This document shows positions 1 through 64,000 of a stretch of DNA of 64,000 bases, in pieces (position 1 is the first letter of the stretch; the number at the start of each line of letters is the position of its first letter). The notes below the pieces were generated by a model. That model was not told the origin of the DNA, did no database searches, and saw only the letters and a list, made by a program, of their open reading frames with translations. Both the position numbers and the translations under genes were made by a program. The stretch is from sequence record OZ195934.1; one strand, given 5' to 3'.

Positions 1-858
1 AGTGTTGCGCATAGCAGGTGCCATACGACTAGCAATAGTTTGCAAGTCAATTGGGATATCTAATGTACCAAGCGCGATACGAGCAACGTCAGCCACTTCA
101 GGCACACTATGATTCGCAGCGCCTTGCAAGCGTTCACGATATACACCGCGAGTTGCAGGGGTTAGAGCAGGCATCACCATTGGCGTGTTCGGAACACGTT
201 TCGCTGGTTTGTCTTCGATCCATTCAGCTTTCACTTCGTCGTGAAACTCTTCAAATCCCGGTACCATATCAGCCGTAACGATAATCGAGCGTGCAGTCGC
301 GATGTCTGGTTCTTTAGACATTTGAGCAGCTAGAATATTGATAGTCTTTTCTTCAGACTCAAGTAGCTTATCGGTATTGTATCCCGGTTTGTTGATAACG
401 AAGAAGCTGAAATCTTCAGCCATTTCATGATCGCCAACGTTTAGAATCTTAGTTGTTTCACAGCCGTAGCGTAGTTTCTTGAATAGCGTTTTGATACGCA
501 TATCGAACATCTTGCCACTGCCTTTCTTTTGTACGCGCATTGATACAGCGTTTGCACGAACTTTCAGCATGAATTCTTGAACAAGTTTAACCAACGTTTC
601 TTGGAACTTTTGTTGATCACCCATATCACGAATAGTTAATCCGCCTTTTTTACCGCGCATTGCAGTAACAGTACAGAACCAAGCGCGTTTAGTACGGTCG
701 CCTAGCCCCGATTTTGTTTTACTTGTAAACGTGACAACGACATCTTTGGTCTCACCAGCCATATCGATGACAAAGTAACGATTGACTTTGGTCGAGCGAG
801 CCGGGTAGTAGTTATAAGTTGAAGTTGCTGTCTCATTTAATTCTTGAAATCCAATCAT
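1..858 (-). CDS. Alt-like virion-packaged protein, N-terminal part (runs off the window)
   Basis: Open frame from ATG at 858 to the window edge (MIGFQELNE TATSTYNYYPARSTKVNRYFVDM...NAVSMRVQKKGSGK); absent from the ORF track because truncated. Late promoter upstream. Weak resemblance to the T4 Alt N-terminus (from memory); no catalytic ART domain visible. Confidence 0.5.
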   Translation of the reverse strand, partial: MIGFQELNETATSTYNYYPARSTKVNRYFVIDMAGETKDVVVTFTSKTKSGLGDRTKRAWFCTVTAMRGKKGGLTIRDMGDQQKFQETLVKLVQEFMLKVRANAVSMRVQKKGSGKMFDMRIKTLFKKLRYGCETTKILNVGDHEMAEDFSFFVINKPGYNTDKLLESEEKTINILAAQMSKEPDIATARSIIVTADMVPGFEEFHDEVKAEWIEDKPAKRVPNTPMVMPALTPATRGVYRERLQGAANHSVPEVADVARIALGTLDIPIDLQTIASRMAPAMRNT

Positions 859-890
859 TTTTTAGACTCGCCTTATTGAAAATATACCTG

Positions 891-898
891 TATTTATG
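891..898 (-). promoter_or_regulatory. T4-type late promoter (CATAAATA)
   Basis: + strand tatttatg, 33 nt upstream of the ATG at 858. Confidence 0.6.
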
Positions 899-950
899 AG
901 AGTGCATTAACACCCATCTAGAACTATTTAAACTTTTTTTACGAAAGTGG

Positions 951-979
951 TTGCATCGAATTCAAAATACGCCTAATAT
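951..979 (+). promoter_or_regulatory. Early sigma70-type promoter, class A
   Basis: TTGCAT-17-TAATAT, followed by ATCGAAACGAAAC at 986-998. Confidence 0.75.
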
Positions 980-1022
980 CTCTACATCGAAACGAAACAC
1001 ACTAATCACAAGAGAGAAAATT

Positions 1023-1541
1023 ATGACTAAACTTAACGCTCAGACTGCTACTAACGCTCAAATCGCTGAATTCTACGGTATGACTCTTGATCCGTCGGGT
1101 ATGCCTTACGCACTTGACGCGAAATCACGTCGTCATTACATCACTGATTTGCGTTCAAAGTTTCGTAAAGAAGCAGCTAAGAAGACTTCACGCAAAGTAG
1201 CTACTGCGACTCGTAAAATTGAATTACCAAGCGCAGAAGAGCATTTAGCGATGCTGAACACTGATTTCACTGAACATCAATGGTTCATTCGCGAATCTCA
1301 GCCGGGTCTTGATATCTCAGAACTTGGTTTACGCTTCTACTTCATCGGCGGTGCTAACATTCATCAACTGAACATTCGCACAAAACACTTCTCAAACAAA
1401 GAGTTAGAGAATTTCTATGCGAACAAGAAGATTCTGAAAGGTCACAAGGGTACTGGTTCAGTCACAATTGGCTCTCTTTCATACGAAGAAGTTGTTCAAA
1501 TCGCACAAGATATGATTGAAAAGTCAGAAAGTGTGATTTAA
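1023..1541 (+). CDS. Early protein, possible remote MotA-CTD-like DNA-binding protein
   Basis: Real start probably ATG 1023 after GAGAG RBS. Basic linker KKTSRKVATATRK, then an alpha/beta domain; see findings. Confidence 0.8.
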   Translation: MTKLNAQTATNAQIAEFYGMTLDPSGMPYALDAKSRRHYITDLRSKFRKEAAKKTSRKVATATRKIELPSAEEHLAMLNTDFTEHQWFIRESQPGLDISELGLRFYFIGGANIHQLNIRTKHFSNKELENFYANKKILKGHKGTGSVTIGSLSYEEVVQIAQDMIEKSESVI

Positions 1542-1566
1542 GTCACGAAAAAGTAGTGTTCGGGTA

Positions 1567-1595
1567 TTGACAGTAACATCGAAATACCCGATAAT
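1567..1595 (+). promoter_or_regulatory. Early promoter inside an inverted repeat
   Basis: TTGACA-17-GATAAT flanked by TCGGGTATT...AATACCCGA. Confidence 0.65.
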
Positions 1596-1640
1596 AAACA
1601 CATCAAGACGACATAGACAACTACTTAAAGAGAGAACATT

Positions 1641-2459
1641 ATGACTATCACTAAAATTCAAATCGAAACTATCGCACAAGACTTAATGAGCGGCAACAAC
1701 GCAATGGGACGCGACCTTATTTCTGAAGGTTGGACATTCGGTTGGTCAACTCGTAAAGCTGCACTTGGTGATTGTTCTTACCGTGACCGTCATCTTCGTC
1801 TTTCTTCAGTGTTTCTAAATGCACGTACGCTAGATGAGCAAATCAACACAATCACACACGAAATGGCTCACGCTATCGCATGGACTGATTTCAACGAGCG
1901 TGGTCACGGTGCAACTTGGAAACGTGTTCATCGTCAACTAGGTGGTACTGCGGAACGTTGTTCTTCAGTTTCTAACCCTGACGCTCTTCCTGATGCAAAA
2001 TACACTGTGTTTTTCATCAACGCAAACGACGAAATCGAAGTTGTTCAAACTACAGACCGTCGCACTAAGAAATTTCAACCACAATACATCAAGTCAATCT
2101 ACTTGCGTGGTCGTAAGTCTGAGACTGAAGGTAAAATTCGTTGTGTAGCAACTGCGACATTCAACGCAATCAAAGCTGACTTAGAAGCTTCTAAAGAGCC
2201 TAAAGCTGAAGTTGCACCTGCTCCAGTAGCTGCTCCTAAGAAAGAAGAGAAAGCAGCACCTGCACCTGCTAAGAAAGTAACTGCACGTGGTGAAGCAGCT
2301 CGTGGTCAAATCGCTGCTAAAGCAATCGCAACGCTTGATTTCACTGACGTATCATTTGAACAACGTGGCAAATACAAAGACTGGTACATTCTTGCAACTG
2401 TTAAAGGCGAGAAATTCGAACAGCGTCTAGACAGCTTCAAAAAGAAAAACAACTTTTAA
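1641..2459 (+). CDS. SprT-like zinc metalloprotease domain protein
   Basis: LGDCSY...IxLS...TITHEMAHA (HExxH)...GHGATWK, typical of SprT; Ala/Pro/Lys linker and small C-terminal domain. Confidence 0.8.
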   Translation: MTITKIQIETIAQDLMSGNNAMGRDLISEGWTFGWSTRKAALGDCSYRDRHLRLSSVFLNARTLDEQINTITHEMAHAIAWTDFNERGHGATWKRVHRQLGGTAERCSSVSNPDALPDAKYTVFFINANDEIEVVQTTDRRTKKFQPQYIKSIYLRGRKSETEGKIRCVATATFNAIKADLEASKEPKAEVAPAPVAAPKKEEKAAPAPAKKVTARGEAARGQIAAKAIATLDFTDVSFEQRGKYKDWYILATVKGEKFEQRLDSFKKKNNF

Positions 2460-2477
2460 GATTTACGAGTAGAGCAT

Positions 2478-2499
2478 AGCCCCGAAAGGGGCTTTTTTT
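2478..2499 (+). terminator. Rho-independent terminator
   Basis: AGCCCC-GAAA-GGGGCT + T7. Confidence 0.9.
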
Positions 2500-2508
2500 A
2501 GGTTTGAG

Positions 2509-2582
2509 CGGAATTATTCCGTCTCATCTTAGTAGTATTAGTGACTTTAGTGATATTAGAGTAATTAGGGGTATTAGTTTAG
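2509..2582. repeat. Palindrome plus six 9-bp TTAG-N5 direct repeats (copy 1)
   Basis: CGGAA-TTA-TTCCG TCTCATC, then TTAG at 2529, 2538, 2547, 2556, 2565, 2574. Confidence 0.9.
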
Positions 2583-2606
2583 AACCACCGCGAATCGTCG
2601 TATAAT
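2577..2606 (+). promoter_or_regulatory. Class B promoter
   Basis: GTTTAGA-17-TATAAT upstream of glutaredoxin. Confidence 0.7.
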
Positions 2607-2624
2607 ACACGTCGAGGTGATGAA

Positions 2625-2867
2625 ATGATAACAATCTACACAATTCCTAACTGTGACGGTTGCCGACATGCAATCGCACTCTGTAAGTTCAAGAAAATCC
2701 CTTTCGAAGAAATCTCGCTTGATTCTGAAGCTAAAATAGCTGCACTCCATAAACGTCTCGGTGGTAATCGTAACATTCGAGTACCGTTAGCTGTTGACTC
2801 TGACGACACGTATATCGGTCACTTACCAGAGCTTAAACAGTACGTTGATAGCAAGCTGTATAAATAG
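2625..2867 (+). CDS. Glutaredoxin (NrdC/NrdH-like)
   Basis: 80 aa, IYTIPNCDGC (CxxC), VP motif, YIG. Confidence 0.85.
   Translation: MITIYTIPNCDGCRHAIALCKFKKIPFEEISLDSEAKIAALHKRLGGNRNIRVPLAVDSDDTYIGHLPELKQYVDSKLYK
2859..2866 (+). promoter_or_regulatory. T4 late promoter
   Basis: Exact TATAAATA upstream of gene 24. Confidence 0.85.
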
Positions 2868-2924
2868 AAGAAACACGCAAATACTCTCCGCTGAAATGCG
2901 GCAATAAATTAAAGGAACGAACAA

Positions 2925-3824
2925 ATGACTGTATCTATCGGTAACGGTTTACCAGACATTGTTACAGTTCAGAAACGACTATATCCGCTTATCTTTACGG
3001 AAATTGTGTCTGAACAACCAACAAAACAGCCAATCGCGACTGCGTACGGCTTTAAAGCTATCAAAGACACTGACGATTCAAGTGGCTGGGGGCAGTGGAA
3101 ATTCTCGCTTGACCGTTGGTCTGCGACTGCCGAAGCAACAAAGCTAAAAACTGATATCTCTCTTGAAGCTATTCAAGACATGGAAGCACTTGGGCTCGGC
3201 ACTGACTTAATCGTTGACTCACTAGCTGATCAAGCGGCAGATGACATCAACACGAATATCATCACTGCACTGAACGCGATTTCAACACTTGGTACTGCGA
3301 TTGACGTTAGCTCAATCACTGGCAAATTCAACAAAGGCCGTGAGTTGTATGCTCTTGCACACGTCGAAGCTTCTAAACTTGAAAAAGAGTCTGGTTGTCA
3401 GGGTTCGTACATCGTAGCAGGCAGCGAGACATTTGGTCTAATCGTTGGTTCTGGTATGGCAAAACGCATTGGTGAATCGAACGTTTATAAATTAGACTCT
3501 GGTCTTAAACTTGTCCATGACAAGTACGCAACGACTGAATACTTCACAGTTGGCGTTAAGAAAGAAATGTCTGATTTCGAAATCTCAAGTCTGATCTTCA
3601 GTCCGTACAATTTCGATGGCGAAACTGGTGGCGGTATTGCTTATCAGCACGAAGGGCAAGACCCTAAGACATTCAACCCAATCTTTGCGATTATCGCACG
3701 ATACGCACTGACAGTTGCACCGCTTGAATCTGATCAAACGGGCGCTAGTGATATCGATTGGGACGATCTTGGTGACAAGGCTAACAGTTCTAAGCTATCA
3801 GCAACATTTGCCGTAACGCTATAG
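2925..3824 (+). CDS. 24: Capsid vertex protein gp24
   Basis: IFTEIVSEQPTKQPIATAYG, KLKTDISLEAIQD, SLIFSPY, IIARYAL: gp23/gp24 family, 299 aa, late promoter. Confidence 0.8.
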   Translation: MTVSIGNGLPDIVTVQKRLYPLIFTEIVSEQPTKQPIATAYGFKAIKDTDDSSGWGQWKFSLDRWSATAEATKLKTDISLEAIQDMEALGLGTDLIVDSLADQAADDINTNIITALNAISTLGTAIDVSSITGKFNKGRELYALAHVEASKLEKESGCQGSYIVAGSETFGLIVGSGMAKRIGESNVYKLDSGLKLVHDKYATTEYFTVGVKKEMSDFEISSLIFSPYNFDGETGGGIAYQHEGQDPKTFNPIFAIIARYALTVAPLESDQTGASDIDWDDLGDKANSSKLSATFAVTL

Positions 3825-3832
3825 GGTGACAC

Positions 3833-4354
3833 ATGAAAACACATTATGTAGATAATAAAGCTCTATACGCATCGATTTGCGAATGGAAAGAAGAAATGAA
3901 GAACGCTGAAGAAGGCGTTTTCGTGCCAGTCCCTGATTTCGTGGCAATTAGTATCATGAAAATCAGCGAGAACTTGACTCGTCGTTACAACTTTAGCAAT
4001 TACACGCAGCCGTGGAAAGAAGAAATGGTTGGTGATGCGATTGAGCATTGCTTACGCTACGTGAAGAACTTCGACACTGAGCGATTCAAAAACCCACACG
4101 CGTATATCACTCGTATCTGTTTCAATGCATTCGTGCAGCGTATTAAGAAAGAACGCCAAGATACAGCGATTAAATATAAAGTATTCTTGTCAGATTCGTC
4201 AAACTACACCGTTGAGGGTGAAGACGTTGATTTCGACTTCATGCAGCAAATGCTAGAACGCGTGAACTCATTCGACGAATCTCGCAAATCAAACAAATCT
4301 GAATCTGCCCCTAGCAAGAAAGACGATTCGAACTTACAAAAATTTTACGATTAA
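3833..4354 (+). CDS. 55: Late-transcription sigma factor gp55
   Basis: HYVDNKALY, NFSNYT, WKEEMVGDAIE, NPHAYITRICFNAFVQRIKKE. Confidence 0.95.
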   Translation: MKTHYVDNKALYASICEWKEEMKNAEEGVFVPVPDFVAISIMKISENLTRRYNFSNYTQPWKEEMVGDAIEHCLRYVKNFDTERFKNPHAYITRICFNAFVQRIKKERQDTAIKYKVFLSDSSNYTVEGEDVDFDFMQQMLERVNSFDESRKSNKSESAPSKKDDSNLQKFYD

Positions 4355-4363
4355 GGAATTAAC

Positions 4364-5800
4364 ATGTTAGGTACCTTTGACTCATTTCTGAGTGAAAATC
4401 GCCGTCAAACTCAGGGTGGTAAAATCTACCCTAAGTTTGGTCAAGTATTTGTTGAGCTAGGCACAGCTTCTACCGACTTCAGCAAAGAAAAAGGCGTTGA
4501 AACAACTATCGGTATGATGGAAAAAGCGAATGAGCTTAAATCTATCATGCAATCTAAACTATTCGAAGACAGCAACGTTGATCACACTAAATTCGACATG
4601 AATCTAAGTGAAAACGTTTCAGTTATCAACTTGCTAATGGAAGAAGAATTCCTAGCATGTAAGCCGACTGAACTTGCGCAACTAAAGTCGATGACCACTG
4701 TGTCTGAAGCTCGTATGCCAAGTCTTGTCGTGAAAGGCGGTGAACTTACGACTATCGTTAGCGAAGCAACTAAGCTTGGTTACAAAAAGTCTGATATTCA
4801 CGTGATCTTCCCGATGGCTGAAATGAAAATCGAACTTGCTGACAGCGACAAGCTAGTGGTTGAAGCACTATCGTTTGATGGACGTACAGCTACTGAAATT
4901 CTGGCAATGGGTTCTCGCATTCAACTTGGCGACGTTTACGTAGTGAGCGAGTCCGTTGAGTCGAACGCTGACGTGCTAGGTCTTGAAGAGATTCGCATCA
5001 ATCGCATGACGCTTGGCGCTCTTAACCGTCACGTTATGAACTGCTTTGTTGTTAAAGAAGCGGCTGAAACGTCATACGCGCACGCTGCGGTTAAAGAAAT
5101 CACTGATCGCCCTGCGCTATCAGGCTTCAAAGCATACGATTTGAAACCAAACGTGACTATGCTTGAACATGCACAAAACGCATTCTCAAAAGACATTGCT
5201 AAAGCTCCGCTTTCTGCAACTGCATGGGAAAAGCTTGTTGATGTGAAAGAAGTGTATTTCGACAATGGTTGGAAACTGAAGCACAACAACACAAGTCTTG
5301 TTCTAACAAACGCTGAAAACGCTATGCGTCATGGTCGTGTTTGTGAAGAATATCGTGTTGAACTGTCTGAAGCAGGTTATCCGCTTCTTGATATGATCGC
5401 GATGATGGAACGCAACGAAGAAATTCGTTGGGACTGTGCTTCGTTTGCTAAACACATGATGAAATTCGACGGTGCTATCACCCCAGAACGTCAATCTGTG
5501 ACAGCATTTACGACTGAATCATCTTCTAATCGCGTATTCCACCCGCATGTGATGTCTGACCTACGTCCAGTTACTGAAGCGGCAGACGACGTTGACAGCT
5601 TGATTCGTGCTATCGCGAATGATCAGTTCAGTTCATTCAAGATCAGTCAAGCATTCTCTGAGCAGATGCTAGATCAAGAAACGCTTTACTCTATGATGGA
5701 ATCAATCGTTTCTGAAGGTATCGACGTTGACGCTGATGGTGATTTGATTACTTTCAAAGTTAATGCGACTCAGTACCACATTCAACTAGACATTAAGTAG
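4364..5800 (+). CDS. Hypothetical 478-aa protein, likely head-internal; degenerate P-loop-like N-domain
   Basis: Starts MLGTFDSFLSE; several (V/L)xE-A/S sites; see findings. Confidence 0.85.
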   Translation: MLGTFDSFLSENRRQTQGGKIYPKFGQVFVELGTASTDFSKEKGVETTIGMMEKANELKSIMQSKLFEDSNVDHTKFDMNLSENVSVINLLMEEEFLACKPTELAQLKSMTTVSEARMPSLVVKGGELTTIVSEATKLGYKKSDIHVIFPMAEMKIELADSDKLVVEALSFDGRTATEILAMGSRIQLGDVYVVSESVESNADVLGLEEIRINRMTLGALNRHVMNCFVVKEAAETSYAHAAVKEITDRPALSGFKAYDLKPNVTMLEHAQNAFSKDIAKAPLSATAWEKLVDVKEVYFDNGWKLKHNNTSLVLTNAENAMRHGRVCEEYRVELSEAGYPLLDMIAMMERNEEIRWDCASFAKHMMKFDGAITPERQSVTAFTTESSSNRVFHPHVMSDLRPVTEAADDVDSLIRAIANDQFSSFKISQAFSEQMLDQETLYSMMESIVSEGIDVDADGDLITFKVNATQYHIQLDIK

Positions 5801-5806
5801 GGTCAA

Positions 5807-6457
5807 ATGGCTAAATCATTAAACGATTTTCTGACTGAAGTTCAGAAATATAGCTCGGCAGCTACATCTATTCGCGGTAAAGAAGTTGCCGCGTTGGTTA
5901 AACTGTTCAAAGCGGGCATGTTTGTACCGGGTGGCACTGCGCTAGATTACGGTGCGGGTAAGTACGGTCGTAATGCTGAATACTTACGTGGCGAGGGTGT
6001 TCGCACTTACGCATACGACAAGTTCAACGGTACATCGGCAGACGGTTGGGTTGACGTGAGTCTAACAATCCCAGCGGGTCAAATGTTCGATACGTCGTTC
6101 ACGTCGTACGTTCTGAACGTAGTTCCACAAGAAGTCGAAGCTGAAATCATTCGCGAGATTGAATCACTTACGACTGGTAAAGTGTTCCACATTACACGTG
6201 GTTCTGACATCACTCAAACGGTATTCAACGTTATCAGTGGTAAGTCTAAGAACGCAGTGATGATGGAATTCCTTGAAACTGAGCAACCAGATTTGTACGC
6301 TCAAGTTCAAGCAGGTGAAAACTTGAAAGCAGTAGCTAAAGAGATCGCGACTCGCGGTGTCGTTACAGCTAAAGACAGTTTCCAACGCATTCCTGACCTT
6401 TCTCAGTACGGTTACAAACGTTCTGGTTCTGGTGCATCGATGGTGTGGACAAAATAA
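5807..6457 (+). CDS. Class I SAM-dependent methyltransferase
   Basis: ALDYGAGKYGRN (motif I), AYD, FDTSFTSYVLNVV; N-terminus MAKSLNDFLTE. Confidence 0.8.
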   Translation: MAKSLNDFLTEVQKYSSAATSIRGKEVAALVKLFKAGMFVPGGTALDYGAGKYGRNAEYLRGEGVRTYAYDKFNGTSADGWVDVSLTIPAGQMFDTSFTSYVLNVVPQEVEAEIIREIESLTTGKVFHITRGSDITQTVFNVISGKSKNAVMMEFLETEQPDLYAQVQAGENLKAVAKEIATRGVVTAKDSFQRIPDLSQYGYKRSGSGASMVWTK

Positions 6458-6474
6458 TTTCGATTATTTCAATA

Positions 6475-6528
6475 AAAGGGTTGCTTCGGCAACCCTTTTT
6501 GCGTATTATAGCTCTATCGAAACGAAAC
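6475..6528 (+). promoter_or_regulatory. Fused terminator / early promoter cassette (PeSL-like)
   Basis: AAAAGGGTTG-CTTCGG-CAACCCTTTTT hairpin with TTGCTT(6481)-17-TATTAT and ATCGAAACGAAAC. Confidence 0.85.
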
Positions 6529-6532
6529 GACT

Positions 6533-6562
6533 GTTTAATACGTCATCAATCTGTTTTATACT
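6533..6562 (+). promoter_or_regulatory. Class B promoter
   Basis: GTTTAAT-17-TATACT in tandem with the class A promoter. Confidence 0.7.
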
Positions 6563-6588
6563 ATGAATCTACTTGAGAGAACAATATT

Positions 6589-7035
6589 ATGATCTATATT
6601 CAAACTAGCAACATCCTATCTGACGACACTCTTGGCTTTGCGCTTGGTGGTGCCCCTCGTCTCGATACTTTGCCAGAAAAAGAACGCAATAATGTTCTTC
6701 TCAAAGCACTCGAAATCAAACTATATGAACGTCTGCCGTCAACTGCTGTATTCGATCATCTACTTCAAAACTCTATCCCGTTCATCGCGATTCTGAGCGA
6801 TATCGAAGAAATTGCTATGCAGCAATCGATTTGGTTCGAAGCAATTTCGAAGAACAAAGGTATCGATATCATGTACACTGCGATGTCTGACGTTGAACAC
6901 AGCGAAGACACGATGCTAATTGCTGAAGATCGCGACGCTCTAATTCGTCAAGGTCAAGCAGGTGGTCGTATTCTACCATTTAGCACAGAAACGCAGATGC
7001 CATTCATCATCGAGACGCTTAACTTACCTCAATAA
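6589..7035 (+). CDS. Hypothetical protein
   Basis: 148 aa ORF with GAGAG RBS. Confidence 0.8.
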   Translation: MIYIQTSNILSDDTLGFALGGAPRLDTLPEKERNNVLLKALEIKLYERLPSTAVFDHLLQNSIPFIAILSDIEEIAMQQSIWFEAISKNKGIDIMYTAMSDVEHSEDTMLIAEDRDALIRQGQAGGRILPFSTETQMPFIIETLNLPQ

Positions 7036-7044
7036 GGAATCATA

Positions 7045-7419
7045 ATGCAAGAACAGACACCATTAGCTCAAGACACTGACATCGGCGAAGCAGTCGCTGA
7101 CCCTGAAGTTCTTGAGTATCTTGAAAAGCTAAAGCAGCATCGCCAAGAAACTATCGAACGCGAAGCTAATCGTCGCATCAAGAAAAACAAGCGTGAGATT
7201 AAACGTCTGCACAAACACGCTCAGGAATGTCTAATCAATGACAATAAAGACGGTTACATTTATGCTATCGGTAAGCTGCGTAAACTAACTGGTCATGTTG
7301 TCGGTGATGATGTGCTTGAAACTCTATGGCAAACAAGTCGTGAGCAAGTACAAAAGATCGCTGCTTCATTCGCTGAAGCTCAAGCAAACTTGCCTGAAGG
7401 GCAAAATTTCAGTCAATAG
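7045..7419 (+). CDS. a-gt.4: T4 a-gt.4-like conserved protein
   Basis: EANRRIKKNKREIKRLHKHA...YIYAIGKLR. Confidence 0.75.
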   Translation: MQEQTPLAQDTDIGEAVADPEVLEYLEKLKQHRQETIEREANRRIKKNKREIKRLHKHAQECLINDNKDGYIYAIGKLRKLTGHVVGDDVLETLWQTSREQVQKIAASFAEAQANLPEGQNFSQ

Positions 7420-7426
7420 GTGATAC

Positions 7427-7882
7427 ATGAACATCAAGTCAGGCGCTGGTTATCCAGCCAGTGCTTTGTCTAACTTCGCACCTCATTCATTCACACTGGA
7501 TGGGGTTGAATGCGCGTCTATGGAAGGGTTTCTTCAGTCTTTGAAGTTCAAAAACCCTGATATGCAACGTGAAGTCTGCAAATTAGTAGGCAAAGTTGCT
7601 AAAGCACGCGGTGCAAAGAAGAACTGGCAACGCACTCAAACTCTATATTGGCAAGGTGTGCCGATTCAACGTGCTTCTGATGGCTATCAGACGTTGCTTG
7701 ATGATGCATACGCTGCATTAGCTCAGAACGAGAAATTCAAGCGTGCATTACTCGCGACTGGTAAAGCTACTCTTACTCACTCTATCGGGCGTAAGAAGCA
7801 ATCTGAGACGGTTCTAACGGTACAAGAGTTCTGTAGTCGTCTAACTGACATTCGCGACTTTCTTCAAGGGGTAGAATCATGA
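7427..7882 (+). CDS. 30.3: NADAR-family ADP-ribosylhydrolase (T4 gp30.3-like)
   Basis: YPASALSNFAPHSF, SMEGFLQSLKF, FKRALLATG, LTHSIG. Confidence 0.85.
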   Translation: MNIKSGAGYPASALSNFAPHSFTLDGVECASMEGFLQSLKFKNPDMQREVCKLVGKVAKARGAKKNWQRTQTLYWQGVPIQRASDGYQTLLDDAYAALAQNEKFKRALLATGKATLTHSIGRKKQSETVLTVQEFCSRLTDIRDFLQGVES

Positions 7883-8385
7883 GAATGACAAATCTTCGAT
7901 TAGCCTTGAATTCAGTGTTTAAATCGCGTAAAGAAAAGCCTATTCTATATCTCGACATGGACAATGTACTCGTTGATTTTCAGAGTGGTATTGATTCTCT
8001 CTCAATGTGGGAAAAGCATCAATATGATGGCAAATACGACGAATGTCCGGGAATCTTCGCGAACATGAAACCGTATGCAGGTGCTGTTGCAGCGTTTCTA
8101 GCACTGTCTGATCACTTTGACGTGTATATTCTGTCAACTGCTCCGTGGGAAAACCCGGGTGCATGGCAAGATAAGCGCAATTGGGTTCAGCGTTATCTAG
8201 GTGAACGCGCTCATAAGCGTTTGATTCTGTCGCATAACAAAAATCTGAACTTCGGTCATTATCTCGTCGATGATCGCACCGCGAATGGTGCAGGCGAGTT
8301 CATGGGCGAACATATTCACTTTGGCACTGACAAATACCCTGATTGGTCGTCTGTTGTGTCATATCTTTTGAAGGAAATAGAATGA
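7879..8385 (+). CDS. 5'(3')-deoxyribonucleotidase (HAD)
   Basis: LYLDMDNVLVDF, ILSTAPW, LVDDR. Confidence 0.9.
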   Translation: MRMTNLRLALNSVFKSRKEKPILYLDMDNVLVDFQSGIDSLSMWEKHQYDGKYDECPGIFANMKPYAGAVAAFLALSDHFDVYILSTAPWENPGAWQDKRNWVQRYLGERAHKRLILSHNKNLNFGHYLVDDRTANGAGEFMGEHIHFGTDKYPDWSSVVSYLLKEIE

Positions 8386-9422
8386 AAGTAGCACTTTTAG
8401 GCGATTTGCATATCGGGGTGCGCGATGATGACTTGTGGATTCAAGATTATCAACGTAAATTCTTTGACTTTATGTTTGCTGAACTTGAGCATCGCGGTGT
8501 TAAAGATCTCGTCCAACTAGGTGACTGGTTTGACGTGCGTCGTGGCGCGACTCAAGAAACATTGATGTTTCAACGAACGTATCTTAACGACATGTTAGCA
8601 GGCATCAATACGCACGTACTTGTTGGTAACCATGACATGCACTTACGTGAGCGCATCGTACCGAACACGCCATACGAAGTATTGAGCATCGTTCCTGACG
8701 TTACGATTTACGAACACCCGCGAACCGTTGTGTTTGGTGATGTTGCAATCGACATTATCCCGTGGATTTGTAAAGAGAATGAAGCTGAAATCGCTGAGTT
8801 CATCGAGAACACGACAAGCGAATACTGCGTTGGTCACTTTGAGCTGAACGGCTTTGAGTTCCACAAGGGTCAGAAAGCAACGGGCTGTCTTGATTCGAGC
8901 TTCTTGAAAGGTTACAAGCAAGTTTGGTCTGGTCACTTTCACACGCAATCTGAAGCGGGTAATATCAAGTATCTTGGTACACCGTACACGCTGACGCTTG
9001 CAGATGCTGATGATAAGCGCGGATTCTTCTTGTTTGACACAGAAACGCACGAAATGGAGTTCATTGAGAACCCAGATTGTTGGCACACTAAGCTGTACTA
9101 CGACGCGAACACGTTCGACACGAAGACGATTGACAGCTACGCGAACAAGAACGTTAAGATCATCGTTGAACGTCGCTCTAGTGACTCACGTGACTTGTCG
9201 TTTGATGTAGTCGAAGATCGTATCGCGAACATTGCTCATGCTTGTGACACGCTCGATGAGCTTGAAATCAAGAAAGACATGGCAGAAGACTTCAAAGACA
9301 TCAAAGATATCGACGATTATGTTGGCGATTACGCTGACACGCTTGAAGAATCGACTGAAGTCAAGAACAAGGTCAAGGCGATCTTTAGTTCTCTGCGTGC
9401 TGAAGCGATGGAGAATGCTTGA
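8382..9422 (+). CDS. 47: Recombination endonuclease subunit gp47 (Mre11-like)
   Basis: GDLHIG, QLGDWFD, GNHD, GHFE, SGHFH, GTPY; true start ATG 8382. Confidence 0.95.
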   Translation: MKVALLGDLHIGVRDDDLWIQDYQRKFFDFMFAELEHRGVKDLVQLGDWFDVRRGATQETLMFQRTYLNDMLAGINTHVLVGNHDMHLRERIVPNTPYEVLSIVPDVTIYEHPRTVVFGDVAIDIIPWICKENEAEIAEFIENTTSEYCVGHFELNGFEFHKGQKATGCLDSSFLKGYKQVWSGHFHTQSEAGNIKYLGTPYTLTLADADDKRGFFLFDTETHEMEFIENPDCWHTKLYYDANTFDTKTIDSYANKNVKIIVERRSSDSRDLSFDVVEDRIANIAHACDTLDELEIKKDMAEDFKDIKDIDDYVGDYADTLEESTEVKNKVKAIFSSLRAEAMENA

Positions 9423-9649
9423 TGTCTGACTTAAAACCATGTAAAGTATGTGGCTGCAAGCCGTATGTGCATGAGACGAATATCCATGCACATGGCACAG
9501 CATTTCGCGGGTGGGTTGTTGAGTGTACTTTTGACGAAGAAGACTATCGCAATCCACCAAAAGTACCGCCGTATGTCGACCATACGTTGGAGATTTACGG
9601 TGCGACTCAAGAAGAAGCAACCGAACGTTGGGAGCAGCTAAATGATTAA
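9422..9649 (+). CDS. Small Cys-motif hypothetical (Lar-like LKPCxxCG start)
   Basis: MSDLKPCKVCGCKP; ATG overlaps the gp47 stop. Confidence 0.7.
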   Translation: MSDLKPCKVCGCKPYVHETNIHAHGTAFRGWVVECTFDEEDYRNPPKVPPYVDHTLEIYGATQEEATERWEQLND

Positions 9650-11879
9650 ATTCAAAAGCGTCACTTACAGCAACATTATGTCAGTCGGTAATACGCCGAT
9701 TACAGTTGAGTTGGACAAGTTCAACAAGACACTGATCACTGGTACTAATGGTGCGGGTAAATCGACGTACATCGAAGCAGTTTGTTTTGCGTTATACGGC
9801 AAGCCGTTTCGTAACATCAAAAAGACTCAGATTGTCAATGCAGTCAACAAGAAAAAGCTTCTTGTTGAGATTGAGTTTCAAGATAAAAAGCACTTGTACA
9901 AAATCGTGCGTGGCATCAAGCCGAACAAATTCGAAATCTACAAAGATGGCGATTTGATTCCGCAAGAAGCTGCGGTCGCTGATTACCAAGATATGCTTGA
10001 AAAGAACATCTTGCAGATGAGTTTGAGCACATTCAAACAAATCGCTGTGCTAGGTACGGCTGGTTTCACGCCATTCATGCTTTTACCCGCTGCGAAGCGT
10101 CGTGAAATCGTGGAAGACTTGCTTGATATCGGTATCTTCAGTGACATGGCATCGTTGAACAAAGTCGCGTTGAAAGACTTGAACACGAAGATCACTGACA
10201 TCGAAGCAGATATCGAACGTCGCATGGGCGAACTTCGTCTACACGTCGAATTCCAGAAAGAGCAGAAAGACAATCGCGATGGTGATTTGGCTCAACTGGT
10301 TAGTCGTAAAGCTGAAGCTGAGACGCAAATTGCTCCACTAGCGTCTGCTATGTCTCATCTTGAAGACCAGATCAGCGGTGATAGCACGATTCTTCGTGAC
10401 TTGAAAACCAAGCTTGCTGAAGCTCTTGAAACTGCGAGTGCAGAACAAGCGAAAGAACTGTCCGAACTTGATGCTGAACATCGTTCGAATAAGGCTGAGA
10501 TCCATGCGGGCTTTGAAAAAGAAGTGTCTGAGCTGAAAGCCAAGCATACGTCTGAGCAAGATGCAACTGATGCACTACACGAATCTGACTTACTTGAGTT
10601 TGACCGTGTTCAAGCGGAAGCATTGTCTACATTTGACGGTGAAACTGAAAAGAACACACCAGAAGACGCAGACACTGATCAGATTGCGGCTGACACATCA
10701 ATGATGTTCAGCAACAAAAAAGAGATCGATCAGCTCAAGACGAACAAAAAATTCTTCGAAGAGAACGGTGACTGCGAGTGTTCAACTTGTAAGCAAACAA
10801 TCTCGTCTGATTTCGCTCAGAATGTCATCGACATGGCAGATCAGCGCATTGAAACGCTGACAGCCGAGACGAAAGCACTTGTAGACGCGATTCGCACCGC
10901 TCAAGACAAAGCTAAAGCACGTAAAGCGTACTTAACGGATCGTTCGACTGAACGTTCGGGTTTAGAAGCAACGCAGCGTACAGAGCGTTCTACGTTCGTT
11001 AACGAACAGTCAACTGAACGTCAGACAATCGCACGTAAGCAGCAAGAAGAAATGAACACCTTTGTTGGTGATGTGCAGAACCCTGCAATTCGTCTTCTGA
11101 ATGAGACACAATCGAAAGCGCGTGCTGACATTGTAGCTCAACATGCTGAGTTCAACGCGAATATCACTAAAGGTGATGCGTCTGCGCGTGAAGAACTGAC
11201 CGCGAACATCGGTAAAGACAAAGCTGAACTTGCTACTATTGTCGCAAAAGAAGAGGCTTTGAACAAAGCAATTGCTACTATTGTCGCAGATATTGCAGAT
11301 GTTGAGGCGAAAGCAGCAACTGAAGACCGTTCTGAGCTTATCAAAGAGCAAACGTCTGAGATTAAGCGTGTTAAAGCGGGTCTAGCTGTAGATCTTCAGA
11401 CTAAACACTGTCGCGGTATCGTGGCAACGTTGTTGAAAGACGATGGCGTGAAGTCGATGATTGTTAAACAGTACATCCCGATGATTAACAAGTACATCAA
11501 CGAATACTTGAAGACTATGAACGCGAACTACAACTTCGTTCTAGACGAAGAGTTCAACGAGACTATCAAATCTCGTGGTCGTGATGACTTCAGTTACACG
11601 TCGTTTTCTCAAGGTGAGCGATGCCGTATTGACTTAGCGTTACTATTCGCGTTCCGTGACTTGGTAAGCGCACGTACGGGTTCAATGACCAACTTGCTTG
11701 TACTCGATGAGGTGTTCGATTCTGCTGCTGATACAGATGGCGTAGATTCAATTAACCAGATTCTTAGCACAATCAAAGACAACGTGTTTATTATCTCACA
11801 CAGTGAGAAGCATGAGCAAAGCATGTTCGATAAGCACATTCGATTCACCAAGAAAGGCAACTTCACTAAGGAAGTCTAA
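9642..11879 (+). CDS. 46: Recombination endonuclease subunit gp46 (Rad50-like)
   Basis: GTNGAGKS, CSTC hook, FSQGE signature, LLVLDEVFD. Confidence 0.95.
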   Translation: MIKFKSVTYSNIMSVGNTPITVELDKFNKTLITGTNGAGKSTYIEAVCFALYGKPFRNIKKTQIVNAVNKKKLLVEIEFQDKKHLYKIVRGIKPNKFEIYKDGDLIPQEAAVADYQDMLEKNILQMSLSTFKQIAVLGTAGFTPFMLLPAAKRREIVEDLLDIGIFSDMASLNKVALKDLNTKITDIEADIERRMGELRLHVEFQKEQKDNRDGDLAQLVSRKAEAETQIAPLASAMSHLEDQISGDSTILRDLKTKLAEALETASAEQAKELSELDAEHRSNKAEIHAGFEKEVSELKAKHTSEQDATDALHESDLLEFDRVQAEALSTFDGETEKNTPEDADTDQIAADTSMMFSNKKEIDQLKTNKKFFEENGDCECSTCKQTISSDFAQNVIDMADQRIETLTAETKALVDAIRTAQDKAKARKAYLTDRSTERSGLEATQRTERSTFVNEQSTERQTIARKQQEEMNTFVGDVQNPAIRLLNETQSKARADIVAQHAEFNANITKGDASAREELTANIGKDKAELATIVAKEEALNKAIATIVADIADVEAKAATEDRSELIKEQTSEIKRVKAGLAVDLQTKHCRGIVATLLKDDGVKSMIVKQYIPMINKYINEYLKTMNANYNFVLDEEFNETIKSRGRDDFSYTSFSQGERCRIDLALLFAFRDLVSARTGSMTNLLVLDEVFDSAADTDGVDSINQILSTIKDNVFIISHSEKHEQSMFDKHIRFTKKGNFTKEV

Positions 11880-12352
11880 TGAAACTGATACCGGTTCAAA
11901 TCGACTATCAAGACGATATTTACAAAATGGCGAAATATCTCTTGGCTAACGATGGTCATCCGGATTCACTTGAGACGAAGATCGGGCGCTTTATGCTCGG
12001 TCGAGCGACTGGTCACACTTCAGCAATGCAAGCAACTGCTAGTCGCTTGCGTGCTGAGGGCTATCGCGTCACTGAAGTGTATCTGAATCAGCATATGATG
12101 ACGGATTCTATTCGAAATTCGCATCACCCACACCCTGATATGTGTATGACATATGGTCATTTAATTGACCGTGGCTTTTCGGCTTCGGCTTTACGTAGTC
12201 GATGCTCACATGATATTTCCGATATCATCTTGTTTGACACATATTCATTTGCAGAACAACGCATTCCGAATCTGTCGGCAAAGGTGGAAGAATTCATGTA
12301 CATCTTGCACAGACATTATCATAAAAGAACTGCGTTTTTCTTCATTCAGTAA
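11879..12352 (+). CDS. Hypothetical protein
   Basis: 157 aa, translationally coupled to gp46. Confidence 0.7.
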   Translation: MKLIPVQIDYQDDIYKMAKYLLANDGHPDSLETKIGRFMLGRATGHTSAMQATASRLRAEGYRVTEVYLNQHMMTDSIRNSHHPHPDMCMTYGHLIDRGFSASALRSRCSHDISDIILFDTYSFAEQRIPNLSAKVEEFMYILHRHYHKRTAFFFIQ

Positions 12353-12382
12353 GTTTAGACACTTAAATAGCTGTGTTATTAT
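12353..12382 (+). promoter_or_regulatory. Class B promoter
   Basis: GTTTAGA-17-TATTAT; -10 lies in the loop of a TAGCTGTG/CGCAGCTA inverted repeat. Confidence 0.7.
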
Positions 12383-12407
12383 AGCGCAGCTACTGAGGAA
12401 ACAACGC

Positions 12408-12620
12408 ATGACTACTTTAGATAATCATATTACAACGCCCGACATTAAACATTGGGTGATAATTGATAACTTCCGTGGTGAAGAAAAGATCTTGCCCGAA
12501 GTGCAATTAATCGAAGCTTTCGGCGAAGAACGTTGGCGAAAGATTACGTCTGGTTTAGACGACTATTTCAAAGCATACGAGTATAACTACGAATATACTG
12601 AGCGTGGCTTTAAACTCTAA
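12408..12620 (+). CDS. 45.2: T4 gp45.2-like protein
   Basis: 70 aa from ATG 12408 (GAGG RBS), syntenic position before gene 45. Confidence 0.6.
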   Translation: MTTLDNHITTPDIKHWVIIDNFRGEEKILPEVQLIEAFGEERWRKITSGLDDYFKAYEYNYEYTERGFKL

Positions 12621-12654
12621 TTGAACAAAACATCATACATTTGAAGGTAAAATA

Positions 12655-13320
12655 ATGAAACTTAACAAATCTACAATTGAAGTGCTAAAAAACTTTGCTG
12701 GCATCAACAACGGCATGGTTATCCACGCGGGCACTCGTCTACGTACTCAAGATAACTTGAACAAGCAAATCGCTTATGCAGACATCGAAGACACGTTCCC
12801 TGCTGAATTTGCAGTATACGATCTTGGTGAGTTTCTAAGCGCAATCAACTTGCTTGATAACGCTGAACTTGACTTCCAAGAAAAATACGTTGTCGTTACT
12901 GGCGATGGTGGCACGAAACTGACGTTCCAATATGCAAACGCTGAGTTTGTAACTGAAGCACCAGAGAAAGTGAACTTCCCTGATGATCTTACTGGCGGTG
13001 CTGAGTTTGACCTTAAAGGTGAAGATCTACAGCGCGTTAAGAAAGCATCGGCAACACTTGGTCTGTCTGATATCTGTGTACGCACGACTGCGGGTTCAAC
13101 TGCGGTTACTCTATCTGCGACTGACGCGCAAGGTTCGAGCAAGCACAAATTCGAAATCAACGTTGGTACTGCTGACGAGGCAATCGAATACGAGTTCTTC
13201 TTCAAATCTGAGCGACTAAACATCGTTGACCAAGACTACAAAGTGTCTATTCACCCAGCGGGTATTTCTCGCTTCTTGGGTCTATCGCTTGAATACTTCA
13301 TTGCTACTGAAGCACTGTAA
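12655..13320 (+). CDS. 45: Sliding clamp gp45
   Basis: MKLNKSTIEVLKNFAGIN, FAVYDLGEFL. Confidence 0.95.
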   Translation: MKLNKSTIEVLKNFAGINNGMVIHAGTRLRTQDNLNKQIAYADIEDTFPAEFAVYDLGEFLSAINLLDNAELDFQEKYVVVTGDGGTKLTFQYANAEFVTEAPEKVNFPDDLTGGAEFDLKGEDLQRVKKASATLGLSDICVRTTAGSTAVTLSATDAQGSSKHKFEINVGTADEAIEYEFFFKSERLNIVDQDYKVSIHPAGISRFLGLSLEYFIATEAL

Positions 13321-13335
13321 TTTAAGTTAAGTGTC

Positions 13336-13357
13336 GGGGCTTAATCGCCCCTTTTTT
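13336..13357 (+). terminator. Rho-independent terminator
   Basis: GGGGC-TTAATC-GCCCC + T6. Confidence 0.85.
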
Positions 13358-13383
13358 GAAAATTTTATTATGGGAAACAAGCA

Positions 13384-14334
13384 ATGAATTTTGATGCAAA
13401 AGAGCTACTTTGGGAACAAAAATACCGTCCACAAACAATCAAAGAGTGTGTTTTACCAGAACGCGTTCGTGAACACTTCACGACAATGATTGAGAAGAAC
13501 GAACTTCCGAACATGCTTCTAGCGAGTTCTTCACCGGGTACTGGTAAGACTACAGTAGCGCGTGCATTACTTGCCGATTTGGGTTACGATGTTCTATTCG
13601 TTAACGCGTCGTCAAGTCGTGGTATTGGTCTAGTTCAGACTGATTTACCGGCGTTCTGTTCAACTGTTTCATTCTCGGGCAAGCCTAAAGCGGTAATTCT
13701 TGATGAGGCAGATAACTTGACTGCTGATGCACAGAAAGCATTACGTGGTTTGATTGAGCAGTTCAGCAAAAACGTACGTTTTGTTCTAACGTGTAACTAC
13801 CCACAGAAAATCATCACACCGATTCGTTCGCGTCTACAGACTTTCGAGTTTGTCTATGACAAGACCGAGCAGCTATCGTGTGTCAAGCAGATGATTATCC
13901 GCTCTATGGGTATTTGTAAAAACGAAGGCATCACTGTAACGAACGCTGCTGTGCTTAAAGAGCTAGTTAAGCGTAACTACCCTGATAACCGTGCAACCGT
14001 CGTAGCGTTGCAGAACTACGCACGTAAAGGTGTGATTGATGAGGGTATCTTGTCTGAAATCACAGCGAACGACGATATTTCAGAAATGATTGCAGCACTG
14101 AAATCGAAAGACTTCAAATCTGTGCGTGGTCTGATTCCGAAATACTCTGGTGACATCGCGGGCTTCTTGCACAATCTTTACAAAGCGGCTTACACTGATC
14201 TTGATGGTAACAGCATTGCGATGTTCATTCAGATTGTCGGTGAAGCGAACAACAACGCGACCACGTGTGTTGATACTGAAATTTTGCTTGCGTACACGCT
14301 TGTGCAAATCATGCTTGAATGTACTTTCGTATAG
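13384..14334 (+). CDS. 44: Clamp loader large subunit gp44
   Basis: LWEQKYRP, SPGTGKTT, ILDEAD, SRL. Confidence 0.95.
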   Translation: MNFDAKELLWEQKYRPQTIKECVLPERVREHFTTMIEKNELPNMLLASSSPGTGKTTVARALLADLGYDVLFVNASSSRGIGLVQTDLPAFCSTVSFSGKPKAVILDEADNLTADAQKALRGLIEQFSKNVRFVLTCNYPQKIITPIRSRLQTFEFVYDKTEQLSCVKQMIIRSMGICKNEGITVTNAAVLKELVKRNYPDNRATVVALQNYARKGVIDEGILSEITANDDISEMIAALKSKDFKSVRGLIPKYSGDIAGFLHNLYKAAYTDLDGNSIAMFIQIVGEANNNATTCVDTEILLAYTLVQIMLECTFV

Positions 14335-14343
14335 GGAATTATC

Positions 14344-14829
14344 ATGGACATCTTTGAACTATTAGCGAAAGGCGAAGAAGCTGAAGCGAAACAAGCCGAA
14401 GATGACGCAGCATACGAAGCAGAAATGAAAGCGGCGAAAGTGAAAAAGCTATCGCCATTTGATTTTCTGAACAGCATTTACATGAAAGAGCGCATCGGTG
14501 ACGATCAGGTATCGCAGTATCAACCATTCATGGTGAATCGCGGTATGTCTAACGGCATCGATACGATTGTACACGCGTATATCATGGATCAATGCGGTAG
14601 TAAGCTACCGAAAGATATGCAGTACGACTACATGTATCACGCAGTTCGTAAAGGCAAGCGTTACAACAAGTGGGCGAAAGAAACGAAGTACGATTCAGTT
14701 GACATGATCATGGAAGTCTATGATTTGAACAAACAGAAAGCAATCGACGTGCTTCATCGACTAACAGAACAAGAACTATTGGATTTGACTGAATGGTTTG
14801 AGTCACGAACCGGGGGCTTAACTCGCTAA
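14344..14829 (+). CDS. 62: Clamp loader small subunit gp62
   Basis: LSPFDFLNSI, YQPFMVNRGMS, KGKRYNKWAK. Confidence 0.9.
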   Translation: MDIFELLAKGEEAEAKQAEDDAAYEAEMKAAKVKKLSPFDFLNSIYMKERIGDDQVSQYQPFMVNRGMSNGIDTIVHAYIMDQCGSKLPKDMQYDYMYHAVRKGKRYNKWAKETKYDSVDMIMEVYDLNKQKAIDVLHRLTEQELLDLTEWFESRTGGLTR

Positions 14830-14835
14830 TAAATA
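14828..14835 (+). promoter_or_regulatory. Possible late promoter for regA
   Basis: AATAAATA 29 nt upstream of the regA ATG. Confidence 0.45.
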
Positions 14836-14863
14836 TGTTTTTATTATGCAGTTGAGACTACAC

Positions 14864-15244
14864 ATGGACATTATTAACAAACTTGAAATCAAATTGCCAG
14901 ATGATGATGCATTCTTGAAGATTCGCGAGACTCTTACAAGAATCGGCATCGCAAACAACAAAACCAACACGCTGTACCAATCGTGTCATATTCTTCAGAA
15001 ACGCGGTGTTTACTATCTCGTACACTTCAAAGAGCTTCTAGCTCTTGACGGTCGATGCGTAGAAATCACGGCTGAAGACATTGAGCGTCGTAATAACATT
15101 GCGAAGCTACTTGAAGACTGGAGCTTGTGCAGCATCGCACATCCCGAGTCTCACGAGTTCACGGGCGACAACAAATTCCGTGTGATCTCGTATCGTGATT
15201 CGAAAAACTGGGAATTGCGTTACAAGTACAAAATCGGAGCGTAA
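14864..15244 (+). CDS. regA: Translational repressor RegA
   Basis: FLKIRETLTRIGIAN, LYQSCHILQKRG, YLVHFKEL. Confidence 0.97.
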   Translation: MDIINKLEIKLPDDDAFLKIRETLTRIGIANNKTNTLYQSCHILQKRGVYYLVHFKELLALDGRCVEITAEDIERRNNIAKLLEDWSLCSIAHPESHEFTGDNKFRVISYRDSKNWELRYKYKIGA

Positions 15245-15245
15245 C

Positions 15246-15296
15246 ATGCGCGAAGAAGATTGGGGTTTAGAGTCTGAAGAAGACTGGTTAATCTAA
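15246..15296 (+). CDS. Putative 16-aa acidic microprotein MREEDWGLESEEDWLI
   Basis: GGAG 6 nt upstream of ATG; fills the gap between regA and a terminator. Confidence 0.45.
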   Translation: MREEDWGLESEEDWLI

Positions 15297-15300
15297 TATA

Positions 15301-15321
15301 GGGGCTACACGCCCCTTTTTT
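15301..15321 (+). terminator. Rho-independent terminator
   Basis: GGGGC-TACAC-GCCCC + T6. Confidence 0.85.
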
Positions 15322-15332
15322 GTGAGGAATAT

Positions 15333-15860
15333 ATGAACAACGAACGTTTTCAAGAACTATTACAATTCGGTGGCGAATTCGAAGCTGCCGTAGAGCCGAA
15401 GATCGCGAGGGTATTCTGTCATGCAGACCCGATGGCGATGCTTATCAATACGGCTACATCAAAAACAGATGACAAGCATGGGCGTGGTCAACGTCTGATG
15501 TTCTGTCAAGACACATCCGCAAGCTATATGCTACCAGACGTATTTGTTTTCAGTAAAGGAAAGCAGTTCTGCGTCGAAATCAAGTGTAAAAATCGATTCT
15601 TCCGACATAGTGACGGTAAATTGTATGCTGTCATTGACACATATAAGATCAAAGACTACGAAGAAGCGGTTGAGAAGATGAACTTTGACGGCATTTACTA
15701 CGTATTTGGTGATAAGCAGACTCGTTCTGTCTATTTTGCCACTCCCGAACAAGCCAAAGAGATCGTCATTCGACTGGACTCGTTTGTCAGCAAGAAAAAT
15801 CCGAAAGGTCAGTTTCATGCATGGGCAATCGACGAATTACATTCTCTAGGGAAATGGTAG
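15333..15860 (+). CDS. PD-(D/E)XK nuclease-fold protein
   Basis: MLPDVFVF...VEIKCK catalytic motif. Confidence 0.75.
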   Translation: MNNERFQELLQFGGEFEAAVEPKIARVFCHADPMAMLINTATSKTDDKHGRGQRLMFCQDTSASYMLPDVFVFSKGKQFCVEIKCKNRFFRHSDGKLYAVIDTYKIKDYEEAVEKMNFDGIYYVFGDKQTRSVYFATPEQAKEIVIRLDSFVSKKNPKGQFHAWAIDELHSLGKW

Positions 15861-15889
15861 TTTAACAGCTAAACAACGCGTGATAGCAT
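15860..15889 (+). promoter_or_regulatory. Class B promoter for gene 43
   Basis: GTTTAAC-17-TAGCAT. Confidence 0.65.
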
Positions 15890-15919
15890 ACATACATCAA
15901 ACACTTGTGAAGGAATAAT

Positions 15920-18469
15920 ATGTTTTACACATCTATCGAACGAATCGGCTCTAATCTCTGCGAACGCTACATCGATGACGACGGGCTAGAACATGCTCGT
16001 AAAGTCAAGTATGAACCGACTCTGTTCATTCACTGTAACGAAGACACTGGTTACAAAGACATCTATGGTCGTCACTGTCGTCCTAAGCTATTCGACACAA
16101 TGGGCGATGCAAGTAAGTACATCAAAGAAACCAAACAATTCAACGAAGTGTTAGGCATGGACGATTTCGTCGTGACTTACATTTCAGACCAGTACAAAAC
16201 ACGTGAATTCGACATGAATCGCATTCGCATCGCGAATATCGATATCGAAACACCGTCTGTTGAGTTCCCAGAAGCTGCGCACGCACCTGTGCCAATTACT
16301 TCAATCGGTCACTACGATAACATCGACGACAAGTTCTACGTTTACGGCATTCCGTCGAACACTGAATGGTCACGCGAGAGTTCAATCGTTAAGCCCGAGT
16401 TGCTTGAAAAGACTGTGTACATTCGCTGTGCGACTGAGAAAGAGCTACTAATCAAGTATCTTCAGTTCTGGCGTGAGAAAACACCTGCAATCGTGACTGG
16501 CTGGAACATCGAATCGTTCGATATGCCGTACATCGTGAATCGTTACAAGAAAGTTCTCGGTGAAAAAGCGATGCGTGCTCTATCACCATGGGGTAAAGTG
16601 AACATCACGAACACCGTGAACGATTACGGTCAAGAAATCTGTAAAGTGAACATTCTTGGCGTGTCTGAACTCGATTATCTTCAACTGTACAAGAAATTCA
16701 CGTATACAACTCGCCCGTCGTATCGTCTAGATTACATCGGTGAAGTTGAGTTGAAAGAAAACAAGGTTGAATTCGAACAAGCGAACTATCTTGAGTTTTA
16801 CGAGCAAGATTACCAGAACTTCATCGACTATCAGATTCAAGATGTTAACTTGGTTAAGCGTCTCGACGAGAAGCTTCAACTGATGCTTTTGACAATCTCA
16901 CTTGCGTACTACGCGGGCATCAACTATCAGACGGTACTTGGTACAATCAAGCCGTGGGATGCAATCATTTTCAACTCGCTTAAAGCTGAGAAGAAAGTAG
17001 TTCCGATGATGCGCTCACACGAGGGCGGTCGATTCATGGGTGCATTCGTTAAAGCTCCGCAGATTGGTTATCATCGCGGCATTGGCTCTTTCGATTTAAC
17101 GTCACTTTACCCGTCGATCATTCGTGAATGTAACATTTCACCAGAGACAATTGTCGGTCAGCTTGACTACAACGGTACTCTTGAAGATCGCATCGACAAG
17201 ATTGTTGATTACGCAGTGTCTTTCCCTGCTGATAATCTGTCGAACAGCGCGAACGGTATGCAATATCGCAAAGACGTGCGTGGTGTAATCCCAGTCGAAA
17301 TCGAAAAAGTATTCTTTCAGCGTAAAGCGAACAAGAAGAAGTCATTCGAGTTCGAGCAGCTTGCGATGGACATTCAGAAGAAAATCGACGAAGAGGGCGG
17401 TGATGATGCACTAATCTCTGAACTAGCTGAAGCGAAACACCAAGCGAAGATCTACGACGTACAGCAAATGGCTCGTAAGATTCTTATCAACTCACTTTAT
17501 GGTGCGTTAGGTAACGAATACTTCCGATTCTACGACTTGCGCAATGCCGAAGCTGTAACAGCATACGGTCAGCTTTCAATCAAATGGGTAGCGCGTGACG
17601 TGAACATTTGGCTGAACAAGATGTGTAAGACGACTGACAAAGATTACGTGATTTACGGTGATACCGATTCAATTTACGTTAACTTCGATCCGCTGCTTGA
17701 GATTCTTGGAATCAATAAGCTTGAGGGTGACGCGTACACTGACAAGTTCAGCAAAGTGTGTGAGACAGTCGAAGCGAAAGTTATCAACCCGTCTTACGAT
17801 GCACTGCACAAGTACATGAACACGTATGAACGTCAGATGTTCATGGATCGCGAAGTTCTAGCACGTACTGGCTTCTTTATCGCGAAAAAGCGTTACGCGC
17901 TTGACGTACAAGATAATGAGGGCATTCGTAAGCCGAAGCTGAAGATCATGGGTATCGAGACTCAACGTAGTTCAACGCCACCGCTTGCTCAGAAAGGTCT
18001 TAAAGAGTCGATTCGTTTGATTCTTCAAGATGGTCAAGACGCGTTGCAAGCATACGTGAAAACGTATGAGACTGAGTTCAAGAAAGCTCCGTATCAAGAA
18101 ATCTCGTTCGTGTCTAGTGCAAACAACATGGCGAAATACTCAGATACGAAAGGTAACCCAGGTAAGGGCTGTCCGGGTCACGTTAAAGGCGCGTTGTACT
18201 ACAACAAACTCGCTGAAGAGCATGGCTTTGACAAGATCAACGAGGGCGACAAAATCGCTGTTGTGTTCTTGACGCGTAACAAGCACGGCATTGACCGTAT
18301 CGCTTACCCGTCTGGTGGTCGTTTGCCTGATGCACTTGAATATCTAACTGCGCACATCGATTACAATCGACTGTACGACGACAAGTTTGTGAAACCACTG
18401 AACGCGATTTCTGAAGCGATCAAGTGGGACTACAAGAAAACGATAACTTTGGAGAGTTTCTTTGGGTAA
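15920..18469 (+). CDS. 43: B-family DNA polymerase gp43
   Basis: DIET exonuclease, [25 protein letters not shown]; clamp-binding tail TLESFFG; uninterrupted. Confidence 0.98.
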
Positions 18470-18746
18470 TGTAGACGGCATCGCGTTTGACGAAGACACG
18501 CGAATCATAGACATCGAGGACGGGGCTTTGCCCGTCTTCGTGACCGAAACACCGGTAACGCAAATCAACGAATACAAAGTATGCAACGATTGGGTGTTAG
18601 ATATCGAGTCGTGGCATGTAGGCGATGAAGTTGTGAAGATTACGCTTGGTAATAAAAAGGCAACGTACATGGGAATCGAGCATCCCGCGAATGTTCTCAT
18701 CGACAAAGCGCAACTGAAATCATTCTTGCAAGATTTGTTGAAATAA
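18462..18746 (+). CDS. Hypothetical protein (TTG start)
   Basis: 94 aa, GGAG upstream, overlaps the gene 43 stop. Confidence 0.65.
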
Positions 18747-18749
18747 CGA

Positions 18750-18780
18750 TTGACAGTGTATAGTTTCGGCTATACACTGT
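18750..18780 (+). promoter_or_regulatory. Promoter inside an 11-bp perfect inverted repeat
   Basis: TTGACA-17-TACACT; ACAGTGTATAG-TTTCGG-CTATACACTGT. Confidence 0.8.
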
Positions 18781-18807
18781 TATTAACTTAATTGAGAGGA
18801 TAAAATC

Positions 18808-19968
18808 ATGAAACAACTGACTACTACAAAATTATATGCTGCGCTAGTAGCACTTTCTGCGGGTGATGCGGAAGGCAAGTTCTTTTACAATGACTTCGTG
18901 ACACCGCTTGGTGAGCACATGCGTGTATTCAGCTACCACATTGCATCGTACAGCGATTGGCTATTAGATGGTGCTATCGAATCACGCGGTATCGTGTTTC
19001 AACACGATGGTGCAGGTAACATGATTCGTATCGTATCTCGTCCGATGGAGAAGTTCTTCAACTTGTTCGAGAACCCGTTTACGATGGGACTTGACTTGAC
19101 CACGACTGAATCGTTGTTCGATAAAGCCGATGGTTCACTGATCAGCACGTACTTGACTGGTGAAAACTTCGCGTTGAAGTCGAAAACGTCGATTTTCTCT
19201 GAGCAAGCAGTCGCGGCGAATCGCTATATCAAGCAACCAGAGAACCGCGATCTGTGGGAATTCTGTGATGATTTATCTCAAGCAGGTTACACAGTGAACA
19301 TGGAATGGGTTGCACCGAACAACCGAATCGTACTTGAGTACCCAGAAGCACGCTTGATCATCTTGAACATTCGTGACAATGAAACTGGTGAGTACATGGC
19401 ATTTGCTGACATCCCCGTTGTTGCGTTTCAGCGCATTGCACGATGGGTTGTTGACGAATATGACCCTGCTCAAGCACATGCACCAGACTTCGTTGAGAAG
19501 TTGAAAGCTCAGAAAGGCATCGAAGGCATGATCGGTCGTCTTGCGTCTGGTCAGTCATACAAAATCAAAACTCAATGGTACGTTGATCTGCACTCGCAGA
19601 AAGACTCAGTGAATGTTCCGAAGAAGTTGGTAACGACTATCTTGAACAACAATCATGATGATCTGTATGCATTGTTCGCAGATGACAAGCCGACTATCGA
19701 GCGCATTCGCGAGTTCGAATCGCATGTTGTTCAGCTTGTGCGTTCATCATGGGACTCTGTTCGTGAGTTTTACGTCGCGAATCGTGGTGCTGAACGTAAA
19801 GACTTTGCCATCGCGGGTCAGAAAGCACTTAAACCGTGGGAATTTGGTGTGGCTATGAAAGCATATCAGAATCAAACGATGGAAGGCGTACACGAAATGC
19901 TAATCGATGTTTACTTGCGTAAGCCAGAGTTAGCAGTACCAGAGAAATACTTGAACGAGGGTAAGTAA
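18808..19968 (+). CDS. rnlA: RNA ligase 1
   Basis: ESRGI, SRPMEKFFN, KADGSLI, EW..P.NRIV, EG, YKIKT.WY. Confidence 0.95.
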   Translation: MKQLTTTKLYAALVALSAGDAEGKFFYNDFVTPLGEHMRVFSYHIASYSDWLLDGAIESRGIVFQHDGAGNMIRIVSRPMEKFFNLFENPFTMGLDLTTTESLFDKADGSLISTYLTGENFALKSKTSIFSEQAVAANRYIKQPENRDLWEFCDDLSQAGYTVNMEWVAPNNRIVLEYPEARLIILNIRDNETGEYMAFADIPVVAFQRIARWVVDEYDPAQAHAPDFVEKLKAQKGIEGMIGRLASGQSYKIKTQWYVDLHSQKDSVNVPKKLVTTILNNNHDDLYALFADDKPTIERIREFESHVVQLVRSSWDSVREFYVANRGAERKDFAIAGQKALKPWEFGVAMKAYQNQTMEGVHEMLIDVYLRKPELAVPEKYLNEGK

Positions 19969-20228
19969 TGCAACACTTTGTTTTTCAAAACGGCAAGCCT
20001 GTGCAAACAGGCGACCCGAACGAATTCATGAGTAAGATGCCTGCATTCTTAAAAGAATTGCAGAAGCGTTTAGACGCAGACCCACGCGGTGGTAAAATCA
20101 TCTACGCGGGTCCGGCTAAAGCTGATAACTTGACTGGTATCGACGTTGAGATTGAAGACAAGAACGGGAAAGTGTCTAAGTTCTTCATCAATCCGTATCA
20201 GCAATCGTTTTACACTGTGTTCGGGTAG
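19968..20228 (+). CDS. Hypothetical protein
   Basis: 86 aa, coupled to rnlA. Confidence 0.75.
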   Translation: MQHFVFQNGKPVQTGDPNEFMSKMPAFLKELQKRLDADPRGGKIIYAGPAKADNLTGIDVEIEDKNGKVSKFFINPYQQSFYTVFG

Positions 20229-20229
20229 C

Positions 20230-20263
20230 AATAAATACTCCTGTATTATTTGATATGGGAGTA
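20230..20263 (+). promoter_or_regulatory. Late promoter overlapping an RBS-occluding hairpin
   Basis: AATAAATA (20230-37); stem TACTCCTGTATT / GATATGGGAGTA contains the SD. Confidence 0.7.
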
Positions 20264-20267
20264 AAAC

Positions 20268-20651
20268 ATGTTTGCAAAATACAAAATCTACATTGGCTTT
20301 GCTGCTATACTCGTCGCAGTATTGACCATCGGGTATCTAAAACTCGAAAACTCAAGTCTTGAGAAGAGCATTGCGGAGCAAACAGCCACGATAGAGCGAC
20401 TAACTGACGATAAAACTCGCTTAGAGCACGTCATTTCTGATAAGGATGACACTATTGATCAGTGGCAATCTGTCTATCTTGAACAGTCTGTTTACCGCAA
20501 AGCACTTCAGACGGAGCTTGATGAAAAGACTGGCGAACTGAGACGATATCGTGATCGTCAAGATGTCGTGTTTCAAAAGCCAGGTTTAGTTCAGATCAAA
20601 GAGCAAAAAGCCCTTGATAAGTTCTTCAACGAGGTGCGCAGTGAAAAGTAG
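20268..20651 (+). CDS. pseT.3: Inner-membrane spanin (i-spanin)
   Basis: N-terminal TM segment, coiled coil, KPGLV motif; T4 synteny. Confidence 0.8.
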   Translation: MFAKYKIYIGFAAILVAVLTIGYLKLENSSLEKSIAEQTATIERLTDDKTRLEHVISDKDDTIDQWQSVYLEQSVYRKALQTELDEKTGELRRYRDRQDVVFQKPGLVQIKEQKALDKFFNEVRSEK

Positions 20652-20976
20652 ACTACTAATAATCATCATTGCGGTCATGGCGCTAGTTGGATGTGGCTCG
20701 ACACCCGACCCCGTGATAGTTTACGAAACCAATGAAATCGTGCATCCCTCAATGCCATCCCCTCCGCCAAATCCCGGTGTTAGAATTCTCGTTTTGACTA
20801 CTGAGACTATCGAAGACAAGCAAGCATATATCGGCTTTACGTATAACGAATGGTTGAAATTTGCCGAATGGATGCACACGTACAAGACTTACAACAAAGA
20901 TTTACGTCATGTGATTGAGTTGTATAAAGGTCAAGACCAATCTCTACAGGAAGAAGAGGTGAAAGAAAGTGATTGA
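20641..20976 (+). CDS. pseT.2: Outer-membrane spanin lipoprotein (o-spanin)
   Basis: GTG start with GAGGTG RBS, lipobox LVGC, Pro-rich segment, overlaps the i-spanin. Confidence 0.8.
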   Translation: MKSRLLIIIIAVMALVGCGSTPDPVIVYETNEIVHPSMPSPPPNPGVRILVLTTETIEDKQAYIGFTYNEWLKFAEWMHTYKTYNKDLRHVIELYKGQDQSLQEEEVKESD

Positions 20977-21110
20977 GTTGTTTTATGTCATAATGTTGAT
21001 TGTGGCAATACTCGGATTATTCGCTTTCGGGTATATGATCGAAGCATGTATTCAACGTGCGGCTGATTCGTATAATCGAGTGCTACAAGAGTTAAATAAA
21101 AAATAATCAT

Positions 21111-21165
21111 AAAAGGGTTGCTTCGGCAGCCCTTTTTGCGTATTATAGCTCTATCGAAACGAAAC
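21111..21165 (+). promoter_or_regulatory. Fused terminator / early promoter cassette (PeSL-like)
   Basis: Near-identical to 6475; TTGCTT(21118)-17-TATTAT; ATCGAAACGAAAC. Confidence 0.85.
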
Positions 21166-21188
21166 GACGAAAACAAAGAGAGGACATT

Positions 21189-21497
21189 ATGATTGAATTT
21201 AAGCGCGTTAACATGGGTTCTAATCAATATCCACTTTACGTATACGATTCAATTGATGAGTGTGCGTCTGAAGACGTGTTAGACGCTCTGACTGATACAA
21301 ACTTCAAAGACCGTCTAACTGGCAAACGTTTTCATAAGTTTCGTGTTGCAAAAACACACATTGAATCTGGTTGGTGCATTCGAGTAAGTGATCCCGAGAA
21401 CTTCTGCAAATTCATCATCACTGATACTGGCTTCAAAACCAAGAAAGCAGCTATTTCATACATCAATCTATGGTACGTAAACGTGAGAGAAGCATAA
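21189..21497 (+). CDS. Hypothetical early protein
   Basis: 102 aa, GAGGA RBS. Confidence 0.8.
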   Translation: MIEFKRVNMGSNQYPLYVYDSIDECASEDVLDALTDTNFKDRLTGKRFHKFRVAKTHIESGWCIRVSDPENFCKFIITDTGFKTKKAAISYINLWYVNVREA

Positions 21498-21922
21498 TGA
21501 ACGAACTAAAACAACTAACCCAAGAAGCACGCATTCAATTTGACCAATACGGTATGATTCATACCGAGCTTACAAGCGATTTGATTGACGCAATCGAGAA
21601 CGTATGCGCTACAGCACCGATTATTCGCTCTGTACGTCAAACTATCGAGTCTTTCGGTGCTGTAACAGCAACTGTGGTGCGTGAAGTGATTGAACTCTCC
21701 GAAGAGATTACAAGCGACTCTAGAAGCGTGCGCTATTTCGAGTCTGAGCGTATTGCGATGGCGTATGCTGAGATCGTTGAAGGGCTTACGCCAGTCGTGA
21801 CCGTAGCTGAAGTTGTTCAAAGCGAAGAAAACGATAAGTTTTTTATTCGTTTAAATGTTTATGGTACTATCTCTGATGTGCTAAAATCTTCTGACTTAAT
21901 GAAAACCGTAGAGGTAATATAA
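21497..21922 (+). CDS. Hypothetical protein
   Basis: Start ATG 21497, overlapping the previous stop. Confidence 0.75.
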   Translation: MNELKQLTQEARIQFDQYGMIHTELTSDLIDAIENVCATAPIIRSVRQTIESFGAVTATVVREVIELSEEITSDSRSVRYFESERIAMAYAEIVEGLTPVVTVAEVVQSEENDKFFIRLNVYGTISDVLKSSDLMKTVEVI

Positions 21923-22824
21923 TGAAAGTGATTGTAACAGTTGGTGTACCTGCTTCGGGTAAAACAACATGGGCAGAACAGTTCTGTGCAAAAACTGGCG
22001 CAGTGAACGTGAACCGTGATGACGCTCGTCAAGAGCTATTCGGTCCCTTCAAATGGGGTGAATACACGTTCAAAAAAGCTCAAGAAGAGCTTGTGACTAA
22101 AGTCAACAAAGACAAAGCATTGCTTGCACTGAGCAAAGGCAAGAGCGTCGTGATCTCTGATACGAACTTGAACCCTGAGTATCGTCAAGTGTGGAAGTCT
22201 ATCGCTGACCAATTTGATGCTGAATATGAAGAAAAGCTTTTTCATATCAACTTCGACGAAGCACATAAGCGCGATGAAGCACGTGAAATGACGGTTGGTA
22301 AGAAAATTCTAACTAACATGCTTCAAAACTACCATCGCATGAACCGCGACTTAATCATTGCACACTTCAAAGAATTGCTTGAGAAGCAGTGGGCTATGTG
22401 TGATCAGCTTGTTGTACTGAGCGATATCGATGGTACAGTAGCTGAAATGCACAAAGGCGTTAAAGGCAAGCGTTCACCGTTTGAGTGGAAGCGTGTTGGT
22501 GAAGATACACCACGTAAAAACGTGCTGTACGCACTAGACTCATTGGCAAAAGACTACGCTGTGTGGTTCATGAGCGGTCGTGACGGTTCATGTGAGCCAG
22601 AGACAGAAGAATGGTTACAAGAACATGCACCGTTCTACACGGGTCTTGTGATGCGTGCTCCTAGCGATTCACGCCCAGATTGGGTAATCAAACTAGAATT
22701 GATGTACGATCTTGCACTACACGGTATCAAGCCGCTTGTTATGTTCGATGATCGTGATCAAGTAGTAAACACTTTGCGCGAAGTTGGCGTTGAAGTATGG
22801 CAAGTTCAACCAGGTAATTTTTAG
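21922..22824 (+). CDS. pseT: Polynucleotide 5'-kinase / 3'-phosphatase
   Basis: GVPASGKTT, NRDD, SDTNLN; HAD DIDGT, SGR, FDDR. Confidence 0.95.
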   Translation: MKVIVTVGVPASGKTTWAEQFCAKTGAVNVNRDDARQELFGPFKWGEYTFKKAQEELVTKVNKDKALLALSKGKSVVISDTNLNPEYRQVWKSIADQFDAEYEEKLFHINFDEAHKRDEAREMTVGKKILTNMLQNYHRMNRDLIIAHFKELLEKQWAMCDQLVVLSDIDGTVAEMHKGVKGKRSPFEWKRVGEDTPRKNVLYALDSLAKDYAVWFMSGRDGSCEPETEEWLQEHAPFYTGLVMRAPSDSRPDWVIKLELMYDLALHGIKPLVMFDDRDQVVNTLREVGVEVWQVQPGNF

Positions 22825-22833
22825 AGGTAAAAC

Positions 22834-23211
22834 ATGGAATTAGCGTTAATTGTAACATTCATCGTTGTGTGTGCTGTAATCGTGATGGTCGCAAAGCGCC
22901 CGACGAAATCTAAACTATCAGCGGGTCGTCCTGCCCCAGACTTGCGCTCACTGAAACAACGTGAGCAAGCAGAATCGATTCGCATGATGTCGAATGCGCC
23001 TCATCGCCCGAGCAATCGCCAATCGATGGGTCGTCAGTCGCGACGTGACAACACAGATGACGCGCTATCTGCTGCAATCTTTGTTGATTCGATTACTCGC
23101 TCAGAGCCAACGCGTACTGAAACGTCGTTCCCGTCTAGCACTGGCTCGTACAGCTACAGTGGTGATTCTGGCTCTAGCTCAAGTGACTCTAGCTCAGGTG
23201 GTGGTGACTAA
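22834..23211 (+). CDS. Membrane-anchored protein with Ser/Gly-rich tail
   Basis: N-terminal TM; tail SGDSGSSSSDSSSGGGD. Confidence 0.75.
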   Translation: MELALIVTFIVVCAVIVMVAKRPTKSKLSAGRPAPDLRSLKQREQAESIRMMSNAPHRPSNRQSMGRQSRRDNTDDALSAAIFVDSITRSEPTRTETSFPSSTGSYSYSGDSGSSSSDSSSGGGD

Positions 23212-23705
23212 TGATTGTATCTGAACTTCGTGGTGACTTAGTTGCCACGTTAAAGAAAGCGATTGACACAGATGTTAGTCGCCCGTTTTTCATGGCTCAG
23301 GGCTGTAACTGCTTTGTGACGCAAGGTAGCGGCATCGCGGGTCAACTGCGCTCTGTTCCTGCTGTGTATCAAGCTGACGTTGACTACGGTCGCGAGGGTG
23401 ACATCACGAAGCTCGGTGAAATGTCTGTTGCGGTATGGGAAGAACGTGCTGCTGTATTCAACTTGTATACTCAGTACCACTATGGTGCGGGTGTTCGTCA
23501 AGTCGATTACTGTGCAGTGAAAGAATCTGTGCGTGAAATGTGTCGTTATCTTGAAGGCGTGAACGCACCTGTATTCGTTCCGTTGATTGGTGCAGGTCTT
23601 GCAGGTGGTGAATGGGATTTGATTCGCGCTTGTATTGACAAAGCAAGCGGCAAGACGCGTATTATCGTTGTTCACTTTGAACAAGACAAAATCCTAGACT
23701 GGTGA
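23211..23705 (+). CDS. Macro-domain ADP-ribose processing protein (T4 tk.4-like)
   Basis: QGCNCFVTQGSGIAGQL, FNLYTQ, PLIGAGLAGGEW. Confidence 0.9.
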   Translation: MIVSELRGDLVATLKKAIDTDVSRPFFMAQGCNCFVTQGSGIAGQLRSVPAVYQADVDYGREGDITKLGEMSVAVWEERAAVFNLYTQYHYGAGVRQVDYCAVKESVREMCRYLEGVNAPVFVPLIGAGLAGGEWDLIRACIDKASGKTRIIVVHFEQDKILDW

Positions 23706-23709
23706 TAAA

Positions 23710-23859
23710 ATGGAAGCGTACGTTGTATTAGGTATCTGCGTCGTTATTGCGATTGTTGCTGCTAATTCTCTCATGAAAATGATTGACAGACACGAGCAAA
23801 TGCGTGTTAAGATGATGCATAAAGCAATTCAAGCACGAGCGAGGAAGAGACTGCCATGA
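23710..23859 (+). CDS. Small single-TM protein (49 aa)
   Basis: MEAYVVLGICVVIAIVAANSLMKMIDRH..., GGTG RBS; below the ORF-track cutoff. Confidence 0.65.
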   Translation: MEAYVVLGICVVIAIVAANSLMKMIDRHEQMRVKMMHKAIQARARKRLP

Positions 23860-24080
23860 GCTTTGAAACCAACAAGAAATTAGCTGAAGCGTTTGACGCT
23901 TGGCGTGTGGTGCCGAGATTATTGGTTGCAATGTACTGCTACTTGCTGTATTTTACTGCTATGTGGTTCATGGGTCTACCAGATCCAAGTGGCACGCAAT
24001 CTGCATTTGTATCGACGATTGTCGGTGCAGGTGCTGCAATTTTCGGCTTATATACTAAGTCTGGTAAGAATCAAGAATAG
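23856..24080 (+). CDS. Small two-TM membrane protein
   Basis: FDAWRVVPRLLV...FVSTIVGAGAAIFGLY. Confidence 0.75.
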   Translation: MSFETNKKLAEAFDAWRVVPRLLVAMYCYLLYFTAMWFMGLPDPSGTQSAFVSTIVGAGAAIFGLYTKSGKNQE

Positions 24081-24089
24081 GAACATAGC

Positions 24090-24470
24090 ATGATTAACAA
24101 CGAAATTTTAAAGCCAGTTTTCGAAACAATCGATATTACTGACCCGAACAACGTAATCTCAATTGAGGTTATGAACGACGAGATTAGCAGCGACGACTTC
24201 GACAACTTCATCGAATACTGCGTTGAAGCTGAAATCAACGAACGCAAAACACAGTTCGCGGGCTACTTTAGCGGTGACTTTCTAGTTCTAGGTATTGCAG
24301 AAGAGCGTTTTAGCTTCTTTCAAACACTAGACACCGAAACTCTATTGAACGAAGACGCAGCAAACAACGCGTTTGACGCGCACATCGAAGCATTTGTTCA
24401 ATGGTACACTGAGAAAGTGTCTGAGTTCTTTGTAATTAAAGACGTTGAGTTGAATGTCGAAACTGTCTAA
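24090..24470 (+). CDS. Acidic hypothetical protein
   Basis: 126 aa, AGGA RBS. Confidence 0.75.
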   Translation: MINNEILKPVFETIDITDPNNVISIEVMNDEISSDDFDNFIEYCVEAEINERKTQFAGYFSGDFLVLGIAEERFSFFQTLDTETLLNEDAANNAFDAHIEAFVQWYTEKVSEFFVIKDVELNVETV

Positions 24471-24473
24471 ATA
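24467..24473 (+). promoter_or_regulatory. Late promoter variant (CTAAATA)
   Basis: 32 nt upstream of ATG 24505. Confidence 0.55.
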
Positions 24474-24504
24474 ACAGAATGACACACAACAAAATGGTAA
24501 ACTA

Positions 24505-26193
24505 ATGAAACTTAAACTTTTTGAGAATTTTTATCAAGAAGTGCGACTTGATGAGATTAGCGACCGCGCTAACATCGACATCGATTGGGATTTCGGTGAC
24601 GAGAACGGTAGCACCGATTCGACTGCAAACTTCACCGCGGGTGGCGAGAAATTCGACGTTAGTGTTGATGAGAGCAATCCTGGGTACTTCACCGTAACGT
24701 TCCAAAACTCTGGCGGTTATTCGCAAACTGGTAAGCAAGGGCATGGCGCTGCTGCTGTTTTCTCTGGCGTATTGACGTGTTTACGTGAATTCACCGAGCA
24801 TTACGAATCAGTAATGGACAAGAAGCCGTATAGCTTTGACTTCTCTGCCGCGTATGAGCTACCACAGAATCACCCACAAGCACGTCTTGCAGGTCGTCGC
24901 CAAGAAGCGTTTGAACTTCCGCTTGATGAGAAGAAAAAGCTATTGAAAGACTTGATCAGTCGCCCGATGCTTTACTACTCTCTATCGCTGACGTTTGGTA
25001 AAGAACAAGGTTATTCTACGCATATGCATGACCGACTGTTGACTCATTTGGCAGGTAACGCCAACGATTTCCGTTCAGTTCGTAAGAACGTGACGCGCAA
25101 TATCGTAGCAATGGACGACGCTCAAGTTGACAAAGCACTGCGCGAAGCAAGTGGCTCAGTGTCGTTCACTCTAACGAATGATCATGAACGACCAAGCGAC
25201 TATGACTCACCATTTGGTCAAGCGTCACTTGAAGACCACATTGATGACGCAAGTCAATATGAAGTCGAAGAGTGGATTAACGAGGGTCGTGAAGACGAAA
25301 TCATTGAGCACGCAGACTGGCAGACGCTTGTTCGTATCGCTACGTGGGGTTTGATGCACGATGAGCTGATTTACCACGATGATTCAGACGTTCGTTGGGC
25401 TGTGGTTAAAGCAGATCACGAGTACGGTGATAAACTAGCCGAATCACCAGAATGGGAGCATCGTAAAGAAGCTGCTGAAAATGGCTTTATGATCTATCAA
25501 CTTGTAGTCGATGACGACGAAGATGTTCGTGAAGCAGCATGGGATTGGGCGTTTGAAAGCGACGACTCTGATCAGCGCATTGAATATGCGAAGAACGTTG
25601 ACTCTACGCTTGGTCGCTCACATCTTGAAGACGTAATGGATCGCATGATTGACGACTCAGACGACTACGAAGACCATGTTTTTGTAGCTGAACACGGTTG
25701 GAGACTTGAAGAACTGGTCGATAACGGTGATGAAGATGTTCGTGAAGCTGCGATGAGCTGGTACTTCAACAACGAAGATTCAACCGATGCGGTAAGCAAC
25801 ATCATGAGTCACAGCGACGTGTTCGGTGACGAGAACTTGAAATACATCATGGACGGCAACTTCGGCCCATACGCTGAAGAAAAGGCGATTGAAATGGCGA
25901 AAGAAGCTGACTTAGATGTTTCTGAGTGGGTGACTGAAGCAATAATCACTGATTACACGCTGCATGATGAAGTAGACGAAGCAACTTCCGTAGATGTTGA
26001 GGTAATCGACTCTGATGGCAGTGAGTTTGAAGTCACAGTGACATACGAAGCTGACACGACGTACACAGTGAACGACACCACACGCGGTAAAGTCGAGACA
26101 TTCGACGAGTTCAGCGGTGTGTTTGAGTTCTTCAAAGACGAATATGGCATTGAGCTAGACGACCACAGTGAAGTCTACGATCATTTGACATAA
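24505..26193 (+). CDS. Acidic HEAT-like repeat protein, likely head-internal
   Basis: MKLKLFENF...LDE start; repeats LxxDxDxDVRxAA. Confidence 0.85.
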   Translation: MKLKLFENFYQEVRLDEISDRANIDIDWDFGDENGSTDSTANFTAGGEKFDVSVDESNPGYFTVTFQNSGGYSQTGKQGHGAAAVFSGVLTCLREFTEHYESVMDKKPYSFDFSAAYELPQNHPQARLAGRRQEAFELPLDEKKKLLKDLISRPMLYYSLSLTFGKEQGYSTHMHDRLLTHLAGNANDFRSVRKNVTRNIVAMDDAQVDKALREASGSVSFTLTNDHERPSDYDSPFGQASLEDHIDDASQYEVEEWINEGREDEIIEHADWQTLVRIATWGLMHDELIYHDDSDVRWAVVKADHEYGDKLAESPEWEHRKEAAENGFMIYQLVVDDDEDVREAAWDWAFESDDSDQRIEYAKNVDSTLGRSHLEDVMDRMIDDSDDYEDHVFVAEHGWRLEELVDNGDEDVREAAMSWYFNNEDSTDAVSNIMSHSDVFGDENLKYIMDGNFGPYAEEKAIEMAKEADLDVSEWVTEAIITDYTLHDEVDEATSVDVEVIDSDGSEFEVTVTYEADTTYTVNDTTRGKVETFDEFSGVFEFFKDEYGIELDDHSEVYDHLT

Positions 26194-26196
26194 AGA

Positions 26197-26232
26197 AAAG
26201 GGTTGACTTCGGTCAGCCCTTTCGTGTATTCT
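26197..26232 (+). promoter_or_regulatory. Fused terminator / early promoter
   Basis: AAAAGGGTTGAC-TTCG-GTCAGCCCTTT with TTGACT-18-TATTCT. Confidence 0.75.
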
Positions 26233-26261
26233 ACGTATAGAAATTCAAAAGAGAGAAAATT

Positions 26262-26522
26262 ATGATTACTGATTTGACTGAAATCTTCATCAACATGAAT
26301 GATGAAAACTACGATGCAGATACAACACTTGACATCGTGAAGAAAGCAATCGACCGCGACGATGTTGACGGTGTGATGTTAGCATTCACTCAAGGTGTAT
26401 CTGTGTTTATTGAAGAAATCACCAACCCTGAACTTGATCTAGCGCAATACGAAGAATTCGTCGTGTCTAATCTTGAGAAAGTGCTTGGCGATAAAATGGG
26501 CGAGATTGAATTCATTTTCTAA
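26262..26522 (+). CDS. Acidic hypothetical early protein
   Basis: 86 aa, GAGAG RBS. Confidence 0.8.
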   Translation: MITDLTEIFINMNDENYDADTTLDIVKKAIDRDDVDGVMLAFTQGVSVFIEEITNPELDLAQYEEFVVSNLEKVLGDKMGEIEFIF

Positions 26523-26530
26523 GGTAAATT

Positions 26531-27184
26531 ATGCTACTTGAAAACTACATTAAACGAGCAATGCAAGAGTATTGCTCCATCTTTCCGACACGTTTTTCAG
26601 TGCTTGACCATCTATTTGCTGTCAACGGCAATGGTATTCGTTTAGACGAAGATGGTTTTATGGCTGAACGCGATGACACGCTACTTGCTGACGACTTGAT
26701 CATAGAAGCCGTGAACGACCATCACAGTCACGCGATTGATGTGACTGAAAAGATGATCAATTCACTCGAAGAAGAACACCCTGATGGTGAGTTCAGTGTC
26801 GCAATCGAGAAGATGCGCAGACGTGTAGACGTGCGCAAAGAAAAGCGTGCAGCACAGTTAGAGCGTCTACGTGACATTGACAGCGCGTACAAAGAAGATC
26901 CCGATTTTAGCGACATTCACGTATATGGTTGGGGTAGCGACAAGCAATTCATACCATTTTACATGATGCTTGACTCGAAGTATGACGATCTCATTGAACA
27001 GCTTGAATACTTCAGCGAATGCATCAAGAAAGCTGAGATTCCGCCAGAAGTTGATTCAGATGACTTGATGGCGAATTATCAGCACGATTCTATCGTTGGT
27101 TGGAAACAAGTCGGCGTTGAGCACCTTGATGTCGAGATTTACAAGCTGAAACAAGCAAAAATCAAAGAAAAATATCATCAATAG
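26531..27184 (+). CDS. Hypothetical protein
   Basis: 217 aa, AAGG RBS. Confidence 0.8.
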   Translation: MLLENYIKRAMQEYCSIFPTRFSVLDHLFAVNGNGIRLDEDGFMAERDDTLLADDLIIEAVNDHHSHAIDVTEKMINSLEEEHPDGEFSVAIEKMRRRVDVRKEKRAAQLERLRDIDSAYKEDPDFSDIHVYGWGSDKQFIPFYMMLDSKYDDLIEQLEYFSECIKKAEIPPEVDSDDLMANYQHDSIVGWKQVGVEHLDVEIYKLKQAKIKEKYHQ

Positions 27185-27185
27185 T

Positions 27186-27215
27186 GTTTAATCTCATGTG
27201 TTCTGTGCATATAAT
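27186..27215 (+). promoter_or_regulatory. Class B promoter
   Basis: GTTTAAT-17-TATAAT. Confidence 0.7.
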
Positions 27216-27243
27216 GTACAAAACACAACGAGAGAGATTAACA

Positions 27244-27459
27244 ATGGCACATTATGATTGCAGACACTGTGGCGAGTTTGGTTGCTTCGGTGAGTGTAAA
27301 ACTGAAGAAAACCAAGCAGCGAAACGCGCAGAAGAAGCACGCCTTGCACTTGCTAATAAATGGAAAGCTGTCTTGCAAAAAGAAGAAAAGCGTATCTCTG
27401 ACTTAGAAAAAGCGCGTGCATTTTTCTTACTACATGATGAAAAAGGCAACATGAAATGA
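27244..27459 (+). CDS. Small Cys-rich (putative Zn-binding) protein
   Basis: MAHYDCRHCGEFGCFGEC; true start ATG 27244. Confidence 0.7.
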   Translation: MAHYDCRHCGEFGCFGECKTEENQAAKRAEEARLALANKWKAVLQKEEKRISDLEKARAFFLLHDEKGNMK

Positions 27460-27833
27460 GACACAAGCATTCAGTTCATGCGATGATGAACATGATCAAC
27501 TACATGAGTTCACAATTTGTACCAGGTTCTACTTTTCTGGGGTTCTTGCCAGTCACGGCAGCCAACGATTCTTGGGGCACTGTTGTTCCCGGGAGTGACC
27601 ATCGTTGGTGTGCCGTTCATTTTTTTGAAGAAATGCAATTAGAAACGCGTTCAGATGAAGAAGAAACAGAACAAAAGCGTATTGACAAAGGTCTTACGTG
27701 GTTGATGGTGTTTTATGGCGTTGATAACACATCGTACATGAAAAGATTCAAAACACGTAAACATTTGCTTGACTGGTGGTACAGTCATGATGTATTATTC
27801 AGCACAGATGGATTACTTTACTACAATAGCTGA
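27456..27833 (+). CDS. Hypothetical protein
   Basis: 125 aa. Confidence 0.75.
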   Translation: MRHKHSVHAMMNMINYMSSQFVPGSTFLGFLPVTAANDSWGTVVPGSDHRWCAVHFFEEMQLETRSDEEETEQKRIDKGLTWLMVFYGVDNTSYMKRFKTRKHLLDWWYSHDVLFSTDGLLYYNS

Positions 27834-27842
27834 GAACATATT

Positions 27843-28451
27843 ATGAACGTTGATGAAGCACTACGATCTTTGAATCTACTGAACAACAAAGTCTACACTG
27901 AAATCGTGAATAACGACATGAAGCCGAACATTCTTTCAGTGTACAAAGAAATGAAAAAGATTACCGAATACGGTAATGAAGTGTGGTATGGTGATGCTGA
28001 CGTGTACGTGAGCATTGAAGAAGCATACGAAGCGTATGGTGACAAGTACGACGTGCTTATCATTCGTAACGTAGTGTCATGCTGTGACATGCCGTATGTT
28101 ATTGCTATCATCAACACTGAGACGAATTACATCCCGATTTGTAAAGTTGTTGCACCACGCGGCAAGAAAAACAACTTTACATTTGGTGATCATCGCGATT
28201 GGGACGAGCACGGACTTGACACGCTACGAGATCACAACTGGTCATTCGGTTATGAAGATCTGCGCGATGACGGTCTAGTGTTTCAACTAGATTCGATTTG
28301 GGCTGAAATCAAGAGAGATAAAGCGTACAACGGTTGGTCTCAGTACAGTTATGGTTGTGGTTTTCATGTTGAATACTTGCTGTACGCACAGCGTGAGATT
28401 CAATACGCATTTCAGATGATTTGTGATATGAAAGATTACACGATTGAATAG
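27843..28451 (+). CDS. Hypothetical protein
   Basis: 202 aa. Confidence 0.8.
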   Translation: MNVDEALRSLNLLNNKVYTEIVNNDMKPNILSVYKEMKKITEYGNEVWYGDADVYVSIEEAYEAYGDKYDVLIIRNVVSCCDMPYVIAIINTETNYIPICKVVAPRGKKNNFTFGDHRDWDEHGLDTLRDHNWSFGYEDLRDDGLVFQLDSIWAEIKRDKAYNGWSQYSYGCGFHVEYLLYAQREIQYAFQMICDMKDYTIE

Positions 28452-28455
28452 ACCT

Positions 28456-28481
28456 AAAAAAGCCCCTTAATCGGGGCTTTT
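28456..28481. terminator. Bidirectional terminator
   Basis: A6-GCCCC-TTAATC-GGGGC-T4 between convergent genes. Confidence 0.9.
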
Positions 28482-28486
28482 GTCGT

Positions 28487-29542
28487 TTATGAGCGGTAGA
28501 TTACGTGATCTCGTCCCATCGCATCCCATGTACCAAGATGCATTCCGTTCTTGATCGCGTCCATGAGCGATGCATTGTCACGAATTGCTTCTTTCGGTAA
28601 GCACACTAGACCGCTTGTCTTCAGTGCAAGAAGTTCAAGCTCTTCCACCAATTCTTCGCCACGATTACCACTGTATTCAAAATGGCTAAACCAAAAGCCA
28701 ATTTTGCTATATTTGCTATCAAGAACATAGTCAACATCAAAACCGCGCAACGCTCTTTTAAGGTCGCTCGGCTTGCCATTAAACTTGCGCTTCGTCTCGC
28801 TATGTTCAGCACCAGCCCTTGAAATAAGTCGTTTCTTCTCTGCATCGCTAATATCATCCCATCCCACAAAGTTCTTCTTGAACTGATTCATCCATGCTTC
28901 ACCAGTCATCGGGCTACTATGGAACTTTTTCTTCGTATCTGCGATTGCTTGTGCATATCTCGCGTTAATCTCATGCGAATAGTTCTGATATTCCGCGTGT
29001 GTAGCTCTGTGACCGCTTTTAGCGTGATTAATGAAGTCTTTATCGATGTAAGCACGTTTGCGCCCTGAGTGGTCATACGTCCCGTCTGCGTCGCTCGTGC
29101 TAAAGTCTTCAATATCGCCAGAACGCCAGTTATCATACGCATGTTGCAGTTCGTGAATGGCAGTTGAGATAATTGATTCTTTCTGCACTCCGAATTTCGG
29201 CATGACTTGTTCGACGCTAGTTATGCCAGTCAAGTTCACCACAAGCTCCAAATGCCCTGCTTCGTTCGCTGTTGGGTCATGCAAAGCACCATTCCATACG
29301 CCAAGCGTTGTTGGTGATGCGTTATCAAGCTTCAGATAAGCTATGATGCCCGCTTTTAGCAGTTCGTTGAACTCATCTTCGTCGGTGTGAATGCGAAGGT
29401 CTTTGGTATTGACTGCTAAGTTGTTCGGGTTGAACGGCTTGGTGTGTAAAGCGCGTTCAAGTTTGCGTTCTAGGTCATCAACGATTACCCTCGCTGCTTG
29501 TTCTAGCGCACGTTGTGAGGTAACACTTTCAATAATAATCAT
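28487..29542 (-). CDS. Zn metallopeptidase-like protein (HExxH...HE), late
   Basis: STAIHELQHAYD...YSHEINARYAQ. Confidence 0.75.
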   Translation of the reverse strand: MIIIESVTSQRALEQAARVIVDDLERKLERALHTKPFNPNNLAVNTKDLRIHTDEDEFNELLKAGIIAYLKLDNASPTTLGVWNGALHDPTANEAGHLELVVNLTGITSVEQVMPKFGVQKESIISTAIHELQHAYDNWRSGDIEDFSTSDADGTYDHSGRKRAYIDKDFINHAKSGHRATHAEYQNYSHEINARYAQAIADTKKKFHSSPMTGEAWMNQFKKNFVGWDDISDAEKKRLISRAGAEHSETKRKFNGKPSDLKRALRGFDVDYVLDSKYSKIGFWFSHFEYSGNRGEELVEELELLALKTSGLVCLPKEAIRDNASLMDAIKNGMHLGTWDAMGRDHVIYRS

Positions 29543-29559
29543 CTTTTTTCTCGTAATGG

Positions 29560-29608
29560 TTGACTGTATTCTGTATTTAGGTTAGTATCTATCTCATCGA
29601 AACGAAAC
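29560..29608 (+). promoter_or_regulatory. Class A early promoter containing an opposite-strand late promoter
   Basis: TTGACT-17-TAGTAT + ATCGAAACGAAAC; minus-strand CTAAATA at 29574-29580 in the spacer. Confidence 0.75.
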
Positions 29609-29620
29609 ACGGAAAACATT

Positions 29621-30280
29621 ATGAAAAACTTAGAAGCACGCAAGATGATTCACAACACGTTCTACGAACAGCCATTTCAGTGTACAGTTGATATGGAAGT
29701 GATGCGCGATAAAAAACAACCAATTGTTTTGCGCAAAGAGACTCCATACACGTTGTTCTTATTCAACGCAGAAAAGCGTGGTATGCGTTATCACTTTGGC
29801 GATAGAGACCCGCAATACATATGTGACGTTGAACATGAGCCACGCGACATCATGGCACGTTTAATCATCGAAAAGCGTCGTCAATATGCTGCTTTGATTT
29901 CAATCCCATGGGACAAACACGAATATGACGTGCATGAGCCTGCAATTGCAATCATTCAGAAGATGATCACTAAGCCTAAACGCTTTCATGTTGCTGCTGC
30001 TATTAACGAAACTATGTGTATCAGCCCAGCAAACTGCAAGATTGTGTTAGTTGACAAAGACACAGATGTGAAATTTGTCGCTGAGTATAATGGTCGTACT
30101 GGTTTTAGACTTTTACAACCAAGTGTATTTACAAGCGACGAAGCAACTGTTATAGTGAATTGCATGAACAAACTCATTAGTGATTCGCAAAAAGCGCGAT
30201 GGGAACTTGAACAATCACGCAAAGAAGCACGCAAAAACAAACATCGTAACGAATTAATGCAACAATACTGCGGAGAATAA
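29621..30280 (+). CDS. Hypothetical early protein
   Basis: 219 aa. Confidence 0.8.
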   Translation: MKNLEARKMIHNTFYEQPFQCTVDMEVMRDKKQPIVLRKETPYTLFLFNAEKRGMRYHFGDRDPQYICDVEHEPRDIMARLIIEKRRQYAALISIPWDKHEYDVHEPAIAIIQKMITKPKRFHVAAAINETMCISPANCKIVLVDKDTDVKFVAEYNGRTGFRLLQPSVFTSDEATVIVNCMNKLISDSQKARWELEQSRKEARKNKHRNELMQQYCGE

Positions 30281-30283
30281 GAC

Positions 30284-30676
30284 ATGGCTTACCAAGTAAT
30301 CAACGGCAAACTACAGAAAATCAAGAAAGATAAACCACGCGACTACGACAAAGAGTGGAACAAGATGCAAGAAGTGTCGAAAGCGCAAGTTGAAATTCTT
30401 AACCGCATTCGTGAGCGTGATGAAATCAACTCACTCGATACACGCCAACGCCATGAAGCGATGATTGAACTTGCTAAACGCAACGAGCGCAAAGGTAAGA
30501 AAGGCGGTGACTGTAACGTAACTCAGTGTCAAAACCCAGGTGCAAGCTCTTACAACACTGCTATGAGAGCGTATTACTGCGAGTCTTGTGCTCATGACAT
30601 TTGGCAAGCAGGTCAACGTGACGGTCGCGACTTCATTCGCCCGACGCCTGATTACACTTACAAGTACGAGGGTTAA
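30284..30676 (+). CDS. Protein with C-terminal Cys4 Zn-finger-like motif
   Basis: GDCNVTQCQ...YYCESCA. Confidence 0.75.
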   Translation: MAYQVINGKLQKIKKDKPRDYDKEWNKMQEVSKAQVEILNRIRERDEINSLDTRQRHEAMIELAKRNERKGKKGGDCNVTQCQNPGASSYNTAMRAYYCESCAHDIWQAGQRDGRDFIRPTPDYTYKYEG

Positions 30677-30679
30677 GCT

Positions 30680-30931
30680 ATGTGGGGAGATTTTGGAAAT
30701 TTCTTATTGTTCATACTGTCATTGATGTACGTCATCTTTAACGTGATGGCGGGTGGTGCAGTAGTAATCACACTACTCGACCGTGAATGGTCTATCAAGC
30801 GAGTCTTGATGATGATTCTCGCGCCTATCGGTGCAGTTGGTGGGTTTTGTGTGGGGTTGATACTCGTAGCGGCTGGTTTTGTGTTTGACAAGCTTGTTGC
30901 TGTCGATTGGGATAAAAAGAGGAAGTTCTAA
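30680..30931 (+). CDS. Two-TM membrane protein
   Basis: Two hydrophobic segments, basic C-tail. Confidence 0.75.
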   Translation: MWGDFGNFLLFILSLMYVIFNVMAGGAVVITLLDREWSIKRVLMMILAPIGAVGGFCVGLILVAAGFVFDKLVAVDWDKKRKF

Positions 30932-31173
30932 TGAATGATTTTCTAATTGTAGTGTTTGTTATGTCACAAATATTTGCTACTGTAGGTGCTGCTATTATGT
31001 TCACTATGGCACTTCACAGACGCGAATACTCTATCTTAACTGTGGTCGTGTGCGTGTATGGCATCATTGGCACAGTATTAATGACGCTTGTGTTCTCGCT
31101 CACCGCACTGTCAATCAAAATCGAAGAGTCTCGATTCTGGGAATTTATAACTAAACCAAGGAACATCAAATGA
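30931..31173 (+). CDS. Two-TM membrane protein
   Basis: Two hydrophobic segments. Confidence 0.75.
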   Translation: MNDFLIVVFVMSQIFATVGAAIMFTMALHRREYSILTVVVCVYGIIGTVLMTLVFSLTALSIKIEESRFWEFITKPRNIK

Positions 31174-31505
31174 TGCACGCAATTCTGCTAGATCACTTAA
31201 CACCGGGTGTTGTGACTGTACTCGAATACGTATATCGACCAGGGTTTCATGATCACCCGTCGCTTGTTGACACTAATATTCCGATAAGACGAATCTACAG
31301 CGCGAACATGATTGCCATTCTAGTTGACGGTAAGTATAAGCTTGTGAAGAATCGCTACGCAATCAACGCTGAACACGAAGCTATGCGATTCAGTAATATT
31401 ACTGCGATGATTCATTACATGAATGCATTTCTCGCAGAAGCTGAACAGCCATTAATCAAGCACATTGATTTCACGTGTACAACTACAGTAAGGGTACCGC
31501 TATGA
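31170..31505 (+). CDS. Hypothetical protein
   Basis: 111 aa, coupled. Confidence 0.7.
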   Translation: MMHAILLDHLTPGVVTVLEYVYRPGFHDHPSLVDTNIPIRRIYSANMIAILVDGKYKLVKNRYAINAEHEAMRFSNITAMIHYMNAFLAEAEQPLIKHIDFTCTTTVRVPL

Positions 31506-31786
31506 GCTTTGAACAAGTAACAGTAATCTATGCAGCTCACGTAACAGAGTGGGAAGCAGGGTGGGGAACACGTCCAGATGGCGTTGTTCTTGGTAAAACA
31601 GCGGCAGCCGTTGTTGCATGTGGTCAGCGAATGGAGGCAAATAAGTCGCCGTCTGGCTATGAGTACATCGGTGAAGTATTCGCACTGAAAGCAAACGAAG
31701 AAGGCATCAAGTTGCTGACTGACAAAACAGAAACTGAATCCGTATGGACTCAAGGGTCTGCAAGCAAATACGGCTCAAAACTATAG
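31502..31786 (+). CDS. Hypothetical protein
   Basis: Start ATG 31502; EWEAGWGTRPDG. Confidence 0.75.
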   Translation: MSFEQVTVIYAAHVTEWEAGWGTRPDGVVLGKTAAAVVACGQRMEANKSPSGYEYIGEVFALKANEEGIKLLTDKTETESVWTQGSASKYGSKL

Positions 31787-31793
31787 GTGAAAT

Positions 31794-32039
31794 ATGCGTA
31801 TTTCGACTATTCTGTTGATGTACACGCTAACAGCATGTACAATCGTAGATGAAGAGCTACGCATTGCAAACGAGCTTATTATCATTCGTATGGAAAACGA
31901 TAAGCCGAAAGTGCGTGTCGCTACTGGTCTGGAAGACTGCAAGTGGCGCGCAAAGGTCGAAGTTAACGATCTGAGTGATGGTGAACATGAGCTTCATCTT
32001 CAATGCGCAGTATCAACAAATTTAATCAAACCATATTAG
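31794..32039 (+). CDS. Putative lipoprotein
   Basis: MRISTILLMYTLTAC lipobox-like. Confidence 0.65.
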   Translation: MRISTILLMYTLTACTIVDEELRIANELIIIRMENDKPKVRVATGLEDCKWRAKVEVNDLSDGEHELHLQCAVSTNLIKPY

Positions 32040-32048
32040 GAAAATATC

Positions 32049-32291
32049 ATGGAACTACTATCATTTATCTTCGCAGCATCATTCTTTTTGGGCTTAGGCA
32101 TCATGGCGCGCTTGCCAATCAGTCTACGCTACAAGGCGGCTAAATTTCGCACGCTATGGGATGCAGCACCACGCCTATCACAACTAGGGTTTGTCATTGG
32201 CTTTGTCGGTGTGATTGCATACTACATTGTGTTTTTTGTAGTATGTCAATGGACTAAGTTCTCTAACTCAGACTGGAATAACAAGCGATGA
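32049..32291 (+). CDS. Two-TM membrane protein
   Basis: Two hydrophobic segments. Confidence 0.75.
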   Translation: MELLSFIFAASFFLGLGIMARLPISLRYKAAKFRTLWDAAPRLSQLGFVIGFVGVIAYYIVFFVVCQWTKFSNSDWNNKR

Positions 32292-32479
32292 GACAGCACG
32301 AATTGCAAGAGTTGGTCGAGAAGCACAACTTCGATTTCGACATCGCGTGCAATGAGTATAACGAGACACGCTACCAAGTAGTGTGTCAAGGTAACGTTAT
32401 ATTCGAATCATACAACGAATACTGCGTCGTATCGTTCTTAGAGGGCGTTCAGTGGGTACGTAAGGGTTTCGAACTATGA
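32288..32479 (+). CDS. Hypothetical protein
   Basis: 63 aa, coupled. Confidence 0.65.
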   Translation: MRQHELQELVEKHNFDFDIACNEYNETRYQVVCQGNVIFESYNEYCVVSFLEGVQWVRKGFEL

Positions 32480-32643
32480 TTCTATTGTATTGCGAAGACG
32501 AAAATCAGTACATCGTACAAGTCGGGTGTGATGTGTGTATGCACCCGCGCAAAGATAAAGCAACTGACTTCAAGACTCGCGAGTGTGCGCAAGCATATCT
32601 TGACAAGTGGGACTTGTGGGAATGGGAGATTGTAGAATGTTGA
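32476..32643 (+). CDS. Hypothetical protein (55 aa)
   Basis: MILLYCEDENQYIVQVGCDVCMHP..., overlaps both neighbours; not in the ORF track. Confidence 0.6.
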   Translation: MILLYCEDENQYIVQVGCDVCMHPRKDKATDFKTRECAQAYLDKWDLWEWEIVEC

Positions 32644-32936
32644 TCAATAAACGCATTGAGCAGCGACAAGCAAGCGATGCAGAGTTCGAGCAATACAGAC
32701 GCGGTCAAGCTGCGAGAAAGATCAGCGGTGAACTGATTCGCAACTTGTCTGATGAAAAAGACACGTTCTTGGTCGCCACTTATGTGCTGTACAAAGAGCA
32801 CGATGTCGATATCGTTCGCAAGTTGCTACGTTACAATGGCATCAATGCGACCGTTAAAGTAGTGCCAGTTGTTGGTCAGTTGATGGACTGTTTGAACAAA
32901 ATTCATGGAATCGGGTTTAGCGTCTGGGTTAAATAA
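32637..32936 (+). CDS. Hypothetical protein
   Basis: Start ATG 32637. Confidence 0.7.
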   Translation: MLINKRIEQRQASDAEFEQYRRGQAARKISGELIRNLSDEKDTFLVATYVLYKEHDVDIVRKLLRYNGINATVKVVPVVGQLMDCLNKIHGIGFSVWVK

Positions 32937-33220
32937 TGATAGTTAATATTACTCATTCATCATTTGACATCTACATCGGACGCGGAACGCCATTCGGGAA
33001 TCCATTCAAAAGTGGGAAAGACGGCACTCGCAGCGAAGTTATTGCGCTTTATCGCGAGTGGTTACGCTTACAACTGCAAGACGACGAATTCAAAGCAATG
33101 TTTTTGAAGCTAAGAGGCAAGACATTGGGTTGTCATTGTAAACCCAAAGCGTGTCACGGCGATGTGATTTTAGAAGAACTTGATCGATTGAGTAGCCCAT
33201 TGAACAACTTTATAGGTTAA
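32936..33220 (+). CDS. DUF4326-like protein
   Basis: YIGRGTPFGNPF...LRGKTLGCHCKPKACHGDVI. Confidence 0.9.
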   Translation: MIVNITHSSFDIYIGRGTPFGNPFKSGKDGTRSEVIALYREWLRLQLQDDEFKAMFLKLRGKTLGCHCKPKACHGDVILEELDRLSSPLNNFIG

Positions 33221-33223
33221 ACT

Positions 33224-33517
33224 ATGAGAGAAGCAATCAACTTAATCAAAAACACCAAAATGAGCTACACAGACATAAGCCCATTTGGTGAACCATCGCT
33301 GTACGTACACGCAGGTCATGATACTGTATTGAAAGTGACGTACACAGAAGACTGTTATTCGTTTTACGACTATCGCAGTCAATACTTGTATGAAGATCAA
33401 GACCTAGAAGATCTTGAGATTCACTTAAAATCAATCAATGTAGGTCTTGATGACGACTTGCCACTAAACGGCTTTGTTGACGAAGATACTATACCAGACG
33501 GAGTATTTCTTCAATGA
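33224..33517 (+). CDS. Hypothetical protein
   Basis: 97 aa. Confidence 0.7.
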   Translation: MREAINLIKNTKMSYTDISPFGEPSLYVHAGHDTVLKVTYTEDCYSFYDYRSQYLYEDQDLEDLEIHLKSINVGLDDDLPLNGFVDEDTIPDGVFLQ

Positions 33518-34380
33518 AATTTAGCGAATATCAAACCGAGTTGAACGAAGCATTTGATCGCCCTGCACAAATCACAAAGCGAGACATGCAAGGGTCGCAT
33601 TTCACACTTGGTGACACGCAATATCTAATCGAAATCTACCCAACGAGCGCACATGGAAATCAGAAAGCACTCGATGTATCGTTTCGCTCGAAGAAAGCAG
33701 GCGAACATCGCTACACATACGGATTGACTGGTGGCGACCCCAAAGATGCAATGACTGTATTTGCGACTGTAATCTCTGAGATTAAGCGCGAAGTTGAGTT
33801 GCACCCTGAAATCGCAAAGGTCAAGTTCAGTGCATTCGAAGATTCGAATCGCGAAGACGCGGCGAAACGAGCACGATTGTACAAACGCATGGCCGAGAAG
33901 TTTGCAAAGCAACTTGGCTATAAGCTGAACGTGTACGGTAGTGGCTCTGGTCAAGCGTATGTCATGGAAAAGATCGTAGAACTACCTGAACCGACTGGAT
34001 ATTCAAAACAATGGGGTCAAGAAGAACTCGATTTGTATGAAATCAACGACTCTGCGGTCTGCAAAGTTATCGGGGCTGATACTGGTCAATGGTCACTTGC
34101 AAACGGAGCGAAGCTGATTCTTGCGCGTGGTAAAGTAACACTCACAACGGGTCCGATTCAGTCGGTTGATAGTTGGTGGGATGCGTTTCATGAGCTTGAG
34201 TGGTACAACGACGAAGAAGGCGAACAGTTCTACGACGATGAACAACGTATTTGCGAAGTCGCAGGTAAAATCTGGGTAATTGGTGATATGACTATCACGA
34301 TATGGCCTAATGCATCAACATTAGAGCGTGATGCTGAATTAGAGTTGACTAGCGCAACGCGAATGGCACTTGAATTCTAA
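33514..34380 (+). CDS. Likely head-internal protein, paralogous N-domain to 24505
   Basis: MKFSEYQTELNEA start; YGLTGG...VFATV...FSA...RARLYKR. Confidence 0.85.
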   Translation: MKFSEYQTELNEAFDRPAQITKRDMQGSHFTLGDTQYLIEIYPTSAHGNQKALDVSFRSKKAGEHRYTYGLTGGDPKDAMTVFATVISEIKREVELHPEIAKVKFSAFEDSNREDAAKRARLYKRMAEKFAKQLGYKLNVYGSGSGQAYVMEKIVELPEPTGYSKQWGQEELDLYEINDSAVCKVIGADTGQWSLANGAKLILARGKVTLTTGPIQSVDSWWDAFHELEWYNDEEGEQFYDDEQRICEVAGKIWVIGDMTITIWPNASTLERDAELELTSATRMALEF

Positions 34381-34381
34381 T

Positions 34382-34405
34382 AAAAACCCCGAAAGGGGTT
34401 TTTTT
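34382..34405. terminator. Bidirectional terminator
   Basis: AAAAACCCC-GAAA-GGGGTTTTTTT. Confidence 0.9.
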
Positions 34406-34427
34406 AGGGCTGAATGAAAGAAAGTGG

Positions 34428-34475
34428 TTGCACGTAACTGATAAAATGCCTATTATAGCTCTATCGAAACGAAAC
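34428..34475 (+). promoter_or_regulatory. Class A early promoter
   Basis: TTGCAC-17-TATTAT + ATCGAAACGAAAC. Confidence 0.8.
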
Positions 34476-34495
34476 AACGACCTCAAGGGGAAGTA

Positions 34496-34813
34496 ATGAA
34501 CATCACTGGTAAAATGCACATCGAATGCACAGCGTTTGTATCTCTGCCGTGGAACAGTCGCAAAACGCACTGTCTTGTTGGTAAGATGTCAGAACACATG
34601 AACGAATCGTTCAACAATCGCGATGACGGTACAATTGAAACAAGCAACATCAATTACATTGACATCGTAGATGGCGTCGTGTACGCTATAACTCACTCAA
34701 AGAGTCGTTACGAGCTAACAAACGTAACGGTCGAGCAAATCACCGAAATGGTTGAACGTCACAACTCACGTGACCAAGCACCAGTCATCGGTCTATTCAC
34801 AAACGAATTTTAA
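34496..34813 (+). CDS. Hypothetical early protein
   Basis: 105 aa; IETS...DGVVYAITHSKSRY. Confidence 0.8.
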   Translation: MNITGKMHIECTAFVSLPWNSRKTHCLVGKMSEHMNESFNNRDDGTIETSNINYIDIVDGVVYAITHSKSRYELTNVTVEQITEMVERHNSRDQAPVIGLFTNEF

Positions 34814-34840
34814 TCACATTACTTTATTGAGAGAATTATT

Positions 34841-35173
34841 ATGAAAACACTAGTTAACTACACTGCTGCAATCGAACTAACTACTAAAACTTTCGCTGAG
34901 AACGGTCGTCTAAAAGGTCGCTTCTATGCGTCTCGTGTTGGTCACGAAGCTGGTGTCGAAGACAAGACCGCTCCTGTTAAGTCTTTCAAAGTGATTGACA
35001 ATAAAGTATACGCTGAGACAGCATCAAGCGTGTTCCACGTTCGCAATCTGAACGGCACGTCGCTTGCTGAGTTCAACACACTGAATCTGCCAGTGTACGT
35101 GAAGAAAGCTGATCCGGTAATGGACGAGCTAATCAACACGATTGCAATGTCTAACGCGGCTGAACAGTCGTAA
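34841..35173 (+). CDS. Hypothetical early protein (possible paralog of 34496)
   Basis: 110 aa; DKTA...DNKVYAETASSVF. Confidence 0.8.
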   Translation: MKTLVNYTAAIELTTKTFAENGRLKGRFYASRVGHEAGVEDKTAPVKSFKVIDNKVYAETASSVFHVRNLNGTSLAEFNTLNLPVYVKKADPVMDELINTIAMSNAAEQS

Positions 35174-35628
35174 TGTTCCCGAAGAACTCGCAATACTATG
35201 ACTTGGTGTACCTAGAAATCGCCAAGACATTTGCAAAGAAGAGCACTTGCAGACAGAAGTCTGTAGGTGCGGTCATTGTCAAAAATGACAGAATCATTTC
35301 ACACGGTTACAATGGTGTTCCTGCGGGTATGACACATTGTAATCAAACAGAAGACTATGATGGTTTAACTCATCGACAATGGTCTGAAATTCACGAAATA
35401 CACGCTGAACAGAACGCGCTTTGCTATGCAGCACGCGCAGGTATATCGACTGAGGGCGCAACGATGTATTGCACAGCGTCTCCGTGTCATAACTGCGCAA
35501 AACTGATTGTCGCTTCTGGTATCAAGATCTTAATTGTTGGCTCTGTCTATAGTGGTTCGCAAAAAGACTGGCATGTTTGGTTAGAACAGCGTGGCGTCAC
35601 CGTAATTACTTTTGACGAATTTGTTTAA
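35173..35628 (+). CDS. cd: dCMP deaminase
   Basis: VGAVIV, GYNG, IHAEQNAL, SPCHNC. Confidence 0.95.
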   Translation: MFPKNSQYYDLVYLEIAKTFAKKSTCRQKSVGAVIVKNDRIISHGYNGVPAGMTHCNQTEDYDGLTHRQWSEIHEIHAEQNALCYAARAGISTEGATMYCTASPCHNCAKLIVASGIKILIVGSVYSGSQKDWHVWLEQRGVTVITFDEFV

Positions 35629-35651
35629 TATAAGTAATTCGGAATTACAAT
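35623..35651 (+). promoter_or_regulatory. Class B promoter (16-bp spacer) for queD
   Basis: GTTTAAT-16-TACAAT with a GTAATT/AATTAC inverted repeat. Confidence 0.55.
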
Positions 35652-35675
35652 AGAGACTCAACAAGAGAGATTATT

Positions 35676-36611
35676 ATGAAAAGTACAATGTTTTTGAATA
35701 ACATCACGTGCATCGATCATGCGTACGTAGATGAAAATGGTAAGATTAACGGCATGAGCTACAACTTGTGCGTAGAAATCGTTGGTGAAGTAGATGAAAC
35801 CGAGCAAGTCGTTATCGACTTCAGCGGCTGCAAGAAAGCTATCAAGCATCTTGTCGATGAGTCCGAGCACGCGATTGATCACAGACTCGTGCTGATCAAC
35901 GGCTACAGCGAATACGTAATGGGTGAAGTTGAGAATCGCGCACGCGTTCAAATCGATACACCGATCTTTGGTGCTGTTGCTACAGTTGACGACTGGTATC
36001 AAGAAATCACTGACGTGACGCTGTTTGAAAATGAGCTGAACATCCCGTCAGATACGAAGTACATGAACTATGTCACCGAGTATCTTGAAGAAATGCTGCT
36101 AACACAGCTCAAGAAGCTTGGTTATCCAGTCACACACGTCGCTGTAGAGCTTTCAGAGAGCTTTGACTTGCCATCTTGGGCAAACACTCACGTTGAGTTC
36201 AATTACGCTCACGGCTTGCGTTCTAGCTCGTCATACGGCTGTCAGAACATTGCACACGGTCACCGTTCGTTCATCGCAGTTGATTCGATGCTGAACAGTC
36301 GCGGTCGCAAGGTACTGAAGCAAATCGCTGAAGAAATGAGCGGCTACATCGTGTGGAATGAGAACTTGCAAAGCGAACACGAATTATCATACACGTCTGG
36401 GCGTGGTAACTTCTACATGTGTATTGACCCAGAAGAAATGGTCGTTATTCCAACTGAAACGACTGTTGAAAATCTAGCAGAATACATCAAGAACACGTAT
36501 CTTGATGAGCTTCAAAAGATTGGTGTTACTCGTATGTGGGTATCAGAGGGTCTTTCTAAAGGCGCTGTTGTAGATATTCAGCTTAACAAAGCTCTATATA
36601 CAAAGCAGTAA
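35676..36611 (+). CDS. queD: Two-domain QueD-like (6-carboxytetrahydropterin synthase)
   Basis: VIDFS..KK...DHR; FNYAHGL...CQNIAHGH; TTVENLA. Confidence 0.85.
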   Translation: MKSTMFLNNITCIDHAYVDENGKINGMSYNLCVEIVGEVDETEQVVIDFSGCKKAIKHLVDESEHAIDHRLVLINGYSEYVMGEVENRARVQIDTPIFGAVATVDDWYQEITDVTLFENELNIPSDTKYMNYVTEYLEEMLLTQLKKLGYPVTHVAVELSESFDLPSWANTHVEFNYAHGLRSSSSYGCQNIAHGHRSFIAVDSMLNSRGRKVLKQIAEEMSGYIVWNENLQSEHELSYTSGRGNFYMCIDPEEMVVIPTETTVENLAEYIKNTYLDELQKIGVTRMWVSEGLSKGAVVDIQLNKALYTKQ

Positions 36612-36617
36612 TTAAAA

Positions 36618-36647
36618 GTTTAATAGCACGCACCGTCGTGCTATTAT
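36618..36647 (+). promoter_or_regulatory. Class B promoter for folE
   Basis: GTTTAAT-17-TATTAT inside TAATAGCACG/CGTGCTATTA. Confidence 0.7.
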
Positions 36648-36672
36648 CGTTTTTCACTAACAAGGAGCTACA

Positions 36673-37341
36673 ATGCTAGACAGAAACAAAACAAATCCCG
36701 AGCTAGGTGCTCAGGTCGAAGCGCATCTTAAATCTATCGGGATGCACACGCCGACTGTTGATAACGGTTTATCTGACGAACAGAAGCGTGTACTGCTTGA
36801 GAAACACTTCACAACAATCATGGAAACTCTAGGTCTCGACTTGAGCGACGATTCGCTACAAGACACACCGAACCGATGGGCTAAAATGATGGTCAACGAC
36901 TTAATGGCTGGTCTTTCACCGGATTTATTCCCGAAATGTACTGCTGTTGACAACAAAATGAACTACGATCAGATGGTTTGTGAAAAAGGCATTAGCGTTC
37001 TATCGCAGTGTGAACATCACATTCAGACTATCGACGGGTTCGCGACTGTTGCTTACATTCCAAAACAGAAAGTTCTTGGTCTATCTAAAATGAATCGCAT
37101 CGTTGAGTATTTCGCTCGTCGTCCGCAGATTCAAGAGCGTCTTACTGTTCAAATCGCTGAAGCACTCAAGTTCATTCTTGAAACTGACGACGTAGCGGTA
37201 TTGATTGATGCTCGACACTACTGTGTGAAAGCACGTGGCGTTGAAGATAGCGGCTCAAGCACTGTCACAAGTCATCTATCAGGCGCATTTCGTAACGAGC
37301 CAGAAGCACGTGCGGAATTTATGTCTCTTTCACGAGGTTAA
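36673..37341 (+). CDS. folE: GTP cyclohydrolase I
   Basis: SLQDTPNR, SQCEHH, GLSKMNR, RPQIQERLT, HYCVKARGV. Confidence 0.97.
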   Translation: MLDRNKTNPELGAQVEAHLKSIGMHTPTVDNGLSDEQKRVLLEKHFTTIMETLGLDLSDDSLQDTPNRWAKMMVNDLMAGLSPDLFPKCTAVDNKMNYDQMVCEKGISVLSQCEHHIQTIDGFATVAYIPKQKVLGLSKMNRIVEYFARRPQIQERLTVQIAEALKFILETDDVAVLIDARHYCVKARGVEDSGSSTVTSHLSGAFRNEPEARAEFMSLSRG

Positions 37342-37344
37342 TGA

Positions 37345-38721
37345 ATGATCATTGAATACGTTATGTCTGCTACTGGTCACGCTCGACTAGGCGCAGCACA
37401 TAAACTAATGGATAAGGTCGATACGACTTATCTTCGTGACATTCTGAACGCTGCACAGAATCAAGACGGTGTACACAAAATCAGTATGCTATACAACGCA
37501 TACACTGAAAAGAAAGTTGGTCATCAAATCAACGATCTCTTTGGCGATGCTGTGTACAAAGTTCACGTCGATTCTGGTGGTCTACAGATTGTCAACTTGG
37601 GTTTAGAAAATACGCCCGATATTCGCAAAGCAGTATACGAGAATCAAGCAGAGTCTGGTGATATCGGCATGTGCTTTGATGAAATCCCGCTGCATAATGA
37701 AGCGATAGGTGGTGGAGCTGCTCGTATCAACACGAAAGACAAAGTATTCATGACTGATTTAGCTTATGATTACGGTGTCAAGACTGGTAAGAACATTCGA
37801 GAACAGATCGAGACATACATCGAAACTGGCAGTAAGTGCAAACCATACATCATTCTTCAAGGTAACTCAGACGAAGACTTCTTGAACTTCAGTGACGGCA
37901 TTATGTCACAACTTGAGGGTGTTGAAGACTATATCGCGGGCTGTGCTGCTGCCGATACATGTATTGGTAATGGCGTCCGTGAGTCTATCGACATGATGAG
38001 CGTCATTCGTAAGCTGAATATCCCAGAAAAAGCCAAGAAATCAGTGCATATGCTTGGGGTTGGCTCTGTTAAGCGTCTATTACCCGCAGTTGCTCTTATT
38101 CGAAGCGGTTACTTCGGTGATGACTTTCATATCAGTTACGATTCGAGCACGCACACTGGTTGTTTGACGAATCGTGAGTACACGGACAAGCTTGGTCGAC
38201 GCAAGAAGATCAGTGGTCACGGCATCATGAAAGGTGACGTTAAGCAGCGTTCACGTGAGCTTGATGACATGCTCGATGAAGTGTACGGTCGTTTCGGTCA
38301 CGTGTTACCGCGTGATAAAGAAGAGTTCAAAGAGTTCGCAACTCGCTTGTGGCTAAAAGAACTCAACAAAGAAACGATGACTGACGAAGATATCGTGTTT
38401 GAAGTTGCGTGTAACTTGTGTATAATCTTATCTCAAGTGAACAACTTCCAAGCTATCATTTCTGAGACGTTTGATCTAAACACACCGAAAGTCGCTGACT
38501 TAACAGCATTCTTCGGTGGCACAGTTGAAGAGAAAGCACCGCAGAGTGGATTCATGCACTGGTCAAGCATTCGCAGACTAACAGTGCTTGATAGACTGCT
38601 TGATGTTGACACAATCGAAGAGTATGATCGCTGGCACGCGTCGTACGTTGATCGACTACCGTCGATGCGTATTCGTCGTGGCGTGACTACTGACTATCCC
38701 GATTTTCAGATTCAAGAATAA
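37345..38721 (+). CDS. dpdA: TGT-fold guanine transglycosylase, probably DNA-acting (DpdA-like)
   Basis: VDSGGLQ, ILQG, VHMLGVG, ISYDSST; embedded in the que cluster. Confidence 0.8.
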   Translation: MIIEYVMSATGHARLGAAHKLMDKVDTTYLRDILNAAQNQDGVHKISMLYNAYTEKKVGHQINDLFGDAVYKVHVDSGGLQIVNLGLENTPDIRKAVYENQAESGDIGMCFDEIPLHNEAIGGGAARINTKDKVFMTDLAYDYGVKTGKNIREQIETYIETGSKCKPYIILQGNSDEDFLNFSDGIMSQLEGVEDYIAGCAAADTCIGNGVRESIDMMSVIRKLNIPEKAKKSVHMLGVGSVKRLLPAVALIRSGYFGDDFHISYDSSTHTGCLTNREYTDKLGRRKKISGHGIMKGDVKQRSRELDDMLDEVYGRFGHVLPRDKEEFKEFATRLWLKELNKETMTDEDIVFEVACNLCIILSQVNNFQAIISETFDLNTPKVADLTAFFGGTVEEKAPQSGFMHWSSIRRLTVLDRLLDVDTIEEYDRWHASYVDRLPSMRIRRGVTTDYPDFQIQE

Positions 38722-38736
38722 GCGCCTACGGGCGCT
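38721..38736 (+). other. Stable UACG-tetraloop hairpin without a U tract
   Basis: AGCGCC-TACG-GGCGCT, identical to the 55465 terminator stem. Confidence 0.7.
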
Positions 38737-38750
38737 CTTATGAGGTAAAC

Positions 38751-39662
38751 ATGAGTTCAAATTATGATCAAGTGTCGGCTATTGCTGCTGAACACTTAGG
38801 TAAAAAAGCAGGCGATTACAGTGATTTCGTCGATATTGATACAGTCCGCCCCGATTTGCTAGTGCCAATCCCGCGTGAGCTGAATCGTACTGACTACGAC
38901 ATCACTAATGAAACGTTCGTCGGCTTTGATACATGGCATGGCTTTGAAGTGTCAGCACTGACAGAACAAGGTCTACCTGTCTCTGGTATGGCGAAAGTCG
39001 TATATCCGAGCGATAGTCCGAACATCGTTGAAAGTAAGTCGATGAAATTGTACTGGAATAGCTTCAACATGGCTAAGATTGGTACTGATCGCAATGGCGT
39101 TATGCACGCTATTCAGGTTATTGCATCACGCGACTTGTCAACTATCATCGGTGCACCAGTTCAAGTTACGTTCTTCACTGAGCGCAACACGCATCCGCAT
39201 GGCATGACTGGTTATGCTGAACTTGACAAGTACGTTTCTGATGAAGCAGTGTTCGATTCTGAGCAAGGTGCTGATGCTGATATTCTTGTCGCGTCGCACG
39301 TTAAGCGCATGAACGTGTTCACTCCGAATCTGCGTAGTAACTGTCGTGTTACACATCAACCCGATTTCGGTGATTTGTACATCTTCATGCAAGGTGAATC
39401 AACACCAACGGTTGATAGCTTAATGCAATACATCGTGTCTTTCCGTAAAGAGAATCACTTTCACGAAGAATGTGTGGAAATGATCTACAAAGCGTTGCAA
39501 GACAAGTTCAATCCAGACGATCTAATGGTCACAGCGTTGTATACGCGTCGTGGTGGTTGGAATATCTGTCCCGCTCGTGCGTCAAGCATTGAGCTGTTAC
39601 CGTCGGCTCTAAGTAGTTCTGCGGTCTCGCACACTAACGGTTCTTGTTTATTCCGTCAGTAA
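38751..39662 (+). CDS. queF: Bimodular preQ0 reductase QueF
   Basis: PNIVESKSMKLYWNSFN, LRSNCRVTHQPDFG, FHEECVE, YTRRGG. Confidence 0.92.
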   Translation: MSSNYDQVSAIAAEHLGKKAGDYSDFVDIDTVRPDLLVPIPRELNRTDYDITNETFVGFDTWHGFEVSALTEQGLPVSGMAKVVYPSDSPNIVESKSMKLYWNSFNMAKIGTDRNGVMHAIQVIASRDLSTIIGAPVQVTFFTERNTHPHGMTGYAELDKYVSDEAVFDSEQGADADILVASHVKRMNVFTPNLRSNCRVTHQPDFGDLYIFMQGESTPTVDSLMQYIVSFRKENHFHEECVEMIYKALQDKFNPDDLMVTALYTRRGGWNICPARASSIELLPSALSSSAVSHTNGSCLFRQ

Positions 39663-39673
39663 TAAGAGATATA

Positions 39674-39699
39674 ATGAGCATTCAATAGTGAGTGCTCAT
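39674..39699 (+). other. 11-bp hairpin between queF and queC
   Basis: ATGAGCATTCA-ATAG-TGAGTGCTCAT. Confidence 0.6.
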
Positions 39700-39718
39700 A
39701 TACTTGAGAGGTTATAAA

Positions 39719-40435
39719 ATGAAAGTAGTATCAGTTCTAAGCGGTGGCTTAGACTCAACAATCCTTACATACAAATTAGTAGACGAATACGGTGCCGACA
39801 ATGTGTTTGCATTATCGTTCTTCTATGGTCAAAAGCAGTCAATTGAGCTAGAAAAAGCTAAGTTGACCTGTCAAAAGCTCGGTATCGAGCATCGTCTAAT
39901 CGACATTTCATTTCTAGGTGATGTAGTTGCTCCAGTGTGTGCAAACATTGTCGGTAGTGATTTAGCAATGCCGACTATTCAAGACGTTCTAGGCGACCCT
40001 CAGCCGCCAACTGAAGTCCCATATCGTAACATGCTGTTGAACACAGTAGCATTCAGCTTTGCGCAAGCTAACGGCTGTCAAGCTGTGTACACTGGTATTC
40101 AAGTGCATGACGCATACGGTTACTGGGATTGCACGCAAGACTTCTTAGATGGTATGAATCAGATTTCAAGTCTGAATCGTCAGCATGAGATTGCGCTTGT
40201 TGCACCATTCGCTCAGATGTCAAAAGCAGATGAAATCGCAATTGGTGTTAAGCTTGGCGTGCCGTTTGAAGATAGCTTAACGTGCTATGACCCGAACGAT
40301 GCAGGTGAAAGCTGCGGCAAATGCCCGTCATGTGCTGAACGCATCATGAACTTCGGCAAAGCAGGTATCAAAGACCCTGCACCGTACTCAGTAGACGTGC
40401 CATGGGATCAAGTGTTCGCTAAGGCAGGTGTTTAA
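39719..40435 (+). CDS. queC: 7-cyano-7-deazaguanine synthase QueC
   Basis: SGGLDS, YGQKQ, VPYRN, YWDC, TCY...CGKCPSC; true start ATG 39719. Confidence 0.95.
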   Translation: MKVVSVLSGGLDSTILTYKLVDEYGADNVFALSFFYGQKQSIELEKAKLTCQKLGIEHRLIDISFLGDVVAPVCANIVGSDLAMPTIQDVLGDPQPPTEVPYRNMLLNTVAFSFAQANGCQAVYTGIQVHDAYGYWDCTQDFLDGMNQISSLNRQHEIALVAPFAQMSKADEIAIGVKLGVPFEDSLTCYDPNDAGESCGKCPSCAERIMNFGKAGIKDPAPYSVDVPWDQVFAKAGV

Positions 40436-41040
40436 TGTGCGGTCTATTCGCTGCAAAGACTAAAAAGGCGCTAGTTGAACTAGCGCAACATAACATGCAT
40501 CGTGGTTCGCGTACGCACTCAGTGACTGGCATTAAAGGCGGTCAGTTGTATGTCAATCGATACGACGGTGAGTTCAGTGCTGACAATGTACCAGACGGGT
40601 ATGACTTCTATATCTGTCACGTGCAAGCACCGACTAGTGCTCACGCAAAGTCACATCCCGCAGTTGTTGTACGCTCAGAGGGCAGACGTAACTTTGCATC
40701 ATGCGTATGGCACAATGGCATTCTGAAAGACGACTACATGAAAAAGCAGCGATATGATTGGGACACCCGGCACATCGCAGACACGTTCCCGCAATCGCTC
40801 GACGAGTACGATGGTACGTTTGCTTGTTTTTACTACGCACTGCGCGAATTAAGCGTGTTTCGTAATGAGATCAGTCCACTGTTCATGAGCGAAGATGGCG
40901 ATGCTTTCAGTAGCACACGAACAATCATAACTCCCGACGCACTTGAACCAAATAAAGTGTTTAACATCGACCTAACGTCGTTTAAAATGTCGCTTGTTAG
41001 AGAGTTCAAAACAGTAGAAAATCCATATTTCTTTTTATGA
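40435..41040 (+). CDS. Free-standing class II (Ntn) glutamine amidotransferase
   Basis: N-terminal MCGLF, HRG, CHVQAPT, WHNGIL, DT, GTFAC; coupled to queC. Confidence 0.85.
   Translation: MCGLFAAKTKKALVELAQHNMHRGSRTHSVTGIKGGQLYVNRYDGEFSADNVPDGYDFYICHVQAPTSAHAKSHPAVVVRSEGRRNFASCVWHNGILKDDYMKKQRYDWDTRHIADTFPQSLDEYDGTFACFYYALRELSVFRNEISPLFMSEDGDAFSSTRTIITPDALEPNKVFNIDLTSFKMSLVREFKTVENPYFFL
40959..40988 (+). promoter_or_regulatory. Class B promoter for the gene 31 operon
   Basis: GTTTAAC-17-TAAAAT inside the 3' end of the GATase gene. Confidence 0.6.
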
Positions 41041-41049
41041 GGTAACATC

Positions 41050-41337
41050 ATGATTGATACAAACATCGACGACTTGCTGAAGACTGGCATTGTCGAATTC
41101 GAATTTGAAAAGGCTGATGGATCAGTCAAGACCGTGAAAGGCACGCGTGACTTGTCGTGTATCGCGGAAGAATTTCATCCGAAACCACGTCCAGTTAAGC
41201 TAGACGAAGACGGTAACGAAATCAAGTACGAAAAGACCGAGAAGCAGAAAGCGACTTGTGGTTACTTTGACGTTGACGCGCAAGGCTGGCGTTCGTTCAA
41301 GCGTGCAAATCTAATCAAAGTTGTTTCGTATGACTAA
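41050..41337 (+). CDS. WYL/SH3-fold protein (DUF2693-like)
   Basis: VEFEFEKADGS...GTR...YFDVDAQGWRSF. Confidence 0.8.
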   Translation: MIDTNIDDLLKTGIVEFEFEKADGSVKTVKGTRDLSCIAEEFHPKPRPVKLDEDGNEIKYEKTEKQKATCGYFDVDAQGWRSFKRANLIKVVSYD

Positions 41338-41536
41338 CGCATCACTCGGTGCGTTTGCTAGAGTCGGCACTGCAATTATTCACGTCAAATCTGGCGGCGA
41401 ATATGTAGTATTGCACGTCGGCAAAGCGAAAGTAAACGGTGAGTGGGTAGAAGCGATTACGTACACGAATCAAAACGGTGAAGTATTCACACGAACAGTC
41501 GATGACTTTCGTGGATTCGAATTAGCACTAATCTAA
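41330..41536 (+). CDS. DUF1653-like small protein
   Basis: HVKSGGEYVV...VFTRTVDDF. Confidence 0.7.
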   Translation: MTNASLGAFARVGTAIIHVKSGGEYVVLHVGKAKVNGEWVEAITYTNQNGEVFTRTVDDFRGFELALI

Positions 41537-41551
41537 TGTGAGAAATATATA

Positions 41552-41758
41552 ATGGCTACAGACAAAGAACTTGTTGATGAAGTAAACGACTACTGGATTG
41601 GTTGGGATGGTCGTGGTGACAATCCCGTTGAGTACGATCTGGAACACGGTCCCATGCGTAAGAAAATGCGTGACTTCATCGAACGCAAGAAAGTAACTGA
41701 CCAACGCACGGCTGAATTTGAAGAAGTGCGCAACAAATATAAAAGGCGTGAAAAATGA
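41552..41758 (+). CDS. Hypothetical protein
   Basis: 68 aa. Confidence 0.7.
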   Translation: MATDKELVDEVNDYWIGWDGRGDNPVEYDLEHGPMRKKMRDFIERKKVTDQRTAEFEEVRNKYKRREK

Positions 41759-42090
41759 CATTACAAGCATTTGCTCAAGGTGAGCAAGTTATTATCGATA
41801 CTAAAGCAGTACGTGAGGGTGAAGAACTATTCTCCGCAGGTGGTATCGCACTAGGTCGAGCAACACAAGGTGAAGTGCCGCTACACGGTCGCGTTATCTC
41901 TGTGGGTGATGAAGTAGACACAGATGTTATTGACGTTGGTGATTCAGTTCTGTTGCCTCAAGGCAATATGAAAAACGTTCCCGACCCACGTATCATCAAG
42001 GGTGAAATCAAGCCAGATGCTGATGATCGCGAACTGTGGGTTCATACACACTACAAAAACATCGCAGTTGTATACCGCGACGAGGGCTAA
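41755..42090 (+). CDS. 31: Co-chaperonin gp31 (GroES-like)
   Basis: LQAFAQGEQVII, SAGGIALG, GRVISVG, VPDP, HYKNIAVVY. Confidence 0.93.
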   Translation: MTLQAFAQGEQVIIDTKAVREGEELFSAGGIALGRATQGEVPLHGRVISVGDEVDTDVIDVGDSVLLPQGNMKNVPDPRIIKGEIKPDADDRELWVHTHYKNIAVVYRDEG

Positions 42091-42092
42091 CA

Positions 42093-42497
42093 ATGAACGA
42101 CAATACACGTCTTATCGAAGTGACCGCAACTGGTCACTATAGCAACGCAACTGAGACACAAACGTGTTTCGTGACTACCGAGTTCATCGAGAAGTACAGC
42201 GATGCAATCGACACATTCACATACTCGTTCCATGAGCTTGACGGCAAGCATTCAGAGACTGAAGCCGATATTCATATCGTTGAAGAAGTTAAAGAAATGG
42301 CGCTATCATGGGCTGATTCACGCGGTGAGCATTGGGCGATTACTGAAGTAATGTTCGATCACATTCGCGGCTATGCTGATGAAGTTGATGAAGAAGATTT
42401 CGCAGCGATGATTTCACTGAACGAAGACATGAACAACACGATTGAAGTACGCACGCGCACTGAAATCACAATCGGTACTGAAACAATTACCGTATAA
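42093..42497 (+). CDS. Acidic hypothetical protein
   Basis: Start ATG 42093. Confidence 0.75.
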   Translation: MNDNTRLIEVTATGHYSNATETQTCFVTTEFIEKYSDAIDTFTYSFHELDGKHSETEADIHIVEEVKEMALSWADSRGEHWAITEVMFDHIRGYADEVDEEDFAAMISLNEDMNNTIEVRTRTEITIGTETITV

Positions 42498-42503
42498 AAC
42501 GAC

Positions 42504-42530
42504 AAAAGGGAGCTAATTGCTCCCTTTTTT
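42504..42530. terminator. Bidirectional terminator
   Basis: AAAAGGGAGC-TAATT-GCTCCCTTTTTT. Confidence 0.9.
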
Positions 42531-42534
42531 AGGT

Positions 42535-43515
42535 CTATTGTGACTGCTCTTCTGCAAGCCTCGCTTGATAATCAGCTTTCGATTCTGCTTCAATCATGCT
42601 GTAGCCATTCAAACCCTCTGCACAATAACGTCTAAACGTCTCATGATTCAGACCCGCACCGTCAGACTTCGCACACGCTTGTACCGTTCCTGTGTGTTCT
42701 CTACCGTCAGGCGAGACATAACGACGAGGTCGTTTAGTGTTTTCAAGTGTCCACTTACCATCAATCTTGAGAATGTCACCTGAACGCAATCGCGATAAGT
42801 GACTCGGGAAAAGCCCAAGTTCGATTGCCTGTTGATTCTGATTTGTAATCACTACCGTTTCATTAGTCTCAGTGTTCAGAATCGTGTACGGCTTCACTAC
42901 TCGATGCGCTTGACCTCTACGATGCGCTTCGCGTCGTTCTTCTGTCCATTCTGCCGGAGAGCGACCAATCTCCCAGCCACTGTCTAGATATTCTTGCACA
43001 TCGTCAGGCGCAACATATTTGGTTCGTTGCCCGAGTTTATACATCACTTGATGGTCGACTGTGTGTTCGTTGTGAATGAAGTTGCTCTCCATTTCAAATC
43101 TGACCGCGTCTGACACATCTTCCCAACACGCGGCAGTGAAGTTACCACCACACTGTTTGTTCAGATACACGTCACTGCGAACAGCATCAAGTTCGATTTG
43201 AAGCATCGCTTCAGCAAACAACGTCTTGCCCCATGAATCATGACAAGACACGATTCGAAACTCATCAATCACAATACCCTGTGCGTGCATTTCATTAACG
43301 TGCTTTGAACTACTAGTGTACGATCTCCAATTAGACTCGCGAAACGGCTTCTTTGGTAGCTTCTTGTATGATGCAGGCGTTCTCTTCATAGACACCCATA
43401 TTTTCTTAGCACCTATATACTTTTTACCGTTACTCATTGTCAGTACATAGACAAAGCCTAGATATTGTTTAGGGTCGATTTCAAATTCACATACCCAATG
43501 ACCATATTCAAACAT
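42535..43515 (-). mobile_element. Free-standing GIY-YIG homing endonuclease (Seg-like)
   Basis: GFVYVLT...KKYIGAKK; NUMOD-like repeats (YLDSGWEIGRS, WTEERREAH); own late promoter; opposite strand to neighbours. Confidence 0.85.
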
Positions 43516-43545
43516 TTTCTTTCTCTTGTGTTATTTGTGTAATAG

Positions 43546-43553
43546 TATTTATA
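43546..43553 (-). promoter_or_regulatory. T4 late promoter
   Basis: Exact TATAAATA on the minus strand. Confidence 0.85.
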
Positions 43554-43569
43554 ATTATGTATTTCATGT

Positions 43570-43598
43570 TTGACACAATACAGAAAGTATGTAATAAT
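43570..43598 (+). promoter_or_regulatory. Early promoter
   Basis: TTGACA with TAATAAT 16-17 nt downstream. Confidence 0.55.
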
Positions 43599-43624
43599 TC
43601 AGAAGCACTTTGAAAGAGGAACGC

Positions 43625-43888
43625 ATGATGAAAACAACACAGTATCATCGAATATTGCTTGAAACACTCGCGATTGACTTTTTTAGCAACGTTGAAGTCT
43701 CGTACAGTGAAGACGGCAGCGAAACGTACACGTCTGAAACTACTAAGTTTCAGTTCAACGACGCGGTCGAAATCTGCATTATGACTAAAGCAGGTACACC
43801 ACTCAACACCACAGATGAGACGAAAATCGAAGTCGTCATCAATTCGTTATTAGAAAAAGCTCGTGAAGAGCGTTACATGGGAATTTAG
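43625..43888 (+). CDS. Hypothetical protein
   Basis: GAGGA RBS, ATG 43625. Confidence 0.75.
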   Translation: MMKTTQYHRILLETLAIDFFSNVEVSYSEDGSETYTSETTKFQFNDAVEICIMTKAGTPLNTTDETKIEVVINSLLEKAREERYMGI

Positions 43889-43892
43889 AAAC

Positions 43893-44879
43893 ATGTTTGT
43901 GAAATACAGATCATTGGAAAACAGCTACCGCCAGAAGTTCGTTGACAAATGTGCCGAGCTTGGCATCGATGAGTGGGTAGCACTTGAGAAACTACACGGT
44001 GCGAACTTTGGTTTCATCGTAGCTGTAGACGAAACGGAACTCACTGTAGAAGCGTTCAAACGCACGTCAACGCTCGAAGCGAATGCGACGGGTGATTACG
44101 ACTTCTACGGCTGTACAGCTCTTGTAGAAGCACACAAGAGCAAAATGAAGCTAATCAGCGATTGGGTTTGGGGTCACTTGATGATTGAAGACGGTGAACC
44201 AGTCATCGTGTACGGTGAGCTTGCAGGTAAAGGCGTGCAGAAAGAAGTGAACTACGGTGAAAAAGACTTCTACGCGTTCGATATCTACTTGCCGAAGCGT
44301 GATCGCTATCTCGATTGGGATGACGTTCAAGCAGCATGTAAGTTCGCTGAAGTGAATACCACCAACGAAATCGCTCGTGGTAAACTTGACAAGCTACTTG
44401 GCATCGACCCGCTGTTCCGTTCAACTCACACGCCGAAAGGTATCGAGGGTGAGAACTGGGCTGAGGGCTTCGTCGTTAAGCAACTGAAAAACGAAAAGCT
44501 ATTCTCTACTGGTCAGCGTGCTATCTTGAAAGTGAAGAACGAACGCTTCAAAGAGAAGAAGAACAAAGCAGGCAAAGTACCAAAGGCACCTGTTCAATAC
44601 ACTGAAGAGCAAGCGAAATTACACGCTGAAATGAGCCTGTATCTTACTGAAAATCGTCTGAAAAACGTTCTAAGTAAGTTAGAGACTGTTACACAGAAAC
44701 AGTTCGGGATGGTCAGTGGATTGCTTCTAAAAGACGCGAAAGATGAGTTCGAGCGCGATGAGCGTGATGAAGTCTCTATCGTGCGCGACGATTGGGATGT
44801 GATCAGACGTTCGTTGTCTAATCTAGCTAATGAAATCGTGAGAAAGAATTGGCTAAACATTCTCGATGGTGAGTTCTAG
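43893..44879 (+). CDS. rnlB: RNA ligase 2
   Basis: FVKYRSLEN, EKLHGANF, YGELAG, AFDI, EGFVVK, KVKNERFKE. Confidence 0.95.
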   Translation: MFVKYRSLENSYRQKFVDKCAELGIDEWVALEKLHGANFGFIVAVDETELTVEAFKRTSTLEANATGDYDFYGCTALVEAHKSKMKLISDWVWGHLMIEDGEPVIVYGELAGKGVQKEVNYGEKDFYAFDIYLPKRDRYLDWDDVQAACKFAEVNTTNEIARGKLDKLLGIDPLFRSTHTPKGIEGENWAEGFVVKQLKNEKLFSTGQRAILKVKNERFKEKKNKAGKVPKAPVQYTEEQAKLHAEMSLYLTENRLKNVLSKLETVTQKQFGMVSGLLLKDAKDEFERDERDEVSIVRDDWDVIRRSLSNLANEIVRKNWLNILDGEF

Positions 44880-44899
44880 CACCCGAGAAAGGGGTTGCC

Positions 44900-45088
44900 T
44901 TGAAAAAGCGTCATATATTTCTATTGACGTGCGTGTGTGGAGCAATAGCATACTTCGCTGTGCTATTCTTCGCGGCATTATTGTACGCAGGTACAATAGA
45001 ATTTGCATTATCATTCGTGGTAATCGTATTCATCGCCTTGCTAAATATAGTAAGAGCTGAAATACAAAATAACGACAAAGCTCCGTAA
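44900..45088 (+). CDS. Small two-TM membrane protein (TTG start)
   Basis: KKRH then two hydrophobic segments; AAGGGG upstream. Confidence 0.6.
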   Translation: MKKRHIFLLTCVCGAIAYFAVLFFAALLYAGTIEFALSFVVIVFIALLNIVRAEIQNNDKAP

Positions 45089-45100
45089 GGGGCTTTTTTT
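45078..45100 (+). terminator. Rho-independent terminator
   Basis: AAAGCTCC-GTAA-GGGGCTTT + T. Confidence 0.8.
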
Positions 45101-45114
45101 ATGCGAGAAGTAAA

Positions 45115-45708
45115 ATGAAAAAATTCAACGAGTTCGCGAAAGAACTGGAAGAAGCAGCAACTGACATCGTGTATCACGGTACGTCACTGAGTCGAGCTAT
45201 TGAAATATTGTCTACTGACAAGTTCAGATTGAGTGATGCTAAAGGCAGTTGGTCAGATGACACAGACACTGAGATCAACCAGAAGCAAGGCAAAGACAAG
45301 CGATACTACTTGTCAACTGCACGTAGTGCAACTAGCCCGTACATCAATGACCTAGACACGATGATTGACTCGACCACGGCTGACGTTCTCTTTGTCATTG
45401 ATGGTCGCAAGATTAGCCACAACCACAGAACGAAAGCAGTTGACTACGGTCGCGGTGAATATGCATCGGACTATGGTAATGAGCTTGAAGATCGCGTGTT
45501 CAGCAAAAAGCCAGTGATTGATAATGCCTCTAAGTACATCAAAGAAGCACACGTATGGAAGAAATTCTCTAGCAGTTCGTCACACGGCGAGTCGATACTA
45601 GAGAAGTTCCTATCTCAAGCAAAGAGAAAAGGGATTCGCGTGTGGGTGTATGATAATCAACGCGATTGGCAGTCTATGAACAAGAAAAGGGCTGTCTTCA
45701 CTCAATAA
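45115..45708 (+). CDS. Putative ADP-ribosyltransferase-fold protein with capsid-targeting-like N-terminus
   Basis: MKKFNEFAKELEEA; VYHGTS; YLSTARS; NELEDRV. Confidence 0.6.
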   Translation: MKKFNEFAKELEEAATDIVYHGTSLSRAIEILSTDKFRLSDAKGSWSDDTDTEINQKQGKDKRYYLSTARSATSPYINDLDTMIDSTTADVLFVIDGRKISHNHRTKAVDYGRGEYASDYGNELEDRVFSKKPVIDNASKYIKEAHVWKKFSSSSSHGESILEKFLSQAKRKGIRVWVYDNQRDWQSMNKKRAVFTQ

Positions 45709-45717
45709 GAGAGCAAC

Positions 45718-46275
45718 ATGGCATTTTTGAATAGAAAAGAATTGGATACAAGTGAGATAACCGAAGCTGATATGCAATACGCGATTGCAGTGCAGAGTGT
45801 ATGGATCAACAAGCGATACACAGCGATGATACCGAACTGTTTCACCACAGTGACACACGACAACGAAGCTGACTTGTATGGCATTCGACCAAGTGGTCTA
45901 TGTGATGAGATTGAAATCAAGGTATCGAAAGCTGATTTCCGTATCGATGAGAAGAAAACAGTCAAAGTATTAGACGAAGCCGCACCAACACGTTGGAATC
46001 GATACACAGACGTTCTCAAACGCACAGCATTGACCGATGGCAACATGAGCAACTACTTCTGGTATGCTTTCCCTAAAGGGCTTGTAGACCACGCAGACGT
46101 TCCAGATTGGGCAGGCATCATTGAAGTAGATGGCTTACTGAATGCTCATGAAGTAAGAATGCCAAAGCGACTGCATGGTAGAAAGCTGTCAATCGAAGAA
46201 CAACTCAAGCAAATCAAGAAGCTTGGTTACCGATTCTGGAATCTAGTCAAGAAGAACAAATCAAAAGCCCCTTAA
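45718..46275 (+). CDS. MmcB-like PD-(D/E)XK nuclease
   Basis: EADLYG...EIEIKVSKADFRID...NYFWYAFP...WAGII. Confidence 0.8.
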   Translation: MAFLNRKELDTSEITEADMQYAIAVQSVWINKRYTAMIPNCFTTVTHDNEADLYGIRPSGLCDEIEIKVSKADFRIDEKKTVKVLDEAAPTRWNRYTDVLKRTALTDGNMSNYFWYAFPKGLVDHADVPDWAGIIEVDGLLNAHEVRMPKRLHGRKLSIEEQLKQIKKLGYRFWNLVKKNKSKAP

Positions 46276-46288
46276 ATGGGGTTTTTTT
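46264..46288 (+). terminator. Rho-independent terminator
   Basis: AAAAGCCCC-TTAAAT-GGGGTTTTTTT. Confidence 0.85.
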
Positions 46289-46320
46289 AGGTCTAGCGTT
46301 AGCGAAAGGAAATGGTGAGC

Positions 46321-46394
46321 CGGAAAAATTCCGTCTCATCTTAGTAGAATTAGTAGTTTTAGTGAAGTTAGTGGTATTAGAGATATTAGAAGTG
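46321..46394. repeat. Palindrome plus six 9-bp TTAG-N5 direct repeats (copy 2)
   Basis: CGGAA-AAA-TTCCG TCTCATC, then TTAG at 46341, 46350, 46359, 46368, 46377, 46386. Confidence 0.9.
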
Positions 46395-46413
46395 AATTAA
46401 TTCAACAAATTTG

Positions 46414-46443
46414 TTGACAACTCTGAATACTTGATGCTAATAT
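46414..46443 (+). promoter_or_regulatory. Class A early promoter
   Basis: TTGACA-18-TAATAT, then TTGAAACGAAG. Confidence 0.65.
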
Positions 46444-46482
46444 ACAGACTCTTGAAACGAAGAAGTATTTTTGTGAGGTTCT

Positions 46483-47016
46483 ATGAACATTAAAGAAGCT
46501 GAATCTGCACTGCAAGACATTGCACTGCTTTCTGCAAGCGAAGATGACGGTGATATTGCAGTTGTTGTATCTTGTGCGGGTATGAACAACTACTACACTG
46601 TGTGTCCGAGTGAGTTCAAGGACTTTTTGGACAACTATGAGGGCTTGAGTTATGTAGCTTTTGATTGGGTAGGCATCCCTGATGATCTGCAAGATGAAGA
46701 AATCGACTTTGACGGTCTACTAGCATGGTTCAATCTAGATGAATCGCAGCGTGAAATCTGCGAATGTCTCTACGATAACAACGTATGCATGTCTTATGAA
46801 GACGCAGCCGAGAAAGTTGATGAATGTAACATCTTCAACGGCTCTGAAGAAGAGTACGCACAAGAAGTTGTGACTGAATTGATGGGTATCAATCTTGATG
46901 ATATGCCAACAATAGTCAGCTCGAACATCAATTGGGGTGATGTGTTCATCGACTTAGACGCCGATGGTAATATTTACAAACTTGAACACGACAAGTTCTT
47001 AACGACGCAGTTCTAA
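46483..47016 (+). CDS. ardA: ArdA-like antirestriction (DNA mimic) protein
   Basis: Highly acidic; FNGSEEEYAQE...DMPTIVSSNINWGDVFIDL resembles the ArdA C-domain. Confidence 0.65.
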   Translation: MNIKEAESALQDIALLSASEDDGDIAVVVSCAGMNNYYTVCPSEFKDFLDNYEGLSYVAFDWVGIPDDLQDEEIDFDGLLAWFNLDESQREICECLYDNNVCMSYEDAAEKVDECNIFNGSEEEYAQEVVTELMGINLDDMPTIVSSNINWGDVFIDLDADGNIYKLEHDKFLTTQF

Positions 47017-47333
47017 TGTCTTTATTCGATGCAAATATGCGTGCTTTACCACAAGGCTATGAGTTCGTAGCGAACGTGCGCGGAACAGTTAAAGAGCTGT
47101 TGCCGCACGTTGAATCTGGTGATTACGTGCGCTGTAGAATGCTTGATGAGTGCGATAAAACGCCACGCGTTGAAATCATACTCAAATCAGGCAACGTTAT
47201 TCTGCAAGAGACGCTTGGGCGATTCGATGGTTGGTTGACGTACGAGGGTCATATTGACCTAGTGACTGACTATCCGTACGAGCATATTCGTGCAGAAGCT
47301 GTTGAGTTTTTTAAAAGGTACGACAATGAGTAG
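47016..47333 (+). CDS. Hypothetical protein
   Basis: 105 aa, coupled. Confidence 0.7.
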   Translation: MSLFDANMRALPQGYEFVANVRGTVKELLPHVESGDYVRCRMLDECDKTPRVEIILKSGNVILQETLGRFDGWLTYEGHIDLVTDYPYEHIRAEAVEFFKRYDNE

Positions 47334-47901
47334 TACAAGCGGTAACGTCAACAAAGACGATTACTACGCTACGCCTGACTGGTTAGTTACTGAGTTCTTA
47401 TTAGAATTCGAGACCAGAATACAACACGAACATGAGAAGAGCATGGCAGGAATGTATGTGCTTGACCCATCGTGTGGTGGCTGTAGCGAACATGACGCTG
47501 CTTACCCTGTTGCATACAAAGACTTGTATCATGTTGACATCGACACGATGGACATTCGTGAAGACTCGCACGCTCAACGCGTGTGTAACTATCTCGAAAC
47601 GCCAGTCGATATGAAGTATGATATGATCATGACTAATCCTCCATTTAGCTTATCAGTAGATTTTGCTGAAAAAGCGTTATCCGAAGTCGATGATGGTGGG
47701 TATGTCGTGATGTTGCAACGATTAAACTGGTTAGGTAGCATTAAGCGCAAGCCGTTCTGGGACGAAGCTCCGTTAAGAGCAGTGCTTGTGCATCACAGAC
47801 GCCCGAGCTTTCACGGTACGAAAGGCACTGACTCGATTGAGTACGCGCACTTTGTATTCCAGAAAGGTTACACGGGTATAGCAGAGTTGATGGTTATATA
47901 G
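47326..47901 (+). CDS. Amino (N6-adenine-type) DNA methyltransferase
   Basis: DYYATP, VLDPSCGG, MTNPPF, MLQRLNWL; true start ATG 47326. Confidence 0.85.
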   Translation: MSSTSGNVNKDDYYATPDWLVTEFLLEFETRIQHEHEKSMAGMYVLDPSCGGCSEHDAAYPVAYKDLYHVDIDTMDIREDSHAQRVCNYLETPVDMKYDMIMTNPPFSLSVDFAEKALSEVDDGGYVVMLQRLNWLGSIKRKPFWDEAPLRAVLVHHRRPSFHGTKGTDSIEYAHFVFQKGYTGIAELMVI

Positions 47902-47936
47902 CTATTACTCACATTGAAACGAACACGGACTAAACA

Positions 47937-48293
47937 ATGAACCAAGTGAATATTTCATCATGCAACGGCTCAGTAACAGTAAACGGGGTCAGTTACAAAG
48001 GTAACAACGTATCAGTCAGCAACGGCAAAGTCGTTATTGATGGCGTTGCTCAAGGCGACGTAGCCGAATCAAAGAACATCGTGATTACCGTACAAGGTAA
48101 CGTGGGTTCAGTTCAATCACCAGATGGTACTATCATCGTACACGGTGACGTATCTGGTGATGTTCAGTCAACTAATGGCGACATTGAAGCTGAGGGTGTG
48201 GGCGGTAACGTAACTACGACTAATGGCGATGTTGACTGTTGGGAAGTCGCAGGTGCTGTGACTACAACTAACGGTGATATCAATCACAAATAA
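47937..48293 (+). CDS. Beta-helix repeat protein (DUF4097-like)
   Basis: Repeats of G(D/N)V.(S/T)TNGD(I/V). Confidence 0.8.
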   Translation: MNQVNISSCNGSVTVNGVSYKGNNVSVSNGKVVIDGVAQGDVAESKNIVITVQGNVGSVQSPDGTIIVHGDVSGDVQSTNGDIEAEGVGGNVTTTNGDVDCWEVAGAVTTTNGDINHK

Positions 48294-48302
48294 GGAACGA
48301 AT

Positions 48303-48587
48303 ATGTCTGATAAAGACTTCTTTGGTCGCGTCATTAAAGACGGCGACTTTCTATACCGAGCGAAGAACGCAGGTCGTAGCTACACAACTGAGATCATTCT
48401 AGTTGTTGATTGCCCTGATGGTAAGCGTCGCTACGTGGCAGTGACTGGTTACGGCAGCAATGCCAAGCTACCAACGCCGAGTCGTGCAATGATCGTCGAT
48501 CCTAAACTAGTCGAGGTCAATTACAATCCAAATTACCTCAATGCGATTGAAAAAGCAATCACGATGAAAATTCAAAAAATCTCTTGA
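48303..48587 (+). CDS. Hypothetical protein
   Basis: 94 aa; KDFFGRVIKDGD. Confidence 0.75.
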   Translation: MSDKDFFGRVIKDGDFLYRAKNAGRSYTTEIILVVDCPDGKRRYVAVTGYGSNAKLPTPSRAMIVDPKLVEVNYNPNYLNAIEKAITMKIQKIS

Positions 48588-48612
48588 TCAACTGACTTGA
48601 ATAGTGTACACT
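48584..48612 (+). promoter_or_regulatory. Early promoter for the rII region
   Basis: TTGATC-17-TACACT. Confidence 0.65.
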
Positions 48613-48634
48613 GCTCGAAAAGAGGAGTGACACT

Positions 48635-48772
48635 ATGATAGAGAACATGATTCGAGATATGCTAGAGTCTGAAATTGATGTTGAAGACATTCTAGAAACC
48701 TTGACTGAAGAGTATGGCATGGACACTGCTGATGCAGTCGCAGCCATATGTGAAATAGATAATGAAACTTAG
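48635..48772 (+). CDS. Small acidic protein (45 aa) upstream of rIIA
   Basis: MIENMIRDMLESEIDVEDILETLTEEY..., GAGGAG RBS; not in the ORF track. Confidence 0.7.
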   Translation: MIENMIRDMLESEIDVEDILETLTEEYGMDTADAVAAICEIDNET

Positions 48773-48780
48773 AGACAAAT

Positions 48781-50892
48781 ATGATTATTCACACTCCTGA
48801 TTCAACCGTACAAACGTCTGGTAAGATGCGTACGGCTGGTTTTAATATGAAAGCAAGTGCCAAAGGCTTTCGCATCATTTCAACAACGCTTTACAAAGAT
48901 CCAATTCTAGCTATTGTGCGTGAGCTAACGTGTAATGGCTGGGATGCTCATCAAATGAATGGCAACAAAGACACGGCAATCGAAGTACACTTACCGAACC
49001 AGTTTGAACCTTGGTTCAGTGTGAAAGATTTCGGCTGTGGTATGTCTGATGATGATATCTTTGGCGTTTACACAACTGTTTTCGACTCAACGAAAGACGA
49101 CTCGAACGACGTTATTGGCGCAATGGGTCTTGGTTCAAAGACACCGTTCAGCTACAACAACGGTCAATCGTTTACTGTTAAGTCAGTCAAAGACGGTCTG
49201 AAAGCTGTGTACTCTGCATATCTTGATCGTGGTGAGCCTGCTATCACGTGTATGAACGAGCCTGCACCAACTGATGAACCAGATGGCGTAGAAGTTATCG
49301 TTCCTGTGCGTAAAGAAGACTTCAGTCGCTTCAAAGACGCTGCAAACAGTGTAATGCCGTACTTCAAGTCGCCTGTTGTTGACACCAATATCGCGCTAGA
49401 TAAACGCGAGTTCGTACACATGGATGGCTACTACACTGAGACGAAGACTTACCACTATCGTTCAACTAACGTGTACGCAGTGATGGGTAACGTTTGCTAT
49501 CCGCTGAACTCTGGTTACATTGAAGGCATCAATGATGTGCGTAGCTACTTCAAGTCAAGTGATCTATACATTGAATTCGCTATCGGTGAGCTAGATGTAA
49601 GTGCGTCACGTGAAGAGTTGCACTATGATGACCGTACAATCGAGAACATCAATACACGTGTCAATGAAATCAACGAAGGTTTCTTGAAACAGTCGCAAGA
49701 TTGGGTCGATGAGCAGAACTTTAAGCATATCAGTGAAGCATGGCGCGCTTGTGATAATCGCTTCAGTGACGTGATCATGGGTAAGATGATGTTTGGCGAT
49801 GTTAAAGTCAACACATATCGCGACCAAATTCAGCGTGAGTTCTTGATCGATGACAAGCGTGGGCTTGGTGGTAAGACAGTGATGTTCCGTCCAGAGTCAA
49901 TGAACAAAGAGGGCGTTGCGCGTCGTACTGATTATCATCGTGCGTCTGACATTCTTGATGTGCGTCGCGACTTCGAAGCTAAACCAATCATGGTTGTTCA
50001 CGATGACTTGAAGACTGGTGGTGTTAGCATTGTCAAAGAGTACGTTCGTCAAACTCGTAATGCTGTGTATTACCATCACGACGAGAAATACTCAACGACT
50101 GGTACGATTCTGCTGTTGAAAGCGCGTCTGCGTGACAGTGAATACGTTGTGCTTAAAACGTCTGACTTGAAAGCTGACTACACGCCAGAGAAGAAGCCGA
50201 AGAGCAAGAACGCCAAACCAGTAGCGCGTACTGTTCAACTGTATCGCGTGACGATTGGTGAAGACGACGTGCGCTCGATTGATGTTCATGAGCTTGATAA
50301 GAAAGTTCTACGTGAAGATGGTGTTCACTTCGTGAGCTTGTATCGTGACTACATCGAACGCAACATCGGTGATGAACATGGCATGGAATACAATCGCGGT
50401 GTTGGTCTTGTTGAAACGATCATGCGTCTGAAAAATCTTAAAGAAGTGTATATCGTGCGTCGTGGTGAGATTGAACACATCAAATCAAACAAGAACGCGA
50501 TTAATCTTTTCGATTTGAAGTTTAACAAGCGTGAAGTACGTAGTAAAATCGACTGGAAGACGTACACGATCACTGACAATCTACACGGGTGGCGTTGTGC
50601 GCTTAAATCTGCGTGGTACAATGATGCAGTGCGCGAGTGCTTCGGCTATGAACGTACCGAACACACATGCAACACAACTATCGACCGTTTGTGTTCTGAA
50701 TTCCCAGTTATCAAGCAAGTGCGCGAAGCTGAGAAAGAAAAGCATTTAGCGAAACTGATGAAGATTCAAGAGAATCCGCGCTATCAGTTAGCATGGAACT
50801 TGATTGACAACTGCACGTCTAATTCAGATGCGCAACAACTAATGACCCTATTGAGAGGAAAACGTAATGGTAAACTTACCAATCGAAACTAA
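48781..50892 (+). CDS. rIIA: rIIA protein
   Basis: LYKDPILAIVRELTCNGWDAH, VKDFGCGMS, STK, IGAMGLGSKTPFSY (GHKL). Confidence 0.95.
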   Translation: MIIHTPDSTVQTSGKMRTAGFNMKASAKGFRIISTTLYKDPILAIVRELTCNGWDAHQMNGNKDTAIEVHLPNQFEPWFSVKDFGCGMSDDDIFGVYTTVFDSTKDDSNDVIGAMGLGSKTPFSYNNGQSFTVKSVKDGLKAVYSAYLDRGEPAITCMNEPAPTDEPDGVEVIVPVRKEDFSRFKDAANSVMPYFKSPVVDTNIALDKREFVHMDGYYTETKTYHYRSTNVYAVMGNVCYPLNSGYIEGINDVRSYFKSSDLYIEFAIGELDVSASREELHYDDRTIENINTRVNEINEGFLKQSQDWVDEQNFKHISEAWRACDNRFSDVIMGKMMFGDVKVNTYRDQIQREFLIDDKRGLGGKTVMFRPESMNKEGVARRTDYHRASDILDVRRDFEAKPIMVVHDDLKTGGVSIVKEYVRQTRNAVYYHHDEKYSTTGTILLLKARLRDSEYVVLKTSDLKADYTPEKKPKSKNAKPVARTVQLYRVTIGEDDVRSIDVHELDKKVLREDGVHFVSLYRDYIERNIGDEHGMEYNRGVGLVETIMRLKNLKEVYIVRRGEIEHIKSNKNAINLFDLKFNKREVRSKIDWKTYTITDNLHGWRCALKSAWYNDAVRECFGYERTEHTCNTTIDRLCSEFPVIKQVREAEKEKHLAKLMKIQENPRYQLAWNLIDNCTSNSDAQQLMTLLRGKRNGKLTNRN
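50520..50549 (+). promoter_or_regulatory. Class B promoter inside rIIA (for rIIB)
   Basis: GTTTAAC-17-TAAAAT. Confidence 0.55.
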
Positions 50893-51952
50893 GCAGTCTA
50901 TTGTAAAAGCGTCAGCTAATGGCGTTACGCAGAAAGACAATGCAGCACAACACGGCACTTCGCCAACAACTCTTCGCCGTGTTCTCGCTGAACACCGCGA
51001 GGGTAAGTTTAGTCTTCAGACTGCGAAGAAAGTCGTTAAGCAACGCAAGCCGCGTAAAGAACAAACGCCAGATGAAGCAGCGGCATTCGCGAAGAATCTA
51101 AGCAAATTGCTTGGTACTGAAGTGAAAACTACTAAGAAAGCAGAGAAAACACCTGCGCAGCAAGTGAAAGCTGCTAAGGAACGCAAGCCGTTAGCTGAAG
51201 CACAGATGAACAACGTTGCTGAAGCTGAGTTCGCATACGTTATCACACCAGTGAACGTGTCATTCAGTTTTGAAGGCGAAGCATACTCTGCTGACTTCAC
51301 CGCGACGAACTACTCTAAGATTGTTGCAGCACTGATTGATAACGATGGTGCGAAAGCTGTATCGTTGCTTGATGTAGCGAAAGGCATCGAAGAGTTCATG
51401 CTTGGCAACGTAGTTGTTAAGGGTGGCGTTGTTAAGTATCGTGATCTAGACATCGACGGTGGCATGACTACTCGCATTCTAGAAGCGATGGAGCAAGGCG
51501 ACCAGAAGCAAGTCACTAAGCTTGTGAAGTTCTTCGAGAATCTAATCAACAACCCGTCTCGTCGTGCTGTTGAAGAGCTGTATGGCTTCCTAGAAGCTGC
51601 TGACATCGAGCTTACCGACGATGGTCACTTCTTAGCATACAAGAAGATTCGCGATAACTGGAAAGATGTACACAGCAACACTATGTACAACAAACCGGGC
51701 ATGACTGTGTGGATGCAACGTCATGACGTGAACGACGACAAAGACCAAACATGTTCTGCCGGTCTGCACGTGTGTTCTAAAGGTTATCTGAGCAGCTTTG
51801 GTGGTGCACGCACTATCATGTGTAAAGTGAACCCGCGTGATGTCGTGTCAGTACCGAGCGACTACAACAACACGAAACTTCGCTGTAATGAGTATCTGGT
51901 TCTGCATGAATTAGATCCAAATACACTGAAACCGCTCAAGGTTGAGAAGTAG
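50867..51952 (+). CDS. rIIB: rIIB protein
   Basis: N-terminal HTH; ELYGFL, DGHFLAYKK, CSAGLHVC, KVNPRDVVSVPSDYNNTKLRC. Confidence 0.95.
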   Translation: MVNLPIETKQSIVKASANGVTQKDNAAQHGTSPTTLRRVLAEHREGKFSLQTAKKVVKQRKPRKEQTPDEAAAFAKNLSKLLGTEVKTTKKAEKTPAQQVKAAKERKPLAEAQMNNVAEAEFAYVITPVNVSFSFEGEAYSADFTATNYSKIVAALIDNDGAKAVSLLDVAKGIEEFMLGNVVVKGGVVKYRDLDIDGGMTTRILEAMEQGDQKQVTKLVKFFENLINNPSRRAVEELYGFLEAADIELTDDGHFLAYKKIRDNWKDVHSNTMYNKPGMTVWMQRHDVNDDKDQTCSAGLHVCSKGYLSSFGGARTIMCKVNPRDVVSVPSDYNNTKLRCNEYLVLHELDPNTLKPLKVEK

Positions 51953-51969
51953 ATCACAAAAACTATCAC

Positions 51970-52023
51970 AAAAGGGTTGCTTTGGCAACCCTTTTTGCGT
52001 ATTATAGCTCTATCGAAACAAAC
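51970..52023 (+). promoter_or_regulatory. Fused terminator / early promoter cassette (PeSL-like)
   Basis: AAAAGGGTTGC-TTTG-GCAACCCTTTTT; TTGCTT-17-TATTAT; ATCGAAACAAAC. Confidence 0.85.
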
Positions 52024-52036
52024 AAGAGAGAACATT

Positions 52037-52360
52037 ATGAACATCATGAATGCACAAGACCTGCGAATCGTTGAAGAACTTATCGAGCAGAAAGACGCGA
52101 CTGTTGTCGAAAAGTCTGACTATCGCGCTGCAATGGCATTTGCTTATGGTAGTATGTCTGCACCACAACGCGAGATCTTCAAGACTTATCATAGCCCTTA
52201 CTTAGCTGAACGCTATGACATTGAATACTGCACTGATACGCAAGTAATCTTGCCGACTGGTCACTTGAAGACTGCAATCGCGTTCGTCAAAGACGTTCTA
52301 CCAACGCAAGAAATTGATATTTTGAAGCGTGACTTTCAATTTGACTTAGGGATACTGTAA
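52037..52360 (+). CDS. Hypothetical early protein
   Basis: True start ATG 52037. Confidence 0.8.
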   Translation: MNIMNAQDLRIVEELIEQKDATVVEKSDYRAAMAFAYGSMSAPQREIFKTYHSPYLAERYDIEYCTDTQVILPTGHLKTAIAFVKDVLPTQEIDILKRDFQFDLGIL

Positions 52361-52884
52361 TGAAACGAATACTAATAGCTGCGATGCTAGTTCTCGGACT
52401 AGCAGCGTGTGACAACAACACTGCAACGATACCGACTGCGTATCAAGAAGGCGTGCAGCCTATTGACAGTGAGTTTCCCGATAACTCTCTCGATGCTGGT
52501 GGTCTTGATTGGGCGCATGAAGCTGTAGAAGAGACTGATCATTCGTTTGATGAGTATGATGACAGTGATAGCGGATTTGATTGGGGCGACGCTGCGATTG
52601 GTTTTGTAGCTGCTGAAGTGATTGACGATGTGTTTGATTCGAGTAGCAGCAAGACAACGACTAAAACAGTCTACGTGCCAGTGTCTGATACTAAGAGTAC
52701 ACAGCCAAAAGCAGTAACGACTAGCACGAAGTCTGTTGCACCGACGACTAAGAAAGTAGTTAAGCCAAAAGCGAAGACTAAACAATCTAAGCCAAAAGCG
52801 AAGAAGAAGAAAAAGAAGAAGTCTAAGAGCAAGCCACCTAAGAAGAAAAAGAAGAAGAAAAAGAAGAAGAAAAAGAAACGTTAA
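52360..52884 (+). CDS. Lipoprotein with acidic core and poly-lysine tail
   Basis: Lipobox LAAC-D; C-terminus K7-SKSKPP-K13-R. Confidence 0.8.
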   Translation: MKRILIAAMLVLGLAACDNNTATIPTAYQEGVQPIDSEFPDNSLDAGGLDWAHEAVEETDHSFDEYDDSDSGFDWGDAAIGFVAAEVIDDVFDSSSSKTTTKTVYVPVSDTKSTQPKAVTTSTKSVAPTTKKVVKPKAKTKQSKPKAKKKKKKKSKSKPPKKKKKKKKKKKKKR

Positions 52885-52889
52885 GACCT

Positions 52890-52917
52890 AAAAAAGGGAG
52901 CTATATGCTCCCTTTTT
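52890..52917. terminator. Bidirectional terminator
   Basis: A6-GGGAGC-TATAT-GCTCCC-T5. Confidence 0.9.
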
Positions 52918-52918
52918 G

Positions 52919-53479
52919 CTATTTCTTTTTAGCTGCAAGCGTTTTAGCACGCTTAGTTGCTGTTGATATAGCTTTTAGTTCTTTTTCCATCTTGGCTAAG
53001 TCGCTGACAAACTTCTCTGAGTTCTTGATGTCGCTACGCAGTGCGCCTTTCGATGTCGCGATGTCTAAATCGCTATTCAAGCTCGTACGGAGCTTGTGAG
53101 TCAAGAATGTCGCACGCTCGATGTCTTGCTCGAACTTAGCTACTTTCTTCGGCGTCACTTCAGTGTCTTTGCTTACCGATTGGTACTTTTCAATGCGCTT
53201 CATTAGCTTTTTCAGCTCTTTGTAGTCTTTACGTGCTTGACCGCCTGCGAACAACGCACCACCAATCAAACCATTGATGCCCATACTAATTGCGCCCCAC
53301 GTTGCCAATGGAATTGCAAGAGCAAGACCGCCAGTAGCTGCACCTGCACCTGCTGCACCAAGAGCACCAATTGTTGCACCTGCAACTGCACCGGTAGCTG
53401 CTGCTCGTTTAGCCCATTGGCTGATTGTTGCCTCATCGAGTGGTTTTACTTCGAACTCGTCGAATGTTTTTAATTCCAT
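52919..53479 (-). CDS. Glycine-zipper membrane protein with capsid-targeting-like N-terminus
   Basis: MELKTFDEF...LDEA; GAVAGATIGALGAAGAGAATGG...GLIGG; basic helical C-terminus. Confidence 0.85.
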   Translation of the reverse strand: MELKTFDEFEVKPLDEATISQWAKRAAATGAVAGATIGALGAAGAGAATGGLALAIPLATWGAISMGINGLIGGALFAGGQARKDYKELKKLMKRIEKYQSVSKDTEVTPKKVAKFEQDIERATFLTHKLRTSLNSDLDIATSKGALRSDIKNSEKFVSDLAKMEKELKAISTATKRAKTLAAKKK

Positions 53480-53498
53480 GTGAATCCCTTATTAAAAG

Positions 53499-53566
53499 TG
53501 AGAGAGCGCGACCATCGAACCAATACTCGCAGTGACCGTGCGAAGAAACTCGGTCACACTCCCTCA
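53499..53566 (-). ncRNA. Candidate structured RNA leader (three-way junction)
   Basis: P1 TGAGGGAG/CTCTCTCA, P2 GTGACCG/CGGTCAC, P3 GCGA/TCGC with inner ATTG/CGAT; G-U pairs favour the minus strand. Confidence 0.5.
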
Positions 53567-53582
53567 AAACTGTGTTATATTA

Positions 53583-53589
53583 TATTTAG
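53583..53589 (-). promoter_or_regulatory. Late promoter variant (CTAAATA)
   Basis: + strand tatttag, about 17 nt upstream of the structured leader. Confidence 0.55.
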
Positions 53590-53642
53590 TGACAACTATT
53601 AATAAGAATGTCGTTTATAGCTCATTTAACTGAAAATAGTTG

Positions 53643-53671
53643 TTGATTAAAGTGTAAAAATGACGTACTAT
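53643..53671 (+). promoter_or_regulatory. Early promoter
   Basis: TTGATT-17-TACTAT. Confidence 0.65.
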
Positions 53672-53710
53672 GACGTAAATCAATATGAACTGCTTAAAAA
53701 GGACACAATC

Positions 53711-54139
53711 ATGACATCTACATCAATTATGCGCGGCGCTAACACAGTTGTACGTGAGCTACAAATCTTCTCTGGTGACACATCAACTGTTGTAATTGGT
53801 GCGCCTGCGAGTGGCAAGAATGCAATGCTGCTTGGTATGTTAGCTCAACGCGGTGCTGAGAACTGCACATTTATCTGTACAGAAATGTATGCGCGTAAAG
53901 CCATCAACATGCTACCGCCAAAAGGTTTAGCTGTTCAATCAAATGCATCATTTGAGTCAATTGTCGGTGCTGTGTCGCGTGCGACTGCAAGCGAACGCGA
54001 GTTCATTGTCATTGAACATTTACCATCCAACCCACAGTTCGACGCTGTTGACGTACTAGAGTCAATCGTTCGAGCACATAATAAAAAACTAATCATCGGC
54101 ATGCAAGCAGCACGCGATGGTATCACACGAGATCTATAA
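53711..54139 (+). CDS. Minimal, degenerate DnaB/RecA-like ATPase domain
   Basis: VIGAPASGKN, FICTEM, FIVIEHL, IGMQAARDG; start ATG 53711. Confidence 0.6.
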   Translation: MTSTSIMRGANTVVRELQIFSGDTSTVVIGAPASGKNAMLLGMLAQRGAENCTFICTEMYARKAINMLPPKGLAVQSNASFESIVGAVSRATASEREFIVIEHLPSNPQFDAVDVLESIVRAHNKKLIIGMQAARDGITRDL

Positions 54140-54140
54140 C

Positions 54141-55172
54141 ATGAATCAAGAACAAGTATTGTTTAAGAGTCTGTTCGGCTCTAGACTATATGGCACAGAC
54201 ACGCCAGAGTCAGACACTGACTACAAAGAAGTCTACATGCCATCCGTAAAACGATTGCTTCGCGGGTTGGCTATCAAAAACAGTGCAGAATCAACGGGCG
54301 ACGACTTCAGCACGAATGGCGCTGATGATGAAGACTACGAACGCATCCCTGTTCAAGTGTTCACTCGCGACTATCTAGCAGGTCAATCGTATGCATATGA
54401 GCTTGCTCACTACGCATTGCACGATGGCGTTGAAGTTGACCCAGCATTCCGTAAGCTATGTGCTGAACTTGTTGTGCGTTACTCTACTAGCAATGTGAAA
54501 GCAATGACTGGTTATGCAATGAGCCAAGCGCAGAAGTATGGCGTAAAAGGCACTCGACTGAACAGCATCATGCTATTTCAGAACGCGTTGCTGTATCATC
54601 ACACTGACGATAAGATGAAACTCGGTGACTGTCTTGAGCTATGTGAAGAGCTGTGGGCACTTGCTGCGAAAGACGAGAACATCGGTTTCGAATGGTATCG
54701 CGGTCCCACATCACGCACACCAGAGCAAGTGAAAGATCCTGCGTTCACTGTGTTAGGCAAAGTCAACGGTCTTGAAGTTACATTCGAAGAAGCGTTGCTG
54801 CGATGTGAGAAGCAAGCAGCCAAGTATGGTGCACGAGCTTATGCAGCACGAGCAGCGTCTGGCTCTGACTGGAAAGCTATCTCTCATGCTCTACGTGTGA
54901 TCGACCAAGCTATCGATATCTTGAACGGTAAGATGCTTGAGTTCCCACGCCCGTTAGCGTCGTTCTATCGCGATGTGAAAGCGGGTAAGTACAAATGGGA
55001 GTATGTGTCGAGCGTAATCACAGAACGATTAGAGACGCTTGCAGAAGCGCAAGAACGTACTGAATTGCAATCACACTCGCCGCAACTCGTTGAATCGTTC
55101 TATGAATGGCACGACGACTGGTTAGATGAGTTGTACTTTCCGTCAATTGAAAGCTTCAGCGACTTAGTATAA
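54141..55172 (+). CDS. Pol-beta-superfamily nucleotidyltransferase (RlaP / T4 nrdC.11-like)
   Basis: FGSRLYGTDTPESDTDY, YMSQAQKYG-like segment, DWKAISHALR. Confidence 0.85.
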   Translation: MNQEQVLFKSLFGSRLYGTDTPESDTDYKEVYMPSVKRLLRGLAIKNSAESTGDDFSTNGADDEDYERIPVQVFTRDYLAGQSYAYELAHYALHDGVEVDPAFRKLCAELVVRYSTSNVKAMTGYAMSQAQKYGVKGTRLNSIMLFQNALLYHHTDDKMKLGDCLELCEELWALAAKDENIGFEWYRGPTSRTPEQVKDPAFTVLGKVNGLEVTFEEALLRCEKQAAKYGARAYAARAASGSDWKAISHALRVIDQAIDILNGKMLEFPRPLASFYRDVKAGKYKWEYVSSVITERLETLAEAQERTELQSHSPQLVESFYEWHDDWLDELYFPSIESFSDLV

Positions 55173-55175
55173 ATA
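55168..55175 (+). promoter_or_regulatory. T4 late promoter
   Basis: Exact TATAAATA. Confidence 0.85.
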
Positions 55176-55203
55176 CAGTTAAACGAACAATGGAGTTTAA
55201 CAC

Positions 55204-55458
55204 ATGACAAAAGGTTTCAATGAATTTCACGCGAAAGGTGAAGTTAAGATTCAAGAGACTACACAAGAGTTCCACGAACGTGTAGTCAAGCACCGTAAAG
55301 TAGATGATGCACGCTACCCTGACCTATCTAAATCTGGTCTTGAGGGTCCGTACACAGACTTGAATGGTAAGGTATACTACTACGATTCTCGTGAGGGTAT
55401 GCATTACGATCCAGATACTGATCTCTACATTACAGCAAAAGACTTACGTTTACCGTAA
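55204..55458 (+). CDS. Small late protein with capsid-targeting-like N-terminus
   Basis: MTKGFNEF...IQE; GLEGPY...YYYDSREGMHYDPDTD. Confidence 0.8.
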   Translation: MTKGFNEFHAKGEVKIQETTQEFHERVVKHRKVDDARYPDLSKSGLEGPYTDLNGKVYYYDSREGMHYDPDTDLYITAKDLRLP

Positions 55459-55464
55459 TCAAAT

Positions 55465-55485
55465 AGCGCCTACGGGCGCTTTTTT
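55465..55485 (+). terminator. Rho-independent terminator
   Basis: AGCGCC-TACG-GGCGCT + T5. Confidence 0.9.
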
Positions 55486-55499
55486 ATGGGAGAAAGGAA

Positions 55500-55871
55500 A
55501 TGTTCAACCCACGCGTGCTCGTGACAGGCGGGCGAAAGTATTCTAATCGAAAACTTGTTTATGCTGCACTCGACAAGCTGTATAATACTGATTACATTGG
55601 ACGCATGACACTCATCGAGGGTGGTGCATTAGGTGCTGATAGACTTGCGCAAGATTGGGCTAATCAAGCGCACATCGATGTTGATCTCATGACGTGTGAA
55701 GCAGATTGGGATACACATGGGCTATCGGCTGGAATGCGTCGCAATACAGATATGGCAAAATTGAAACCCGACTTGTGTCTCGCGTTCTTGGGCGGACGTG
55801 GCACGCAGAATATGGTTGATATTTGTCGTGAGCGGCACATCAAAGTGCATATTATAGGCTGGAAATACTAA
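55500..55871 (+). CDS. SLOG-family (YspA/DUF2493-like) protein
   Basis: VLVTGGR, IEGGALGAD.LA, ADW..HG..AG..RN, GGRGT. Confidence 0.88.
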   Translation: MFNPRVLVTGGRKYSNRKLVYAALDKLYNTDYIGRMTLIEGGALGADRLAQDWANQAHIDVDLMTCEADWDTHGLSAGMRRNTDMAKLKPDLCLAFLGGRGTQNMVDICRERHIKVHIIGWKY

Positions 55872-55884
55872 TGAGGAACACATA

Positions 55885-57150
55885 ATGGGCTTGACATCAT
55901 GCCAACAAGGTGCACATGACAGATTTTTAGATGGTGAGGGTCACCTTACTATCTCAGGTCCCGCGGGCAGTGGTAAGACATTCTTAATGAAGAGTATTCT
56001 TGCATCGCTGAACGCAAAAGGCAAGAACGTTGCAATGGTAGCACCGACTCACCAAGCGAAGAACGTTCTGCATAAGATGACTGGTGAAGACGTTAGCACG
56101 ATTCACAGTCTATTGAAGATTCACCCAGACACATACGAAGACCAGAAGCATTTCAAACAAGCAGGTGAAGTTGAAGGTCTAGACGAAATCGATGTGCTTG
56201 TAGTTGAAGAAGCGAGTATGATCGACGATGATCTATACGACATCATGGGCAAGACGATGCCGCGCAAGTGTCGTATCTTAGGCGTTGGTGATAAGTTTCA
56301 GCTTCAACCAGTGAAACATGAGCCGGGAGTTATCTCACCGATGTTCACGCGCTTCGAAACATACGAAATGCATGAAGTTGTACGTCAAGCGAAAGACAAT
56401 CCACTGATTCAAGTAGCAACTGAAGTGCGAAATGGTCAATGGCTGCGTTCAAACTGGTCAAAAGAGCTTAAACAAGGTGTGCTTCGCGTGCCAAACGTGA
56501 ATAAGATGCTTGATACTTACTTGAGTAAGGTCGAAACTGCTGAAGATTTGCTCGACTATCGCATTCTCTCGTACACTAATGACTGCGTTGATACATTCAA
56601 TGGCATCATTCGCGAACACGTGTACAACACGTCTGAGCCATTCATTCCCGGTGAGTATCTTGTAACACAGATGCCTGTCATGCATTCGAATGGTAAGTAT
56701 CCCGTTTGTGTGATCGATAACGGTGAGGTCGTTAAGATCTTAGACGTTAGACAGATCACAATCGATGGTCAGCTACCCAAAGTAGAGAACGAATCGTTCG
56801 ACGTTGCGTGCTTGACTGTTGAGAAAGACGACGGCAATGTGTATGAGTTCAATGTCTTGTGGGATGACCTACAGAAAGAACGCTTTCAACGTTACTTGAT
56901 GGTCGCGGCTGGTCAGTACAAATCGATTCGTGGTAACACTAAACGATACTGGCGTGCGTTCTGGGGCTTAAAAGAGCAGATGATTGAAACTAAGTCTCTT
57001 GGTGCATCAACTGTGCATAAGTCACAAGGCACAACTGTGAAAGGCGTGTGTATCTACACGCAAGACATGGGCTACGCTGAACCAGAAATCGTACAGCAAC
57101 TTGCATATGTTGCACTGACTCGACCAACAAACTGGGCATTGTACAATTAA
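55885..57150 (+). CDS. dda: Dda SF1B DNA helicase
   Basis: GPAGSGKT, APTHQA, STIHS, VEEASM, VGDKFQL, TVHKSQG, YVALTR. Confidence 0.95.
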   Translation: MGLTSCQQGAHDRFLDGEGHLTISGPAGSGKTFLMKSILASLNAKGKNVAMVAPTHQAKNVLHKMTGEDVSTIHSLLKIHPDTYEDQKHFKQAGEVEGLDEIDVLVVEEASMIDDDLYDIMGKTMPRKCRILGVGDKFQLQPVKHEPGVISPMFTRFETYEMHEVVRQAKDNPLIQVATEVRNGQWLRSNWSKELKQGVLRVPNVNKMLDTYLSKVETAEDLLDYRILSYTNDCVDTFNGIIREHVYNTSEPFIPGEYLVTQMPVMHSNGKYPVCVIDNGEVVKILDVRQITIDGQLPKVENESFDVACLTVEKDDGNVYEFNVLWDDLQKERFQRYLMVAAGQYKSIRGNTKRYWRAFWGLKEQMIETKSLGASTVHKSQGTTVKGVCIYTQDMGYAEPEIVQQLAYVALTRPTNWALYN

Positions 57151-57163
57151 TTCAAGAAAGTTC

Positions 57164-57205
57164 TTGACGTGGCGTTGAGATAAGCGTAATATCTATCTCA
57201 ACGCC
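57164..57205 (+). promoter_or_regulatory. Early promoter with -10 inside a 12-bp inverted repeat
   Basis: TTGACG-17-TAATAT; GGCGTTGAGATA...TATCTCAACGCC. Confidence 0.75.
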
Positions 57206-57230
57206 TAACAACACAACAAGAGAACAGATT

Positions 57231-57542
57231 ATGAAATTCAAAATGCCAAACTGGTTAGATAACATCGTCATCTTAGCTCAAGAAGCAAAAGATCATCCGA
57301 AGATCGCTATCACTGCTCTAGTAGCTGCAATCGCTCTCGGTTATGCTACTTACACACGTGCTCCTGCTATTGCATCATGTACGTGGAAAGCAACTGTAAG
57401 TCAATCAGTCGATTGGGACTTGTGGCGTCATAACATGTGGACGAACGAGTGTCAATACTACAATGGTAAGCGTTGGATTGCTCTAGACAAAGTAATGGAC
57501 GTTGGTGCAGGTGGTGATGAGCTAGAGGAGCTGAGTCAATGA
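57231..57542 (+). CDS. Single-TM protein
   Basis: Hydrophobic segment, CTW...NECQYYNG. Confidence 0.75.
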   Translation: MKFKMPNWLDNIVILAQEAKDHPKIAITALVAAIALGYATYTRAPAIASCTWKATVSQSVDWDLWRHNMWTNECQYYNGKRWIALDKVMDVGAGGDELEELSQ

Positions 57543-57991
57543 GCAACTTAGTTCAACTCACTGAATCATATTCAATTGAAGAGATTGAAGAGCTATTGCG
57601 CGAACGTAAACGTATGTCTACGTTCGACACTAACACGCTGGAAGCGTTCCCTGATAAAGCAGCACGAGTGATTAAACGCGCTCATCAATGCGAGACAGGC
57701 AACACTGTTCCGTATCTCGAAGAGTTCTATTGTGACATCATGCGTTCAGCATATGGTCAAGACTACTTCGACAAGCTTGAAGCACTGCATGGTGCAGCAT
57801 ATCACTGTGGTCAACTGTCTAAGCAGACGTTGAAGCTTGTATCTGACTCTGACGTTGATGACATCACCGCTGAAGCTGAAGCATGGCTCAAGACACACTC
57901 AGGTGGCATGTTCAGCTCAACCAAGTCAGTTGCACGCAGTGCATACAAAGAAGCACTTGCAAACAAACGCGGACTCACGTTCTTTATGTGA
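57539..57991 (+). CDS. Hypothetical protein
   Basis: 150 aa, coupled. Confidence 0.75.
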   Translation: MSNLVQLTESYSIEEIEELLRERKRMSTFDTNTLEAFPDKAARVIKRAHQCETGNTVPYLEEFYCDIMRSAYGQDYFDKLEALHGAAYHCGQLSKQTLKLVSDSDVDDITAEAEAWLKTHSGGMFSSTKSVARSAYKEALANKRGLTFFM

Positions 57992-58002
57992 GAATCGCAA
58001 CA

Positions 58003-58027
58003 AAAATAGCACATTTTTGTGCTTTTT
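58003..58027. terminator. Probable terminator overlapping a promoter
   Basis: AAAAAT-AGCACA-TTTT-TGTGCT-TTTT; TATAAT at 58050. Confidence 0.55.
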
Positions 58028-58081
58028 GTAACAAATACACGCTATTCTGTATAATCATTAAACAAATAAGAGTAAATAATT

Positions 58082-58840
58082 ATGAGTATTGCAACAACTT
58101 CAGGACATCGCTTCGGTATGCTAGTTAAGTCAATCACGCAAGGTCTTGAAGGCACGGTGATTGGTATCACTCAATGTATCGCGGGCTGTGAGCTGCTAGA
58201 AGTTAACGTGCGTGATAAGAAAGGCGTAAGTCGCAATCATGTATTCAGTTCTAAGCTCGTTGAGATCATTAACAGCGACAAAGTATCTGAGTACGAAGCT
58301 ATCTTCGCCAAGACTAATCACGACATGCCGATTCGCTTAGGCGATGAAGTGCGTGACACTGTATCAGATGAGCAAGGCATTGTTACTGAAATTCAGTACC
58401 AAGTGAACACTGATCCAAACGTGCTAATGATCAAGAAGTGGAGCGAACACGAGACGAATCTTTATGCGTCTGCTCGTGTAGTGAGCTGTCACCCAACTGG
58501 TAAGTCTATTCATGACCAGATCATCAACAATCGCAACAAGCGTGAGCGTGATGAGCTGAAAGTGGAGCTTATGCAGAAAGCTGAGTGTCTAGCTACTGGT
58601 GCTACTGGTCTAGTGACTGCGATATTCAATCAGGCTAACGGAACAATCAGCGTTGGTATTCAGCCAGTGAGCCAAGAAGGCAAACTGCTTGATACGCATT
58701 ACACTGACATTGAATTAGTTCGTGTTGTCACTGAAGAGCCGAAAGAAACAGCTCCAACGAACGGTACGCACAAGAAGTCAGGTTGTATGCGTTCACATGA
58801 GCTATCTTCTTTGAAGAGCAGTGGCATACGCACTGCGTAA
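58082..58840 (+). CDS. Protein with three tandem SH3-like beta modules
   Basis: G.LV.S..QG..G.V / LGDEVRD.VS...GIV / L.QKA...TG..GLV. Confidence 0.8.
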   Translation: MSIATTSGHRFGMLVKSITQGLEGTVIGITQCIAGCELLEVNVRDKKGVSRNHVFSSKLVEIINSDKVSEYEAIFAKTNHDMPIRLGDEVRDTVSDEQGIVTEIQYQVNTDPNVLMIKKWSEHETNLYASARVVSCHPTGKSIHDQIINNRNKRERDELKVELMQKAECLATGATGLVTAIFNQANGTISVGIQPVSQEGKLLDTHYTDIELVRVVTEEPKETAPTNGTHKKSGCMRSHELSSLKSSGIRTA

Positions 58841-58872
58841 TAACATGTAGTGCGAACCCAAGAGGTAAGCAC

Positions 58873-59328
58873 ATGAAATACATACTACCCATTGTCTTAA
58901 CGTCGTTTGCGTGCGGTGCGCACGTTCACGATGACTGGACAACAATACATCAAGTACACCCTGATACACATGAGATTGTACATCTAGCATCATCGCATAG
59001 TAATAATCGTGACGCTATGTTGACAATTCAGTGTGATAGACGCTTGACGTTGTACGAACTCGGCACTAACTTAAAGGGAGTACGCATCGAGAATGTTGAG
59101 TATTCGCTTGACTACGGTGAGTACGTTGATGTAAAATCATATACTGAAATGCTTGGCTATCGCTCTGTGTTTGTTCATACAATCACTGAACGTTCGTACA
59201 GTCAAATCATTGCGCGTGATATACTCAGTTTCAAAGTGACAAGCGTCGAAGGCGAAACTGAAATATACACGTTTAGTCTCAATGGTGTTGATGAAGCATA
59301 TCATACGCTAATGGATCTATGTGAGTGA
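58873..59328 (+). CDS. Putative exported protein
   Basis: Signal-like MKYILPIVLTSFACGA. Confidence 0.7.
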   Translation: MKYILPIVLTSFACGAHVHDDWTTIHQVHPDTHEIVHLASSHSNNRDAMLTIQCDRRLTLYELGTNLKGVRIENVEYSLDYGEYVDVKSYTEMLGYRSVFVHTITERSYSQIIARDILSFKVTSVEGETEIYTFSLNGVDEAYHTLMDLCE

Positions 59329-59843
59329 AAATCATCTTCTTAGACATCGATGGCGTGTTGAACAACGCGCTTGATGCCGATGAACATAAAGATGTTGAGC
59401 TGCGCGGAGAGTATCAGGGATTTTACTCACCGCGCTGTGTCTTACTTCTTAATGAAATCGTACAGAAAACTAATGCCAAAATCGTGCTGAGTAGCACGTG
59501 GCGTCACGGATTAACAATCGATGACGTAAATGAGTTATTCACTAACATGAATATTCATGCAGAGTGTGTTGGCATCACTCGTGACTTTAGTGAGCACAAA
59601 TGGTCGTTTCGTGGTAATGAAATCATCGATTACATTCAACGACACAAAGACGATCAATGCAGTAGTGAGTTTGTTTATCGTGATTACGTCATTTTAGACG
59701 ACGATACCGACATGTTACTGTGGCAAAAGAACAATTACATCAACTGTGACCCAGAGATTGGACTAACTGATCGAACTGTGTCAAAAGCAATCGCAGTGCT
59801 GAACAATTCTATTTGTACAGACACTGGACAAGAGTTTGCATAA
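59325..59843 (+). CDS. HAD phosphatase (RNA-repair HAD_SAK-like)
   Basis: IIFLDIDGVLN, IVLSSTWR, RGNEI, YVILDDD, GLT. Confidence 0.88.
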   Translation: MKIIFLDIDGVLNNALDADEHKDVELRGEYQGFYSPRCVLLLNEIVQKTNAKIVLSSTWRHGLTIDDVNELFTNMNIHAECVGITRDFSEHKWSFRGNEIIDYIQRHKDDQCSSEFVYRDYVILDDDTDMLLWQKNNYINCDPEIGLTDRTVSKAIAVLNNSICTDTGQEFA

Positions 59844-59878
59844 CAATTCAACTAACGACAACATATAGGGAGCCTATA

Positions 59879-60907
59879 ATGTCACATGCTATCTACATCG
59901 GACGCTTTCGTCCATTCCATAATGGTCATCTTTCTTCAATCATCGAAGCGTTCAACGCACTCAATCTTGACAAAATGACTGTCCTCATCGGCTCGTGTAA
60001 TCGCCATCGCTCACCAAAGAATCCATTTGTATTCGAAGAAGTGCGCGAAATGATTCAACGCAGTCTACCAGAAGCTATCGCGAACAAAGTAGTAATCAAA
60101 TCACTGTACGATCATTCTAACAATGACGTATGGGCAACTGAAGTGCGCGAGAAAGCACGTGGTGCGACTCACATCGTCGGCTTCGACAAAGACGCATCAA
60201 GCTTCTACTTGAAGATGTTCCCTGAGCTTAAATCGTTTGAGCCAACACCAACGCAAATCGGTGATGGTGTTCTAAGCGCATCATTCATTCGTGACTTATA
60301 CTTCAGAGAAGTTCTGTTGCATAAAGCAAGAGCTACTACTATCTTACCAACTGGTACTATCGAAGTGCTCGACGAATGGACACTGACTGAAGCGTTCGCT
60401 GACATTCAAGCTGAGTACAACAAAGCCAACGAAGAAATCTTGAAGTTCGCTGACTACCCGTACAAAGATCACTTGAACATCGCGTGTGCTGATAACGTTG
60501 TGACGTGTGCAGGTCATGTGTTGCTTGGCGTTCGTAAGAACAACCCAGGTAAGGGCTGTCTTGCTATCCCGGGCGGTCATAAGTCTGAACACGAAACGTT
60601 CTTCGATGCTGCGTTGCGTGAACTCGATGAAGAAACAAACATCAAAGTACCTGAAAAGGTTCTGCGTGGCTCTCTCAAAGCTGAGAAGATGTTTGATGAC
60701 CCAACACGCTCTTACCCTCACACTCGTATCACAATGGCATATCATATCGATATCGAAACTGATGCGAATGGTAAGTTCCCACGCATCAAAGCAGGCGACG
60801 ATCTAGAGTCTGTGCATTGGGTACCACTGAGCGAAGTGCGTGAGCTACAACACAAAATGTATGATGATCACTACCAAATCATTCAACATTTCACTGGCAT
60901 TTACTAA
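59879..60907 (+). CDS. natV: Bifunctional NMN adenylyltransferase / Nudix ADP-ribose pyrophosphatase (NadM-Nudix, KVP40 NatV-like)
   Basis: YIGRFRPFHNGH, IGS, NPF; Nudix PGGH...AALRELDEET; true start ATG 59879. Confidence 0.92.
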   Translation: MSHAIYIGRFRPFHNGHLSSIIEAFNALNLDKMTVLIGSCNRHRSPKNPFVFEEVREMIQRSLPEAIANKVVIKSLYDHSNNDVWATEVREKARGATHIVGFDKDASSFYLKMFPELKSFEPTPTQIGDGVLSASFIRDLYFREVLLHKARATTILPTGTIEVLDEWTLTEAFADIQAEYNKANEEILKFADYPYKDHLNIACADNVVTCAGHVLLGVRKNNPGKGCLAIPGGHKSEHETFFDAALRELDEETNIKVPEKVLRGSLKAEKMFDDPTRSYPHTRITMAYHIDIETDANGKFPRIKAGDDLESVHWVPLSEVRELQHKMYDDHYQIIQHFTGIY

Positions 60908-60916
60908 AAATGCAAT

Positions 60917-60952
60917 AAAAGGGTTGCTTCGGCAATCCTTTTGTGTTTTAAT
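60917..60952 (+). promoter_or_regulatory. Fused terminator / early promoter (PeSL-like)
   Basis: AAAAGGGTTGC-TTCG-GCAATCCTTTT; TTGCTT-17-TTTAAT. Confidence 0.7.
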
Positions 60953-60978
60953 GAGTCATCAAACAAACGGAGCACATC

Positions 60979-61329
60979 ATGAACAATCACGCTTATCGCA
61001 TCAACACTGAAATCCCTATGCTTGCTATCGAAAAAGGCGATGTCTTTGTGCAATCACCTTTCAATGGCAATCGCTATCAGTTAGTGCGTCAACCAAATCG
61101 TCCAACAACTGATATCAGTCTCATTCAACAATTCAGTCACTTGTATGATGAAATCTATGTGCCAGACACTGATATCCCTGAAGTGATTGCTAATTGGAAA
61201 GAACACGCTCAAGCTGAACACGATGTTAATTTGAAGCTCGTCGATAAACTGTATGAGCAAATCGATTTCATTCAATCGCAAATCACAGTAGCTCAAGATA
61301 AAGCACACAAAATGGCAGATTACCTATGA
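60979..61329 (+). CDS. Hypothetical early protein
   Basis: 116 aa, GGAG RBS. Confidence 0.8.
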   Translation: MNNHAYRINTEIPMLAIEKGDVFVQSPFNGNRYQLVRQPNRPTTDISLIQQFSHLYDEIYVPDTDIPEVIANWKEHAQAEHDVNLKLVDKLYEQIDFIQSQITVAQDKAHKMADYL

Positions 61330-61595
61330 ACATAAAACTACTCATTCGAAACGAAATCAAGAACAGCACGCAGAACTATGCGACTGTGTACGACATCATG
61401 GACGCTATTGTAACTAAGTACCCGCAAGCAGCTATCAACGATAGAGGTAAGTCGCTTGCTAATAGCACTGTGCGTCGCGAGATCAGTCGATTGCTCGATG
61501 AATCATGCAACTGGGAACGCTGTGGCGTTACTAAAACTGGTCGCAAACTCTATGAGCGAATCAAATCAACTGACCTAAGCGAGTTCACACAATGA
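61326..61595 (+). CDS. Hypothetical protein (possible winged helix)
   Basis: TVYDIMDAI...NSTVRREISRL. Confidence 0.7.
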   Translation: MNIKLLIRNEIKNSTQNYATVYDIMDAIVTKYPQAAINDRGKSLANSTVRREISRLLDESCNWERCGVTKTGRKLYERIKSTDLSEFTQ

Positions 61596-62215
61596 AACCA
61601 TACGATTTAGTACACAAAATGCAGAAAGTTGTCAACTCATGTACGACTGTTGAACAACTGCGCAATGCTCGTAAGTATCTGCTGCGTTGCTATGACTATG
61701 CTAACACGCTCGATGACTCTGGCGCGTTCTTGACTGTGACTCTTGGTGCTGAAGAAATGGATGGCATCATTACTCAACGTCTGTGTGAACTGAGCGACAC
61801 GCGTGGCATGTTAGCTGTTGATACTGGCATAATCAAACTCGGTCTTGATATTCATGGCGTGATCGATAAAGCACCTGAGCTGTTCACGCTTATCAGCAAA
61901 CTACCAGTCGAAGTGCATATCATCACTGGCATTAAAGAAGAGCTTGACGACCAAGTACCTGATGAGCTAGAATACGACAAGTGGTTCAGTATTCATCAAC
62001 ACTTAGAAGACAAAGGCGTTGTATTCTCATACGACGAGAAAGGCAGACCTTGGTGCAATCCCAAACTATGGGACGATGCTAAAGCAGAATACTGCAAAGA
62101 GCATAACATCACAATGCTTATCGATGACTCACCGAACTACGTTGACTCATTCGCTGCTCTTGATACTCTGTATCTTCAGCTTACCAATACTAAACGTGAA
62201 GATTGGAGAAAGTAA
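61592..62215 (+). CDS. HAD-superfamily domain fused to a small N-terminal helical domain
   Basis: KLGLDIHGVID, IITG, KAEYC, LIDD. Confidence 0.75.
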   Translation: MKPYDLVHKMQKVVNSCTTVEQLRNARKYLLRCYDYANTLDDSGAFLTVTLGAEEMDGIITQRLCELSDTRGMLAVDTGIIKLGLDIHGVIDKAPELFTLISKLPVEVHIITGIKEELDDQVPDELEYDKWFSIHQHLEDKGVVFSYDEKGRPWCNPKLWDDAKAEYCKEHNITMLIDDSPNYVDSFAALDTLYLQLTNTKREDWRK

Positions 62216-62451
62216 TGTACGCTCTCAACCCTGACTTTATTAAACGTGCGATTCAACAAGGCGATGCATTCAAACGCGTCGCTGAGATAATCGGTCAAGC
62301 GCGTCACGATCACTCGCAACTGCAAAACTGTGTGATACTTGATACACGCGTTGTCGTTGTGCTGTTCGTTGCAGGTCATACTAAACGTGAGTTCGTTACG
62401 TACGAAGAGATCAGCGACTACATTCACGAACACGATGTTCAATTCACATAG
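62215..62451 (+). CDS. Hypothetical protein
   Basis: Start ATG 62215. Confidence 0.65.
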   Translation: MYALNPDFIKRAIQQGDAFKRVAEIIGQARHDHSQLQNCVILDTRVVVVLFVAGHTKREFVTYEEISDYIHEHDVQFT

Positions 62452-62459
62452 GCAATATC

Positions 62460-62720
62460 ATGACATTTGATCCTAAAATGAAATCAGCACGCATCATGCA
62501 AGAGTATGAACAACTCAAAGATGCTGTGACTCAATGCATTGACTTGCGTGATGATGAGTCTGTAACTCACGTTGAATACTGTAGACAAAGCAATGTGTTC
62601 ACTGCTGTTGTCGCTACTGATATGTGGCTCGACAATATACAAGTCGATGGCATTACTGTTGAAACTAAATTGAGAGAAATCGATGAGCTTGAACAAAACA
62701 TTCGCGAACAAAATCGCTAG
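62460..62720 (+). CDS. Hypothetical protein
   Basis: 86 aa. Confidence 0.7.
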   Translation: MTFDPKMKSARIMQEYEQLKDAVTQCIDLRDDESVTHVEYCRQSNVFTAVVATDMWLDNIQVDGITVETKLREIDELEQNIREQNR

Positions 62721-62877
62721 AAGCATCGTGCGTCTGTGTAATCTCAATGAACACGAACGCGTAACTGATATGAAACGTGATGAAGATATGATTATCGTCA
62801 CGACTAATCAACGCGATATCATTCTAGACGCTGACGAAATCGCTAAACTGTCTGCTGTAATTAAAGATTGGGAATAA
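62683..62877 (+). CDS. Hypothetical protein
   Basis: 64 aa, GAGA upstream, overlaps the previous gene. Confidence 0.55.
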   Translation: MSLNKTFANKIARSIVRLCNLNEHERVTDMKRDEDMIIVTTNQRDIILDADEIAKLSAVIKDWE

Positions 62878-62878
62878 C

Positions 62879-63175
62879 ATGAACGCACATGATACTGTTA
62901 AACATTACCAACGCATTAAACGAGCAATCGTTACCATCATCGATGAGAACTTCAAAGGCAACTTCACTATCATGGATGCTTTCTATGATGATGAACACAA
63001 GCATTGGGAAGTTAGCGTCTACGATAATGGCGAAACAGTTGAATACTTCATTACTTCGCATGAACTCGACTGCCGATTCGAATTCGAAGACATGAAACTG
63101 TCTGTTCCATTACCTGATGTGCTGTGCATGAACGACGACGTGCTCGACGAACTGAAGAGAAAGCTATGGACGTAA
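62879..63175 (+). CDS. Hypothetical protein
   Basis: 98 aa. Confidence 0.7.
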   Translation: MNAHDTVKHYQRIKRAIVTIIDENFKGNFTIMDAFYDDEHKHWEVSVYDNGETVEYFITSHELDCRFEFEDMKLSVPLPDVLCMNDDVLDELKRKLWT

Positions 63176-63390
63176 AAGAAACTGTCAATAGACACGCGTT
63201 CATCTTTAAGAAACTCGATGAACTGCTTGAACTAAGCGCGTGCCAATACACTGACCTTGTAGTATGGGATGATGAACGCGAACTGTTCGAAGTCTGCATC
63301 GTCACTGAATCAGAGAATGGCACTGAATATGATGACGTTGAAGTAACGCTCATCGCAATACAAAACTATATCGATAAGGAACTATCATGA
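63166..63390 (+). CDS. Acidic hypothetical protein
   Basis: Start ATG 63166. Confidence 0.65.
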   Translation: MDVKETVNRHAFIFKKLDELLELSACQYTDLVVWDDERELFEVCIVTESENGTEYDDVEVTLIAIQNYIDKELS

Positions 63391-63578
63391 ATAGCATGAG
63401 ACTAGCACTACCAACTTACCTGCAACATCTAACCGTTGTTGAGAACTCTATCACTGTTGATTCTGCACGCGATAAAGCATTGCTTGTTGAATGGCTGAAG
63501 TCAGCGAAAGCTAAGTTCACTATTGAACAAACAACTATCTCGCGCTGTGTCTATCACGTTAAACGTATCGAGGCGTAA
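63387..63578 (+). CDS. Hypothetical protein
   Basis: 63 aa, AAGGA RBS. Confidence 0.65.
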   Translation: MNSMRLALPTYLQHLTVVENSITVDSARDKALLVEWLKSAKAKFTIEQTTISRCVYHVKRIEA

Positions 63579-63579
63579 T

Positions 63580-63957
63580 ATGAGTCACACGATGAAAGCA
63601 ATGCTGCACACGCTTGAACAAACTGAAATGGCTATTGCACAAGAGTTTGATCTCGATGAACTGTGGCACGGACTGGTTGACTGCACTAACGATAACTTTG
63701 TGTTCTCTATCTGTACCGATGACGTGAAAGATGTCGAACAAGTGCTTGAACAAATACGTGAAGTAAGCTATCAGTTCGATACCATTGATGACCTCAACGA
63801 TGGCGATTGCTATGCCATTGAAGTATACGGCACTAGCGTATGGTTGAGCAAAGACAAACAGTATTGCTTAGTCGTTGGCTCTCAAAACAATCTCGACATG
63901 AACTTCTATCTGTTTGATATGAAGAACAATCGTAATAACGAATGGACTGACGAGTAA
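63580..63957 (+). CDS. Acidic hypothetical protein
   Basis: Start ATG 63580, GAGG RBS. Confidence 0.75.
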   Translation: MSHTMKAMLHTLEQTEMAIAQEFDLDELWHGLVDCTNDNFVFSICTDDVKDVEQVLEQIREVSYQFDTIDDLNDGDCYAIEVYGTSVWLSKDKQYCLVVGSQNNLDMNFYLFDMKNNRNNEWTDE

Positions 63958-64000
63958 TGCCGTACGCAATCATCTTGACTAATACTAATGGCGAAACATG
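63957..64000 (+). CDS. Truncated ORF start (runs off the window)
   Basis: ATG overlapping the previous stop; MPYAIILTNTNGET. Confidence 0.5.
   Translation, partial: MPYAIILTNTNGET

What the first reader, a model, noticed from the sequence alone, without database searches (positions are those of the whole stretch)
1..55458. Dispersed set of about nine proteins with capsid-targeting-like N-termini: a packaged, injected arsenal
Seen: these genes begin with a short x-x-F-x-(E/D)-F/Y ... (L/I)-x-E motif: 858(-) MIGFQELNE; 4364 MLGTFDSFLSE; 5807 MAKSLNDFLTE; 24505 MKLKLFENF..LDE; 33514 MKFSEYQTELNE; 45115 MKKFNEFAKELEE; 53479(-) MELKTFDEF..LDE; 55204 MTKGFNEF..IQE; and, weaker, 29542(-) MIIIE..ALE. 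Most lie behind a (T/C)ATAAATA or CTAAATA late promoter (891, 2859, 24467, 29574, 53583, 55168). Three of the four minus-strand genes belong to this set. Established: T4 internal proteins use the capsid targeting sequence MKTYQEFIAE, are cut by gp21 after (I/L)-x-E and enter the cell with the DNA; IPI blocks GmrSD. Inference: this phage injects an unusually enzyme-rich cargo (methyltransferase, ART-fold protein, Zn peptidase, HEAT-repeat protein, glycine-zipper membrane protein) that acts before any phage gene is expressed, a possible undescribed first-strike anti-defence or takeover system.
Basis: partly seen in the sequence, partly recalled or inferred. Interest (0 to 1): 0.78.

Follow-up and report, generated by a model that had tools for sequence, protein, structure and literature searches.

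The report
Capsid-targeted internal proteins of a vibriophage
A T4-related giant Vibrio phage tags many unrelated proteins with the same short N-terminal leader that phage T4 uses to load proteins into its head, and a published particle proteome detects eight of the nine flagged proteins, so this is a real, larger version of a known delivery system.

Summary
The window is Vibrio phage D483 (Schizotequatrovirus, KVP40 group), bases 62001-126000, identical base for base. All nine quoted N-termini and six late-promoter boxes are present. The leader is enriched at protein starts: 10 hits against about 1-2 expected, and 0 of 1000 shuffles reach the observed count. It is associated with late boxes (Fisher p about 0.004) and is kept in relatives that are 46-87% identical.

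It has the architecture of the T4 capsid targeting sequence, with hydrophobic or aromatic residues at positions 4 and 7 and a hydrophobic-x-Glu end. T4 ipII and ipIII, fetched here, start almost like one D483 gene.

Decisive outside evidence is the published particle proteome of the near-identical phage 6E351A (PMC12028318, Table S4). It detects 8 of the 9 candidates (hypergeometric p about 2e-5). The 4364 protein is absent. That paper does not discuss targeting or injection.

At least eight further tagged, particle-detected proteins lie outside the window.

Cleavage, ejection and any anti-defence role remain inferred. Cargo identities are only partly supported:
- Alt ADP-ribosyltransferase: yes.
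- Methyltransferase-like: yes, through relatives.
- HExxH protein: motif only.
- HEAT: faint.

Verdict: observation confirmed, interpretation partly supported, new members of a known kind.

The parts
1..858 (-). N-terminal 286 codons of the Alt-like ADP-ribosyltransferase. The gene runs off the left end of the window (record 61164-62858, 564 aa). It starts MIGFQELNE.
   Evidence: Annotation. PHROG 802 and, in the C-terminal half, Pfam ADPrib_exo_Tox above cutoff. Particle proteome 122/233 spectral counts.
891..898 (-). Late-promoter-like box CATAAATA, 40 nt upstream of alt.
   Evidence: The box is kept in three relatives.
2859..2866 (+). Late-promoter box TATAAATA ahead of the gp24-like vertex gene (2925-3824). 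It may also serve gp55, 4364 and 5807 downstream.
   Evidence: No + strand terminator-like site between 2925 and 6457.
4364..5800 (+). 478-aa protein (KVP40.0065 family) starting MLGTFDSFLSE. Its N-terminal 200 aa are related to P-loop proteins of Klebsiella/RB43-type T4-like phages, but the Walker A motif is not kept here.
   Evidence: The tag is kept in relatives. NOT detected in the particle proteome.
5807..6457 (+). 216-aa methyltransferase-like protein (KVP40.0066 family) starting MAKSLNDFLTE.
   Evidence: Relatives carry Pfam PF13489. Tagged and untagged relatives both exist. Particle proteome 31/79.
24467..24474 (+). Late-promoter-like box CTAAATAA, 38 nt upstream of 24505.
   Evidence: Kept in three relatives.
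24505..26193 (+). 562-aa very acidic protein starting MKLKLFENFYQE, then RLDE. HEAT/armadillo likeness is faint.
   Evidence: Particle proteome 58/109.
28487..29542 (-). 351-aa protein starting MIIIE, with invariant HELQH and HEINAR motifs.
   Evidence: Alignment A3. Structure model pLDDT 85.5 without any PDB fold match. Particle proteome 18/25.
29573..29580 (-). Late-promoter-like box CTAAATAC, 38 nt upstream of 29542.
   Evidence: Kept in three relatives.
33514..34380 (+). 288-aa DUF6934 (Alt-N-terminal-like) protein starting MKFSEYQTELNE, followed by AFDRP. It is one of four paralogues in the genome. No late box of its own.
   Evidence: Particle proteome 37/51.
45041..45048 (+). Late-promoter-like box CTAAATAT, 74 nt upstream of 45115. 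A terminator-like hairpin (45077-45096) lies in between.
45115..45708 (+). 197-aa protein starting MKKFNEFAKELEE. Function unknown; there is a weak likeness to staphylococcal nuclease.
   Evidence: Particle proteome 12/17.
52919..53479 (-). 186-aa protein starting MELKTFDEF..PLDE. A Gly/Ala-rich hydrophobic stretch is followed by a Lys-rich tail.
   Evidence: Particle proteome 7/21. Membrane debris is a possible source of this signal.
53582..53589 (-). Late-promoter-like box CTAAATAT, about 100 nt upstream of 53479.
55168..55175 (+). Late-promoter box TATAAATA, 36 nt upstream of 55204.
   Evidence: Kept in two of three relatives.
55204..55458 (+). 84-aa protein starting MTKGFNEF..KIQE.
   Evidence: Particle proteome 6/13.

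Best explanation
These genes encode head-internal proteins of a KVP40-type T4 relative. Each carries a short N-terminal capsid-targeting propeptide of the T4 kind.

Proposed sequence of events:
1. The genes are transcribed from gp55-type late promoters together with the head genes.
2. The propeptide docks the protein onto the gp22/gp67/gp68 scaffolding core as the prohead forms.
3. The phage's gp21-type prohead protease cuts after the hydrophobic-x-Glu site and releases the mature protein inside the shell.
4. The protein stays in the filled head and, by analogy with T4 Alt and Ip1-3, leaves with the DNA at infection.

What is shown: the tag, its enrichment, its conservation and modularity, the late boxes, and presence in particles.

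What is inferred: docking, the exact cut, ejection, and any host-takeover or anti-defence role of the cargo. The cargo comprises the Alt ADP-ribosyltransferase, a methyltransferase-like protein, Alt-N/DUF6934 paralogues, an HExxH protein, an acidic 64-kDa protein and small proteins.
For: Tag present and non-random:
- (10 hits against 1-2 expected; 0 of 1000 shuffles).

Same architecture as T4:
- The review PMC9026906 states that T4 propeptides are 10-19 aa, with targeting at residues 4 and 7 and processing at 8 and 10.
- T4 ipII and ipIII, fetched from AF158101, start MKTYQEFIAE, and ipI starts MKTFKEF.
- D483 has MKTLQEFLAE at record 214707-214955(-). This gene lies in the tRNA cluster beside 57A, gene 1 and gene 3, as ipI does in T4.
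- The ValKK3 orthologue of 5807 starts MKQFGEFLTE.

Conservation with turnover:
- In three relatives the tag residues vary while the pattern and the following mature sequence stay.

Modularity:
- The cargoes belong to different PHROGs.
- In the 5807 family, relatives in T4-like contigs have the 9-10-aa extension, while others begin directly at the conserved core.
- Homologues of 4364 and 45115 align only after the tag.

Machinery present:
- Portal, gp67-like, gp68-like, gp21 protease, gp22 and gp23 are all encoded.
- gp21 itself starts MELLIE and gp68 starts MKFITE.

Late boxes.

Particles:
- The 6E351A proteome detects 8 of the 9 candidates. Hypergeometric p is 2.4e-5 genome-wide and 1.6e-7 within the window.
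- Eight further tagged proteins predicted from the motif outside the window are also detected.
Against: - No peptide-level data, so no new N-terminus after Glu has been seen.
- The particles were PEG-precipitated, not gradient-purified. They contain obvious contaminants (SSB, dUTPase, ligase, spanins, membrane proteins). Proteins 29542, 45115 and 53479 have count/length values (0.06-0.075) close to those contaminants (0.04-0.09).
- The 4364 protein has a well-kept tag but was not detected.
- 33514 has no late box.
- Most of these genes are core genes of all 18 sequenced relatives (Table S8). This differs from the fast-turnover ip loci of T-even phages and fits a morphogenetic role as well as an arsenal.
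- In the DUF6934 family the hydrophobic-x-Glu junction also starts internal repeats, so there it may be a domain feature.
Confidence: 0.78

Rival explanations
1. They are extra scaffolding-core or head-morphogenesis proteins, of the gp67/gp68 kind, needed to build the larger prolate KVP40-type head. They use the same core-docking propeptide but have no role in the infected cell.
For: - gp68-like and gp21 carry similar starts.
- Most candidates are conserved core genes in all 18 relatives.
- Most have no recognisable enzyme domain.
- The review PMC3012670 notes that what sets the KVP40 head size is unknown.
Against: - They persist in mature particles at counts above gp22 and gp68, which are largely degraded.
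- The set includes Alt, a known ejected enzyme in T4, a methyltransferase-like protein and a PARP-like faint hit.
- Paralogue number varies between relatives.
Confidence: 0.12
2. They are outer virion components (decoration, neck, tail or fibre accessories) whose N-termini merely resemble the tag. Presence in particles says nothing about the head interior.
For: The proteome is of whole particles and gives no location. Other hypothetical proteins without a tag are abundant in it, for example 0014 with 414/637 counts.
Against: - None of the nine has homology to known T4 tail or decoration proteins.
- The tag is a modular add-on absent from some homologues.
- One member is Alt, which is head-internal in T4.
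- The motif ends in the protease site shared with gp21, gp22 and gp23.
Confidence: 0.05
3. The pattern is an artefact. AT-rich codon preference at gene starts (Lys, Phe, Asn, Glu) produces look-alike N-termini, and abundant late proteins contaminate a crude particle preparation.
For: The tag residues are encoded by AT-rich codons. The preparation demonstrably holds non-structural proteins.
Against: - Shuffling residues within each N-terminus keeps composition, yet never reaches the observed counts.
- 8 of 9 detected against a 21% background.
- The pattern is kept across relatives despite residue turnover.
- Untagged homologues exist.
Confidence: 0.03

Closest known systems
T4 internal proteins Ip1, Ip2, Ip3 and their capsid targeting sequence (Mullaney and Black; reviewed in PMC9026906 and PMC3012670; functions in PMC12373910)
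   Same: - A short N-terminal leader with hydrophobic or aromatic residues at positions 4 and 7, ending in hydrophobic-x-Glu.
- Otherwise unrelated cargoes.
- Late genes scattered in early regions, several on the opposite strand.
- Presence in particles.
- Small Lys-rich members beside the tRNA cluster (record 210157-210381 and 214707-214955).
   Different: - Far more members: at least 16 tagged, particle-detected proteins against three Ips plus Alt in T4.
- Many are large (20-64 kDa) and some are enzyme-like or very acidic, rather than small and basic.
- Most are core genes of the clade rather than hypervariable.
- A second, shorter tag type (MII[FI]E) exists.
- Cleavage, ejection and targets are untested. 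The known T4 targets (GmrSD enzymes acting on glucosyl-hmC DNA) are unlikely here, because these phages carry a 7-deazaguanine pathway instead.
T4 Alt ADP-ribosyltransferase (packaged, cut at ITE-6 and LTE-619, ejected; PMC5694885)
   Same: - The window's first gene is an Alt homologue (PHROG 802, Pfam PF03496) with a late box.
- It is abundant in particles.
- It lies next to DNA ligase, as in T4.
   Different: - The leader differs (MIGFQELNE against the T4 start read).
- The protein is shorter (564 against 682 aa).
- D483 also has four stand-alone paralogues of the Alt-N-like DUF6934 domain.
Head-packaged effector carriers of other phages (MuF-fused and polyvalent proteins, Iyer et al., PMC9503650; P1 DarA/DarB/Hdf, PMC12810830; phiKZ/SPN3US ejection proteins with long propeptides, PMC5694885)
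   Same: The idea that enzymes (ARTs, Nudix and others) are loaded into heads and delivered with the DNA. The protease cuts after Glu in a short motif.
   Different: Here the address is a roughly 10-residue leader on separate small genes. It is not a fusion to a structural domain or a propeptide longer than 100 residues.

Membership tests
T4-type capsid-targeted internal proteins (Ip/Alt class) | N-terminal propeptide of about 10-19 residues with hydrophobic or aromatic residues at positions 4 and 7 (targeting) | tested here: met
   All 14 listed tags have a hydrophobic/aromatic pair spaced i, i+3 that begins at residue 2-6. The feature definition is from PMC9026906. T4 comparators were read from AF158101. 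29542 and the gene beside alt have a shorter variant (MII[FI]E).
T4-type capsid-targeted internal proteins (Ip/Alt class) | Propeptide ends in a hydrophobic-x-Glu site of the gp21-type prohead protease | tested here: met
   The site is present in all nine within 5-18 residues. It is kept in orthologues. The same kind of site occurs at the start of gp21, gp22, gp23 and gp68 of this phage.
T4-type capsid-targeted internal proteins (Ip/Alt class) | Actual removal of the propeptide in mature particles | not testable with these tools
   Table S4 of PMC12028318 gives protein counts only, with no peptides.
T4-type capsid-targeted internal proteins (Ip/Alt class) | Phage encodes the scaffolding core and gp21-type protease | tested here: met
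   Portal, gp67-like, gp68-like, protease, gp22 and gp23 lie at record 4456-9815. All are detected in particles.
T4-type capsid-targeted internal proteins (Ip/Alt class) | Late expression | tested here: inconclusive
   Six genes have a late-promoter-like box of their own. Two could be read from the gp24 box. One has none. No expression data were found.
T4-type capsid-targeted internal proteins (Ip/Alt class) | Protein present in virions | tested here: met
   8 of 9 are in the published 6E351A particle proteome. 4364 is absent. Three have low counts.
T4-type capsid-targeted internal proteins (Ip/Alt class) | Tag is a modular address shared by otherwise unrelated proteins | tested here: met
   The cargoes fall in different PHROGs. 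Tagged and untagged homologues exist in the 5807 family. Homology of 4364 and 45115 starts after the tag.
T4-type capsid-targeted internal proteins (Ip/Alt class) | Ejection into the host cell with the DNA | not testable with these tools
   No data. This is an inference from T4 Alt and Ip1-3.
Alt/VIP2-type ADP-ribosyltransferase | ART catalytic domain | tested here: met
   Pfam PF03496 scores 27.4 bits against a cutoff of 23.4 in the C-terminal half, which lies outside the window. PHROG 802 hits both halves.
Class I SAM methyltransferase (Methyltransf_23) | Pfam PF13489 match | tested here: inconclusive
   The 5807 protein itself scores 12.8 bits against a cutoff of 27. About 20 of its 58 homologues carry a precomputed PF13489 hit.
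DUF6934 (PF22028), here likened to the Alt N-terminal domain | Pfam match or profile relationship | tested here: met
   - 33514 alone scores 17.1 bits against a cutoff of 27.
- Its family profile finds 1158 representatives, and the sampled ones carry DUF6934 at E down to 8e-48.
- The D483 paralogue at record 135002-135712 scores 32.5 bits.
- The likeness to Alt N-termini rests on Foldseek E values of 5e-5 to 1e-3 and a weak hhalign E of 0.0013.
Zinc metallopeptidase | HExxH in a recognised peptidase fold | tested here: inconclusive
   HELQH and HEINAR are invariant in 21 homologues. There is no Pfam hit, no PDB sequence-profile hit and no fold match.

The most novel reading that the evidence does not exclude
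Schizotequatroviruses load their heads with a far richer set of tagged proteins than T4, some 16 or more. The DUF6934 / Alt-N-like domain would be a general capsid-delivery carrier. Its conserved start (hydrophobic-x-Glu followed by x-F-D-x-P) matches the experimentally mapped T4 Alt cut. In metagenomic relatives this start precedes every repeat of 300-1500-aa tandem proteins that also carry GNAT, deaminase, ParB-like or zeta-toxin-like domains. Such proteins would be polyproteins chopped by the prohead protease into many injected effectors. The arsenal would contribute to the unusually broad host range of this phage group.
Probability: 0.2. Interest if true: 0.75.

Novelty: new member of a known kind. 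Interest (0 to 1): 0.55.

Why it matters
Injected phage proteins act before any phage gene is expressed. In T4 all three internal proteins have now been shown to block restriction enzymes (PMC12373910). Finding such proteins by their leader has so far been done, in the papers I could search, for T-even coliphages.

Here the same leader, read from sequence alone, picked out proteins that an independent proteome then found in particles of a marine, broad-host-range vibriophage. The authors of that proteome listed them only as hypothetical proteins.

This gives a short, ranked list of candidates for first-strike functions in a phage group studied for generalism. It also shows that leader plus late box is a usable predictor outside Tequatrovirus.

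Tried and rejected
- Pfam at default and relaxed thresholds: only Alt passes. The HEAT, Methyltransf_23, PBECR3 and PARP hits are all below cutoff.
- PHROGs: all cargoes are 'unknown function'.
- PDB sequence searches with single proteins and with family profiles: nothing significant. The weak thermonuclease hit for 45115 (E 0.01) is one protein in many mutant entries and was not pursued.
- The AlphaFold models of 33514 (pLDDT 92.9) and 29542 (pLDDT 85.5) gave no PDB fold match at E of 0.001 or better. The GNAT-like and RNase E resemblances of 33514 are too weak to use.
- The KVP40 genome paper (PMC180978) is not held, so I could not check whether it mentions such leaders. From memory, its abstract reports 33 T4-like late promoters, which fits my 34 boxes, and does not mention internal proteins.
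- The label 'anti-RM protein dam3' on the Klebsiella-phage homologue of 4364 was not traced to a source, and I do not rely on it.
- My looser 'aromatic pair plus LxE' pattern is not specific on its own. In T4 it also hits lysozyme, terminase and others.
- My own gene caller mis-set a few starts (for example record 18396-18881), so annotated starts were used where they differ.

Full report
IDENTITY OF THE WINDOW. A megablast of 11 kb found 18 near-identical Vibrio phages from oysters and seawater. The window equals bases 62001-126000 of Vibrio phage D483 (OZ195934.1, 253.9 kb) without a single difference. The relatives belong to Schizotequatrovirus, the KVP40 group of T4-related giant vibriophages. 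I fetched the whole D483 record. I also fetched the syntenic regions of three relatives that are 46-87% identical at the protein level: PC-Liy1, ValKK3 and vB_VspM_VS2.

THE OBSERVATION. All nine N-termini are present as quoted and coincide with annotated starts. The first gene (858, minus strand) is the Alt-like ADP-ribosyltransferase. In T4, Alt is a packaged, protease-processed and ejected head protein (PMC5694885).

The window holds exactly eight late-promoter-like boxes (TATAAATA, CATAAATA or CTAAATA).
- Six precede candidates.
- One precedes the gp24-like vertex gene, with 4364 and 5807 downstream on the same strand.
- One precedes a homing endonuclease.

Genome-wide, 34 of 47 boxes lie within 100 nt upstream of a gene in the right orientation. 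They precede sheath, tube, gp22, gp23, fibres and fibritin, so the box behaves as a real late promoter.

IS IT MORE THAN CHANCE? I called 428 genes and scanned their N-termini.
- Because that pattern is post hoc, I defined a second one only from the published description of the T4 signal: targeting residues 4 and 7, processing residues 8 and 10 (PMC9026906). I allowed a register shift of up to four. It hits 10 D483 proteins against at most 1.9 expected, and in a 100-kb stretch of T4 it recovers ipII and ipIII.
- AT-rich codon use at gene starts could mimic the tag. Shuffling residues 2-24 within each protein keeps composition, yet it never reached the observed count in 1000 trials for any of three definitions.
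- Motif and late box are associated (Fisher p about 0.004).

IS IT THE T4 SIGNAL? I fetched T4 (AF158101, an accession held in 31 papers) and read its genes as they stand.
- ipII and ipIII start MKTYQEFIAE and ipI starts MKTFKEF.
- D483 has MKTLQEFLAE at record 214707-214955(-) and, from an internal Met, MKTLAEFLGE at 213758-214012(-). Both lie in the tRNA cluster next to the 57A, gene 1 and gene 3 homologues, the place ipI has in T4.
- Within the window, 45115 starts MKKFNEF.
- The ValKK3 orthologues of 5807 and 24505 start MKQFGEFLTE and MKQFNEFYQE.
- The phage's own protease starts MELLIE, followed by TWG, like T4 gp21.

CONSERVATION AND MODULARITY.
- In the three relatives the tag residues change while the pattern and the mature sequence after the Glu stay. 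For 5807 there are four different leaders, followed by the same 20-odd residues.
- The 33514 gene has two or three tandem paralogues in relatives, plus one beside alt. All keep a hydrophobic-x-Glu followed by AF(D/S)R. The D483 copy beside alt is shortened to MIIFE directly before AFSRP.
- In the 5807 family (58 homologues, about 20 with Pfam Methyltransf_23), many metagenomic relatives have a 9-10-residue leader of the same architecture just before the conserved core. Four others start at the core itself.
- One tagged relative sits in a T4-like contig, and one untagged relative in a contig with BrxL and ParB-like genes. This is a single example of each.
- Homology of 4364 to a Klebsiella-phage protein, and of 45115 to proteins of other large myoviruses, begins after the leader. 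The Klebsiella protein has its own, different, tag-like leader.

INDEPENDENT EXPERIMENTAL EVIDENCE. The paper that describes these phages (PMC12028318, ISME J 2025) includes tandem mass spectrometry of 6E351A particles. It lists 94 proteins in two replicates (Table S4). Table S8 coordinates map its locus tags onto D483 genes.

Spectral counts (replicate 1 / replicate 2):
- Alt: 122/233
- 5807: 31/79
- 24505: 58/109
- 29542: 18/25
- 33514: 37/51
- 45115: 12/17
- 53479: 7/21
- 55204: 6/13
- 4364: not detected

Eight of nine against a 21% background gives p = 2.4e-5. Within the window it is 8 of 9 against 16 of 117, p = 1.6e-7.

The motif also predicted proteins outside the window that are in the proteome:
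- Record 60274-61134: 16/61
- Record 16704-17300: 21/34
- Record 18396-18881: 17/14
- Record about 135002-135712: 15/23
- Record 190348-191463: 18/4
- Record 210157-210381: 14/15
- Record 213758-214012: 12/13
- Record 214707-214955: 6/10

Caveats on the proteome:
- The particles were PEG-precipitated and contain SSB, dUTPase, ligase, spanins and membrane proteins.
- Counts per residue of 29542, 45115 and 53479 (0.06-0.075) are close to those contaminants.
- 53479 has a hydrophobic Gly/Ala-rich segment and could come from membrane debris.
- The paper never uses the words internal protein, injected, packaged or late promoter.

WHAT THE CARGOES ARE.
- Alt is an ADP-ribosyltransferase.
- 5807 is methyltransferase-like through its relatives.
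- 33514 belongs to DUF6934. Its profile finds 1158 representatives, many in tandem repeats or giant multidomain proteins with GNAT domains.
- The confident model of 33514 (pLDDT 92.9) has no significant PDB match. It does match N-terminal regions of Alt proteins of T4-like phages in BFVD (E 5e-5 to 1e-3). The profile aligns weakly with the D483 Alt N-terminus (E 0.0013).
- D483 has four such paralogues, all in particles.
- 29542 has invariant HELQH and HEINAR motifs and Nudix-fused relatives, but no family or fold match.
- 24505 is extremely acidic, with only faint HEAT hits.
- 4364 is related to P-loop proteins but lacks the Walker A motif.
- 45115, 53479 and 55204 remain unknown.

The 'enzyme-rich' claim is therefore true for two proteins, perhaps three or four, and open for the rest.

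MECHANISM AND RIVALS. The best reading is the T4 route: late synthesis, docking on the core through the leader, cutting by the gp21 homologue, retention in the head, and exit with the DNA. Presence of the tag, of the machinery and of the proteins in particles is shown. Cutting, location inside the head, ejection and function are inferred.

The main rival is a morphogenetic role in the larger head. It gains weight from the fact that most of these genes are core genes in all 18 relatives. Outer-virion location and artefact are less likely, for the reasons given in the rival entries.

COMPARISON AND NOVELTY. Leader-bearing internal proteins are established for T-even phages, with at least ten reported and Ip1-3 all blocking GmrSD enzymes (PMC12373910). 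The review literature already suggests that the leader lets T4-like phages load varied proteins. In the searchable library I found no description of such a set in KVP40-type phages, but the KVP40 genome paper could not be read.

I therefore class this as new members of a known kind. It is notable for the number, size and diversity of cargoes, for a second short tag type, and for the link between DUF6934 and the Alt N-terminus.

RULES. The T4 letters used come from the fetched record, not from memory.

Noticed in passing
proteins P0071, P0073, P0074, P0078, P0083, P0091, P0100 (relatives of window 33514-34380): DUF6934 occurs as 2-6 tandem repeats in 300-1500-aa proteins. Every internal repeat starts with hydrophobic-x-Glu followed by [ASLV][FL][DN]xP. 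This is the same junction as the mapped T4 Alt cut (ITE-6, then LFD). These proteins may be polyproteins cut by a prohead protease, or the junction may be a plain domain feature.
   Followed up: partly
window 33514-34380; record 15727-16704, 60274-61134, about 135002-135712: There are four DUF6934 paralogues in one genome, all in the particle proteome. The model of the window copy matches N-terminal regions of Alt proteins of T4-like phages (BFVD). This recalls the T4 annotation of alt.-1/alt.-2 as a duplication of the first part of alt.
   Followed up: partly
window 45041-45114: A terminator-like hairpin with a T run (45077-45096) lies between the late-promoter-like box and the start codon of the 45115 gene.
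   Followed up: no
window 42535-43553, minus strand: A homing endonuclease gene carries a perfect TATAAATA box 38 nt upstream. It is the only late box in the window that is not linked to a head or tagged protein.
   Followed up: no
window 2925-3824: The gp24-like vertex protein is short (299 aa) and is encoded far from the head module, directly upstream of the late sigma factor gp55. It is abundant in particles (90/145).
   Followed up: no
window 24505-26193: The 562-aa particle protein has 133 Asp+Glu against 46 Lys+Arg. This is the opposite of the basic T4 internal proteins.
   Followed up: no
D483 record 213758-214012(-) and 190348-191463(+), outside the window: The annotated starts are probably too far upstream. 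An internal Met gives a T4-like leader (MKTLAEFLGE and MKKLNTFMEE). For 190348 the late box then sits 31 nt upstream.
   Followed up: partly
window 4364-5800 and L016 2950-3789 (Klebsiella phage Roth23): The homologue in Klebsiella phages has an intact Walker A motif, its own tag-like leader (MKSFKQFTE..LTE) and the label 'anti-RM protein dam3'. The D483 protein has lost the Walker A motif, has an extra 270-aa C-terminal part, and is absent from the particle proteome.
   Followed up: partly
window 45115-45708: Homologues occur in unrelated large myoviruses (Salicola SCTP-2, Alishewanella, Pseudomonas Lu11, Dickeya JA11/JA13, Microcystis Mel-JY01, Rhizobium phages), often in several copies per genome.
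   Followed up: no
window 57231-57542 and 32049-32291: Two small predicted membrane proteins are also in the particle proteome (27/20 and 10/5), as are spanins and a lipoprotein. This shows membrane carry-over in that preparation.
   Followed up: no

Follow-up and report, generated by a model that had tools for sequence, protein, structure and literature searches.

A full-length Alc homologue adjoining alt in a KVP40-type Vibrio phage without the hmC pathway

The closest described counterpart of the gene analysed here is alc of phage T4, whose product terminates transcription at many discrete sites on dC-DNA but spares hmC-DNA, is blocked by mutations in the β dispensable region I, and acts by a mechanism that a 2010 review called unknown (PMC2988021). 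A 2021 list of proteins with no known structural homologues included T4 Alc, and Alc orthologues have been noted in a subset of jumbo phages (Iyer et al. 2021, PMC7824862). Petrov et al. (2010) described alc and gene 42 as distributed alike, and the vibriophages KVP40 and nt-1 as being without gene 56. These two phages have also been described as encoding asiA without a recognisable motA, and because KVP40 AsiA co-activates with T4 MotA in vitro, a functional analogue of MotA may exist (Hinton 2010, PMC2988021).

The window analysed here, a stretch of 64,000 nucleotides from sequence record OZ195934.1, belongs to a phage of this kind. Vibrio phage D483 and its siblings match bases 900-4400 at 100% identity, and Vibrio phage 6E35.1a (MW824377.1) matches them at 99.9%; these phages form a group of Straboviridae of the KVP40 (Schizotequatrovirus) type, with genomes of ~253 kb and Vibrio crassostreae as the isolation host. 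The ORF that begins with the ATG at 1023 and ends with the TAA at 1539-1541 encodes 172 aa and is, as judged from sequence comparison, a real gene; tblastn recovered 58 phage records with a homologue of the protein over at least 80% of its length. The original prediction had read this protein as a remote MotA-like activator of middle transcription, whereas we found it to be a full-length homologue of Alc without a MotA sequence signal.

Several profile and pairwise searches support this assignment. The protein matched the Pfam family Phage ALC protein (PF17527) at 82.6 bits against a curated cut-off of 25 (E 3.5e-23) and PHROG 1253, 'inhibitor of host transcription', at E 4.3e-30, with residues 5-166 aligned to positions 2-168 of the 169 in the profile. 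BLASTP aligned residues 4-165 colinearly with residues 1-166 of T4 Alc (NC_000866) at 25% identity (E 2e-8), and the two proteins, of 172 and 167 aa, are colinear over their full length and have the conserved motifs in common. The same gene is named alc in the GenBank record of Vibrio phage 6E35.1a (MW824377.1), and the KVP40 orthologue, KVP40.0060, bears the RefSeq name 'inhibitor of host transcription'. Taken together with the earlier report of Alc orthologues (PMC7824862), these matches and existing names make the assignment secure and not new. We conclude from its sequence that the 172-aa protein is a full-length T4 Alc homologue and that the gene is an ordinary one, and since it was already annotated as an alc homologue, we find no support for reading it as a MotA-like activator.

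The family to which the protein belongs, as delimited by an exhaustive HMMER search of 1.84 billion cluster representatives, is small and phage-restricted, comprising 18 clusters, 13 of them with E ≤1e-10; both T4 Alc and the Vibrio protein come from T4-like myoviruses. An alignment of 27 Alc sequences showed a mean column identity of 41%, with D42-L43-R44, L78, Q93-P94 and Y106 near-invariant, and at least 90% of the family sequences keep D42, L43, R44, R90, Q93, P94, G95 and Y106; TDLR, Q-P and Y106 are thus motifs common to the family alignment. A search of NCBIfam with the 172-aa protein gave no match, and a sequence search of the PDB returned chance pentapeptide-repeat matches only, with no solved Alc-family structure among them.

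When the DNA between alt and alc was compared among six diverged Schizotequatrovirus-type phages, the window included, a conserved arrangement of promoter-like elements was seen upstream of the gene (Table 1). The sequence TAnTAT occupies the same alignment position in the window and in four of the five other phages, the hexamer of phage F86 lying one column upstream, and the spacer between the −35 and −10 elements varies among the six. The A/T-rich tract that precedes the −35 element is possibly UP-element-like, and the block CATCGAAACGA downstream of the −10 hexamer is probably the transcript start or part of the 5' leader. The sequence AGAGAGAA, 5-12 nt 5' of the ATG, hardly varies among the six phages, AGCGAGAA being the one variant. 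The alignment is therefore good comparative evidence that the host-type promoter is functional and that translation starts at ATG 1023. A strong class A promoter had been claimed at this position; its presence and conservation were borne out but its strength was not. TTGCAT-17-TAATAT agrees with the σ70 consensus at only 7 of 12 positions, which explains why a simple consensus scan missed it. As a separate observation, the RefSeq start of KVP40.0060 (NC_005083.2) lies ~115 nt 5' of the ATG that is conserved in all six phages, so that the annotated CDS would span the conserved promoter; this annotated start is probably too early.

Table 1. Positions in the window of the alc homologue, its predicted domains and upstream elements, and features of neighbouring DNA
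Feature	Position	Strand	Basis or remark
alt-like ADP-ribosyltransferase, divergent upstream gene	1-859	-	
A/T-rich tract TATTTAAACTTTTTTT, 5' of the −35 element	925-940	+	sequence; largely kept in six-phage alignment
−35-like hexamer TTGCAT	951-956	+	core GGTTGC (949-954) invariant in six phages
−10 hexamer TAATAT	974-979	+	17 nt 3' of the −35 hexamer
Block CATCGAAACGA, 3' of the −10 hexamer	985-995	+	nearly invariant in six-phage alignment
Ribosome-binding site AAGAGAGAA	1010-1018	+	sequence and six-phage alignment
alc homologue, 172 aa and stop codon	1023-1541	+	Pfam, PHROG, BLASTP, MW824377.1 annotation
N-terminal domain, aa 1-63: short helix, β hairpin, long basic helix (predicted)	1023-1211	+	AlphaFold model
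Low-confidence linker, aa 64-70, end of K/R-rich stretch (predicted)	1212-1232	+	block pLDDT 62, residues 51-70
C-terminal α/β domain, aa 71-172 (predicted)	1233-1538	+	domain model
Near-consensus promoter of the SprT-like gene, TTGACA-17-GATAAT	1567-1595		
SprT-like gene, next after alc	1641-2459	+	Pfam E 8.7e-18
Terminator-like hairpin 3' of the SprT-like gene	2478-2493		
Short gp24-type head vertex protein, 299 aa	2925-3824	+	matches C-terminal part only of the Gp23 profile
gp55 late σ factor, directly after the gp24-type gene	3833-4354	+	
GTTTAA-N14-20-TAnnnT examples	6533-6564, 27186-27217, 36618-36647, 40959-40988, 50520-50549		

The protein strings on which the likeness to MotA had been founded were all found in the protein (ATRK, AEEHLAML, QWFIRE, GLRFYFIG, LNIRTKHFSNKELENF, KGTGSV and EEVVQIAQDM), and the T4 MotA strings set beside them (KRATRK, GFVLKK, GIRNFEI, MRIFGYKMMEHHIQKF, KNGNV and ENIEAVITVASEL) were accurate. 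At the level of whole sequences and profiles, the comparison was negative: BLASTP of the 172-aa protein against T4 MotA gave a non-significant E of 37, hhalign of the Alc family against an 18-member MotA alignment gave probabilities of 1.2% and 0.5%, and neither MotA_activ (PF09114) nor MotCF (PF09158) matched the protein in Pfam at E up to 1. A six-frame search of MW824377.1 detected AsiA (PF09010) at 122.6 bits, and both MotCF and MotA_activ were absent at E up to 10; in the same search T4, the positive control, scored 232 bits for PF09158 and 207 bits for PF09114. The statement that AsiA is present without motA was thereby confirmed for this near-identical genome.

A genome with asiA and without motA, in a type of phage for which a MotA analogue has been proposed because KVP40 AsiA co-activates with T4 MotA in vitro (PMC2988021), would offer a place for the activator originally envisaged, in which a double-wing C-terminal domain and a basic linker bind a promoter element and activate a middle class of genes with AsiA. 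The missing sequence signal for either MotA domain argues against assigning that role to this gene, as does its orthology to Alc, a terminator and not an activator; T4 encodes both Alc and MotA, indicating that Alc is a separate family and no stand-in for MotA. KVP40-type phages have long been without a recognised MotA partner for their AsiA, and the alc homologue does not supply one.

Structure prediction provided a further comparison. A full-length AlphaFold2 model built from a 25-sequence family alignment, with the T4 and VR5 Alc sequences left out, had a pLDDT of 88, and the C-terminal domain modelled alone had a pLDDT of 93.6 and a pTM of 0.86. The long basic helix of the predicted N-terminal domain spans aa 40-63 and carries the family TDLR motif, and the basic residues of the linker stretch are kept across the Alc family; a K/R-rich stretch between domains is also a point in favour of a MotA analogue. 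In the model, the C-terminal domain follows the order α-β-β-β-β-α-β-β-α, the fifth strand being a two-residue bridge only, and bears the conserved R-E-S/T-Q-P-G hairpin. It therefore has three helices and six strands, the composition described for the MotA C-terminal domain in the literature.

Foldseek searches of the Alc-homologue models against 350,542 PDB chains gave no match at E ≤1e-3. With the full model, T4 MotA (1KAF, 5JLT and 6K4Y chain M) ranked 2, 3, 6 and 8, at E 0.13-0.31 and TM scores by target of 0.45-0.51, and with the domain model T4 MotA chains ranked 7, 15, 19 and 24. A fold comparison with the MotA C-terminal domain by Foldseek or HHpred, which had been suggested along with the original prediction, thus does place MotA among the nearest folds but with E no lower than 0.13, TM no higher than 0.51 and an hhalign probability of ~1%. 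Residues 67-167 of the protein fall on MotA residues 106-211 in one and the same register in the by-eye alignment, in the best (non-significant) hhalign alignment and in the structural alignments, and this register sets the most conserved part of Alc, the hairpin R90-E-S-Q93-P94, on the invariant R135-S-N137 of MotA. Of the likeness first proposed, the register drawn by eye therefore recurs, whereas the sequence part does not hold and the likeness in fold lies within background. Structural matches to full-length MotA covered the C-terminal domain only. The N-terminal domain neither superposes on that of MotA nor matches PF09114, in agreement with the earlier description of it as shorter and unrelated, and the activation domain of MotA has no counterpart in the Alc homologue.

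The extent of this background is evident from the other proteins retrieved: models of SycT, YjbR, YbjN, Arp2/3 p20, DUF1801 and DUF5655 match the C-terminal domain at TM 0.5-0.67. A search of the Swiss-Prot part of the AlphaFold database returned no phage entries, so MotA is unranked there. We take the nearest folds to be those grouped in SCOP as secretion-chaperone-like, YjbR, DUF5655 and YdhG-like α+β domains. Many such domains are nuclease accessory domains, without sequence relation to the Alc homologue; the C-terminal fold was predicted fused to GIY-YIG, GmrSD_N, HNH, PLD and PD-(D/E)XK nucleases, and also in DUF5655 proteins. The functions of these domains run from protein chaperones to DNA binding, and the fold alone is therefore not predictive. 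The fold class guessed at the outset was probably right, judging from the models, with the MotA domain among the nearest solved examples. The likeness between Alc and MotA appears to be real, weak and consistent, yet it lies within background; the evidence neither singles out MotA nor establishes homology. In function the two differ, the MotCF protein MotA (PF09158) being a promoter activator and Alc acting on elongation. For the protein as a MotA analogue, then, the alignment of a close solved fold over the whole C-terminal domain is offset by the failure of the N-terminal domains to superpose and by fold scores that unrelated proteins equal.

The analysis shows the family membership, the domain layout, the conserved promoter and the absence of both motA and the hmC pathway. 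On the whole, we think it reasonably probable that the gene is the Schizotequatrovirus orthologue of T4 alc, expressed early from the conserved σ70-type promoter and contributing to host shut-off through RNA polymerase. The conserved promoter, divergent from alt, suggests that the alc homologue is probably made early; it would be transcribed divergently from alt by unmodified host RNA polymerase. By homology with T4 Alc, the protein would most likely act on the elongation complex of host RNA polymerase, and premature termination on host DNA would follow as one part of host shut-off. The C-terminal double-wing or secretion-chaperone-like domain might read duplex DNA, a role suggested by the prediction of the same fold on several kinds of nuclease and by its being the DNA-binding fold of MotA, and the polymerase might be held by the N-terminal domain or by a portion of the C-terminal sheet. 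T4 Alc seemingly binds neither DNA nor RNA alone (PMC2988021), which counts against this explanation. A confident model of Alc and a C-terminal fold class associated with DNA nevertheless make such a division testable, with the C-terminal domain as the putative DNA reader and the rest of the protein holding the polymerase.

The difficulty lies in how an Alc of this kind would tell host from phage DNA, because the selectivity of T4 Alc rests on the hmC pathway, whereas the Vibrio phage genome is without that pathway and its DNA contains dPreQ1. We found one thymidylate-synthase-family gene each in MW824377.1, KVP40, F86, phiKT1024 and D479, compared with two, td and gene 42, in T4 and VR5. Neither dCMP hydroxymethylase nor β-glucosyltransferase was found in the MW824377.1 genome, and the way in which T4 spares phage DNA therefore cannot apply. 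The Alc family thus occurs in phages without the hmC pathway once thought to accompany it, implying either another DNA mark that is read by Alc or a second Alc function. The co-distribution of alc with gene 42 (Petrov et al. 2010) fails, as profile searches place Alc in phages without gene 42.

A candidate for another mark is present in these phages. MW824377.1 encodes queC, queF, a tgt-like gene (DpdA2), folE and queD; the DpdA2-like gene, missed by the Pfam TGT model, was taken from the annotation of the record. In the DNA of 6E351A, ~15% of dG is replaced by dPreQ1, as determined by mass spectrometry (PMC12028318). QueC was also found in KVP40 and F86. The substituents of dPreQ1 (at C7) and of hmC (at C5) both occupy the major groove of one G:C pair, so dPreQ1 could in principle do the job of hmC. 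Alc homologues were also observed in phiKT1024 (OM249648.1) and D479 (OZ195776.1), which lack both gene 42 and a true QueC and thus combine Alc with no DNA modification pathway detectable by gene 42 and QueC searches. For this reason we rejected the proposal that Alc homologues always occur with a 7-deazaguanine cluster; among the marks by which host and phage DNA could be told apart, dPreQ1 is a candidate, but it cannot be the general answer.

These distributions bear on a different, less probable reading, to which we give only tentative credence, that the Alc fold has been retained with a drifted function. Without hmC, the protein would not discriminate between host and phage DNA and would be a general modulator of RNA polymerase, for example by ending early transcription or by partnering Alt and AsiA, or it would gain selectivity through host DNA degradation or sequence bias. 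An identity of just 25% to T4 Alc means that function may have drifted, and the existence of Alc-bearing genomes without gene 42 and β-glucosyltransferase, two of them also without QueC, points the same way, as does the gene order, since alc always adjoins alt in KVP40-type phages, unlike the rnlA-alc-pseT.3 neighbourhood of T4. However, the protein keeps the whole length and the most conserved motifs of the family, arguing for a conserved core activity, and a modification at 15% of G residues, as in 6E351A DNA, could still mark phage DNA as self.

Doubtful, and lower still in our estimate, is a broader proposal in which Alc and MotA would have a double-wing DNA-reading domain of common origin. 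At the elongation complex, Alc would then detect modified bases by sitting astride the major groove of duplex DNA, in the manner of the C-terminal domain of MotA, which straddles modified DNA at promoters, and the Alc of KVP40-type phages would have been re-tuned to dPreQ1 or to a new role. The likeness between the Alc C-terminal domain and the MotA double wing, weak in the models but consistent, is worth keeping in mind, as is the finding that some phages have Alc but no hmC.

The middle activator first proposed was expected to act on promoters of the form GTTTAA-17-TAnnnT. With this exact spacing the motif is not enriched, occurring once in the 64-kb window against 0.59 expected, but with spacers of 14-20 nt it occurs 13 times against 4.35 expected, a number reached in none of 100 shuffles, and 10 of the 13 sites are on the + strand. 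The class thus survives only in its relaxed form, GTTTAA-N14-20-TAnnnT, which may on this count be a real promoter class. The over-representation would suit a MotA analogue in the genome, but a single site with the exact spacing and a motif with no link to the protein do little for this particular gene, and given its orthology to Alc we regard its action as the MotA analogue as very improbable.

The gene order alt (minus strand), alc, sprT-like, nrdH, gene 24 and gene 55 is identical in KVP40. Located ~30 nt before the alt start, on the minus strand at 890-899, is the sequence TCATAAATAC, conserved in five of the six phages. The T4 late-promoter motif is TATAAATA, to which this block is close, and such a late-promoter-like element would fit alt as a late, virion-packaged gene. 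The SprT-like protein encoded next after alc continues into an Ala/Pro/Lys-rich linker and a small C-terminal domain, and one phage SprT protein in BFVD has a domain with the fold of the Alc C-terminal domain. Elsewhere in MW824377.1, outside the window, a 243-aa protein of PHROG 15600 (187172-187903, minus strand; no Pfam match) is encoded on the strand of the asiA homologue, 5 bp upstream of it, a position that makes it a candidate MotA analogue, and asiA is closely followed downstream by a Tad2-like anti-Thoeris gene.

Follow-up and report, generated by a model that had tools for sequence, protein, structure and literature searches.

A conserved hairpin and TTAG repeat element in KVP40-like Vibrio phages, a probable and previously undescribed control site

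Results

The stretch of DNA analysed here (the window; 64,000 nucleotides of sequence record OZ195934.1) belongs to Vibrio phage D483, a KVP40-like T4-type phage. It carries two copies of an element of about 90 bases, in which a small hairpin is followed by six 9-base TTAG repeats. A sequence-only reading of the window had placed these copies at 2509-2582 and 46321-46394, and our inspection confirmed both the positions and the architecture. The terminators, hairpins, arrays and promoters given below for the two loci lie on the plus strand.

Copy 1 is located at the nrdH-24-55 locus. On its 5' side, the upstream SprT-like gene is closed by an intrinsic terminator (2478-2499), which consists of a six-pair stem (2478-2493) and a T run. 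Hairpin and linker follow at 2506-2528, with CGGAA-TTA-TTCCG at 2509-2521 and TCATC at 2524-2528. The hairpin can be extended by GAG/CUC pairing with one bulge, and this copy lacks the upstream GAGCGAAGCG box. The array of six TTAG-N5 units (2529-2582) ranks among the least stable 0.15% of genome windows. Past the array, a sigma-70-type promoter (TTTAGA-17-TATAAT, 2578-2606), the -35 box of which overlaps unit 6, fires away from the repeats and serves an nrdH-like gene (CDS 2625-2867) followed by gene 24 and gene 55. The same geometry is repeated in KVP40, VH7D, VS1 and L235. The mini-CDS annotated over copy 1 (VPHD483_0097, 2504-2605) is probably spurious.

Copy 2 lies at a locus designated c2, downstream of the rnlB cluster and upstream of the dam/rIIA cluster. 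Annotated minus-strand mini-CDSs flank this copy. Its 5' neighbor is a weak terminator-like hairpin (46268-46288, CCCC-TTAAAT-GGGG plus seven T), which was recognized by eye, falls below the 5-pair threshold of the terminator scanner and overlaps the stop codon of the upstream gene. In KVP40, VH7D and VS1 this terminator-like hairpin is missing at c2 and the element adjoins the stop codon. The 5' part of copy 2 (46295-46340) comprises the box variant AGCGTTAGCG (46295-46304), an AATGG motif, the hairpin CGGAA-AAA-TTCCG (46321-46333) with outer GAG/CTC pairs and TCATC (46336-46340). The array of six TTAG units (46341-46394) is found among the least stable 0.22% of windows. A sigma-70-type promoter (TTGACA-18-TAATAT with a TG, 46414-46443) starts 19 nt after the array and fires away from it, and the downstream CDS begins at 46483. 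The promoters that had been proposed to follow both copies are thus present, but the proposed constant start of the element (terminator plus AGGT) applies to some copies and not to all of them.

When we scanned the complete genome of D483, we found six copies of the element, and thus the description as twice repeated was due to the limits of the window. Four lineages (D483, KVP40, VS1, VH7D) carry the element at the same six intergenic loci, the copies being exactly six and syntenic in all lineages with no gains. A search of relatives, which the sequence-only reading had suggested, indicated by BLAST that 51 of 51 related Schizotequatrovirus records carry the element. This conservation across the whole genus, which is far beyond chance, bears out the earlier claim of selection and indicates, as judged from the sequence comparison, that the element is a selected cis-acting site. 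In phage D482, the copies at uvsY and at the lipoprotein locus are eroded, and the uvsY copy is reduced to 5 units including TTCG units. Thus, not every copy is indispensable. The genome-wide scan detected no array at gene 32. The literature yielded no match for the element, no Rfam covariance model reached its gathering score anywhere in the window, and around copy 1 there was only noise (best 18 bits vs a gathering score of 34). Taken together, we consider the element to be probably an important, previously undescribed control site.

All six copies are co-oriented with the transcription of their genes. On the circular map their spacing is over-dispersed (P = 0.009 for the minimal gap, P = 0.0065 for the variance, overall P≈0.01), a statistic that refers to a single set of orthologous positions. 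At five of the six loci a terminator precedes the element and an outward sigma-70-type promoter follows it, its -35 box beginning 0-22 bp past the array. Three of these terminators were identified by the scanner, and those at c2 and between gene 3 and gene 1 by eye (the scan of the latter gave none). This order places the element outside the primary transcription units. The lipoprotein locus has neither terminator nor promoter. Here, in four lineages, the Shine-Dalgarno sequence (GGAG, unit 5) and the start codon (in unit 6) are located inside the array. The copy at this locus and the c2 copies of KVP40, VH7D and VS1 are certainly transcribed. There is no Rep/Par-like or initiator gene beside any copy, and the flanking genes differ at every locus.

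The complete element consists of an optional GAGCGAAGCG box, a 6-9 bp hairpin, an invariant TCATC and the 54-nt array. Consensus, pairing and composition were derived from an alignment of 29 copies. Throughout this alignment the hairpin remains paired, with alternation between G·U and G-C, a single U·G pair and two compensated pairs, and the compensatory swaps change GG/CC to CC/GG on the sense strand. The proposed palindrome thus behaves as a strand-specific hairpin and not as a symmetric protein site. A compensated hairpin that tolerates G·U/G·T pairs, together with the strand asymmetry, fits a single-stranded working form. The combination of hairpin and TCTCATC is expected 0.15 times in the window. 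Hairpin alleles are shuffled among loci across lineages, and the end of a coding region can incorporate the upstream box.

Four in-phase TTAG units were expected 0.00 times in shuffled windows, and the two arrays were the sole matches. Six units are the rule, as had been claimed, but unit 6 is degenerate (TTTG, TTCG, TTAT) in some nrdH, uvsY and lipoprotein-locus copies, the D482 uvsY copy has 5 units and one island array has 7. The spacers, described earlier as divergent, are not free. Units 1 to 5 have a consensus of their own (TTAGTAGTA, TTAGTRGTT, TTAGTGAAG, TTAGAGATA and TTAGNAGTA, respectively) and only unit 6 is variable. The array can be read as ~18 contiguous TAG-like trinucleotides with a 9-nt super-period. 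It has a strong period of 3, TAG (44%) and TAT (17%) being the leading in-frame trinucleotides, and 71% carry a central A. The near absence of C from the top strand was confirmed (14/870 variable array positions, 1.6%, vs 23% G in the 29 copies). Mean column identity of the arrays is 81% with TTAG invariant, whereas flanking genes share ~70-77% nucleotide identity. By duplex stability, all six 54-bp arrays rank within the lowest 0.04-0.22% of windows in the 254-kb D483 genome, and their contiguous 9-mers are out of helical phase.

A protein-coding micro-ORF was considered and rejected. In 8 of 29 copies, both stop-free frames are interrupted by stops within the array, a stop directly precedes many of the copies and these lack a start codon, and the third base of the TTA codon does not vary.

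Outside the phages, the element was found in a family of phage-targeting chromosomal islands of Vibrio parahaemolyticus, where it is 90-97% identical to the phage version and represents the only nucleotide similarity between the phages and this family. Each island has one copy, which is co-oriented with transcription, and every variant of the family retains it independently. The hairpin is disrupted in half of the island variants and the array is kept. The islands encode a homologue of the phage sliding clamp gp45, have conserved T4-type late-promoter boxes (TATAAATA) ahead of operons and possess their own iterons and a putative Rep gene. Some variants carry TTGAAG-N16-TATACA upstream of the element, which was rejected by the promoter scanner, and a motif past the array with TATACA as -10 box also fails the promoter scan.

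Discussion

We tentatively favor a role in starting phage DNA replication, with the element acting in cis as a strand-polar site of unwinding or loading. A function at the start of replication had been proposed before and still ranks first here, but not in the form of a classical palindrome-plus-iteron origin. What was observed is how the element is built, conserved, oriented and spaced, how unstable its helix is and that islands have captured it; from this, we infer each step of the following mechanism. The 54-bp array, which is very easy to melt, would act as unwinding and loading pad. After opening, an oligomeric factor of the phage or the host might bind the C-free top strand as single-stranded DNA, and candidate partners would be an initiator, a helicase loader with its helicase, a recombinase or an R-loop-forming RNA primer. 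The GC hairpin next to the array, which is on that strand too, may mark or stabilize the boundary. The upstream terminator would shield most copies from incoming transcription, and the outward promoter 0-22 bp downstream could aid opening via negative supercoiling. Because the polarity is fixed, the first fork would move the same way as transcription, and six evenly spaced copies might serve the 250-kb genome as five or more origins do in T4. An island carrying one copy could be replicated or switched on by the infecting phage.

Several observations are consistent with such a replication site. The unwinding element of T4 oriF/oriG measures ~50 bp, and a 54-bp array with extreme instability matches this size. 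T4 origins act as recombination hot spots, which the shuffling of alleles among copies would fit. Plasmids with T4 origins were reportedly found by Kreuzer and Alberts to be replicated and packaged by T4. One copy of the element is located at uvsY, where T4 oriF resides (PMC3016281), and we counted this location in favor of a replication role. The same applies to the TAG period-3 beside the GC hairpin, which equals the DnaA-trio motif that bacterial initiators read (3'-GAT-5') on single-stranded DNA beside a GC-rich spacer (PMC8287927). However, there is no promoter immediately upstream at the phage loci, so that the element is not of the T4 oriF/oriG type, and none of the copies is linked to an initiator gene. 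The absence of a common motif among T4 origins (PMC3016281) also counts against this explanation, as do the Shine-Dalgarno sequence and start codon in the lipoprotein-locus copy, the certain transcription of some copies and the erosion in D482. The islands already have iterons and a putative Rep gene of their own, and half of them have lost an intact hairpin. Low duplex stability is in part what any A/U-rich RNA element has, and the spacing statistic comes from one set of orthologous positions.

A serious rival, ranked somewhat lower, is that the element works as RNA, in line with the repeated-UAG ligand that the sequence-only reading had named as an alternative. In read-through or polycistronic transcripts, the 5' hairpin and the C-free (UUAGNNNNN)6 track would be coated by a multimeric or cooperative protein (a RegA- or gp32-like phage protein, a ring protein, or host Hfq, S1 or RNase E). 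The junctions of the units (GU|AUU) fit the RNase E consensus RN|WUU. At the lipoprotein locus, occlusion of the ribosome site would constitute a translational operator, while the other copies might be titration, processing or stabilizing sites (a protein sponge) and the island copy a decoy or infection sensor. Co-orientation of the six phage copies and the island copy with transcription is what this explanation expects, and so is a hairpin maintained on the sense strand, where G·U alternates with G-C, a single U·G pair occurs and double changes compensate each other. Avoidance of C in the sense strand recalls the C-free RegA SELEX ligands (PMC3014915). In the four lineages with ribosome signals inside the lipoprotein-locus array no promoter intervenes, and this geometry resembles the T4 gene 32 operator, in which a nucleator is followed by UUAA(A) repeats up to the ribosome-binding site (PMC3014915). 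On the other hand, at five of six loci the element occupies the part of the gap between terminator and promoter that is least likely to be transcribed. Moreover, an RNA function leaves the even spacing and the extreme duplex instability unexplained, the islands retain the array while the hairpin decays, the arrays are not less structured than shuffled sequences (mean z = -2.5), and the element has neither an Rfam family match nor an identified cognate protein.

It is unlikely that the array is a double-stranded platform on which a phage transcription factor switches the sigma-70-type promoters, as a Schizotequatrovirus counterpart of middle-mode control that islands would use to sense infection. 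The short distance of 0-22 bp to the -35 box at five of six loci would suit such a factor, and co-orientation would follow from a fixed orientation to the promoter. Genes downstream of the element (uvsY, gene 1, nrdH-24-55, the dam/rIIA cluster) resemble those that are served by middle promoters in T4. But that distance spans two helical turns among the loci, a 9-bp period does not keep helical phase, a promoter is missing at the lipoprotein locus and the motif past the island array fails the promoter scan. Exclusion of C from one strand and hairpin covariation are also unexpected for a double-stranded DNA site.

Quite improbable is an entry site that recruits terminase or loads the gp45 clamp for activation of late transcription, and which the islands would have copied to be packaged or late-transcribed. 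Satellites typically copy the packaging site of their helper (P4 cos, cos-PICIs). The islands have an iteron/Rep module, a gp45 homologue and TATAAATA boxes of their own, and thus the part they lack may be a signal for packaging or loading. T4 couples its packaging to gp45 and gp55. Of these, gp45 is listed as the late activator (PMC2988020). Clamp loading sites of T4 act in a strand-polar manner, to which the polarity of the element corresponds. However, no copy lies near the terminase genes and the features of a single-stranded form would remain unexplained. T4-type packaging is not known to need a specific site.

Still less probable is a selfish or structural intergenic repeat (REP/BIME or PeSL cassette-like) that spreads and is homogenized by gene conversion and whose effects, if any, would be generic (protection of mRNA 3' ends, shuffling by recombination, for example). 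Such a repeat could explain the shuffled hairpin alleles in different lineages, the absorbed upstream boxes, the eroded D482 copies and the position in PeSL-type gaps between stem-loop and early promoter (PMC4122927), but not the six syntenic copies without gains, their even spacing, arrays that are more conserved (81%) than the flanking genes (~70-77%), or independent retention in every island variant.

Finally, the main proposal of the sequence-only reading, a classical double-stranded iteron origin or plasmid-like centromere with a dedicated Rep/ParB-type protein, is very improbable: direct repeats beside a palindrome in multiple conserved copies had suggested it, but the contiguous 9-bp units do not keep helical phase, all loci lack an adjacent Rep or partition gene, C is excluded from one strand, the palindrome tolerates compensatory changes that a sequence-reading dimer would not, and the T4 oriE repeats are unrelated and lie inside gene 5.

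Comparison with known systems

The preferred replication site shares several properties with T4 oriF/oriG. An easily unwound stretch of ~50 bp is present in all six arrays, the copies are dispersed (six here vs five or more in T4) with one at uvsY, and further likenesses are a polar action, unidirectional at first, and the connection with transcription signals. In contrast, the T4 promoter lies upstream and reads into the unwinding element, from which an R-loop primer arises, whereas here a terminator is upstream and the promoter points outward. Moreover, T4 origins have no shared motif and the element has a strict motif plus a hairpin. An origin of exactly this type was rejected, since no scan of the phage loci detected an upstream promoter and five of six loci have an upstream terminator.

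The basal unwinding system of bacterial oriC has in common with the array the strand-specific TAG-like trinucleotides with central A, the location 3' of a GC-rich element and the low stability. DnaA-trios require a minimum of at least three trinucleotides, whereas the phage array has 18 with a 9-nt super-period in six copies. At least three consecutive central-A trinucleotides with a GC-rich spacer (definition of PMC8287927) do follow the GC hairpin and TCATC. In contrast to bacterial oriC, the element has no DnaA box within ~16 bp, since the best match to TTATCCACA is 6/9 (7/9 in one copy), and it is lost in the compensated hairpin variant.

Among repeat-based systems, T4 oriE was cited earlier as a precedent and is likewise a proposed origin mark of evenly spaced short direct repeats in a T4-type phage. 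However, its 12-nt cores have a 24-bp period, lie inside gene 5, coincide with coding repeats and are antisense to repEA/repEB. The element is intergenic with a 9-nt period and has no similarity to oriE in sequence or position, and oriE-type iterons were rejected. Plasmid origins and centromeres, with 17-22 bp repeats in helical phase and an adjacent Rep/ParB gene, were also discarded on account of the contiguous 9-mers and the lack of such genes in the flanks.

At the RNA level, the lipoprotein locus resembles the T4 gene 32/RegA operators, in which a structured 5' nucleator precedes an unstructured, C-poor, A/U-rich repeat track to Shine-Dalgarno sequence and AUG, and it is the only locus with the gene 32-type geometry. 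The differences are that one of six copies overlaps a ribosome site, that the controlled gene is not the binder's own and that the repeats are UUAG, exactly six at a 9-nt period, and not UUAA(A). TRAP and HutP ligands similarly present repeated UAG in a C-poor single strand, and the count of six suggests a hexamer. Their (G/U)AG repeats are separated by 2-3 nt (TRAP) or 4 nt (HutP), i.e. by 2-4-nt spacers, whereas the array has contiguous TAG-like trinucleotides at 9-nt spacing and lies mostly outside leaders (one of six copies in a leader). A ligand of the TRAP/HutP type was therefore rejected.

PeSL cassettes occupy the same intergenic setting (stem-loop terminator, then early promoter, in an intergenic gap), which was found at five of six loci, and recombination or gene conversion among copies is a further likeness. 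The element differs as a hairpin-array module inserted between stem-loop and promoter, outside the nt-1/KVP40 PeSL consensus (PMC4122927).

The islands, finally, can be compared with satellites that bear cis sites of their helper (P4 cos, cos-PICIs, PLE-type replicons). As in these systems, an island specialized on one phage group carries a near-identical phage cis element, but here the helper is a virulent T4-type phage and the island encodes a clamp homologue.

Results

By megablast, the window corresponds to positions 62001-126000 of Vibrio phage D483 (OZ195934.1), a 254-kb KVP40-like T4-type phage of the genus Schizotequatrovirus, and about 50 related records also match it (76-100% identity). 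The sequence-only reading had described a twice-repeated element, in which a 13-bp palindrome and TCTCATC precede an array of six 9-bp TTAG-N5 units. Both window copies (arrays at 2529-2582 and 46341-46394) are real and agree with its text, but the whole D483 genome carries six. Four in-phase TTAG units occur in the window only in these two arrays and never in window shuffles, and the combination of hairpin and TCTCATC is present beyond chance (expectation 0.15). A search of the full genome and its relatives, which had been proposed at the same time, found the element conserved in 51 of 51 Schizotequatrovirus records; the 81-nt query located 294 places in total, about six per complete genome.

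For locus comparison, the genomes of D483, KVP40 and VS1 were assembled, and VH7D was represented by IMG/VR loci. All four phages have six copies, and the loci agree among them. Four copies lie upstream of nrdH-24-55 (window copy 1), a lipoprotein gene (KVP40.0252), wac and uvsY, respectively; another follows the rnlB cluster on its downstream side (c2, window copy 2), and the last is located between gene 3 and gene 1. Every phage copy is oriented in the local direction of transcription. Metagenomic orthologues were found for the nrdH (L235) and wac (L220) copies. Loose scans for the TTAG period covered IMG/VR, metagenomes and 185k bacterial genomes; the matches were mostly unrelated tandem and coding repeats, from which true homologues were picked by hairpin and C content. 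These scans detected no copy in any representative bacterial genome, which argues against a host counterpart, and none was found in the plasmids searched.

The anatomy of the element was read from an ungapped alignment of 29 copies (A1). Here, the hairpin stem has six pairs and is extendable to nine. One stem pair alternates between G·U (13 copies) and G-C (11 copies), a single copy has U·G at another, and two neighbouring pairs are swapped from GG/CC to CC/GG in three copies. The A·C state, which is expected if the opposite strand folded, occurs at no stem pair of this alignment and thus, the hairpin belongs to the sense strand, either as RNA or as single-stranded DNA. RNAalifold predicted no conserved structure beyond it. 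An optional GAGCGAAGCG box is located 15-20 nt upstream and extends at some loci into the end of the preceding ORF.

TCATC and the TTAG of units 1-5 are invariant in A1, and unit 6 is degenerate where it overlaps a -35 box or a start codon. The TTAG-N5 period that had been noticed is real, but the spacers are not free: each unit has its own consensus, so that all 54 nt are conserved and not merely the period. The array also has a period of three (T 78%, A 70%, then G or T), with TAG (44%) and TAT (17%) among its in-frame trinucleotides. The top strand is indeed almost free of C, which occupies 14 of 870 'variable' positions (1.6%; G, 23%). Selection for an unstructured array is not supported: compared with mononucleotide shuffles, the arrays are slightly more prone to fold (z = -2.5), as UUAG can self-pair via wobble pairs. 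TTAG is not absolutely fixed, as TTCG units are present in phage D482. This phage is 99.9% identical to D483 over the window's first 12 kb, and its arrays have diverged at the uvsY (L307; five units, one fewer) and lipoprotein (L309) loci, which suggests that these two copies recombined locally with another lineage or are under relaxed constraint.

When we compared the hairpin alleles over the six loci of D483, KVP40, VS1 and VH7D, both the 3'-arm alleles (CCGTCTC vs CCGCATC; A1 columns 28-29) and the stem alleles (CGGAA/TTCCG vs CCCAA/TTGGG; columns 16-17/25-26) were distributed differently among the loci from lineage to lineage. Thus, the copies exchange sequence, and the allele pattern in the alignment indicates gene conversion among copies 25-60 kb apart.

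At five of the six loci, a terminator is followed by the element and then by an outward sigma-70-type promoter. For copy 1 the predicted intrinsic terminator (2478-2493) and promoter (TTTAGA-17-TATAAT, its -35 overlapping the last unit) were recovered, as was the copy 2 promoter (TTGACA-18-TAATAT), which begins 19 nt past the array. Three of the five terminators (nrdH, uvsY, wac) were called by the scanner; it called none at the other two loci (c2, gene 3/gene 1), where a hairpin plus T run upstream was read by eye. At nrdH and uvsY, unit 6 is overlapped by the -35, which begins 10 nt past the array at wac and 19-22 nt past it at c2 and gene 3/gene 1. A fixed distance or helical phase was rejected, the array start being 49, 52, 63, 73 and 75 bp from the -35. 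If positions before the terminator, between the signals and after the promoter are taken as equally likely, our own calculation gives P≈0.004 for an intermediate position in five of five cases. The lipoprotein locus is the exception: neither signal was found there, and in four of four lineages the Shine-Dalgarno sequence is the GGAG of unit 5, whereas unit 6 contains the start codon. At c2 of KVP40, VH7D and VS1, the element adjoins the upstream stop codon.

The six copies are over-dispersed around the circular map, with gaps of 26-63 kb (minimum gap, P = 0.009; variance, P = 0.0065). All six arrays rank among the least stable 0.04-0.22% of the genome's 54-bp duplex windows, and their nearest-neighbour free energies of -56 to -59 kcal/mol compare with a genome mean of -71.7 ± 4.0.

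The 9-nt period, and the annotation of a tiny CDS over all but one of the six copies, suggested a coding peptide, which was rejected. In 8 of 29 copies the array contains stops in both of the otherwise stop-free frames, and a start codon is usually absent; moreover, the third codon base is invariant and one hairpin variant would alter three residues. In D483, each copy has tiny annotated 'hypothetical protein' CDSs on top of it or next to it: VPHD483_0097 over copy 1 (window 2504-2605), two minus-strand CDSs at copy 2 (window 46247-46339 and 46402-46515) and others at 22523-22684, 158972-159061, 221722-221841 and 247673-247846 of the D483 record. Most likely, these annotations are artefacts that arose from stop-free frames made by the 9-nt repeat, and the stops and missing starts indicate that small CDSs such as VPHD483_0097 are probably spurious.

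Rfam contains no family matching the element. We found no mention of it in the accessible literature, which included the PeSL paper, a 2025 paper on Schizotequatrovirus and reviews of T4. Pfam and PHROG scans of the flanking phage genes and the island ORFs yielded no candidate binding protein. Elsewhere in D483, an 'RNA-binding protein' gene with DUF2828 and DUF7788 is present on the minus strand (record 205198-206631; L126 29198-30631; KVP40.0300).

Four metagenome contigs carry the element with 90-97% identity in flanks unrelated to the Schizotequatroviruses. These contigs represent chromosomal islands of about 15 kb, a family present in Vibrio parahaemolyticus, for which we analyzed L301 (1-18004), L302, L304, L305, L310, L312 and L313 from V. 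parahaemolyticus assemblies (GCA_031147305.1, GCA_039558125.1, GCA_036926695.1, GCA_015780515.1) and metagenomes. Most islands are inserted in an M32 carboxypeptidase gene, beside a large serine recombinase. The core comprises a homologue (227-347 aa) of the Schizotequatrovirus sliding clamp gp45, a small resolvase, a 334-345-residue ORF that is preceded by iterons and co-varies with them, slots for variable defence cargo (Thoeris, restriction-modification, others) and T4-type late-promoter boxes (TATAAATA) conserved before its operons; an HTH protein is also encoded. The clamp homologue is 55-58% identical over the N-terminal 110 residues and 41-42% over the C-terminal 100, and some variants have a 135-residue insert. 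Two more ORFs (L301 3275-3838 and 14132-14365) weakly resemble phage ORFs of unknown function, KVP40.0372 (29% identity) and KVP40.0297 (29-30%), with E-values of 4e-4 to 1e-6. The islands resemble a phage-inducible island or a satellite that targets KVP40-like phages. The family is apparently undescribed, and we found no published description of either the islands or the element.

Each variant examined (the seven loci and the fragments L170 and L187) has exactly one element, located within a 1.3-kb non-coding region and co-oriented with the iteron/ORF module; there is no upstream gene to read into it. AAAAA-TTCCGCATCATC and the array are invariant across the islands, one of which has seven units, but the hairpin 5' arm is altered or disrupted in four variants and the GAGCGAAGCG box is absent from one. 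Thus, the array is the part that the islands need. An upstream 'M1' promoter (TTGAAG-N16-TATACA) was rejected by the promoter scanner. In the same non-coding region (L301 6800-7320; alignment A2 columns 375-870), a 5' box, GAGCGAAGCGA, is complemented exactly by TCGCTTCGCTC and GACGCTTCGCGTC, which are located about 400 nt further downstream and are followed by a T-rich run, and minimum-free-energy folds pair the box with them. A non-coding RNA of about 480 nt may be encoded here, structured so as to display the array.

Discussion

The choice of replication start sites in T4-type phages is still poorly understood. In T4, no motif is common to the origins, and what the oriE repeats contribute is undefined (PMC3016281). 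The element described here, being compact, strictly conserved and present in six copies, offers a directly testable handle on this question.

The facts pull in two directions. G·U pairs, compensation, C exclusion and co-orientation are features of the sense strand and suggest a single-stranded working form, for which RNA is the obvious candidate. An RNA platform finds its most direct support in the ribosome site at the lipoprotein locus and a parallel in the T4 gene 32 and RegA operators (PMC3014915). However, a DNA site better accounts for the position of the element between a terminator and a promoter, for the even spacing of the copies and their extremely unstable duplexes, for the copy at uvsY, for the TAG pattern and for the capture by an island without an upstream gene. 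uvsY is the site of T4 oriF (PMC3016281), and the TAG trinucleotide pattern is the one that initiators of bacteria recognise on origin DNA in single-stranded form (PMC8287927). An initiation site that, once opened, would work through its top strand reconciles most of these facts, and we tentatively rank a replication-initiation or unwinding site first, at less than even confidence. The RNA platform is a serious rival and appears somewhat less likely to us; if it were true, the element would be a new repeat-RNA ligand, and we know of no post-transcriptional regulator of this type in the Schizotequatrovirus group. We rank three other readings lower: an activator site upstream of promoters, a site for packaging or clamp entry, and a selfish repeat.

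The initiation site can be combined with the island data: the element would be the Schizotequatrovirus consensus site for initiation or single-stranded DNA loading, and would have been pirated by phage-inducible islands equipped with a clamp mimic and T4-type late promoters. To this joint proposal, which is doubtful, we give less credence than to the initiation site itself and more than to the RNA platform. If correct, the element would be the first motif common to the origins of any T4-type phage, read on one strand much like DnaA-trios, and the islands would be the first satellites or parasites known for a virulent phage of the T4 kind. The presence in islands is informative whether the element works as DNA or as RNA. 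The clamp gene of phage origin, the late-promoter boxes and the defence cargo of the islands point to an unrecognised parasite or defence system against broad-host-range vibriophages, which are under consideration for aquaculture biocontrol. The element is a molecular link between these phages and the islands, and this link is the most unexpected part of our data.

The element is outside every defined origin class. T4 oriF and oriG have an upstream promoter, which the element lacks, and unlike in bacterial origins, no DnaA box accompanies its trinucleotides. Two precedents invoked by the sequence-only reading do not apply. No copy adjoins an initiator gene, as an iteron origin would require, and the repeats of T4 oriE (T4 79.4-79.6 kb; L314 1403-1570) have no similarity to the element, showing a 24-bp period (GTTGAAGGTAAT-N12) inside gene 5. 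The oriE repeats coincide with a coding repeat of gp5, and this may be a reason why their role in origin function stayed unclear. In kind, the element is a new variant of cis-acting repeat arrays.
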